Origin: Phycisphaerae bacterium
GTDB lineage: Bacteria > Planctomycetota > Phycisphaerae > Sedimentisphaerales > Anaerobacaceae
Direction of reading: 5' to 3'
Length of the DNA: 34,441 bases
NCBI GenBank assembly: GCA_030609625.1
Contig: JAUWBX010000001.1
Span: forward strand, 1-34,441
Part shown: piece after piece, positions 1 through 34,441 of the stretch
Position numbering within the stretch: the stretch's first letter is position 1
Layout: each line of letters opens with the position of its first letter
Program-made: the position numbers and the translations under genes
Notes under the pieces: model-generated
Seen by the model: only the letters and a program-made list of their open reading frames with translations
Told to the model about the DNA's origin: nothing
Databases searched by the model: none

Positions 1-42
1 GCCAGCGATCCCTTCCAGCACCCTCCCGCCGGCGTTAAATTG

Positions 43-432
43 CTAGCTCCCGATAACCAGATAGGCGATCACCAGTGCGATCACGGCCAGCAGCCGGGCC
101 GTGTTGTTATACCGTCTGCCTATTATCTCCGGTACCGAGATGGCCTCGATTTCCCGGGCCCGCGTGGCGATAAAGGAAAGCAATATCATGCCGACGAAGG
201 TTCCCAAAGGAAGGAAGAAGGCGGCCATGCCGACTTCATAGGTCTTGCCGGCGTTGCCCACAATCGAACCTGTTCCGATCCAGACGGCCAACATTGTGCA
301 CACCATAATCCAGGGTGAGAGGCTCCTGCCCGCGACGGTGAAATCCTCCTGCGTCTTGACCTGCCGGGATTTATAAATCCCGATACCGGTCAGGACAAAC
401 AAATAGACGAATATGGCAATTAAATAAGTCAT
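43..432 (-). CDS. sodium:solute symporter (SSF) family protein, N-terminal 129 aa ending at an in-frame TAG; family-like sequence continues in frame to the window edge
   Basis: The ORF-track protein has typical SSF N-terminal TM helices (GRSLSPWIMVCTMLAVWIGTGSIVGNAG). Reverse complement of 1..60 reads LVIGS-TAG-QFNAGGRVLEGIAG in one frame. The part after the stop matches the conserved SSF xFVAGGxLFE region. Confidence 0.7.
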   Translation of the reverse strand: MTYLIAIFVYLFVLTGIGIYKSRQVKTQEDFTVAGRSLSPWIMVCTMLAVWIGTGSIVGNAGKTYEVGMAAFFLPLGTFVGMILLSFIATRAREIEAISVPEIIGRRYNNTARLLAVIALVIAYLVIGS

Positions 433-439
433 AACTCTC

Positions 440-2119
440 TCATTTTATAAACTGATTCACAAAGTATTTTGGTGTCAATGGCTCCCCGGTTGCCCGCTCG
501 ATCATCTCGTTCCAATGATAGAGTGCTCCCGGTCCGAGAACTTTCCCACGCAGATAATCCCCGACCCTTCTGTCTCCGACATAGCTAACGCCTTCATCCG
601 ATTTAAGCATTAAAACTTTGTGAACGATATGGTTATGCAGTTGAGATGCTAACAGCTCACCCATCATATAATTGTGATAATAACATGGCGCAGTGGTGAA
701 ATGAAGTTTGGATGCCCAGCCTGCATCAACAGGCCCTGGCGGCCGTCTAACAAATTGATATTTCTCAACCAAATCCCACCATAGTGTATTCAGGTCCTGG
801 TTGGGGTTGGCATACAGTTGCTTTTCAAAATTATACATAACCATAGCCCAACGGGCAAAAAGCACCTGTTGGAACCGCAGATATTTTTCGCTCACCCTTT
901 CAATCTTCGCCCGTTGTTCGTCTGACAAATCCAACATTCGCTGCATCCAGGCAGCATTACGGCTCAATCTACCGAAGAACATCGCTATAGCTTCGGTGGT
1001 GAAACTGTGAGCCGGCTCCCTGAGCAGCCAAGGCTCTTTCCGATTATGGTATTTGCTGTAAACCGCATGGCCCAGTTCATGTAATATCGTCTCCATCCAG
1101 CGTTCGGTATTTTGAAGGTTACACAAAATACGAACATCCCCGTGGCGGTCCCCTTCAAAGCTGAAAGCATGTGGATATTTACCTTCACGGTCATATAAAT
1201 CACTTCTGGCAAGAATATCATCCACAGGCAGGCCGATGCCGGCGTAATATTTTTCCGCTAATTCTTTCACGTCCTGGTCTTTGTAATAGATATCCAAATC
1301 CAGGTCATAAACCAGAGGCGTTCTTTGAAAGAAGGGGTCATGATAGTGCCAGGGCATCAAATCCTCGGGGGTAATGCCATAACCCTCTGCCAGGACGCGG
1401 TCCAGCTCTTTCTTCAATCGGGCAAAGGGTTCGCTGGTCAATTCACAAAGCTCATCGAAAATGCGGTCGAGTTCTTCCGCACTCTGCTCGCCTGTAACTA
1501 TAGAAAGAGTATGATAATTGTCAAAACCAACCTTTCGGGCCGCCTTGTTGCGCAGCTTGACCAATTCGACCAGGTCATCAACAATCGCGTCTCCCACCTG
1601 TTTGCTTGCCCTCCAGGCCAGCTCCCTTTTGCGGCAATCTTTTCCCGTTGTTAAGATTGTATAAATGTCACTCATTGTAACCTTTTGGCCGTCCATGGTG
1701 CCGCGAAAAGTGTTGTACTTTTCCTGGATTTTACTGTCCGAATCAACAAGTTTTTCCAACAGCTCCGGTTCTATCTGATTCTTCAGATAGGCATAGTATA
1801 ATTTATCTAATTGTCGGACCGCTCTGGCATCCCTGATTTGCCCGGACTCTTTCATATCTTTTAGCAAGGCATACTCTTGAGGGCCGCTGTAGATTTGCCG
1901 AATCTTAAGCTGTAATTGCTTAAGCTTATTATAATCTTCCGGCCTGCCTGTCGTGGAAGCATCCCAATAGGCAAGATTCGCCTGCGTTGACAGAGGTTCG
2001 ACTTTTGCGATATGAATTTCAATAAACCGCTCTAATTGTTTTTCCTTTGTGATGTGCCCGCAACCTAAAAGAAAAAGGGATAGAACAAATGATGTCACTA
2101 CGACTGATTTTTTTCTCAT
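440..2119 (-). CDS. M2-family (ACE-like peptidyl-dipeptidase) zinc metallopeptidase, predicted lipoprotein
   Basis: HELGH followed about 23 aa later by TTEAIAMF, the HExxH...EAIxD gluzincin arrangement of family M2. N-terminal signal peptide with lipobox LLGC. Confidence 0.75.
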   Translation of the reverse strand: MRKKSVVVTSFVLSLFLLGCGHITKEKQLERFIEIHIAKVEPLSTQANLAYWDASTTGRPEDYNKLKQLQLKIRQIYSGPQEYALLKDMKESGQIRDARAVRQLDKLYYAYLKNQIEPELLEKLVDSDSKIQEKYNTFRGTMDGQKVTMSDIYTILTTGKDCRKRELAWRASKQVGDAIVDDLVELVKLRNKAARKVGFDNYHTLSIVTGEQSAEELDRIFDELCELTSEPFARLKKELDRVLAEGYGITPEDLMPWHYHDPFFQRTPLVYDLDLDIYYKDQDVKELAEKYYAGIGLPVDDILARSDLYDREGKYPHAFSFEGDRHGDVRILCNLQNTERWMETILHELGHAVYSKYHNRKEPWLLREPAHSFTTEAIAMFFGRLSRNAAWMQRMLDLSDEQRAKIERVSEKYLRFQQVLFARWAMVMYNFEKQLYANPNQDLNTLWWDLVEKYQFVRRPPGPVDAGWASKLHFTTAPCYYHNYMMGELLASQLHNHIVHKVLMLKSDEGVSYVGDRRVGDYLRGKVLGPGALYHWNEMIERATGEPLTPKYFVNQFIK

Positions 2120-2208
2120 AACAAATCTCCACTTGCCAGGGAATCATCTGATCAGGAAATCAAGCTGCCTGATAACCTGGTACCCTGATAACTTAATGTC
2201 CTAATCCT

Positions 2209-4572
2209 CTATAATGATTGCTGCTCGGTGCGGGCGATGATTTCGTTTTGCAGGTCTCGGCCCACATCTACGAAGTAATCGCTGAAACCAGCCACCCTTA
2301 CTATCAGGTCACGATGCTGTTCAGGATTTTGCTGGGCTTCCCGCAGAGTTTCGGCATCGATGACATTGAACTGGATATGATGGCCGTCGAGCTTGAAGTA
2401 GGACCTGATCAGATGAACAAGCTTATCAATACCATCACCGGCGAGCACCTGCGGATTGAATTTCATATTTAACAGGGTTCCGCCGGTGCGGACGTGGTCG
2501 ATTCTGGCTGCTGACTTGATAACAGCGGTTGGACCCTTGGTATCGCAGCCCTGGGTGGGTGATATACCCTCGGAGACCGGCTCGCCGGCTTTTCTGCCGT
2601 TGGGCAGCGCACCAACTACAGAGCCGAAATAGATATGTACCGTTGTGGGAAGCAGGTTCACACGATACTTGCCGCCCTTGGTATTCGGACGGCCGTTGAG
2701 CAAATCGTAGTAAGCGTTAAATACTTCTTCGGCAATGCTGTCCGCGTAATTATCGTCATTGCCGTATTTGGGTGTATGATGCAGCAGCATTTGCTGCAGG
2801 CGTTCGTGTCCTTTAAAATCAGCCTGCATCGCCGTCAGTAATCCATCCATAGCGATGTTTTGCTGCTCGAAAACATTATACTTTACCGCTGCCAGCGCAT
2901 CGGTTACCGTGCCGATACCAACACCCTGGATATAGGTTGGATTATACCTTGCCCCGCCGTTGTGGTAATCGAGCCCACGAGCGATGCAGTCGTCCATTAG
3001 AATTGACATAAAGGGAGCAGGCATGTAGTTAGCATAGAGCCGTTCGATGACATTGTTAGACCTGATTTTTAAATCGATGAAATATCTGAGTTGTTCCTTA
3101 TAGGCATCCATTAGCTGCTGATAAGAATTGAATTTGCGGGCATCACCTGTTTGAGGACCAACCTGCTCGCCTGAGTTCGAATCAACTCCATTGTTGCAGG
3201 CCAGCTCAAAAATCTTGGGCCAATTTATGTAGCCGGTCAGAGTGCAGCTTTCCTTGCCGAACGAGCTGACTGTTACACATCCGCTGGGACCTCCTGTGCG
3301 GGCGTCCGTCATATTCTTGCCGTCCTGAAGCATTTCCTTGATGATGACGTCGGTGTTAAACACGGAAGGTTGGCCGAATCCGGCGCGAACCACCTCGCAG
3401 GCACGCTTTAGGAACCGGTCCGGACTCCTCTTACTGATTTGAATACAGGAGCTGGGCTGGGGCAGACGCATCTCCTCGACCACATCCAAAATCATATATG
3501 AAATATCGTTGACTGCATTACTTCCATCGGCCGGTCTTACCCCGCCAGTATTAATCAATGCAAAGTCAACGTAGGTTCCGCTTTGTTCTTCGGTAACTCC
3601 AACTTTCGGCGGAGCAGGCTGATTATTGAACTTTATCCAGAAGCACTGCAGCAGCTCTTTAGCCTGTTCGGGCGACAAGGTCCCTTCCTGTAAGCCCATT
3701 TCGTAAAACCCCAGTAAGTGCTGGTCAAGGCGGCCGGGATTGAAGGAGTCCCATGTATTCAGTTCTGTAATCACGGACAGATGTACAAACCAGTACGACT
3801 GCAATGCCTCCAAAAAATTGCGAGGTGCATGAGCTGGTACATGTGAACAAACCTCGGCTATTTGTTCCAATTCGCTACGGCGAACAGCATCGCTCTCCTG
3901 TTGTGCTAATTCCCTCGCCTTGGCGGCGTACCGCTGAGCGAAGATAATAACTGCGTCGGCACAAACGCTCATAGCCCGGTATTCCTGGTCCTTTTCATAG
4001 GCGTACGGGTCATTAAAATAGTCGAGTTTTTTCCGGTTTTCCGCGATGTCACGTTTAAAATCCAGCATACCCTTGTGGTAAATCTTGTCATCAAGAATAG
4101 CGTGGCCGGGGGCACGTTGTTCCATAAATTCCGTGAACACTCCTGCGTTAAATGCCTGGTGCCACTTTTGGTCCATAGCGCCGAAGAGTTTTTCCCGCAT
4201 GGTTTTGCCTGTCCAGAATGGAATGATTCTCTCGCTGTAGATTTTTCTAACCTCTTCCGTAACCACAAATGGTGTTCTTTCCCGACTATTCAGTATGCGC
4301 AGGTCCTCCAAGCTATGGCAGCACAGTTCGGGGTAAGTCGGCGTGGCCTTCGGAGCTGGGCCACGCTCACCCACAATCAGCTCACCGTCGTTAATACATA
4401 TCGCCTTGTTCTCCATAAGGTACTTAAATGATAAAGCACGACAGACTGGAACAGATTCACGTTGGGGAATATCGCTCTTATAAAACTCAGTCAACAGTTC
4501 CGCCCGTTCAGTGGAAATGTACGGCCTGATATCAACACTTTGTTTCCGTAGTTTTGCTACTCTTTCGTTCAT
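2209..4572 (-). CDS. glycyl radical enzyme, PFL2/glycerol-dehydratase-like family (substrate unknown)
   Basis: C-terminal glycyl radical motif RVAGFSDY (Gly codon 2287..2289). Mid-protein Cys loop GPSGCVTVSSFGKE (Cys codon 3277..3279). The preferred start is ATG 4572 (MNERVAKL), 4 nt after the activase stop and preceded by GGTGG. The ORF track extends the ORF to 4599. Confidence 0.9.
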   Translation of the reverse strand: MNERVAKLRKQSVDIRPYISTERAELLTEFYKSDIPQRESVPVCRALSFKYLMENKAICINDGELIVGERGPAPKATPTYPELCCHSLEDLRILNSRERTPFVVTEEVRKIYSERIIPFWTGKTMREKLFGAMDQKWHQAFNAGVFTEFMEQRAPGHAILDDKIYHKGMLDFKRDIAENRKKLDYFNDPYAYEKDQEYRAMSVCADAVIIFAQRYAAKARELAQQESDAVRRSELEQIAEVCSHVPAHAPRNFLEALQSYWFVHLSVITELNTWDSFNPGRLDQHLLGFYEMGLQEGTLSPEQAKELLQCFWIKFNNQPAPPKVGVTEEQSGTYVDFALINTGGVRPADGSNAVNDISYMILDVVEEMRLPQPSSCIQISKRSPDRFLKRACEVVRAGFGQPSVFNTDVIIKEMLQDGKNMTDARTGGPSGCVTVSSFGKESCTLTGYINWPKIFELACNNGVDSNSGEQVGPQTGDARKFNSYQQLMDAYKEQLRYFIDLKIRSNNVIERLYANYMPAPFMSILMDDCIARGLDYHNGGARYNPTYIQGVGIGTVTDALAAVKYNVFEQQNIAMDGLLTAMQADFKGHERLQQMLLHHTPKYGNDDNYADSIAEEVFNAYYDLLNGRPNTKGGKYRVNLLPTTVHIYFGSVVGALPNGRKAGEPVSEGISPTQGCDTKGPTAVIKSAARIDHVRTGGTLLNMKFNPQVLAGDGIDKLVHLIRSYFKLDGHHIQFNVIDAETLREAQQNPEQHRDLIVRVAGFSDYFVDVGRDLQNEIIARTEQQSL

Positions 4573-4576
4573 ATTA

Positions 4577-5500
4577 TTAACCACCAATCTTAACCTCAAA
4601 TCCGTATTTGCTAAGATTCTTTGCTATCGAGTTCATTTTCTCCTCGCCGGGAGTTTCAACTTGCATGAGTTTGCTCTCCGTCGTAAGTCGAGCTGATTTT
4701 TCTTTTCCTCCGCGGTTGAAGGGCAGAATATCTATTCTGCTGACACTTTGCAGTGACGCTGTAAATTTGCCTGTCGCTTCAATATTTGCCTTCTCGTCAT
4801 TAAAGCCGGGAACGACCGGAATCCTGATAACGATTTCTTTGCTGGCCTCCGAGAGACGCCTGATATTATCCAATATCAAATTGTTTCCCACGCCGGTAAA
4901 ACGCTCGTGAATTTCGTTGTCCATATGTTTGAGGTCGCAAAGAAACAAATCAGTTCTTTTGCTGACCATTTCTACAATCTTCGGTTCTGCATAACAGCTC
5001 GTATCCACCGCTGTGTGTATCTGCTGCGCCTGGCATTGATTCAGCAGAGCAAGAAGGAACTCCGGCTGCATCAGCGGTTCGCCTCCGGAGAATGTAACAC
5101 CACCGCCGGACTGGTCGTAGAAAATAATATCTTGTTCAACTTCAGCCATGACCTCACTAACGGTCATCTCTTGTCCAATTATCTCCCTCGCACCGGCTAT
5201 ACAAGCCTCCACACATTGGCCGCAGAGATTGCATTTGTTCATGTCTGTTATAGGCTGGTTTTCAACTATCTCCGTTAGAAATCTTCTCTTTTCGCCCCTG
5301 CTGCCCCGTGGTAGAATTTCTCCCGAAGGGACGCCCTTTGGCCATAACGGGACAAGCGAAATCGCCTGCTGTGGGCATACCTCTGCGCATTGGCCGCATC
5401 CTATACATCGGCCTTTGCGCAGGCCGTGTTCGACGTAACTGCTCCAGCTTTCCGGATTGTGGCACCACTGGCACTGCAATGGACAGCCTTTGAAGAACAC
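4577..5500 (-). CDS. glycyl-radical enzyme activating protein (radical SAM, with two extra 4Fe-4S ferredoxin motifs)
   Basis: CPLQCQWCHN radical-SAM CxxxCxxC motif, plus CIGCGQCAEVCP and CNLCGQCVEAC. 5500 is the first canonical start (GTG), but the conserved N-terminus (IKGLIFDIKKYAIHDGPGIRTT) continues upstream in frame to 5566. Confidence 0.9.
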   Translation of the reverse strand: MFFKGCPLQCQWCHNPESWSSYVEHGLRKGRCIGCGQCAEVCPQQAISLVPLWPKGVPSGEILPRGSRGEKRRFLTEIVENQPITDMNKCNLCGQCVEACIAGAREIIGQEMTVSEVMAEVEQDIIFYDQSGGGVTFSGGEPLMQPEFLLALLNQCQAQQIHTAVDTSCYAEPKIVEMVSKRTDLFLCDLKHMDNEIHERFTGVGNNLILDNIRRLSEASKEIVIRIPVVPGFNDEKANIEATGKFTASLQSVSRIDILPFNRGGKEKSARLTTESKLMQVETPGEEKMNSIAKNLSKYGFEVKIGG

Positions 5501-5650
5501 TGTCGTGCGGATACCCGGGCCATCATGTATGGCGTACTTCTTGATGTCGAATATGAGTCCCTTTATCTCTAATTCCTATTCAAGATTAATTTAGATTTAC
5601 CGTTTAATCTTTCTTTACACTAAGATACCAAATCTGCCTGATAATAGCAA

Positions 5651-5917
5651 CTATCCTGGGCGTCGTTTTGCAGATTCTGTCTCATTTCGAATAGACCAGT
5701 TTTCGGGGAGTATTATAAAATATCGGGCGGCTGCACAGCGAAATCTTCCGATAAAATGGGATAATTTATGCTTATAAAAGCCATTAGGTGCTTGAAGAAT
5801 CCACCCACAAACGACAGATGGGACCGAAATAATATGAAGAAGTAGATTTTTCTTGCCTTTCAGATTTCTTTCTGCTATAATGTGTTTAATTGGGGATAGT
5901 ACAGTAGGTCTTGCCAT
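5651..5917 (-). CDS. hypothetical 88-aa ORF in the divergent intergenic region (may be non-coding)
   Basis: Only an ATG-initiated ORF. No recognisable motif and no clear RBS. Confidence 0.2.
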   Translation of the reverse strand: MARPTVLSPIKHIIAERNLKGKKNLLLHIISVPSVVCGWILQAPNGFYKHKLSHFIGRFRCAAARYFIILPENWSIRNETESAKRRPG

Positions 5918-6003
5918 TTTCCAACACAGGATGTTGCTGGTTCAGAGAATCTTTGGGCGTGCATTGCGCCTTTATTCCGGACCAGCTTAAGGAGATAGCT
6001 AAT

Positions 6004-7824
6004 ATGAATGGCGCAATAAGTAAGGTGTGTGTTGTTTTTTTCTATTTATGCTCAGTTGTTTGTGTTGCTGATGCTCCCCAACAATCTTCACAACTCTCAC
6101 CTGGTAAGACCAAACGTGAGACGCAGATCGAGCAACTGAGTTTACCCGAAGATACGAGCCCACGCTTGACCGTAAGGGAACTGCTCATCAGTGGCAATAT
6201 TCGCATATCAACTGAAGAGCTGCTGGAGGGCATGCCTTTGGTATATAACGCCTCCGATGAACCTTTACTGAAGGCCGAAAGCCAATATCTTTATGACCTT
6301 AGAGTCATCCATGACATAATATCTCAGCCAGACCTGCCCCGCATGGTTTCGTCGAGGACTATTCAGGGCTTAACGCAATATATACTGTCTGTGTACGAAG
6401 ACAATCATTACGCGGGTATATATGTTTATGTGCCGGAGGCGTCGATTAAAGACGGTGTGGAGTTGGTGGGTGAGCTTTTATTCATAAAAGTTCTCGAAAT
6501 CCCGATTACTGGAACAAAAATAGAGTTTTACGATGCTAACCAGAACGAGGTTGAAAAAGGTTATCTTCGCCGTTCTATCCTCCATAAGTGGTCCCCGCTG
6601 AAAATGGGTGAAGTGGCAAACCAAAAAGCACTGGATGATTTTGTCAATCTTCTCAATCTCAATCCCGACAGATATGTAGCTGCCATTGTCTCGAGAGGCG
6701 TCGAGCCGAACACACTGGCCTTAGGGTACAACGTTTATGAAACGAATCCCTGGCATTATTTTATCCAATTAGATAATTCCGGCACAAGGGACAGGCAATG
6801 GTCTCCAAGAATTGGCCTGATCAATACTAATCTTCTGGGCATAGACGATAGATTAACCGCTGTTTATCAGGCCCCTGCGGATTCGAGTATGGATGACAAT
6901 TATTCGTTGTTCGGAAGCTACGACTTTCCACTAATCGGTCCTCGACTTCGCCTTGGGCTTTACGGCGGATACAGTAAGTTTGACATAGTCCCGGAGGCTG
7001 GTCTGTTCAATTTCCTCGGCAGCGGTTCATTCTATGGCGGTATATTGCGTTACAATGTCTTTCAAACGAAGGGTTGGTTCTTTGATGTTACCGGTTCGCT
7101 AAGCCACGAAAGAAGCAAGATCACTCCTTCGTTGTTCCCTGAGTTTCTCGCCAGTGATGTAGGGATGGATTTATGGGGAATTGGGATTGATATTCATCGT
7201 TCAGATGATATGTCACGTACCTCTTTTACCTTCAACAGGGTTGAAAGCATGGGTGGTTCGGACCGTGCCCAGTTCGCGCTTGCCCGAACGGGCGCAGACC
7301 CGGATTTTAGTATTTATACCACCTCAGCTAACCACAACCGGTACCTGGATCAAAACAAAATTCAGCAGCTAAGGGGTGCTTTCAGATACATAAAGCCCAA
7401 CGAAAGATTAATCCCTGCAAAAATGACTACCTTCGGAGGAATGTACTCTGTTAGAGGCTATGATGAATATGAAATCGTTGCCGACGGCGGCATACTTGCA
7501 TCCGCTCAATATGAGTTTGACTTGGTGAAATATAACCAGGCCTGGCAGATTGACGAGCCAGAGCCGGACGAAGTTGAATCTAAGAGACTTCAACTCAAAA
7601 AGCTGGCCCCGTTGGCGTTTATTGACTTCGGCCGAGCCAGAATAAAAGACCCTGTCGGTAACGAAAAGGGACATGAGACACTTCTTTCGATAGGCATAGG
7701 CACAATCTTGGAACTTGGTGATAATTTTAGTGCAGGAGTGTATTACGGCTATCCACTCAAAGCAACAGATGATACCAAAAGAGGAAAAGGCCGACTGAGC
7801 GTAAACCTTATGTTGCGGTGGTAG
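6004..7824 (+). CDS. two-partner secretion outer-membrane transporter (TpsB; ShlB/FhaC/HecB family)
   Basis: ATG 6004 is preceded by AAGGAG and opens a signal peptide (MNGAISKVCVVFFYLCSVVCVADA). C-terminal barrel has the FGGMYSVRGY motif and a terminal aromatic residue (LMLRW). It lies directly upstream of a TPS-domain protein. Confidence 0.85.
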   Translation: MNGAISKVCVVFFYLCSVVCVADAPQQSSQLSPGKTKRETQIEQLSLPEDTSPRLTVRELLISGNIRISTEELLEGMPLVYNASDEPLLKAESQYLYDLRVIHDIISQPDLPRMVSSRTIQGLTQYILSVYEDNHYAGIYVYVPEASIKDGVELVGELLFIKVLEIPITGTKIEFYDANQNEVEKGYLRRSILHKWSPLKMGEVANQKALDDFVNLLNLNPDRYVAAIVSRGVEPNTLALGYNVYETNPWHYFIQLDNSGTRDRQWSPRIGLINTNLLGIDDRLTAVYQAPADSSMDDNYSLFGSYDFPLIGPRLRLGLYGGYSKFDIVPEAGLFNFLGSGSFYGGILRYNVFQTKGWFFDVTGSLSHERSKITPSLFPEFLASDVGMDLWGIGIDIHRSDDMSRTSFTFNRVESMGGSDRAQFALARTGADPDFSIYTTSANHNRYLDQNKIQQLRGAFRYIKPNERLIPAKMTTFGGMYSVRGYDEYEIVADGGILASAQYEFDLVKYNQAWQIDEPEPDEVESKRLQLKKLAPLAFIDFGRARIKDPVGNEKGHETLLSIGIGTILELGDNFSAGVYYGYPLKATDDTKRGKGRLSVNLMLRW

Positions 7825-7914
7825 CAATCTTGCCTGGCAATAACAGCCGAGATTGAAATATAAGGCGACAATAAGCATGCAAAATTAAGATCGATGTAGG
7901 CAGGAGAAGAGGTG

Positions 7915-10587
7915 ATGAAAATCATAAGAAGATTGCATAAGGAATATTTTAGGCAGAGCCTGGTGTGCATAATAGCATGTTGTTTGTTTCTCAATATGTC
8001 TCTTCCAGTTGCGCAGGCCACACCGGCCGCTGCAAACGTTGTGGCAGGCTCAGCCGCCATCGTTCAAAACGGCAACACCATCGATGTACAGATGATTTCC
8101 AGCAGGGCCGTGATCAACTGGGATAGTCTGGACACTTCTTATAACGAGACTCTCAATTTCTTGAAGGAAAGTAATTTTGCTGTGCTGAACAGAGTAATTA
8201 ATGGAGGCCTAACGCAGTTTGACGGCTCGTTGTTTGCTGAGAATGGCAGTGTGTTTATTGTTAATACTCAGGGCATTGTCTTTGGCCCTACCGCCTATAT
8301 TCGAGCCAAACAATTCGTTGGCTCCAGCCTGGATATAAGAAACACCGACTTTATGAACGGACAATACGCATTTGCCGGCGGCAACGGGGCGGTCGTCAAT
8401 CATGGTGATATTACCGCCGAGAGCGTTGCTCTCATCGGCAAGAAGGTCCTGAATGCCGGCACGATTACAAGTCCGGAAGGATATGTTGTAATGGCTGCCG
8501 GTGACAGGGTATTGCTTGGACAGCCCGGCGAAAGTGTTTTTGTTGAAGTGGACTCCGCTGGAATTCCAGAGCCGATGGATACTAAAATATCGGATGTGCC
8601 TGCTGATGTTACTAACGAAGGTTTAATCAACGCTGAAGGCGGGACGATAGTTCTTGCTGCTGGTGATACCTTTTCCATGGCTGTTGCTAATATCGGTACT
8701 CTCGCTACGGCGGCCGGGAAAGTAACGTTAAATGCTGCACGCGTCGAAAACAGGGGCACCATCAATGCAGATGCAGTCGATGGTGATGGTGGCAGTATCA
8801 GCTTGACTGCCACTGAAGAAGTTGTACTTGGTGCAGGCAGCCTGACCACGGCAAATGCCGGGGCCAACGGCGACGGCGGCAAAGTTATCGTACAGTCCGA
8901 AGGTACAGCTATCCTAAGTAAAGGCTCGCTGATTGAAGCAAAAGGTGGCAGCGAGTCAGGCAACGGCGGGTTTGTAGAAATCAGCGGCGACCACTTTGTT
9001 TTTGCCGGTGACGTTGATGCCTCGGCGGCAAATGGGAAATTCGGCACGTTACTGATTGATCCCGACAATATTGTTGTTAAAGATGGTGATGGTACAAATA
9101 CTACGGATACTCTTTATGAAGAACAGCTTGAAACCCAATTAGCTGATATTTTTCTACTGGCAGTTGAATCCATTATTATGGAAGATTTGATTGATAATGA
9201 GCTTGATGCGGACACCAGGAACGTTACCTTTCAAACGACAGGCACTGATAGCTTCATCTCTTTCCATGAAAGCGATACAATATCAACAACTACGGGTAAT
9301 ATCGTTATTGAATCTGGTGGAGGCGGCATCAATATCGGCAATCTGGAAACTGGTAAAGCTGGCGGCAGAGATAAAGTTCCTTCGGGTAAAATTATTGTTA
9401 CCACTGATAACGGAGGTGACATAATAACAAGAGACCTGCATATCAGAAGTGGATGGGGCTCTGGTGAAATTGATGTTGACGCTTCCGGCAGCCTAACAAT
9501 TGATGGCGATGTTTCGGTTGGAAAAAAGGGAGCTGCGATACTGAATGTCCCGAACGGCGCGGATGCCCAAGCCACGATACGTCTAAGTGCCGGTGAAGAT
9601 GTGGTTCTCAACGGTGACGTTGGCGCCTATTCTCACGGTAAGGAAGACTCCCTTCCAGGGGGCGTAACCACAGCCGAAGTCAGGATTTACGCAGGTACTA
9701 ATGATGAGCCTACAAGTGGGGATGTATTTATAAACGGTGATCTAACAGCGATGGCAAAAGCCTCAAAAAATGGGACATCTGAAGCGACTATAGAGGTAGA
9801 TGCATGGGGAAATATCGAATTCGGGCCAAAAGCCGCAAAGCCTTTGGCTGATGCCGACAAAGCTCACGTGGAAAGTTATGAGTCAGCTATAGACACAGAT
9901 GGTGAAGATACGGCAGAAATAATAATCAATGCCGCAGGCAACAGTGATGACGGAGACGGTAACGGAGACGACGATAACGGAGACGACGATGACGGAGATG
10001 ACGATGATGGAGACGATAATGGAGATGACGATGGAGACGGTGACGGAGATGGTGATACGACAACTACGCAGGCGGCACCGATTGGTGAAAAAGTAGAATT
10101 GGCAATTTCGGGTTGTCCGGCTCTAATGAAGTGGGCGGCTGATGAACTTGGAATTGACGAAAGGACGCTCAAGATTTGGGAGACAATTACGCTGGCCTTT
10201 GATATGGACATACAGCCGTGCAAGGCATGTGCAAGACTTAAGGATACAGCTACAATTTTACAAGATACCGAAAGGACTTATATAGCTGCTTTGGCACAAG
10301 CAGTAAATCAATTTGCTCCGGTAACCGCTCCACCATCTGAAGAGCAAATGGCATCAATTGCCGACGCAATAGCACGCCACGGCGATGATAACACATATTA
10401 TACCGCGGCCGGACAGTGGCTTGACGCTCTCGTAGAATATGTCGGAATCCTTAGCACTGGCATGGGATGGTCATTAGATGAGGCCGTGGCGTTAGTAATA
10501 GACAAGTACATTGCACCTGCAACAGAAGGTGCTGACGCGAATCTTGATGCATTCATTGCGATGCGCTTAGCAGCTCTTGCTGGTTAG
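7915..10587 (+). CDS. TpsA-type secreted exoprotein: N-terminal TPS (filamentous haemagglutinin N-terminal) domain, Gly-rich beta-helix, acidic D/G linker, uncharacterised C-terminal domain
   Basis: TPS-domain signature NVVAGSAAIVQNGNTIDVQ...INWDSL...LNRV...FIVNTQGIVFG after a signal peptide. AGGAG lies 8 nt upstream of ATG 7915; the ORF track starts at GTG 7912. Confidence 0.85.
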   Translation: MKIIRRLHKEYFRQSLVCIIACCLFLNMSLPVAQATPAAANVVAGSAAIVQNGNTIDVQMISSRAVINWDSLDTSYNETLNFLKESNFAVLNRVINGGLTQFDGSLFAENGSVFIVNTQGIVFGPTAYIRAKQFVGSSLDIRNTDFMNGQYAFAGGNGAVVNHGDITAESVALIGKKVLNAGTITSPEGYVVMAAGDRVLLGQPGESVFVEVDSAGIPEPMDTKISDVPADVTNEGLINAEGGTIVLAAGDTFSMAVANIGTLATAAGKVTLNAARVENRGTINADAVDGDGGSISLTATEEVVLGAGSLTTANAGANGDGGKVIVQSEGTAILSKGSLIEAKGGSESGNGGFVEISGDHFVFAGDVDASAANGKFGTLLIDPDNIVVKDGDGTNTTDTLYEEQLETQLADIFLLAVESIIMEDLIDNELDADTRNVTFQTTGTDSFISFHESDTISTTTGNIVIESGGGGINIGNLETGKAGGRDKVPSGKIIVTTDNGGDIITRDLHIRSGWGSGEIDVDASGSLTIDGDVSVGKKGAAILNVPNGADAQATIRLSAGEDVVLNGDVGAYSHGKEDSLPGGVTTAEVRIYAGTNDEPTSGDVFINGDLTAMAKASKNGTSEATIEVDAWGNIEFGPKAAKPLADADKAHVESYESAIDTDGEDTAEIIINAAGNSDDGDGNGDDDNGDDDDGDDDDGDDNGDDDGDGDGDGDTTTTQAAPIGEKVELAISGCPALMKWAADELGIDERTLKIWETITLAFDMDIQPCKACARLKDTATILQDTERTYIAALAQAVNQFAPVTAPPSEEQMASIADAIARHGDDNTYYTAAGQWLDALVEYVGILSTGMGWSLDEAVALVIDKYIAPATEGADANLDAFIAMRLAALAG
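9946..10056 (+). repeat. in-frame low-complexity GAY/GGA codon tract encoding 37 residues of D/G/N inside tpsA
   Basis: Read directly: DDGDGNGDDDNGDDDDGDDDDGDDNGDDDGDGDGDGD. Confidence 0.9.
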
Positions 10588-10733
10588 TATGACAATGTCC
10601 GTCTATACCTGTCGTACACGGGGACGAAAATATTGCAATCGATGCTTTACCGATACAGTTGGCAACGGGCAGTAAAAATCCTCATCAAGTAGTCTTGAGA
10701 CATAATCACTTAAAAACAAAGATGTTGGGCAAT

Positions 10734-10769
10734 AAAAAAACCTCGTTGCCTGCGATTGACAACAAGGTT
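10734..10769 (-). terminator. rho-independent terminator-like hairpin plus T-run, immediately 3' of the orphan tRNA-Val fragment
   Basis: Minus strand reads AACCUUGUUG-(11 nt loop)-CAACGAGGUU followed by UUUUUUU. The stem has 9 of 10 bp: 10739..10748 pairs with 10760..10769. Confidence 0.5.
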
Positions 10770-10776
10770 GTGAAAC

Positions 10777-10823
10777 TGGGCGGTACTGGACTTGAACCAG
10801 TGACCTCCTGCGTGTCGAGCAGG
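10777..10823 (-). repeat. orphan 3' portion of tRNA-Val (positions 27-73); left direct repeat (att) of the island
   Basis: The 47 nt are identical base for base to 29899..29945. The flanks diverge on both sides. Confidence 0.9.
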
Positions 10824-10934
10824 GACCGGGGTTTTCTAACACCTTGCCAATAAAGAGCTTACTACAGGCCACATAAGGACTTAGACACTGTTTTCGAACT
10901 GGCTTGAAACTGGTTCCAGACCTGTTTTAGAACT

Positions 10935-10964
10935 AAAACTGCCACAAAATTGCCACAAAATTGG
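10935..10964. repeat. 11-nt tandem repeat AAAAYTGCCAC x2.7 just inside the left island end
   Basis: Read directly: aaaactgccac aaaattgccac aaaattgg. Confidence 0.8.
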
Positions 10965-11063
10965 CTATCCTATGAGCGCGATGTGTTTGGACTCGTCCCT
11001 TGCTTGCGAGTGCTTGAGTCTGTTGGAAACAATTTGGTATGATTATCTTATATAGGTACTGCC

Positions 11064-11426
11064 ATGGTAAAAACAAAACACTTGTACGACCCGGTTGAAG
11101 AATTGGATGGTAACCGAATATTAGTTACCCGTTATTGGCCTCGTGGCGTTTCGAGGGAGCGTCTATCCATAACGGATTGGCTGTGGAATTTGGCACCAAG
11201 CGACGAACTCGTTCGTGGTTGGAAGAAGCAGAGGATCTCGTGAGAGAAGTACATGCTCCGCTACCACGAAGAAATGCGCGGTCAGCTCGAGGCAATCAGA
11301 GATTTGGCAAAGAGAGCTAAAAGTGACACAATAACCCTGTTCTGCTACGAGTACGAAGACAACCCATATTGCCATAGGCATTTGCTGAAGAGATTAATCG
11401 AAAACGAAGAACGAAACGTAGAGTAA
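11064..11426 (+). pseudogene. DUF488 (YeaO-like) family gene interrupted by an in-frame TGA at codon 60
   Basis: My translation: MVKTKHLYDPVEELDGNRILVTRYWPRGVSRERLSITDWLWNLAPSDELVRGWKKQRIS-TGA(11241..11243)-EKYMLRYHEEMRGQLEAIRDLAKRAKSDTITLFCYEYEDNPYCHRHLLKRLIENEERNVE. Both halves are under 60 aa, so they are absent from the ORF track. The YDP...GxRILVxRxWPRG signature is characteristic of DUF488. Confidence 0.7.
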
Positions 11427-12453
11427 ATACCTTCGGATTGGGTTATCATTTACCGAATTATACTTGAGGATGCCCTCTAATCCACAATGGTACAGTTGTT
11501 GGGGGTCAGGCCACCAACGCTCTTGGTCAAGCATTTTTTGGTAGTTGGTATTAAGTGAGTGTGAGTTAAGCGCTAAACGACCTGGAGGGTACTTTGCGCT
11601 TGATTCAATCAGAGGGCCAGGTTTTTCCAAAGTCGAAGCAAGGGAACGAATACCCACGGCTTTGTCATCAACTATTGTCGCGTATAAGGCCTAGAACAGG
11701 TGGAAATCAAGCCTGATATGAAATTAGAGTTGTCTTGTGGTTCTTTACTATCTCAAAACAGGGTTTTTCGAGTGTCAGAACCAGGGATTGTATGGCCAGT
11801 TACAGACCCGATAATAACGATAAATATACTAAGAGCTTCTAACAACATGAATGCTTGCTCTTATTGTCGTGCTGAGCAAAGCGAAGCCTCTGGCATTAGA
11901 AAAGGATTAGAGATTCTTCGCTACACTACGTTCCGCTCAGAATGACATCCAGCCAATTTCTTTAGAGGCTCTAAGCTGGATAGAGCATTTGGCGTACAGC
12001 TATGGAAAAAGTTAAATCGGAGATATCAAGTGAAAAAGGGTTCCAGCAGTTTCCAATCTTGTAGAAATGTTTTTCTATGTACTTTAGCATTCTATTTGCT
12101 CTGCATGACAGGATGCAATGGTCCGGTCATATCATGAACACAAAAAGAGACTTAAAATGTATTTTAGAGTTGGAACTGTAGTTGTTCTTTTGCTCCTCTG
12201 ACTTGGATTATTTCTTGAAGAGTGTGTCACTATCGAAAACGGCCTAATAATCCGCAGAGGTAAATTCTATCACGTTGTCCCTGAAGATGAATATTTTAAG
12301 TTAATAGGAAAGCGGGAACGGGGGAACAAAAATGAGTAATGTTAGATATGTACGGTGTTATGTCCAAAAACCCAAGGGTGTACACAAAGTATATGCCCGA
12401 TTTTTTGAAAATCCCGCTTAGATTTCTAAGAAAAAAAAGCTTGATTATTGATA

Positions 12454-12462
12454 GGGGGGGGG
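12454..12462. repeat. homopolymeric G9 tract in the AT-rich leader upstream of wzz; an A8 tract lies at 12431..12438
   Basis: Read directly: gatagggggggggtact. Confidence 0.9.
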
Positions 12463-12597
12463 TACTATTTGAATCTGAATTATTAGGTAATAAAGCGCTC
12501 CGAGAAATAACGTGGCAAAACAACACGAATAATGCGTTTTTGTGTATGGCTTTGGGGATTTGTGGATTCTCTTAAACTCTGGCAGGAGGCCAATAAT

Positions 12598-13833
12598 ATG
12601 GCAGGTTCAGAAAATGACAGTCCAATCAAGCAAGCTACTGGTAACGATGTTCACGAAGAAGCAAACATCTACGAAGATGAGATAAATCTGATAGATTATT
12701 TGTTAGTTCTCTGGAAGCGGAGATACTTCATTGTGCTTGGCTCAGTTTTGCCAGCGTTGATAGTCGGGTTGGTTTTTTTCTTTTCGCCAAGAAATTATGA
12801 AGTTACTTATGTCTATGATGTAAGAGATGATGTAAGAGATGATGTAAGCAATTGGAATCTTAACGAAAAGAATTACAATATCCTCATCAACAGATTCTAC
12901 AGTGAAGAAAATTTAAATAAGATTATAAATGTACTACGAGAAAATGGTCTCAATGGATATGCTAAACTAATACGCAATGCTGGAAATAGTCTTGATGTTT
13001 TGAAGAAGTTATTAAAGTTTGAAGCAGTGCCTTCCTATACCGACCTTTCCGAGGCAAAAGTAACGGATCCTGAACAATTAGAGCAAATCCAAAAACTAAA
13101 AGCTCAACTACTAAATATGACTATAGCTGGTGAACCGAAAGAAGATCTTCTCAAGATAGCTTCTGTAATAAGGAGCAATCTTGAAAATGTGATTCCTACA
13201 TATATGATTCAAGAGCAGTTGTCTGCTAATATACGAACAGACAAAACTATGAGGGCCGATATTGAAAGTAACAGATTTAGTTTGGAGCTTACATTTAAAA
13301 AAAATAAATCTACTTTAGAAAAACTTAAGAGCATAAAAACCCAAACTCCAGATAAAATCGAAAGTGATATCATACTACAGTTTGATGTGGGTGGCAGAAG
13401 TGAGTATTTGCCTATTGAGTACCAAATACAAGCTGCTGAATCGAAAATAATACAACTTGAGGAAACTATTAAGGAAAATGAGGAGAAGTACAAGTATTAT
13501 AAGAATTTACTTGACCTAAACGAAAAGCTTTTCGCTGAGGTGAAAAATAAGGCGTTATCAGACTATACCATACAACAATTCCGTTTATTTCTGCTTGAAT
13601 CAGTGAAAGAAGTTGAGAAGGAGGAATTGAAGGATTATTTAAGCTCGTATACTAAAAGAATTGAGAACCGGATAGCCGCAAGTGTTCCTGTTACAGAAAA
13701 TCCGGGCACCTATGCTGTTTCAAAAGGAACAACCAAGAAGAGTACTATTGTGTTTGCGGTAGCATTAATGATGTCAGTATTTGTGGCTTTCCTGTTAGAA
13801 GGCCTTAAAAAAAGCCAAGCTCAGACTTCATAG
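12598..13833 (+). CDS. wzz: polysaccharide chain-length determinant protein (Wzz / PCP-1 family)
   Basis: Wzz N-terminal motif DEINLIDYLLVLWKRRYFIV followed by a TM helix, a long Lys/Glu-rich coiled-coil region and a C-terminal TM helix (STIVFAVALMMSVFVAFLL). ATG 12598 is preceded by GGAGG; the ORF track starts at 12532. Confidence 0.75.
   Translation: MAGSENDSPIKQATGNDVHEEANIYEDEINLIDYLLVLWKRRYFIVLGSVLPALIVGLVFFFSPRNYEVTYVYDVRDDVRDDVSNWNLNEKNYNILINRFYSEENLNKIINVLRENGLNGYAKLIRNAGNSLDVLKKLLKFEAVPSYTDLSEAKVTDPEQLEQIQKLKAQLLNMTIAGEPKEDLLKIASVIRSNLENVIPTYMIQEQLSANIRTDKTMRADIESNRFSLELTFKKNKSTLEKLKSIKTQTPDKIESDIILQFDVGGRSEYLPIEYQIQAAESKIIQLEETIKENEEKYKYYKNLLDLNEKLFAEVKNKALSDYTIQQFRLFLLESVKEVEKEELKDYLSSYTKRIENRIAASVPVTENPGTYAVSKGTTKKSTIVFAVALMMSVFVAFLLEGLKKSQAQTS
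12817..12852 (+). repeat. in-frame 12-nt tandem repeat x3 (gatgtaagagat) within wzz, encoding DVRD-DVRD-DVSN
   Basis: Read directly. Confidence 0.85.
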
Positions 13834-13998
13834 AAGCTGTTCTTTGGCTAAACAAATAAAAATGTCAACGTAATCAGCGGTTAGCTGCAACCCACAGGCC
13901 TGCCCTGAGCGCAGCCGAAGGGGACGGAGTCTAAGAAGATTGACCGATGATTATTCCACTATGAACTAACATTCGCGTAATCTGCGGTTTGAGTAATA

Positions 13999-14304
13999 AT
14001 GACATCCAGAGAAGAAGCTATAAAGCAACTGATTAAAGAACAGCTTCGTAAAGCTGCTTTCGGACTGAAGGGCTATAAAGTCTTTCTTTTCGGCTCGAGG
14101 GCTGCGGGAACGGCTAAATGCCGTTCAGATTTTGATGTTGGTGTTTATGGGAAACGCCCAATTCCTTTGAAAACATTTTACACCATTGAAGATTTGCTTG
14201 AGAGTATTGAAACTCTTTACTCTATAGAGTTAGTCGATCTAAACCGTGTAAGCCTGTCGTTTAGAAAAGAGGCAATGAAAACAGCGGAGATTATTTATGA
14301 ATAG
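13999..14304 (+). CDS. minimal nucleotidyltransferase (MNT) antitoxin of an MNT-HEPN pair
   Basis: GSRAAGTAKCRSDFDVGV, the GS-x(n)-DxD nucleotidyltransferase motif. 101 aa; overlaps the next gene by 8 nt. Confidence 0.85.
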   Translation: MTSREEAIKQLIKEQLRKAAFGLKGYKVFLFGSRAAGTAKCRSDFDVGVYGKRPIPLKTFYTIEDLLESIETLYSIELVDLNRVSLSFRKEAMKTAEIIYE

Positions 14305-14692
14305 CAAAATCATTTTCGATGACTTTGAGAAAGCATTAAAGAATTTTGAAGTTGCCCTGTCAACCCCTACAGACAGTGACCTTGTGCGGGCAGGTTGCAT
14401 ACAATATTTCGAGTTCTGTTTTGAATTGGCATGGAAAAGTATTAAAGTTTTTGGCAGCGAGCTTGGATTGGAAAATTGCAATTCTCCGAAAGGTTGTTTG
14501 AAGCAGGCTTTTGCTAACGGTTGGATTGATAATGAATTGGTATGGCTTGAGATGCTGTCTGCGAGGAATCGCATGTCGCATACCTATAGCGCTTCGGATG
14601 CACTGACTATTTATGATTCTCTCACTGGATTCTTGCCAGCGATGCGAAATCTCTTTGAGTCCATCAGTGCAGAACAAAATAAACTTGAATAA
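14297..14692 (+). CDS. HEPN-domain toxin (HI0074-like nucleotidyltransferase substrate-binding protein)
   Basis: Rx4H HEPN motif RNRMSH. 131 aa. GGAG RBS upstream and translationally coupled to the MNT gene. Confidence 0.85.
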   Translation: MNSKIIFDDFEKALKNFEVALSTPTDSDLVRAGCIQYFEFCFELAWKSIKVFGSELGLENCNSPKGCLKQAFANGWIDNELVWLEMLSARNRMSHTYSASDALTIYDSLTGFLPAMRNLFESISAEQNKLE

Positions 14693-14878
14693 TCACTAAA
14701 AGCCTCCAACAAAATGAAATAGCCTGAAAAGATTCGCTTAAAATCTGCGAAATCTGTGTAATCCGTGGTTAAGAACAAGTATGCCAAGATTTCCTACAAA
14801 GGAAGATTACATTATGATATTGCAACTTTACAATGTGGCATTGTAAGTTTGTATCGTACTAATGTAGGCTTGCATCAA

Positions 14879-15067
14879 GGCGTTGCCAAGAGTAAATGAG
14901 GCATTTCCAGTTAAGAATAAGGCGTTGCCAAGAAGGAATGAAACGTTTCCAGTTGAAAATAGGACATTTACAACTGAGAACGAGGCGATTTTAACTGAAA
15001 ATGAGACGTTTCCAGTTGGAAATGATGCGTTTCTAATTGGAAATAAGACGTTTGGGTTAAAAAAAGG
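14879..15067. repeat. nine contiguous 21-nt direct repeats, consensus gRCGTTTCCAGTTGRAAATGA, each containing the dyad TTTCC-N4-GGAAA
   Basis: I phased the units by hand at 14879, 14900, 14921, 14942, 14963, 14984, 15005, 15026 and 15047. There are no spacers between units. Confidence 0.9.
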
Positions 15068-15298
15068 CAGAAGTATTGAAAAAAAGGCACATAGGCGCGC
15101 AAAGGGACAGAGGAGCGGTGGGAGTGCGAGAGTGCGGAAGTGTGTAATTTACGGTTTGACAATACGACGGTTTCATAGTAGAACAGTATAACAGTATCAC
15201 TGTTTGACCGTATTACCGTATAACTGTGATACGCTGGGAAAAACATATGAACGAGAAAACCAAATAACCACATTTTACCAGAAAGGAAGGATTGAATC

Positions 15299-15907
15299 AT
15301 GGCACGTTTTCCCGATAGAGAAGCAGAAATAAAGGCATTGGCACAGAATATCGTAACGGGTCTCGCCGCTAATGCGGCGGATTTCCCCACGCCGCCGGTC
15401 GCTTCGGCGGCCCTGCAGGCGCTGCTTGACTCATTCATCACACTCAGTGACGAGCAGGTGGCCGCTCAGGCCGCCGCCGAGCAGGTGACGGCGACCAAGA
15501 ACGCGGGCATGGAGGAGCTGGTCACGGCTATGCGGGCGGACCTGCGCTATGCCGAGGATGCGGTCAACTACGACGATGCGAAATTGAGCACCCTTGGCTG
15601 GGGCGGCCGGGCCGCACCAACCGAGCTGGAAGTGCCGGGCCAGGCCCGAGCGCTGGAGGCCCCGCAACAAGGCGAAGGATGGGTCTTCCTCGACTGGAAA
15701 AAGCCGACCGACGGCGGCGCCGTGGCAGCCTATAAGATCGAAAGGCGCGAACGGCCCGCGGGCGACTGGATGCTGGTGAGTATGGCAATTGAGTCCGAGG
15801 CGACGCTCAATAACCAGGAACGCGGCAAAGACTTGGAGTATCGCGTAATCGCTACGAACAAGGCTGGCGACGGTGTGCCGAGTAATACGGTTGCGGTGGT
15901 TTTGTAG
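15299..15907 (+). CDS. fibronectin type III domain protein with a helical Ala-rich N-terminal region (function unknown)
   Basis: C-terminal FN3-like segment (GEGWVFLDWKKPTDGGAVAAYKIERRE...EYRVIATNKAGDGVPSNTVAVV). Good RBS (GAAAGGAAGG) before ATG 15299. GC-rich codon usage. Confidence 0.7.
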   Translation: MARFPDREAEIKALAQNIVTGLAANAADFPTPPVASAALQALLDSFITLSDEQVAAQAAAEQVTATKNAGMEELVTAMRADLRYAEDAVNYDDAKLSTLGWGGRAAPTELEVPGQARALEAPQQGEGWVFLDWKKPTDGGAVAAYKIERRERPAGDWMLVSMAIESEATLNNQERGKDLEYRVIATNKAGDGVPSNTVAVVL

Positions 15908-15966
15908 AGAAGGTACAAAGGCACAAAGGTGCAAAGGTACAAAGGTAACTCTGAGCCTCTGCCCCT

Positions 15967-17121
15967 TTGCCACTGGACTTAACTATGATTATCACTCCAA
16001 CTCAAATCACTCAATCCGGCCCCGGCGTTGACCTGTCGAGCCTGCCGGAAGGCGTGTCTATCAAGATGTCCGACCTGGTCAAGGACTTCAAGTATGCCCG
16101 CAACGCTGTCACCCTGACCTTTGACCTGTCAGGCTACGAAAACGTACATCTTGCCTTCGAGGCGATGGAATTCGGCGATGAGCCGCACGCCCCGCCGCCG
16201 AATCCATTCACAGGGGAAGCCGATTTCGACGGTGTGGCGGTCAGTGCGGATGGGGTGGCCTGGTACGAAATCCAGGACCTGCGGCACCTGCGGTCTGACC
16301 GGTTCCTTGGCTACGATATCGATCTGGACGCTGCGATTGCCCAGTGGGGGCTTTCTTATAGCAGCGAATTCCAGATTCGTTTCTGCCAGTACGACAATAA
16401 TCCGGCACCGATGGACGGGATTTTTCTCCACAAGATAGAACTGCTCGGCGACCTGCGTCCGCCGATCCTGCACCTGACCATGAATGACAACGCGTCAAAT
16501 CCAACAGTTCTGGACTCTGCCGCAAGCCAGCGTCATCAGACATTCATCGATCCGGGCGGCAACCCCAACACTAACACCCATTCCGTCCCTGGGCCGAACG
16601 GGACCACAGCTCTGGCCTTTGACGGTGTGGACGACCGGATAGATTTCGGGCCGACGTTGCTGAGCGAGATGGTGGGTGCGGGCCGGGATTTCACCCTGGC
16701 GTTCTGGTACAAGACCGATAGCAGCCCCGGCGACACCACAAAGATATTCTTCCGTCGGCGGATGTCGTTTTCGGAGCCGCACGTAACGGGCTATGTTAGC
16801 AACGACCGCATCTACTGGCTGGTGGGATGGGGTGATGGTTATATGTGGCTCTATTCGGCGTCCGGCATGCTCAATGGTCACTGGCGGCACGTGGTCTATC
16901 GCCGCCAGGGCCAGATGTTAACACTGTGGATAGACGGCGCCCTTCAAGCGACCAAGAGCCACCCCGACTATGCGAAAGGCTTTTTCGCCGGAGCATGGGA
17001 CCCGCGAGCGATTGGACAAGCCTATCAGAGCAGTGACTCAGATTGGCCCTTCGCTATGGCCGACCTCCGAGCGTACGACCGTGCGCTGAGGGACGAAGAA
17101 ATTACGGAACTGAGCGAGTGA
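15967..17121 (+). CDS. LamG / concanavalin-A-like lectin domain protein with an unknown N-terminal beta-rich domain
   Basis: Laminin_G_3-like segment (ALAFDGVDDRIDFG...FTLAFWYKTD...WRHVVYRRQGQMLTLWIDG). The start is uncertain: TTG 15967 or ATG 15985, neither with a clear RBS. No signal peptide. Confidence 0.65.
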   Translation: MPLDLTMIITPTQITQSGPGVDLSSLPEGVSIKMSDLVKDFKYARNAVTLTFDLSGYENVHLAFEAMEFGDEPHAPPPNPFTGEADFDGVAVSADGVAWYEIQDLRHLRSDRFLGYDIDLDAAIAQWGLSYSSEFQIRFCQYDNNPAPMDGIFLHKIELLGDLRPPILHLTMNDNASNPTVLDSAASQRHQTFIDPGGNPNTNTHSVPGPNGTTALAFDGVDDRIDFGPTLLSEMVGAGRDFTLAFWYKTDSSPGDTTKIFFRRRMSFSEPHVTGYVSNDRIYWLVGWGDGYMWLYSASGMLNGHWRHVVYRRQGQMLTLWIDGALQATKSHPDYAKGFFAGAWDPRAIGQAYQSSDSDWPFAMADLRAYDRALRDEEITELSE

Positions 17122-17271
17122 GAAAGTGTGAAGGTGGAAGGTGAGAAAGTGAAAAGTCCTTTTAACCTGTTACCTGTAACCACCAGCTTTGCTGGTTTGC
17201 GTAAAAGCTAACCGCTATACGCTATACGCTAAACGCTAACCATTAACTGCTAATTGCTAACAGCTAAAAGA

Positions 17272-18639
17272 ATGTCTAAACTGAATTCTGAAATGGTTGA
17301 GGCAAGTGACTGCGAAGAGCTAACTCAGGCTGAAACCATTGACCGGCCTTGGAACCCAGCGCACGGACCTTTGGGTAAGCTGAAAGATATTTTCATTTCG
17401 CACAAGGCGAGTCTACAGAACCTATCCTCGCTGGTCATCATCAACTTCATGGTGGCCGGGCTGGGTTTCCTTACGCGAGTGAAAATTGCAAATGTGCTGG
17501 GGAAAGAAAGTTTCGGCCTGCTCGCTTATGGCCTTGCATTAGGAAGCTATGGAGCAGTCATAGTCAGGTTTGGTCTAGACCGAACCTTTGTACGTGACCT
17601 CATACATTACCCAAGGCGTTTTGGTCAATTAGTTGCTGGAAGTCTTGTTTTACGAGGCTTGCTCTTAGTTGTGGTGATCCTGGCGTTGGTCAGTTGGAAG
17701 TTGACTTTTGCGAGTAGCGAGCTTAGCTGGGGTGTGATTGCTGTAGTACTTGGTACCTCCCTTATGGCTTTGGACCTGCAAGCCGTGTATGACAGTTGGC
17801 AGAAAATGTCACGTCACGCAGTCTATAACCTTGTGCAGAAGTGCTGCTATTATGCGCTGATCTGGGCTGTGATATTATTTTTTCCGAGTAAGCTTAGCAT
17901 TGGCCTGATCGGCGGGGGGATGATGGCCTCTGTGGCTCTATACCTGTTTATGCAGCAACGGTGGGCGTTTAGGCGAATCGAATTTTATAAAGCAAAAGAG
18001 TCTCTGGCAAAGACAGCTATCAAGCTTGGATTCGCCAATCTTTTGGTATGGGCGGCTGCTATAGGTTGTCTGTCCTTTGGTGTCTTAAATCAGCTTGTGT
18101 TAAAATATTTCAGGGGAAATGCCGAACTTGGCGGATATGCAGCGGCCTGGCAAATAGTTGCAGTTGCAATGCTCTTATTGAACCAGGTAGCAAGGATTGG
18201 CAAACCAGCAACTGCCAGAATCACCCGAGAAGGAACGGACAGGAATACAAGGAGAAGGTTCTTGGTGAAATATTCCGCCGTGATGTTTGCTGTCGCTTCT
18301 CCAATAGCCATTAGTGCCTTGTTTTGCCCGGGACTAATCCTGAAAACTCTATTCCGTCCTGAGTATGCTTCCGAGGCAGGAACCTTGCGAATTCTCGGAA
18401 TATACCTAATGTGTTTTCCTCTTGGTCTTGTTGCCTCACAATACGTGATCGCTGCCCGAATGGAAAAAACCTATTTTGCCAGTGTTATTGTAGGTGGTAT
18501 TCTAAGTGTCTTGTTCTGTCTTTTTTTGATTCCGAAGTTAGGGGGGATGGGCGCAGCGATATCGCTTCTAATTGCGCATGGCATATCCATGGGATTATAC
18601 TGGGTTGCCATGATTCTGCATGTCCGAAATCATGAATAA
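17272..18639 (+). CDS. wzx: oligosaccharide flippase (Wzx / MOP-superfamily polysaccharide biosynthesis protein)
   Basis: Polytopic membrane protein of about 455 aa with a PST-family profile, inside a glycan locus. ATG 17272 (MSKLNSEM) is preferred over the track start at 17254. Confidence 0.75.
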   Translation: MSKLNSEMVEASDCEELTQAETIDRPWNPAHGPLGKLKDIFISHKASLQNLSSLVIINFMVAGLGFLTRVKIANVLGKESFGLLAYGLALGSYGAVIVRFGLDRTFVRDLIHYPRRFGQLVAGSLVLRGLLLVVVILALVSWKLTFASSELSWGVIAVVLGTSLMALDLQAVYDSWQKMSRHAVYNLVQKCCYYALIWAVILFFPSKLSIGLIGGGMMASVALYLFMQQRWAFRRIEFYKAKESLAKTAIKLGFANLLVWAAAIGCLSFGVLNQLVLKYFRGNAELGGYAAAWQIVAVAMLLLNQVARIGKPATARITREGTDRNTRRRFLVKYSAVMFAVASPIAISALFCPGLILKTLFRPEYASEAGTLRILGIYLMCFPLGLVASQYVIAARMEKTYFASVIVGGILSVLFCLFLIPKLGGMGAAISLLIAHGISMGLYWVAMILHVRNHE

Positions 18640-20038
18640 TATTACAGGCCATAAAAATGTATGCACTGAAGTTGTTGCTAAAAACCTCTGTATTGGTTGT
18701 GGGGTTTGCGCCAGTGTATGCCCACGCGAAAACCTAAAAATCGAATTTAACAGCTTCGGTGAGTATAATGCTCTTGAAATCGGTAATAGCTGCGGGGAAA
18801 AATGTGATCTATGCTTAAAGGTATGCCCATTCTATAACAACAAAGATAACGAGGACACACTGGGTAAGAAGCTTTTTGCAGAGACGCCTGGAATTAAACA
18901 TACGCCGGAAACCGGCTATTATATAGATTCCTTTGTTGGATATTCTAATATTAAGAGTCACCGTGAAAACGGGTCATCTGGCGGTTTGGCAACTTGGACA
19001 TTGGAAAAATTACTTACTGATAACCTTGTTGACTATGTGGCTTGCGTGTCTCCAAACAATGACCCGGAAAAATTATTTAAGTTTAAGATATGTAACACCC
19101 CTGAGGAAGTTCGTGAATGTTCCCGTTCCTGTTATTATCCTGTCGAAACAAGCGAGGTTATTAAACACATTTTATCACATGATGGGCGATATGCCATAAT
19201 TGGCCTTCCTTGTTTTTGTAAGGCCATTCGTTTGGCAATACAGATAAATCCAAAACTTAAACGCAGAATAAAATTTGTGTTAGGCTTAGTTTGTAGCCAG
19301 TTAAAGAGTAAGTTTTTTGCTGAATATATCTGCGCATTGGGTGGTGGAGACCCTCATTACCTCAAGCAAGTTACGTTTCGTATCAAAGACCCAAACCGTC
19401 CGGCGTCAGATTTTGGAATGAAATTCGTTTCTGAAAACGGGATGAATCCGAGCCGTGAAGGTGTAGTTTTCTGGACCGAGGGCATGAGCCGAATTTGGTG
19501 TGACCGCTACTTTACGCCTAACGCTTGCAACTTTTGTGACGATGTATTTGCCGAGCTGGCCGACGCCTGCTTTATGGATGCTTGGTTATCACCGTATAGA
19601 AATGATAATCGTGGGCATACGATTATGTTAATACGTAATAAGGATTTACTTGATCTGATAGAAAATCCTGATTCTGAGAAAGCTCTTCAGATAAGTCATC
19701 TGCCCATCGAGCAAGTAATTCGAAGTCAAATTAGTGTGATATTCGAAAAACGCAAAGCCATTTCGGAGAGATTGGCTCACTGTGACAAGGAAGGCCTGAC
19801 AACACCAGCCAAGCGAGTCAGCCAAAAATCTAAATTGAGGTATGATTCTCGATTGGAGATTAGAAGCAGATTAATCATTTCGCAAAGCAGCCCCGATATT
19901 TGGCTAAAATGCGGGAAAAAACTTAAAGAATTTTACAGAACTATGCGCTTATCTAGGGCAACACTTGTGCTCATTAAGTGGTGCCGTGGTTTTATTAAGA
20001 AAATTATTTCCTGGGTACCCATTTTTACCAGCAGATAA
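18620..20038 (+). CDS. coenzyme F420 hydrogenase/dehydrogenase beta-subunit-like (FrhB-family) Fe-S flavoprotein
   Basis: Two ferredoxin motifs (CIGCGVCASVCP, CDLCLKVCP) and the GSSGG motif. This family commonly pairs with a polysaccharide pyruvyl transferase. An alternative start, ATG 18632, overlaps the wzx stop. Confidence 0.8.
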   Translation: MSEIMNNITGHKNVCTEVVAKNLCIGCGVCASVCPRENLKIEFNSFGEYNALEIGNSCGEKCDLCLKVCPFYNNKDNEDTLGKKLFAETPGIKHTPETGYYIDSFVGYSNIKSHRENGSSGGLATWTLEKLLTDNLVDYVACVSPNNDPEKLFKFKICNTPEEVRECSRSCYYPVETSEVIKHILSHDGRYAIIGLPCFCKAIRLAIQINPKLKRRIKFVLGLVCSQLKSKFFAEYICALGGGDPHYLKQVTFRIKDPNRPASDFGMKFVSENGMNPSREGVVFWTEGMSRIWCDRYFTPNACNFCDDVFAELADACFMDAWLSPYRNDNRGHTIMLIRNKDLLDLIENPDSEKALQISHLPIEQVIRSQISVIFEKRKAISERLAHCDKEGLTTPAKRVSQKSKLRYDSRLEIRSRLIISQSSPDIWLKCGKKLKEFYRTMRLSRATLVLIKWCRGFIKKIISWVPIFTSR

Positions 20039-20051
20039 CAAGGATATACCT

Positions 20052-21257
20052 ATGCGGTTTTTACTGGCAGGCAATTCAACGTATATGAATCACGGTTCTG
20101 AAGCGATTGTTCGGGGTACGGTCATAACCTTGAGAGGGTTTTTCGATCGTCCCGAGATTGTATCTGCAGAAACGGCACTTTTTCCTTATTCTGATATTCC
20201 TGAGACGGATCCCGGAATCATTCACAAGCCTGTTTTCCTGCCCAAACCGCATTCGATACAATGGTTTTTCAATCAAGCTCGAAAGGCGATCCTTACTCGG
20301 CCGGTTGCCTACAAACATTTTGCCAGAGGCCTGTTGCCTGAAATTAAAAAAGCAGATGCCGTGCTTTCGCTTGGTGGAGACAACTATATCAAGAGGCCAT
20401 TTTTACAAATCGCGCAAAATGATTTGGCCGAAGATTTAAAGATACCGGCCATACTTTGGGGGGCGTCTGTAGGGCCTTTTACAGGATCGCCAAAATATCA
20501 GAAGTCGGTGTTCCGTCATCTCAGGAATCTTTCCGGTGTTTTTGTCCGCGAGACTGTATCGCAACAATATTTAGCTGATAATGGGGTTAAAGACAATGTG
20601 CACTTGGTAGAAGACCCGGCTTTTCTGATGGAACCGGAGATGCCTGATGATCCTGAATTTGTTGAAAAGCTTCCTCGTGGAGCAATTGGGATATCGCTGA
20701 GCAATTTATTCATTAGTCAAACGCGCTTTTCAGAAAACCATGAGGATGCTGTTTACAGAATTGTTGAGGCAGTACGCCAACGATTCGGACGTCCAATCAT
20801 TTTGGTTCCTCATTGTGTGAATTATGGCCGTGATGATCACGCTCTTTTGGATGGCGTCTTGAAAGAGAATGCCTCTCGCTGGCCTGGTGTAATATGCCTG
20901 CCAAAATTATGGACGGCGGCCCAGATCAAATGGGCAATATCTAAATTGCACGCCTTTGTCGGCGCACGAGCGCATTCCACGATAGCTGCTTTCAGTACAT
21001 ACGTGCCTACTGTGAGTCTTGTTTATAGTTTTAAGGCAGAAGGATTCAATCAACGGTTGTTCAATTGCCTTGATTATGTTGTCAAAAAGGAGCAATGCGA
21101 GCCAGAGCTTATTGTTGAGAAGCTTAAGTTGGTAATGGATCATTCTGATGAGATTCGTAAGAATTTACAGGAAAAAATGATCGAAGTAAGGAAAGGTGCA
21201 ATGCAGGCCGGGCAATTGCTTAAGAAAATTATATCTGATAGCAGCTCGCTTGACTGA
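20052..21257 (+). CDS. polysaccharide pyruvyl transferase (WcaK/CsaB-like)
   Basis: MRFLLAGNSTYMNHGSEAI..., GGDNY and RAHSTIAA motifs. ATG 20052 is preferred over the track start at 19965. Confidence 0.8.
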   Translation: MRFLLAGNSTYMNHGSEAIVRGTVITLRGFFDRPEIVSAETALFPYSDIPETDPGIIHKPVFLPKPHSIQWFFNQARKAILTRPVAYKHFARGLLPEIKKADAVLSLGGDNYIKRPFLQIAQNDLAEDLKIPAILWGASVGPFTGSPKYQKSVFRHLRNLSGVFVRETVSQQYLADNGVKDNVHLVEDPAFLMEPEMPDDPEFVEKLPRGAIGISLSNLFISQTRFSENHEDAVYRIVEAVRQRFGRPIILVPHCVNYGRDDHALLDGVLKENASRWPGVICLPKLWTAAQIKWAISKLHAFVGARAHSTIAAFSTYVPTVSLVYSFKAEGFNQRLFNCLDYVVKKEQCEPELIVEKLKLVMDHSDEIRKNLQEKMIEVRKGAMQAGQLLKKIISDSSSLD

Positions 21258-21347
21258 TAAATACCTTCCAAGACAGGGCAAACTCGAATATGCTGCGGGG
21301 GCAGAAAAAGCATTCCTATTGAGTTTTAATTTGGAGACTATAGAATA

Positions 21348-22214
21348 GTGTGTACTTGTGCAGGTACTATTGGCACTACGCGTACAAAGGCTGAAGACAT
21401 CTCACAGTGGCCTAAAATCTCTATCGTTACTCCGTCTTACAACCAGGGTCGGTTTTTGGAAAAAACTATCCTCAGCATCCTAAACCAGCAATATCCAAAT
21501 CTTGAATATATGGTGTTGGATGGCGGTTCGACGGACAATTCCGTTGATGTCATTAAGCGATATTCGAATCAACTGTCTCACTGGGAAAGTGGCCCGGACA
21601 AGGGACAAGCCGCAGCAATCGCAAAAGGTTTTGCGTCTTCGAGCGGAACAATCCTGGGATGGCTTAACAGCGACGATATGCTCATGCCAAACGCACTTAT
21701 AAATGTGGCAAAGGCATTCTTAGCATCAAGCGAGATATGTGCTGTAACAGGTCGATGTGTCATAATCGATACGGACGGAAAACCGTTTTCAGTTAGTATC
21801 CCGATTATGCGATCCTGGAGGTCTATGTTGTATCTTGGAACCGGCTTTTACCAAATGGCAACCTTTTGGAAAAAGTCGGCATATGAAGCGGTCGGACAAC
21901 TGAACACCGAAATGTATTTCAGCTTCGACGCGGACTTATTTCTCCGTATCAGGAAATATGGCCGGATTGAGGCAATCAACAGTTATCTGGCGGCATATCG
22001 GTCGCATAAGAAATCCAAAACCACAACTAACCAGCGCATAATGCGGGCTGAGAACCGCATGATTCAAAAAAGATATTCGAATGTAAATGATATTACAGTG
22101 ATATTGTCACATGTGGCTAAAAGGGTACGTCCGGTCCGCAGAATCCGCAACAGTATCTTTTGGTATATAGATAAGCATAAGCTAATAGAGCTTTGCAGGA
22201 TCGCACAAACGTGA
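21348..22214 (+). CDS. glycosyltransferase family 2
   Basis: ISIVTPSYNQGRFLEKTILSILNQ...LDGGSTDNS. GGAG lies upstream of GTG 21348. Confidence 0.85.
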   Translation: MCTCAGTIGTTRTKAEDISQWPKISIVTPSYNQGRFLEKTILSILNQQYPNLEYMVLDGGSTDNSVDVIKRYSNQLSHWESGPDKGQAAAIAKGFASSSGTILGWLNSDDMLMPNALINVAKAFLASSEICAVTGRCVIIDTDGKPFSVSIPIMRSWRSMLYLGTGFYQMATFWKKSAYEAVGQLNTEMYFSFDADLFLRIRKYGRIEAINSYLAAYRSHKKSKTTTNQRIMRAENRMIQKRYSNVNDITVILSHVAKRVRPVRRIRNSIFWYIDKHKLIELCRIAQT

Positions 22215-23497
22215 TGAAATTACAGCAGATTCTTTCCAGCGATATAAAAAAAAAGATAACAAACATCCTGCTGTTTCTTTACGGCACCTCCACCGGTTTG
22301 CCGGATATAGCGATCGCTTTTTATAATATACGTCTGCGATTAGACGATGGCATCATGGTGATTTTGTTTCTTTGCGTCCTTATTAACGGGCTATACCATC
22401 CCTATCGTTTTACGAAAACCCAGTTGAAATTCCTGAAGCTCGCAGCGCTCTTTGCAGTCTCTTGTCTATTATCTTCGTGTGTCACCCTCATCCTGGATCT
22501 GCCATTTGATTACTATTCGCTGTTCCGAATGCTGGGCTGCATGCTTATTTTAGTAACACTTTCTACGATTCTAAAATCTCCACGATTATTTGTATGGCTG
22601 GGGTGGGGTTTGCTACTTGGCGGCAGCATTCTTATGCTGCAAATCTTACTTACATGGCATAGTAAAGCAGCTCAAATTTCACTTTTGGCATATTCATTTC
22701 GACTAAAAACCGCTTTGAGTTTCAAGACATGGAATGCTAACACTTCCGCCAGCTATGCCATTATGTTTGCTTTTATCATGGCCTTAATCAGCTATGAGAT
22801 GTCGGGGATAAAAAAGGGAATATTCTGGGTGGCGGCAGGTGCCTTTAGCTTGATCCCATTGTTTACTTTTTCCCGGGTGGCGGTGGCTGGCATTGGAACA
22901 GCCTGGCTGACTTTCATATTGTTGGCACGCGGGAGCCGTCCCGCAAAAGCCGTGATTATTATGCTATTTGTCGGCATGTTCACATGTCTTGCAATATATG
23001 AAGGGGAGCTGATTCGCTCGGCCGTTCGCATTAACCTGTCAACCGGTGAAGGACTTTCAGACCATCATATAATGTGGCGCAGGGCATTGAATTTAATAGC
23101 CAGGTCGCCTCTTATAGGACACGGGTTTGGGCAGGAAGTTCCCTTATACAAGGCGGAGTTTGGGGGCGGAACAGCCCAAAATGCATTTTTGAGTGTTTGT
23201 GTTGAAGGCGGTTTATTGGGGCTGTTTCTATTTACATGGCCTTTAGCATACCTTGGCCGTCGTTTGTGGAGGTTAGCACATGGCAGATTCTATGATACGC
23301 GGGCGGTGATCTGTTTTGGATTCTTACTGTGTATTCTGGTATTGAGTTTAACGCACTCCGCATTATATTGGCACAAGTCACAAACGTTAATATTGTCTCT
23401 GATGTTGGTTTACATCGGAAAAGGTGAGAGATCGCTGTTATCTGTAGTCAGGACTGAAACGACCGATGCCAAAATGAGAACATGTCAATATGTTTAA
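22214..23497 (+). CDS. O-antigen ligase/polymerase family membrane protein (Wzy-like)
   Basis: About 10-12 TM helices with a Wzy_C-like loop (WRRALNLIARSPLIGHGFGQ). ATG 22214 overlaps the GT2 stop as TGATG. Confidence 0.7.
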   Translation: MKLQQILSSDIKKKITNILLFLYGTSTGLPDIAIAFYNIRLRLDDGIMVILFLCVLINGLYHPYRFTKTQLKFLKLAALFAVSCLLSSCVTLILDLPFDYYSLFRMLGCMLILVTLSTILKSPRLFVWLGWGLLLGGSILMLQILLTWHSKAAQISLLAYSFRLKTALSFKTWNANTSASYAIMFAFIMALISYEMSGIKKGIFWVAAGAFSLIPLFTFSRVAVAGIGTAWLTFILLARGSRPAKAVIIMLFVGMFTCLAIYEGELIRSAVRINLSTGEGLSDHHIMWRRALNLIARSPLIGHGFGQEVPLYKAEFGGGTAQNAFLSVCVEGGLLGLFLFTWPLAYLGRRLWRLAHGRFYDTRAVICFGFLLCILVLSLTHSALYWHKSQTLILSLMLVYIGKGERSLLSVVRTETTDAKMRTCQYV

Positions 23498-24635
23498 GAT
23501 CTTATACATAGTATCTACGCTTCGAAGGTGCGGCCCCACACAGCAATTGTTCAATCTGATCAAATATCTTGACCGCCAACGTTGTCTTCCGCAGATTCTG
23601 ACTTTGTCGCCGGAACCGCAGGATTCCTTGATGGATGAATTTATCCGCATGGGAATCCCGGTTTCCAGTTTTGGTCTGGCTCAATTCACCAGTTTTTTCC
23701 GTGCTCGACGTCGTATCAGTAACTATATTTCCGAACACAGACCTGACATTGTTCACAGCAACGGTTTTCGGGCTGATTTGTTCTCCGCTCGTGTTAACTA
23801 TAGAGTTCATACCGTGACAACGGTGCGCAACCACCTTTTTGAAAATTACGACTATGATTTCGGGTGGGTCGGCCGGTATTTGATGGCACCCCTTCATTTG
23901 AGAATGTTGCGCCGAATCGAAAGAGCGATCACCGTATCTCAAACTCTGAGCGAAAGGCTTTTGAAAGAATATGGATTTGCCTGCGATGTCGTTCCAAACG
24001 CGGTGGACCAAGAGATTTATTTTCCCGCAGCAGCCGCACGAAAACAGCAAATTCGCAGTCAATTGGGACTCCCCCTCGAACATCGGTTATTTGCCGTTAC
24101 AGGGTATCTGTCGGCGTTGAAAGATCCTGTTTGCGTTGCAGAAGGATTTTTAAAGGCGGCAATTCCCAATACCACAATGATTTTTATCGGGGACGGCGTA
24201 ATGCGGGAGAAACTTGACCCGTTGCGCAAAACAGGGAAGATTCTTTTGACCGGCAGAGTAACAAACGTAAAAACCTGTCTGCAGGGCTCCGATTTTCTGG
24301 TGTCAGGTTCTCATACCGAAGGGATGCCAAATGCCGTTCTGGAAGCAATGGCCTGCGGGCTTCCATGCATCCTGAGTGACATACGATCACATGGAGAGAT
24401 TGCACGATACAGCCCGGCGAGCACGAAGCTGTTTCGAGTGAGTGACGCACATAGTCTGGCAGAGAAGATCAGTGAGGTGTTGGCTCAAGACTACGCAGAA
24501 ATGTCGATCGCTGCCGTACAAGCAGTCACTCGCAACTTTAGCGCAAAAACTATGTCAGAGAACTATCTACAGGTATACACATCAATTCTAAGTGAGAAAC
24601 AAACACTAACGGGAGAACGTCGGTGTTCAGAGTGA
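23490..24635 (+). CDS. glycosyltransferase family 4 (GT-B, retaining)
   Basis: C-terminal EX7E region GMPNAVLEAMACGLPCILSD. Confidence 0.85.
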   Translation: MFKILYIVSTLRRCGPTQQLFNLIKYLDRQRCLPQILTLSPEPQDSLMDEFIRMGIPVSSFGLAQFTSFFRARRRISNYISEHRPDIVHSNGFRADLFSARVNYRVHTVTTVRNHLFENYDYDFGWVGRYLMAPLHLRMLRRIERAITVSQTLSERLLKEYGFACDVVPNAVDQEIYFPAAAARKQQIRSQLGLPLEHRLFAVTGYLSALKDPVCVAEGFLKAAIPNTTMIFIGDGVMREKLDPLRKTGKILLTGRVTNVKTCLQGSDFLVSGSHTEGMPNAVLEAMACGLPCILSDIRSHGEIARYSPASTKLFRVSDAHSLAEKISEVLAQDYAEMSIAAVQAVTRNFSAKTMSENYLQVYTSILSEKQTLTGERRCSE

Positions 24636-25357
24636 TAAAGCAGGCTCTTAGGATGATGAAGTGGAAAGAATTGGGGATTGAATACGGCAAGTGCTCCATG
24701 TGTGGCAAAACCCTTTTTATAAAACTCCGTAACGATGATATATCCGCGATAAGATGTGTTCGTTGTAGAGCGTCAGTAACTTCAATGGCCCTTGCCAGTG
24801 TTTTTAAAAAGCTGGTGCCTAATTGGGAAGATAAGGAAATATACGAGCTTTCGTCCCGAGGTCCATTCTTTAAGTTTCTTCATAAAAGGGCATCCCATCT
24901 TACATATTCAGAGTATTTTGATGACGTTACACCCGGGGCTTATAAAGGAGCGGTTCAATGTCAGGACGTGCAAGAATTAACTTATGCCAATGATAGTTTT
25001 GATGTCTGTACATGTACAGAAGTTTTTGAGCATGTGCCAGATGACATTAAAGGATTTAGCCAGATGTATCGGGTATTAAAACCAGGAGGTCTCTTTCTCT
25101 TTACGGTTCCGCTCTCAGCTCATAAGCAGACTGTTGAACGCGCGCGTTTGAGCGAAGGGGAGCTCATAATTCTTGAAAGGGCCGAGTACCATGATGACCA
25201 TATTCGTGGAGCTGGAAATGTCCTTTGTTTCAGGAACTATGGGCTTGATATTGTCGAGAGACTGAGCCTAGCAGGTTTCAAAAATACTGAAATAATATTG
25301 GTGAAAGCACCAACCCGCTGGGGTTATAATCGTCGGGTTGTGGTGGCTCGTAAGTAA
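24623..25357 (+). CDS. class I SAM-dependent methyltransferase with an N-terminal CxxC...CxxC zinc ribbon
   Basis: FDVCTCTEVFEHVPD...VLKPGGLFLFTVP; CSMCGK...CVRCRA. GGGAGAA lies upstream of GTG 24623. Confidence 0.8.
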   Translation: MFRVIKQALRMMKWKELGIEYGKCSMCGKTLFIKLRNDDISAIRCVRCRASVTSMALASVFKKLVPNWEDKEIYELSSRGPFFKFLHKRASHLTYSEYFDDVTPGAYKGAVQCQDVQELTYANDSFDVCTCTEVFEHVPDDIKGFSQMYRVLKPGGLFLFTVPLSAHKQTVERARLSEGELIILERAEYHDDHIRGAGNVLCFRNYGLDIVERLSLAGFKNTEIILVKAPTRWGYNRRVVVARK

Positions 25358-25416
25358 TCGCTGCAAATAAACAAATGGAATTGAAGCATCATTTGTTCCC
25401 CAAACTATGAAGTGCT

Positions 25417-26310
25417 ATGGTGGACAAAGGCAAAATGGTCTCAATAATAATCGTAAACTACAACGCCGGAAGGTTGTTAAAGGAGTGCATTGACTCGATA
25501 TACAAAGAATCAATAGCAACACCTTTTGATGTGTGGGTTGTCGATAATAATTCCCAAGATGATAGTATCACGATGATTAAAGAATATTTTCCCCAGGTCA
25601 ATGTAATTGAAAACAAAGAAAACGTTGGTTTTGCCAGAGCAAATAATCAAGCAATAGCAAAGTGCACCGGCGATTATATTCTTATTCTCAATCCTGATAC
25701 GCTGATTTTACAGAATGCTCCTGAAAAGATAGTTAACTTTATGGGTGAGAATCCAACTGTTGGGATTTGCGGCTGCAAAGTCCTAAATGAAGATGGAACC
25801 TTACAGCTTGCCTGTCGCAGAAGTATTCCAACTCCGGGAGTAGCATTTTTCCGACTAACAGGGTTAAGCAAGCTTTTTCCCAATAGTAAAATAATGGCAA
25901 AATATAATCTGACTTATCTTGGCCCTGATCAACCTCACGAAGTAGATGCTGTTTCGGGCGCTTTTTTAATGATTCGAAGAAAAGTGGTTGATAATATTGG
26001 CAAACTTGACGAAAGGTTTTTTATGTATGGCGAAGAACTGGACTGGTGCTTTAGGGCAAAAAAGGCTGGATGGAAGGTAATGTATTACCCAAATGCGAAG
26101 ATTATTCATTATAAGGGAGAGTGCAGCAAAAGCAACAACAGAAAGGTCACCTTCGAGTTCTATCGTTCAATGTATCTATTTCATAAGAAACATTTTGCTG
26201 AAAATTACAACCCAATCATAAATATTATTATTTATGCTGGTATCCTTCTAAAAGCTCTTATGTCATGGCGCAGTTTTCTCTTTTCAGCAAAAGTTGGCTC
26301 TAAGCGGTAA
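25417..26310 (+). CDS. glycosyltransferase family 2 (rhamnosyltransferase-like)
   Basis: VSIIIVNYNAGRLLKECIDSI...VVDNNSQDDS...ILILNPD. Confidence 0.85.
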   Translation: MVDKGKMVSIIIVNYNAGRLLKECIDSIYKESIATPFDVWVVDNNSQDDSITMIKEYFPQVNVIENKENVGFARANNQAIAKCTGDYILILNPDTLILQNAPEKIVNFMGENPTVGICGCKVLNEDGTLQLACRRSIPTPGVAFFRLTGLSKLFPNSKIMAKYNLTYLGPDQPHEVDAVSGAFLMIRRKVVDNIGKLDERFFMYGEELDWCFRAKKAGWKVMYYPNAKIIHYKGECSKSNNRKVTFEFYRSMYLFHKKHFAENYNPIINIIIYAGILLKALMSWRSFLFSAKVGSKR

Positions 26311-26317
26311 TTTGTTC

Positions 26318-27568
26318 ATGCGAATAATCTTAATACTAGCTAATGCTCTTCTAATAAACCTTGGCTTTCTTTTTGCTTTCCTTATCAGATACGGCCTGCC
26401 ATTTCCTGAGTATAATTTTACACCTTACAAAAAGAGTTTTGTATTTTTGACGCTGATATACATATCGGCTTTATCTTTTTTCAGAGTTTATAAGAACAGA
26501 TTCAAGTCTTCATGGGAACTTTTTCAAAAAGTGTCTTCGGGTGTATTTCTGGGAACGCTGCTTAGCGTAGCTTTTATTTATATTTTCAGAAGTCAATGGG
26601 GCAAATTCCCAACAAGTGTATTTGCCATTTCGTTTTTTGTAAATCTGCTCTTAATTTTCAAGTTTAATCAGTTTGTTCTGAAAACACAAAAGAAGATAAA
26701 AAAGCAGGTGATAATCCTCGGCAAGGGCAAAGTAGATGATATTGTCGGCAAAAAGGCAAATGTAGAAAGAAAGCGAATTGACCAGATTCGTGAACTGCTG
26801 GAATATTCGAATGTTGACGAAATAGTAATAAGCGAAAAAATCACTAATGCAAAAGACCTGAACCTACTGCTCTTTCTGGAGCGAAAGTTAAAAGCTGACA
26901 TTCTATTCAGTCCTTCAGTTTATCTGGAGATCCTACCTGAAAGAATAAACGGAAACTCTTCAGTTGAGTTGCTGAATACTTTCGTGGGCAGACGATCCGA
27001 TCGTGACGAGTTTTTTATTACGATTCTGGATATATCAACCTCATTGATATTGCTGATTTTAGCTGCGGTGCCGATGTTGATTATTTCTATTTTAATCAAA
27101 CTTACATCCAGAGGTGCAGTAATCTATAAGCAACAAAGGGTTGGCAAAGATGGCAAAATATTTACATTGTATAAATTCAGGACGATGGTAAAAGATGCAG
27201 AAAAAAAGGTTGGCCCGGTATTGGCACAAAAAAATGACAGCCGCGTTACAAAAATAGGCAAAATCCTTCGAACTACCCGATTCGATGAATTGCCACAGTT
27301 ATTCAATGTACTGTGTGGCCAGATGTCTATTGTCGGCCCCCGCCCGGAACGACCGCATTTTGTTAAACTGCACAAGGCATTGCAGGGACTAAGACTTGCA
27401 GTTAAGCCAGGGCTTACTGGTCTTGCCCAGGTAAGAAGTTTTTATGACCTGCATCCTAAGCACAAGATTAAATATGATTTTCTATATATTCAAAGAAGGT
27501 CGTTTTTGCTGAATATATATATCCTGCTGCAAACAATTCCAGTGGTATTTTTAAAGAAAGGCTGGTAA
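26318..27568 (+). CDS. initiating polyprenyl-phosphate sugar-phosphotransferase (WbaP/large PGT family)
   Basis: N-terminal TM bundle, a central Rossmann-like segment and a C-terminal bacterial sugar transferase domain (YKQQRVGKDGKIFTLYKFRTM...RFDELPQLFNVLCGQMSIVGPRPERP). Confidence 0.85.
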   Translation: MRIILILANALLINLGFLFAFLIRYGLPFPEYNFTPYKKSFVFLTLIYISALSFFRVYKNRFKSSWELFQKVSSGVFLGTLLSVAFIYIFRSQWGKFPTSVFAISFFVNLLLIFKFNQFVLKTQKKIKKQVIILGKGKVDDIVGKKANVERKRIDQIRELLEYSNVDEIVISEKITNAKDLNLLLFLERKLKADILFSPSVYLEILPERINGNSSVELLNTFVGRRSDRDEFFITILDISTSLILLILAAVPMLIISILIKLTSRGAVIYKQQRVGKDGKIFTLYKFRTMVKDAEKKVGPVLAQKNDSRVTKIGKILRTTRFDELPQLFNVLCGQMSIVGPRPERPHFVKLHKALQGLRLAVKPGLTGLAQVRSFYDLHPKHKIKYDFLYIQRRSFLLNIYILLQTIPVVFLKKGW

Positions 27569-27570
27569 AG

Positions 27571-29172
27571 TCAAAGCACCTCGTAAATAACAATTCTTTT
27601 TTTCATTTTCTTCTTACTCATCCACACCGAATATCTTTTTCGCACTTCTCTGTTAAAGGTTATACTGTCTTCTGCCTGCTTGCCATCTAAGAATTTTACT
27701 ACGTATGTGGTATTGCCGGGGATATTCTCTCCATCCATTCTCCTGCTTGACCTTTGTGCATAAAAGCCAATCCGCGAATCTGCCATTGCTGCCATTGCGA
27801 TTAGACCTTTTTCGCTTGTATTCTCCTTCAACCATTTCGCCGTATCAATATAGCCTTGCTTTTCCCACCGCAGCGGTGTTATCCTGCCGAACTTAGCCGT
27901 ACAAATACTAAAGCCTACTGCCACAAGTATAAAAAACCAGCGTTGTCTGTTTTTCCTTACGGCCAAACCGTTCTTAGAAGTCCTCTTACTTAGCCAGCGT
28001 GCAAGTATCTGCAGGCCAGCCGGAATGTAAAAAGCAGTAAACACAATGATAGGCATACAATGCCTTCTACTTATATAGCTATGATTAATATGCAGCAGCA
28101 CCATCATTACCACATACAGAACTATCAAAGCAAATATAAAAAACCTTTCGGTAAGCAAAGTCCTTCGTAGTTTGCGGAAATGACAATAAAGACCAACCAT
28201 CAGCGGGAGTACAAAAAAGTACATAAGGTTATCACTGATTTTCTCGCCGAGCTGACCAAGGGCTTTTAGTATATCGGTTGGCATCCCAGAAGCTGTGTGT
28301 ACTGCTACGGTGCCATCAAAGCCACTTTGCTCAAGCCTACTGGACTGCCATGGAGTGTTACAGCTTATAACCCTTTTTAGTTTTGGTGGTAAAACTCTTC
28401 CTCTGACCTTCATATAAGGCGCTGCTGGAATTGCAAATCCGATTAGAAGGATCAGGGTTAGGCGAATAGCCTTGAGCCTACTTATATTCGGCCTTGGAAG
28501 AAACAAACTGATTAACAGCCACAAGATTCCATATATTACTATTTGTGCGCATTCCGCTCGTATTGTATGCCCAAGCCCTGCTGCCAATCCAGCGATTGCA
28601 AACATCCACCACTTCCCGAATCTGCTGCCCCAAATTAAGAATAAAAGGCCTGTGGACAAAAACAAGATATGAGGCCATTCCCGAATAACATCACTTCCGA
28701 ATTCGGCTGGATAGGGCAGCATAATTAAAATCAACAATCCCCAAAAGCTGCGCCGAGACCCAACCAGCAATTTCCCGATAAAATATAACGGTATCAGTGA
28801 CAGCACTCTGCATAGTAAGCTCACACTTTGTGCTGAGTAAATCCAGCTATATATAGAGCCATCCTGCGAAAAGGATGTGGTCACCTTATGAGTTAAGAAA
28901 ATAAGAAACGGGTAACCAAAAGGAGATCCATGCTTTATCACGCCAATTGGGTTTTTAGGAAAGTCTTGAGCAAGCCTGACGTATAGTGTTCCATCTTGAG
29001 CAATTAAAACCGTGGTAGCTATTATATATATTCCTATTGCGAGCGAGATTATTAGTAATACGGCGATATGAAGACTATTGCGAGGCCGAGGCGGTCGTTT
29101 GCTGTCCGTAGTAGTAGCCCATACGTATTGTCCAATTGTAGGATTTCTACACGCTTGCGGTGTTTTACTCAC
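27571..29172 (-). CDS. GT-C fold membrane glycosyltransferase (family 39, ArnT/PMT-like) with a C-terminal soluble domain
   Basis: A 533-aa polytopic protein with an early loop Asp (AQDGTLYV) and about 12 TM helices. Convergent with the PGT gene across a 2-nt gap. Confidence 0.6.
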   Translation of the reverse strand: MSKTPQACRNPTIGQYVWATTTDSKRPPRPRNSLHIAVLLIISLAIGIYIIATTVLIAQDGTLYVRLAQDFPKNPIGVIKHGSPFGYPFLIFLTHKVTTSFSQDGSIYSWIYSAQSVSLLCRVLSLIPLYFIGKLLVGSRRSFWGLLILIMLPYPAEFGSDVIREWPHILFLSTGLLFLIWGSRFGKWWMFAIAGLAAGLGHTIRAECAQIVIYGILWLLISLFLPRPNISRLKAIRLTLILLIGFAIPAAPYMKVRGRVLPPKLKRVISCNTPWQSSRLEQSGFDGTVAVHTASGMPTDILKALGQLGEKISDNLMYFFVLPLMVGLYCHFRKLRRTLLTERFFIFALIVLYVVMMVLLHINHSYISRRHCMPIIVFTAFYIPAGLQILARWLSKRTSKNGLAVRKNRQRWFFILVAVGFSICTAKFGRITPLRWEKQGYIDTAKWLKENTSEKGLIAMAAMADSRIGFYAQRSSRRMDGENIPGNTTYVVKFLDGKQAEDSITFNREVRKRYSVWMSKKKMKKRIVIYEVL

Positions 29173-29553
29173 TGCTTTGTCCTGACCTCACACAATTTGT
29201 ACACAAACCACATAATCCTTACCAAAACGATTAATATCCAGAAACTTAGCCATTTTCAGCAAGTATTATGGGGCAAATTAACTAATTTGTCAAAACATTT
29301 TCAACCCGACTTTGACAGTTTTGCAGTTTTGATGATTTCTTTGAGTGGCGAAAAATGCTGAAAAGGGGGTCAGGATGAAAAAGATAAGCTTTTAGCTTTC
29401 TAATTCTTCCTGCTCTTTTTGTTGCTATACCTTTTTGCTTTAGCAGACTCCTGATTTCATTCATCAAACCCTTTGGCAAGCAACTTGTCCTCGGATGCTT
29501 TGTCTTTGTACACTCCTGTAATCTCCCGTGATAACAACTGTAAAACTCTTTAA

Positions 29554-29883
29554 ATGACGTTTTACCGCCGATTATCACAGGTTTTCGGTTACAGTGGTAC
29601 AATTTTCAACCGCCCGCCAAGTGGTACACTTTTGCTCCGCCGTTTACAAGCTGGACTGCAGCGATGGAAAGATGCCTTTAAAATCATAAGAAGAAACTGT
29701 GAAACAGACTGGGCTCAAGTTTATCCACAGTATGCTGTATCGACTTGGATCGGGCATGGAATTGAGGTCTCGGCCCGTCACTATTTGCAGGTTCCGAAAG
29801 AATTGTATGACAAGGTTGCTGCCACAAAATCAAAAAATAAAACAAGCATGAAAAAACGAAGCAAGCATAAGATAAGCTCTTAG
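29554..29883 (+). pseudogene. tyrosine recombinase (phage-type integrase) C-terminal remnant
   Basis: IIRRNCETDWAQVYPQYAVSTWIGHGIEVSARHYLQV carries the distal Arg, the His and the catalytic Tyr context (HY) of tyrosine recombinases. There is no N-terminal or core-binding part in any frame upstream. It ends 15 nt from the tRNA 3' end. Confidence 0.7.
29594..29641. repeat. 27-nt-spaced direct repeat GTGGTACAMTTTTsnnCCGCC x2 inside the integrase debris
   Basis: Read directly: gtggtacaattttcaaccgcc at 29594 and gtggtacacttttgctccgcc at 29621. Confidence 0.8.
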
Positions 29884-29898
29884 AAGAATTTATAACAA

Positions 29899-29972
29899 TG
29901 GGCGGTACTGGACTTGAACCAGTGACCTCCTGCGTGTCGAGCAGGCGCTCTAACCAACTGAGCTAACCGCCC
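29899..29972 (-). tRNA. tRNA-Val (anticodon GAC), 74 nt, CCA not encoded
   Basis: Folded by hand. Acceptor GGGCGGT/ACCGCCC; D arm GCTC-AGTTGGTTA-GAGC; anticodon arm CCTGC-TCGACAC-GCAGG; variable loop AGGTC; T arm ACTGG-TTCAAGT-CCAGT; discriminator A. Confidence 0.88.
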
Positions 29973-30150
29973 CCTTGCAAAATGCCCCACTGTCTTGCTT
30001 TACGAAGTAAAGCGATAGGGGACATTCGCTTATAGTATCGTTAAGAAAAATTAAAAATCAAGAATTTTTGTGCAAAACCACTGCATAAATGAGAAATGAT
30101 ACTCCGTTCGTAGATGTAACATTAGATATTAACACAAGTTATGACAACAA

Positions 30151-30726
30151 TTACCAGCTCAGATTTCTTCTTATAACCGCGGCAGCCGAAATCTTTCGTT
30201 GCGCATTGCCACGGACAACCGTTATAGAAATCTGAACACTTTTACAATCAGTTCCATCAACTGTGGGAGTTTTTGTGAAAGTCATAGCAGTAACATTGTC
30301 ACAAAGCACATACTCGTTTCCATTGTTGTTAGTGATCAGCAACAGCGTATTCGGGTACGAAGGATCCGCAGAGTTGCGAAACTCGTAGGTGATGTCCTCA
30401 CCGGTCCCCGTCCAGAAATTGCACTGGTTACTTGGGGCCAGCGGATCGACCCCGCCCCAGACGCCGGGCGCAATCTCATAACCGGCGGTACGGAGTTGGG
30501 TGGTCATGCGGGTCAGGGCCTGTCTGGCGCTGTTGATTGCCTTAAAGATGTCCTCATTTTCGCGGTAATTTATAATCGAGGCGTTAAAGGCAGTAGCTAC
30601 CGCAGCGAGCAGTATGCTTGCTATTGCCAGAGCAAGCAGTAGTTCCACAATCGTAAAACCAGTTTCGTATTTCCACCGTAAGGTGTCCTGTGGAGTATCT
30701 CGTTTTTTGTATCTCGTATTTTGCAT
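30151..30726 (-). CDS. prepilin-type N-terminal cleavage/methylation domain protein (minor pilin / pseudopilin)
   Basis: G|FTIVELLLALAIASILLAAV with Glu at +5, after a long 22-aa leader (MQNTRYKKRDTPQDTLRWKYET). Confidence 0.8.
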   Translation of the reverse strand: MQNTRYKKRDTPQDTLRWKYETGFTIVELLLALAIASILLAAVATAFNASIINYRENEDIFKAINSARQALTRMTTQLRTAGYEIAPGVWGGVDPLAPSNQCNFWTGTGEDITYEFRNSADPSYPNTLLLITNNNGNEYVLCDNVTAMTFTKTPTVDGTDCKSVQISITVVRGNAQRKISAAAVIRRNLSW

Positions 30727-30826
30727 TTCGTATCTCGCGGTTAGTGGATGCGTATATGCATAAATGCGTTTATCTGTTGACTCATCTACTCATTCACGCA
30801 TCCACTGATTCACTCATTCATGTTTT

Positions 30827-31312
30827 TTAGTATCGGGCACGAAGCCATCTGGCGGAGCTGATTTCCCTTGAGTTCAAAAAAACCTTTACAGTTACTCGAA
30901 CAAAGTAGCTGCCATGGTCAATTACAATCTGCTCAAAATCCGAAGCATTGACATTTTCAACCGTAATTTGCTGGCTAAACGCAGCAAGGTCGTTCAGAGG
31001 CTTTCTGTCGGCACCGATGGGTGGAGAAAAACTCGCACCATCAAAATCATCCAAGTCGTCATAGTCGTCGAGGAGAGTCTCCTCCGGACCAAATGTGGAA
31101 CCGCCGTCTGGGTCAATTACCGGCAGCAAGATGCTAAGCTCCCTTATCTGTTCGATGAGAAACTCGGCGGTTGACAACTCTACTCCGGCACCGTTGGCTT
31201 TTGTGAACGCACTATTGGCTGTAACCAGAGAGGCAATTGCAAGACCCACCAACAGTATTGCAATTAACACCTCGATAAGTGAAAAGCCATCCTCGTATCT
31301 CGTATCTCGCAT
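30827..31312 (-). CDS. prepilin-type N-terminal cleavage/methylation domain protein (pilin / pseudopilin)
   Basis: MRDTRYEDG|FSLIEVLIAILLVGLAIASLV with Glu at +5. Confidence 0.8.
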   Translation of the reverse strand: MRDTRYEDGFSLIEVLIAILLVGLAIASLVTANSAFTKANGAGVELSTAEFLIEQIRELSILLPVIDPDGGSTFGPEETLLDDYDDLDDFDGASFSPPIGADRKPLNDLAAFSQQITVENVNASDFEQIVIDHGSYFVRVTVKVFLNSREISSARWLRARY

Positions 31313-31385
31313 TTCACACCCCCTTTAATTGATTAACGATAGACGATTGACGCGTCTCTCGTGCCTCGTCCCTGGTCACTCGGTT

Positions 31386-32681
31386 TTACTTGTTCATAAC
31401 AACACTGGACATCTTGAATATCGGCAGAATAATACTCATCGCAATAAAGCCGACCAAAACACCCATCACAACTATCATTATTGGCTCTATCATTGAGGTT
31501 ACTGTTTTGATAACAGTTTTGAGCTCTCTTGCGTAGTAATCTGAAACATCCCTTAGAACATCGCTCATAGAACCCGAATCTTCGCCGCTTCTTATCATTT
31601 GCACAACATTACTTGGCATCAGATTATACTGGCTCAGACTGGATGCGATTTTTTTGCCCTGACGAACCTCCTCATAGACGCCAAGCCACATCTCTTTATA
31701 AAGAACGTTTCCCGCAATTTGTGCTGTTATCGAAATAGTATTTAGTATCGGCACACCGGCTTTTGTCAGTACACCCATTGTGTGCAGGCTTCTTGTTATA
31801 TAAAGACTTCGGCACAGCGTTTTTATAAGAGGCAATACCAATTTGGCCTTGTCCCACCATCGACGTCCGCCCTCACTACCAATAAAATACCAAAACCCCC
31901 AGAATGAAGCTCCAATAACCGGTATAATAACAAACCAGTATCCCCTCACAAACATACTGGTGGCCATTAAGGCTTTCGTAGGTCCTGGCAGCAGATGCTC
32001 TTTTCCTGCGAAGATGGCTGTAAACCGCGGCAGGACAAAACACAACAGGAAAATAGTTACCGACACGGCCATAGTTGCTATGATAATCGGATAAACCATC
32101 GCTCCTCTAATTTGTGAGCGAGTTTCGGCCTCGGAGTCCAGATACTCGGCTAATTTTTGCAGCATTTTACTAAGCGAGCCGCTGATTTCTGCTGCAGCCA
32201 CCATATTTATATAAAGCTCGCTGAATACGTCCGAATGCTCCGAAAGAGCCTGGGAAAAACTCTCTCCGGATTCGATTCGATTCTTCAAATCAAAAATGAC
32301 GAGCTTAAATTTCTGGTTATCATTTTGCTCAGCTATTGACTCAAGCGAATCCTGAAGACTTATGCCGGCCCGGACCATAACGGCAAGCTGATTCGTGAAA
32401 TTCAAGATATCCTTTTTGCTCGGCCCGAACTCAACTCTGAAATTCCTTACCTTTTGCCACGCGATTTGCTGTCTGTTCCTGTGATTGGTATGTGTGGATG
32501 TGGACGAGCCACGACGGGCAGACTCTTGGCCGTGCTGGGCCTGCTCCGGAGGAACCTGGGTTTGCTCCCGACCTTCGGACTTCGACGAGCTCTGTCGAGT
32601 CACAACCGCCCCCGCTGCTTCGAGTTTGCGAAGCAAACCGGCAGCGGAACCTTTATTGTCTTGCGAAGATTCTTCAAACAT
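31386..32681 (-). CDS. pilC: type IV pilus / T2SS platform protein (PilC/GspF family) with a ~90-aa low-complexity N-terminal extension
   Basis: Two GspF repeats (FTNQLAVMVRAGISL...; LHTMGVLTKAGVPIL...) and three TM segments. Confidence 0.88.
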   Translation of the reverse strand: MFEESSQDNKGSAAGLLRKLEAAGAVVTRQSSSKSEGREQTQVPPEQAQHGQESARRGSSTSTHTNHRNRQQIAWQKVRNFRVEFGPSKKDILNFTNQLAVMVRAGISLQDSLESIAEQNDNQKFKLVIFDLKNRIESGESFSQALSEHSDVFSELYINMVAAAEISGSLSKMLQKLAEYLDSEAETRSQIRGAMVYPIIIATMAVSVTIFLLCFVLPRFTAIFAGKEHLLPGPTKALMATSMFVRGYWFVIIPVIGASFWGFWYFIGSEGGRRWWDKAKLVLPLIKTLCRSLYITRSLHTMGVLTKAGVPILNTISITAQIAGNVLYKEMWLGVYEEVRQGKKIASSLSQYNLMPSNVVQMIRSGEDSGSMSDVLRDVSDYYARELKTVIKTVTSMIEPIMIVVMGVLVGFIAMSIILPIFKMSSVVMNK

Positions 32682-32692
32682 AGGTATATGCC

Positions 32693-33811
32693 TTATCTTT
32701 TTCTTTTTGTTTTTACCAGTTCGGGAGGCTGAACAATTTCAACCGAATTGTCCCTATGCACAAGCGTCTTTTCCATCTTTGCGGGGTTGCTTGAGCGCAT
32801 AACAGCCTCGTCTCTGTCGATGTAACCCTTGGAATACATCTCGGCAATGCTGTAATCCAGATTTTGCATACCCAGCCTTCGGGAAGTTTCAATAATATTC
32901 GGTATCTCGTAGATTCTGTTCTCACGAATACAGTTCCGCACAGCAGAGGTACACAGCAGTATTTCCGCACAGGGCACCATCCCTGGCTCATCTACCCGTC
33001 TAAATAATGTCTGCGAGATAACAGCCTGGAGTGTATTAGCTAACATTGTTCGAATCTGGCTCTGCTGAGCCGCGGGATAAACATCTATAATACGTTCAAT
33101 AGTTTGCGCAGAATTAATCGTGTGCAGTGTACTGAAGACAAGATGTCCTGTTTCGGCGGCGGTCATTGTGAAACTGATGGTTTCCAGGTCTCTCATCTCG
33201 CCGACCATAATGATATCGGGGTCCTGTCGTAAAACATGTTTCAGACCTGAGGCAAATTGCGGACAGTCGGAACCGATTTCTCGTTGTTCGATCATACTCT
33301 CCTGGTTCTCTATGGCGTATTCTATAGGGTCTTCCAGGGTCATTATGCGTTTTCTGTACTTTGTATTTATCAATCCTATTAATGCTGCAAGTGTCGTACT
33401 TTTACCAGAGCCGGTATGGCCCGTTACAAGCACCAAACCTCTGGGCAGGTCTGTCAGCTCTTTAACTATCGGCGGCAGATCCAAATCGTCTATCAAAGGT
33501 ATCTGATTCGGAATGACTCTGAAGGAAATTGCCATTGTTTCCCGCTGATAATGAGCATTAACACGGAACCGATGGCCATCCTCCAGGCTTGTTGAGAAAT
33601 CAAGGTCTCTCTTTTGTTTGAATTCTTCGAGCCTGTCCGGCTCTATCATCGAATTAAGCATTTCTTCCACGTCTTTATCGCTGACGGCAGGGAAATCCAT
33701 ATCTATCAACTCGGTATTCCTTCGCAATATCGGCGGTATGCCAACGTTGATATGCACGTCACTTGCGTGGTTCTCTATGGCCGTAGATAATATAGTTTTT
33801 ATATTTGCCAT
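32693..33811 (-). CDS. pilT: type IV pilus retraction ATPase PilT
   Basis: Walker A GHTGSGKSTT, LRQDPDIIMVGEMRD, TGHLVFSTLHT, and a PilT-type N-terminus (ASDVHINVGIPPILR). Confidence 0.9.
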   Translation of the reverse strand: MANIKTILSTAIENHASDVHINVGIPPILRRNTELIDMDFPAVSDKDVEEMLNSMIEPDRLEEFKQKRDLDFSTSLEDGHRFRVNAHYQRETMAISFRVIPNQIPLIDDLDLPPIVKELTDLPRGLVLVTGHTGSGKSTTLAALIGLINTKYRKRIMTLEDPIEYAIENQESMIEQREIGSDCPQFASGLKHVLRQDPDIIMVGEMRDLETISFTMTAAETGHLVFSTLHTINSAQTIERIIDVYPAAQQSQIRTMLANTLQAVISQTLFRRVDEPGMVPCAEILLCTSAVRNCIRENRIYEIPNIIETSRRLGMQNLDYSIAEMYSKGYIDRDEAVMRSSNPAKMEKTLVHRDNSVEIVQPPELVKTKRKR

Positions 33812-33855
33812 ATCACAGTTCCTTGTTAAATAACTCGCATCACACTTCAGGTTTT

Positions 33856-34441
33856 TTACTCGACATTTTCAACAAAAACTTCATTTTCATTTTTGCCATA
33901 CACTTCAGTTACGCGCAGCACCTCTTCTATTGTTGTCAGGCCCTGCTTTACTTTTACAAGTCCATCGTCAAACAAACTCCGCCGTCCGCTTTCACGAAAC
34001 ATCCGGCGCATATTATTAATCGATGAGTCGCTGTTAATCATATCCCTGAACTTCTCATCAATGACCAACAGCTCGTAAATACCAATACGCCCTACGTACC
34101 CGGAGCCTCTGCAATGGTCACAGCCGCCACCGTGATAAAACTGTTTGGCCTTGATGCCTGCGGCTTTTATATATTCACGTATCCTTTCCGGGACCCGATA
34201 CGTCTTTTTGCACTTCGGACAAATCTTCCTGACCAATCGCTGAGCAAGGACGGCATTCAATGACGCTGCAATCAAGTATGCATCAATCCCGATATTCACC
34301 AGCCTGGTAATACTGCTGGCTGCATCATTCGTGTGCAGTGTCGAAAGAACTAAATGACCCGTCAAAGCCGCCTGGACCGCTATACGGGCCGTCTCATTAT
34401 CACGAATCTCACCAATCATTATCACATCAGGGTCCTGACGA
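33856..34441 (-). CDS. pilB: GspE/PilB-family assembly ATPase, C-terminal part (5' end lies outside the window)
   Basis: [27 protein letters not shown] and the tetracysteine zinc motif CPKC...CDHC. The reading frame is open to the window edge. Confidence 0.9.

Follow-up and report, generated by a model that had tools for sequence, protein, structure and literature searches.

Classical tRNA-associated islands leave the tRNA gene intact, are bounded distally by a repeat of the tRNA 3' portion, and carry an adjacent integrase and an atypical base composition; one tRNA can be a hotspot for unrelated islands (PMC4891358). Decayed elements accrete in tandem at att sites (as CIMEs) in streptococcal ICE/IME systems (PMC5704250, citing Pavlovic et al. 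2004). In the tycheposon-associated islands of Prochlorococcus, incoming elements at a tRNA push older ones distally, and the tRNA-proximal islands contain pieces of integrases, incomplete tRNAs and cargo that for the most part is non-mobile (bioRxiv 10.1101/2020.12.28.424599). We examined a stretch of 34,441 nucleotides (the window) in which the ~19 kb interval 10824-29898 is probably what remains of a decayed integrative element (element A) inserted on an older element (element B) at tRNA-Val(GAC). The locus resembles the asn-tDNA islands of Klebsiella pneumoniae (PMC4891358) in its borders, repeat, integrase position, composition and use of a hotspot; it differs in that the integrase is cut to 77 codons, the repeat is 47 nt and runs back to the anticodon stem (17-20 nt in GIE492; PMC4891358), and the host is an uncultured Sedimentisphaerales planctomycete. 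Like streptococcal CIME arrays (PMC5704250), it has integrases of the same specificity that are only distantly related; unlike them, it has no conjugation or mobilisation genes, and both partners are decayed. Apparent serial integration, integrase fragments and a partial tRNA are shared with the tRNA-proximal islands of Prochlorococcus (bioRxiv 10.1101/2020.12.28.424599), whereas the hallmark replication and packaging modules of tycheposons were not seen here, and membership of that family is not claimed.

The sole tRNA gene called in the window by both ARAGORN and Rfam (70.2 bits) was an intact tRNA-Val(GAC) at 29899-29972 (-), as the first-pass annotation of this DNA had predicted from the letters; its sequence is that of relatives L002 and L044, and the gene at the insertion site stays intact. 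Its 3' 47 nt (TGGGCGGTACTGGACTTGAACCAGTGACCTCCTGCGTGTCGAGCAGG), which reach from the anticodon stem (5' strand) to the discriminator base, are the attL core repeat at 29899-29945 (-) and recur exactly as an orphan fragment, the attR core repeat, at 10777-10823 (-). Both the exactness of this repeat and the unrelatedness of its flanks had been claimed previously, and both stood: 5/9 bases match on the low-coordinate side and 0 on the other. No third copy was present in the window, even allowing 3 mismatches. A reading of the 47-mer as a tRNA pseudogene, or as a repeat that is dispersed or due to chance, with no link to site-specific recombination, draws on nothing beyond the bare existence of the repeat and is scarcely credible: shuffles gave a chance expectation of 0 copies; across ~100 fetched loci the sequence occurred within tRNA-Val genes or adjoining integrases and nowhere else, so that the many non-tRNA copies by which the island might have been discounted did not appear; and each copy is followed, in equivalent relative position, by a convergent integrase remnant.

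Both junctions were read through in independent assemblies. A JGI contig (L100; 99% identical overall, with no difference from the window up to at least 11100) spans TpsA, the orphan fragment and the left end of the island with an identical attR junction, and an ENA contig (L101) reads from the integrase stub through the repeat into CGCTC, i.e., into the tRNA 5' half at attL, and not into the circle junction GACCG. The arrangement is therefore not an assembly artefact. A mis-join across the 47-nt repeat, combining a truly empty chromosomal site with a separate circular element, might be suspected because Logan contigs (k=31) break exactly at the repeat, as expected for that k, and many MAG contigs of relatives terminate at tRNA-Val; it is very improbable, given that L100 and L101 cross the two integrated junctions independently and that relative L089 has pilus genes, tRNA and stub on a single contig. 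The circle-junction sequence had no match in IMG/VR.

The integrase beside the tRNA-proximal junction (Int-A) is present as a 77-codon C-terminal remnant and is not a functional gene. Homology searches place the last 77 codons plus stop of this tyrosine integrase at 29650-29883 (+), inside a fusion ORF (29554-29883 (+)) whose stop lies 15 nt before the tRNA 3' end; the remnant holds the region of the second catalytic Arg, His and Tyr (RRNCETDW...WIGHGIEVSARHYLQV). It matched the C-terminus of a full-length tRNA-Val-adjacent integrase (L080) at 33% identity (E 4e-7) and 70 short homologues at 65-80% identity, several with PF00589. The Pfam integrase model gave no score to the remnant at E<=1, and the homology comes from pairwise and family searches. 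Intact members of the family are ~370-440 aa; full-length members of 369 aa and 425 aa showed 61% and 54% identity, respectively, to member P0022. The N-terminal part of Int-A was not found anywhere in the window. Immediately 3' of the intact tRNA, the sequence shares 86-88% identity with L009 and L089, in which an Int-A-type stub abuts tRNA-Val after the same pilus operon. The stub noticed at this position in the first-pass annotation is thus a true tyrosine-integrase C-terminus, and together with the repeat it upholds the earlier reading, which we regard as supported, that the duplication is the footprint left when a tyrosine integrase inserted DNA in the tRNA-Val 3' half. Directly preceding the remnant is a solo insertion-sequence end (29501-29649, 149 nt), recognised by 95% nucleotide identity to positions 773-921 of L096/L097, where an rve (DDE) transposase gene lies directly downstream of it. 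Both of its boundaries are sharp; it stops at 29649 and integrase homology begins at 29650, the exact truncation point of Int-A. Neither a second IS end nor a transposase was present in the window, and hence the two bracketing ends of a composite transposon were not seen.

The tRNA-Val gene is an insertion hotspot across the whole clade. We compared 56 Sedimentisphaerales/Phycisphaerae loci with a pilus operon followed by tRNA-Val; the region downstream is hypervariable, and the 42 with at least 800 nt of downstream sequence have almost no genes in common there. At 11 of the 56 loci an integrase, or a fragment of one, converges on the tRNA; these represent at least 6 lineages with mutual identity of no more than 38%. 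A viral-classed contig (L088) carries 49-50 nt of the tRNA-Val 3' end, lacking the 5' half, beside an intact integrase. The cargo genes of the island were found downstream of tRNA-Val in none of 81 related loci, which fits the earlier view of the cargo as foreign; the relatives lacking it are all other species with variable content of their own, and a same-species empty site was not found.

A second tyrosine integrase remnant, unrelated to Int-A, was found at the distal junction. Int-B (10589-10655 (+), detected by tblastn versus L076) consists of MTMSVYT (10589-10609), a frameshift, and VVHGDENIAIDALPI (10611-10655); the catalytic Tyr is kept (codon 10604-10606). It is very short (~22 matching codons plus nucleotide-level tail homology), and it aligns with the integrase of L076 (...DMTMSVYTHVVHGDENFAIEALPI; tblastn E 1e-20), a protein with PF00589 at E 3e-23. 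The tail homology runs on to 10776, and window positions 10655-10823 are 82% identical over 169 nt to L076 12465-12632. Between this remnant and the orphan tRNA fragment, directly 3' of the latter, folding revealed a terminator-like hairpin plus U-run (10729-10769 (-)) with a 12-bp stem (10739-10769, dG -16 kcal/mol, z -3.35) followed by seven U on the tRNA strand, in agreement with the hairpin and T-run described in the first-pass annotation. That annotation took it for the original tRNA terminator left behind, which is not simply so, as codons of a second integrase lineage follow the hairpin. The order orphan repeat, hairpin, Int-B is that of the intact tRNA-integrase junction in L076, i.e., the second att stands beside a second integrase. 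The distal junction is therefore best read as the integrase-proximal end of an older element, and the array as tandem. Elsewhere in the window there were no other tRNA-like fragments of at least 11 nt, hence no distal att copy for the older element, which may have lost that site by deletion or have it outside the window. Homologous hairpins follow intact tRNA-Val in L076, L014, L011, L013, L053 and L064, with no integrase detected at L014, L011, L013 and L064, and the hairpin could for that reason be native sequence copied by L076-type elements. If it is native, the older element weakens to an older integrase next to a native terminator.

This evidence bears directly on a simpler history, proposed in the first-pass annotation, in which a single 19-kb island entered a virgin site and its deletion would restore the pilus operon, tRNA-Val, a native terminator and convergent TpsA. 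The exact repeat, the integrase stub and the hairpin are all present as that history expects, and like hairpins follow intact tRNA-Val in several relatives having no detected integrase. We nevertheless consider it unlikely: an integrase remnant with its catalytic Tyr intervenes between hairpin and TpsA, the cargo includes modules found elsewhere on their own, and no relative joins the two flanks. TpsB (5911-7824 (+), ShlB domain) and a TpsA-like exoprotein (7912-10587 (+)) form a block (5911-10587) abutting the Int-B remnant. Metagenome loci L082-L087 share 85-99% identity with the region 5741-10577; L087 is a same-species contig, and the more distant of these loci differ in their neighbours wherever a contig passes the block. 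In three loci extending past TpsA (protein 74-89% identical), a gene for a giant PA14/LamG-type protein lies downstream; tRNA-Val or pilus genes were downstream in 0/3 of these, and TpsAB was downstream of tRNA-Val in 0/42 pilus-anchored loci with downstream sequence. The block could have come with the older element as cargo, or be a replacement of later date. Neither an empty-site allele nor an allele with element B only was found, and the same-species contigs either stop at the repeat or include the junctions of the island; the search for an empty site, which had been suggested as a check, thus yielded no relative with pilus operon, tRNA-Val and TpsA in that order. Removal of the island would instead leave pilus operon, tRNA-Val, hairpin, older integrase remnant and TpsA, i.e., a previously occupied and not a virgin site, because the Int-B remnant follows the hairpin. 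Since no relative has TpsAB near tRNA-Val, this pre-insertion state is reconstructed and not observed.

At the left end of the island are short repeats (10888-10961 (+)): CTGTTTTNGAACT twice (10888 and 10922) and TGCCACAAAAT twice in tandem (10940 and 10951). TGCCACAAAAT occurs once more, at 29820-29830 within the 3' end of Int-A, and all three exact 11-mers are within ~140 nt of the two core repeats; the CTGTTTTNGAACT/TGCCACAAAAT repeats are candidate arm-type integrase-binding sites. There follow a frameshifted DUF488 pseudogene (11064-11426 (+), two ORF fragments; its counterparts in L100 carry PF04343/PF22751) and a segment of 36-40% GC (12532-14692) with, by Pfam, a weakly matched Wzz-like chain-length protein (12532-13833 (+)) and a nucleotidyltransferase toxin-antitoxin pair of the MNT/HepT type (13999-14304 and 14297-14692 (+)). 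A conserved high-GC FN3-LamG module, defined by Pfam and repeats (14878-17136 (+)), comprises a degenerate tandem array of 21-nt units (14877-15053), an FN3 protein (15299-15907 (+)) and a LamG protein (15967-17121 (+)), both Pfam-assigned. The remainder, also by Pfam, is a Wzx/Wzy-type polysaccharide locus (17254-29172, mixed strands) encoding Wzx (17254-18639 (+)), an FrhB-like protein (18620-20038 (+)), a pyruvyl transferase (19965-21257 (+)), a GT2 (21348-22214 (+)), Wzy (22193-23497 (+)), a GT4 (23490-24635 (+)), a methyltransferase (24623-25357 (+)), a second GT2 (25417-26310 (+)), an initiating sugar transferase (26294-27568 (+)) and a PMT_2 glycosyltransferase (27571-29172 (-)). This gene set is like that of O-antigen and capsule-type loci of the Wzx/Wzy-dependent kind (flippase, polymerase, initiating transferase, several glycosyltransferases and modifying enzymes), and the FN3-LamG module at its head is followed by variable genes as in the polysaccharide loci L102 and L103; unlike the usual loci, it lies between the att sites of an integrative element, and no export (Wza) or tyrosine-kinase gene is within the island. 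In Pfam searches no island ORF had relaxase, coupling protein or type IV secretion domains, as an ICE or IME would, nor capsid, terminase, tail or lysis domains, as a prophage would (PHROGs were applied to the viral contig L088 only). A lack of compositional discontinuity would have counted against foreign origin, and a discontinuity is present: island GC is 36-58% versus 45-50% in the flanks, and 2-kb island segments have tetranucleotide distances to the flanks of 0.33-0.39, compared with no more than 0.20 for flank chunks of 2 kb.

Composition within the island is itself mosaic, and the cargo appears to be a mosaic of modules also occurring elsewhere. The FN3-LamG module is 73-94% identical in nucleotide sequence in L102 and L103, which are different polysaccharide loci with no tRNA, and it is a conserved anchor of otherwise variable loci of this type; part of the cargo may for this reason have entered by recombination after integration. 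The earlier statement that everything between the repeats was horizontally acquired is therefore sustained by the topology, and a single arrival is not, as FN3-LamG and the IS end recur in tRNA-less contexts. A stronger version would make the stub an old relic shared with relatives and the 19-kb cargo a later entrant, unconnected with the element that made the repeat, arriving, for example, through rearrangement by an IS or when a variable polysaccharide locus was replaced by homologous exchange. This has a modest but real chance of being correct. In other species (L089, L093, L095), tRNA-Val adjoins a stub of the Int-A type amid wholly different genes; the IS end stands exactly at the stub boundary, and this same IS interrupts a polysaccharide locus in L096; the FN3-LamG anchor and the mosaic composition also fit. 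Against it, the repeat is perfect (47/47) and therefore fits a fairly recent event, and the left end of the island shares its 11-mer with the int-A 3' end, as expected if one element owns both. Moreover, the L089 stub is closer to that of the window (~84% nucleotide identity outside the tRNA) than are the neighbouring pilus genes (~77%), a difference that speaks against the stub being purely an ancient relic of vertical descent. Content between attL and attR must, in any case, have come with or after the element.

We favour insertion of element A beside an older element B; the second integrase remnant, the lack of an empty site among relatives and the mosaic cargo add to or amend the first-pass annotation. 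Element A, bringing with it a duplicate of at least the final 47 nt of the tRNA, would have been inserted by a tyrosine recombinase within the 3' half of tRNA-Val(GAC). The exchange would have joined the 5' half in the host to the 3' half supplied by the element (attL), giving a functional tRNA again, and displaced the previous 3' half by ~19 kb (attR). Element A would have landed on the tRNA-proximal side of B, in serial, tandem integration at a hotspot, because the displaced fragment is still joined to the hairpin and the last codons of Int-B. Element A may then have decayed by entry of an insertion sequence into int-A and deletion of ~80% of the gene and most of the IS, and B by reduction of Int-B to ~22 codons, right at the TpsA stop codon. 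The cargo of A would comprise the Wzx/Wzy locus with pyruvyl and methyl decoration, the MNT/HepT pair, FN3-LamG and the dead DUF488 gene. The island is probably immobile, as it has no working integrase and so cannot move by itself; its loss or movement would depend upon a related integrase in trans or on rare recombination between the 47-nt repeats. The element belongs to an ordinary, textbook class of genomic island, here in a sediment planctomycete, where its cargo probably changes the cell-surface glycan.

The window contained a single tRNA gene, tRNA-Val(GAC) at 29899-29972 on the minus strand (ARAGORN), which Rfam scored at 70.2 bits, with no further RNA family detected in the whole window. 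The segment that begins with the 5' strand of its anticodon stem and ends at the discriminator base (29899-29945, attL) was present as an exact second copy at 10777-10823 (the orphan copy, attR); the 47-mer had only these two copies in the window when up to 3 mismatches were allowed (chance expectation, none), and no additional tRNA fragments were found elsewhere in it. The stop codon of the ORF at 29554-29883 (+), which holds the integrase remnant designated Int-A, lay 15 nt from tRNA-Val. On the tRNA strand the orphan copy was followed 3' by a 12-bp hairpin and a seven-U run (dG -16 kcal/mol, z -3.35); no terminator-like site was found 3' of the intact tRNA-Val. Both junctions were found in independent assemblies, and misassembly of the window is therefore unlikely: a same-species JGI contig (L100, 99% identity) read across TpsA, the orphan copy and the left end of the island with a junction identical to that of the window, and the ENA contig L101 had the order stub, repeat, CGCTC, where CGCTC is the continuation of the tRNA. 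Logan k=31 contigs from SRR14876850 were 99.98-100% identical (a single mismatch, in L001), with the contig ending at the repeat. The first-pass annotation had proposed one island at tRNA-Val, bounded by an exact 47-nt tRNA direct repeat with an integrase stub at the tRNA; the tRNA predictions (one tRNA-Val(GAC) by ARAGORN, with Rfam concurring), the repeat search, the ORF and the independent assemblies confirmed the repeat, the tRNA and the position of the stub.

The Int-A stub had no Phage_integrase match in Pfam even at E<=1, and its homology was shown by pairwise and family searches. In the relative L080 a full-length integrase lies against tRNA-Val, and the stub aligned with the last 67 residues of that protein at 33% identity (E 4e-7), over a region that holds the second catalytic Arg, the His region and the Tyr. 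Among 71 homologues from a database search, one was the same gene (99% identity) and most others were 65-80% identical; all were short, and several carried PF00589. A conserved "mini-integrase", i.e., a subfamily consisting of catalytic-domain stubs only, was dropped as the main reading because full-length members exist at 51-61% identity, and because one locus (L093) has an in-frame TGA with N-terminal loss. The exhaustive search with the 166-aa family protein P0022 as query found full-length members of 369 aa (61% identity) and of 425-437 aa (54%). The family is thus a normal one, and the window copy retains only about its last fifth. Five family proteins from different samples (P0004, P0006, P0022, P0025 and P0029) had a common start Met, M[L/Q]IALCRLAGLRRGE, which in L093 (9700-10501) comes straight after the in-frame TGA; this may represent an old nonsense mutation that they share, or else a conserved trait, still without explanation, of ORFs that have only the catalytic domain. 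The final 115 residues of a predicted 4655-aa protein (P0075) were 68% identical to the Int-A catalytic domain, probably the result of a gene call that fuses a giant surface protein with an integrase stub.

The cut point of Int-A was sharply placed. The region 29501-29649 was 95% identical to a 149-nt segment (773-921) of L096/L097, loci otherwise unrelated to the window, with both boundaries of the match sharp, and the first base of integrase homology, 29650, followed immediately. In L096/L097 the segment immediately precedes an rve (DDE) transposase gene, which is inserted within a polysaccharide locus; no second IS end was found in the window. By this homology, 29501-29649 is a solo IS end marking the Int-A cut point: an IS would have inserted into int-A, and a later deletion would have taken most of the IS together with the 5' four-fifths of int-A.

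The distal junction was more complex than the first-pass annotation had supposed when it took the hairpin there for the native tRNA terminator, simply left behind, since an adjoining integrase remnant at 10589-10655 (Int-B) had been overlooked. Read in the tRNA direction, 10823-10655 matched 12465-12632 of the relative L076 with 82% identity over 169 nt, a stretch that covers the tRNA 3' part and the hairpin, extends about 120 nt past them, and leads in L076 to a 568-aa ORF convergent on the tRNA with a Phage_integrase domain (E 3e-23). The Int-B remnant reads MTMSVYT at 10589-10609 and, after a frameshift, VVHGDENIAIDALPI at 10611-10655; the L076 protein has DMTMSVYTHVVHGDENFAIEALPI at the corresponding point, catalytic Tyr included. 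Homology of the TpsAB block to metagenomic relatives stopped at 10577, and the TpsA stop codon is at 10587. Taken together, the L076-type match, the end of homology and the position of the stop codon point to the distal junction as the integrase-proximal end of an older element (element B), whose integrase belongs to another lineage and which has been trimmed as far as the TpsA stop codon. The Int-B remnant makes the array tandem and changes the reconstruction, in that deletion of the 19 kb (element A, 10824-29898) would restore an already occupied site. The empty or B-only site junction was reconstructed as ...GGTTAGAGCGC + 47-mer + GTTTCACAACCTTGTTG, and the circle or attP junction as ...AAGAATTTATAACAA + reverse-strand 47-mer + GACCGGGGTTTTC. 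The junction of the orphan repeat with the island left end, which is common to attR and an excised circle, had no match in IMG/VR.

The left flank encoded (Pfam) a sodium:solute symporter, an M3-like peptidase, a PFL-like glycyl-radical enzyme with its activase, TpsB (5911-7824) and a TpsA-like protein (7912-10587); the right flank encoded two pilin-like genes, T2SSF and T2SSE. The 2209-5500 region, with the PFL-like enzyme (796 aa) and a radical-SAM activase having an extra ferredoxin-like domain, was common to the same-species contig L087. TpsA had no Pfam match even at E<=1; its N-terminus resembles a TPS secretion domain, and an acidic D/G/N repeat is encoded at 9946-10052. Anchoring on TpsA in JGI metagenomes gave at least six loci (L082-L087). 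The TpsAB block (~5741-10577) was 85-90% identical in five and 99% identical in L087, which also has the PFL genes; upstream neighbours of TpsAB differed in L082-L084, the three more distant loci extending past the block. Downstream of TpsA, relatives had a gene for a PA14/LamG-type giant protein, and no tRNA or pilus genes were present there in the TpsA-anchored JGI loci listed. The TpsB/TpsA pair behaves as a cassette; it may have arrived as cargo with element B or through a replacement at a later stage. The ancestral order envisaged in the first-pass annotation, pilus operon, tRNA-Val, TpsA, was seen in none of 80 T2SSF-anchored loci and in none of the TpsA-anchored loci listed, so that the search of relatives gave no empty site from either side. 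By exact-protein look-ups, the same-species contigs found were all occupied or broken at the repeat; TpsA with a GTG start had no record. Synteny between the genes after TpsA and those after tRNA-Val in three relatives (L012, L010, L004) was considered as a link and rejected as too weak, since the shared genes belong to a large PA14/LamG protein family and are only 35-50% identical.

The island (Pfam) began with a frameshifted DUF488 gene, a weak Wzz-like protein and a MNT/HepT-type toxin-antitoxin pair, followed by FN3 and LamG proteins (~55-58% GC), and then by a Wzx/Wzy polysaccharide locus (flippase, FrhB-like protein, pyruvyl transferase, two GT2, Wzy, GT4, methyltransferase, initiating sugar transferase and PMT_2 glycosyltransferase). 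Within the Wzz-like gene, an exact 12-nt tandem repeat at 12815-12848 (ATGATGTAAGAG, 2.8 copies) encodes DVRDDVRDDV. No phage, conjugation or transposase genes were found in the island with Pfam; an ICE, a prophage and a composite transposon were excluded, their defining genes or ends having been searched for and none found.

Composition of the island was mosaic and set it apart from its flanks. GC content was 36-40% for Wzz, the toxin-antitoxin pair, the last GT2 and the initiating transferase, 55-58% for FN3-LamG and 41-48% for the remaining island, with 45-50% for the flanks; tetranucleotide distance from the flanks was 0.33-0.39 for 2-kb island segments vs a maximum of 0.20 for 2-kb flank chunks. 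The LamG protein is a member of a widespread ~378-aa family, and the region 14878-17136 (21-nt array, FN3 and LamG) had 73-94% nucleotide identity in L102 and L103, where the module heads different polysaccharide loci without a tRNA nearby. This module and the IS end show that parts of the cargo circulate independently. Of the earlier claim that everything in the 19 kb was acquired horizontally, the acquired character is in agreement with the absence of this cargo downstream of tRNA-Val in relatives; delivery of the whole in a single step is unproven, given the mosaic cargo and the modules found elsewhere. The 11-mer TGCCACAAAAT had exactly three copies: a tandem pair situated 117-138 nt in from the left end, and a third copy 69-79 nt from the tRNA, within the int-A 3' end. 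Their placement argues in favour of both island ends belonging to one element, and they are candidate arm-type binding sites.

Two repeats lie about the FN3 gene. A degenerate 21-nt tandem array at 14877-15053 (~8 units, two variants alternating), upstream of FN3 and overlapped by a probably spurious 102-aa ORF, occurred also in L103 (8339-8566) before the same FN3-LamG module; given this conservation, it could serve as a regulatory or structured leader. The FN3-LamG spacer held an 8-nt repeat in the window (AAGGTACA, 4.8 copies, 15910-15947) and an extra small gene in relatives, PDDEXK_3 in L102 (602-973) and bAvd/23S-rRNA-IVP in L103 (9549-9929), and appears to be a small variable slot within a conserved module.

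We examined the site in relatives by anchoring on T2SSF among GTDB species representatives, which gave 80 loci, all from Sedimentisphaerales, Phycisphaerae or other Planctomycetota MAGs. The tRNA-Val(GAC) gene directly followed the pilin genes in 56/80; 14 of these 56 contigs stopped within ~800 nt of it, and the 42 with longer downstream sequence had hardly any gene family in common there. Window genes, from island or left flank, were absent downstream of tRNA-Val in all 42, and among the 80 loci none had TpsAB or island genes downstream of tRNA-Val or a second tRNA-fragment copy within ~8.7 kb. An integrase or integrase fragment was convergent on tRNA-Val in 11 loci and, with Int-A counted, the integrases at tRNA-Val made up at least six lineages of mutual identity <=38%; in L006, L008, L061, L073, L076 and L080 the integrase ORF remained open 26-68 nt into the tRNA gene, its stop codon inside the tRNA. 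The Int-A type also abutted tRNA-Val in L093 and in L009 and L089, the last two with the pilus operon before the tRNA as in the window. Since an Int-A-like stub abutted tRNA-Val(TAC), within a tRNA-Pro/Val/Ala cluster of another MAG (L095, 901-1323), the family must target tRNA-Val genes more generally; neighbouring genes were wholly different in each of L009, L089, L093 and L095. Beside its stub L089 had another T2SSE ATPase along with a pilin-like gene and several genes that carry no annotation (832-8213), a different accessory set in the same hotspot. A 47-mer scan of IMG/VR gave one match, in the virus-classed contig L088 (IMGVR_UViG_3300031553_000009), where the 3'-terminal 49-50 nt of tRNA-Val (472-523), lacking the 5' half of the gene, stand beside an intact 346-aa integrase (494-1534) that shares 52% identity with the L061 integrase; a tRNA-Met is 260 nt away. 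This fragment is a candidate attP, or else an attL that was displaced within a tandem array. The integrases in relatives, the variable downstream DNA and L088 establish the pilus operon-tRNA-Val site as a true hotspot of integration; the 47-mer is no dispersed repeat, a possibility the first-pass annotation had raised against its own reading.

The evidence best supports classical site-specific integration, in which elements entered the 3' half of a tRNA gene repeatedly at one site and afterwards decayed. Neither an empty site nor excision could be demonstrated for the window island. It has the defining features of tRNA-gene islands, as listed in PMC4891358, except that its integrase is a remnant. 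The tandem decayed elements, whose integrases share one specificity but are only distant relatives, match the accretion/CIME scheme (PMC5704250), and the tandem arrangement also matches the model for tRNA-proximal island growth (bioRxiv 10.1101/2020.12.28.424599). The core interpretation of the first-pass annotation was right and the finding is real, the element being of an ordinary, textbook kind; it is amended by the second integrase remnant and hence a tandem array, by the apparent truncation of Int-A by an IS, by the mosaic cargo and by the empty site not being found.

To our knowledge, few integrative elements have been described in Planctomycetota, where mobile elements in general are barely described, and this locus provides a worked example there of serial integration and then IS-driven decay. 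About 19 kb of the contig is accessory DNA, and probably more leftward, which bears on binning, on pangenome studies and on how metabolism is inferred for uncultured Sedimentisphaerales. The value is local and no long-standing question is opened; interest lies chiefly in the clade-wide hotspot and less in the island itself. The hotspot is reproducible, assemblies of the clade tend to break there, and it is a place to seek accessory genes, cell-surface polysaccharide loci included. As a speculation that we hold to be rather unlikely, at least six deeply divergent tyrosine-integrase lineages, at least one of them on a virus-classed contig, would have converged clade-wide on the same 47-50-nt segment of the tRNA-Val(GAC) gene behind a conserved type IV pilus-like operon, and integrase-less relics with perfect att repeats, this island among them, might still be shuffled in trans by those integrases; if true, sets of surface-glycan genes and other accessory genes would be exchanged at the site.
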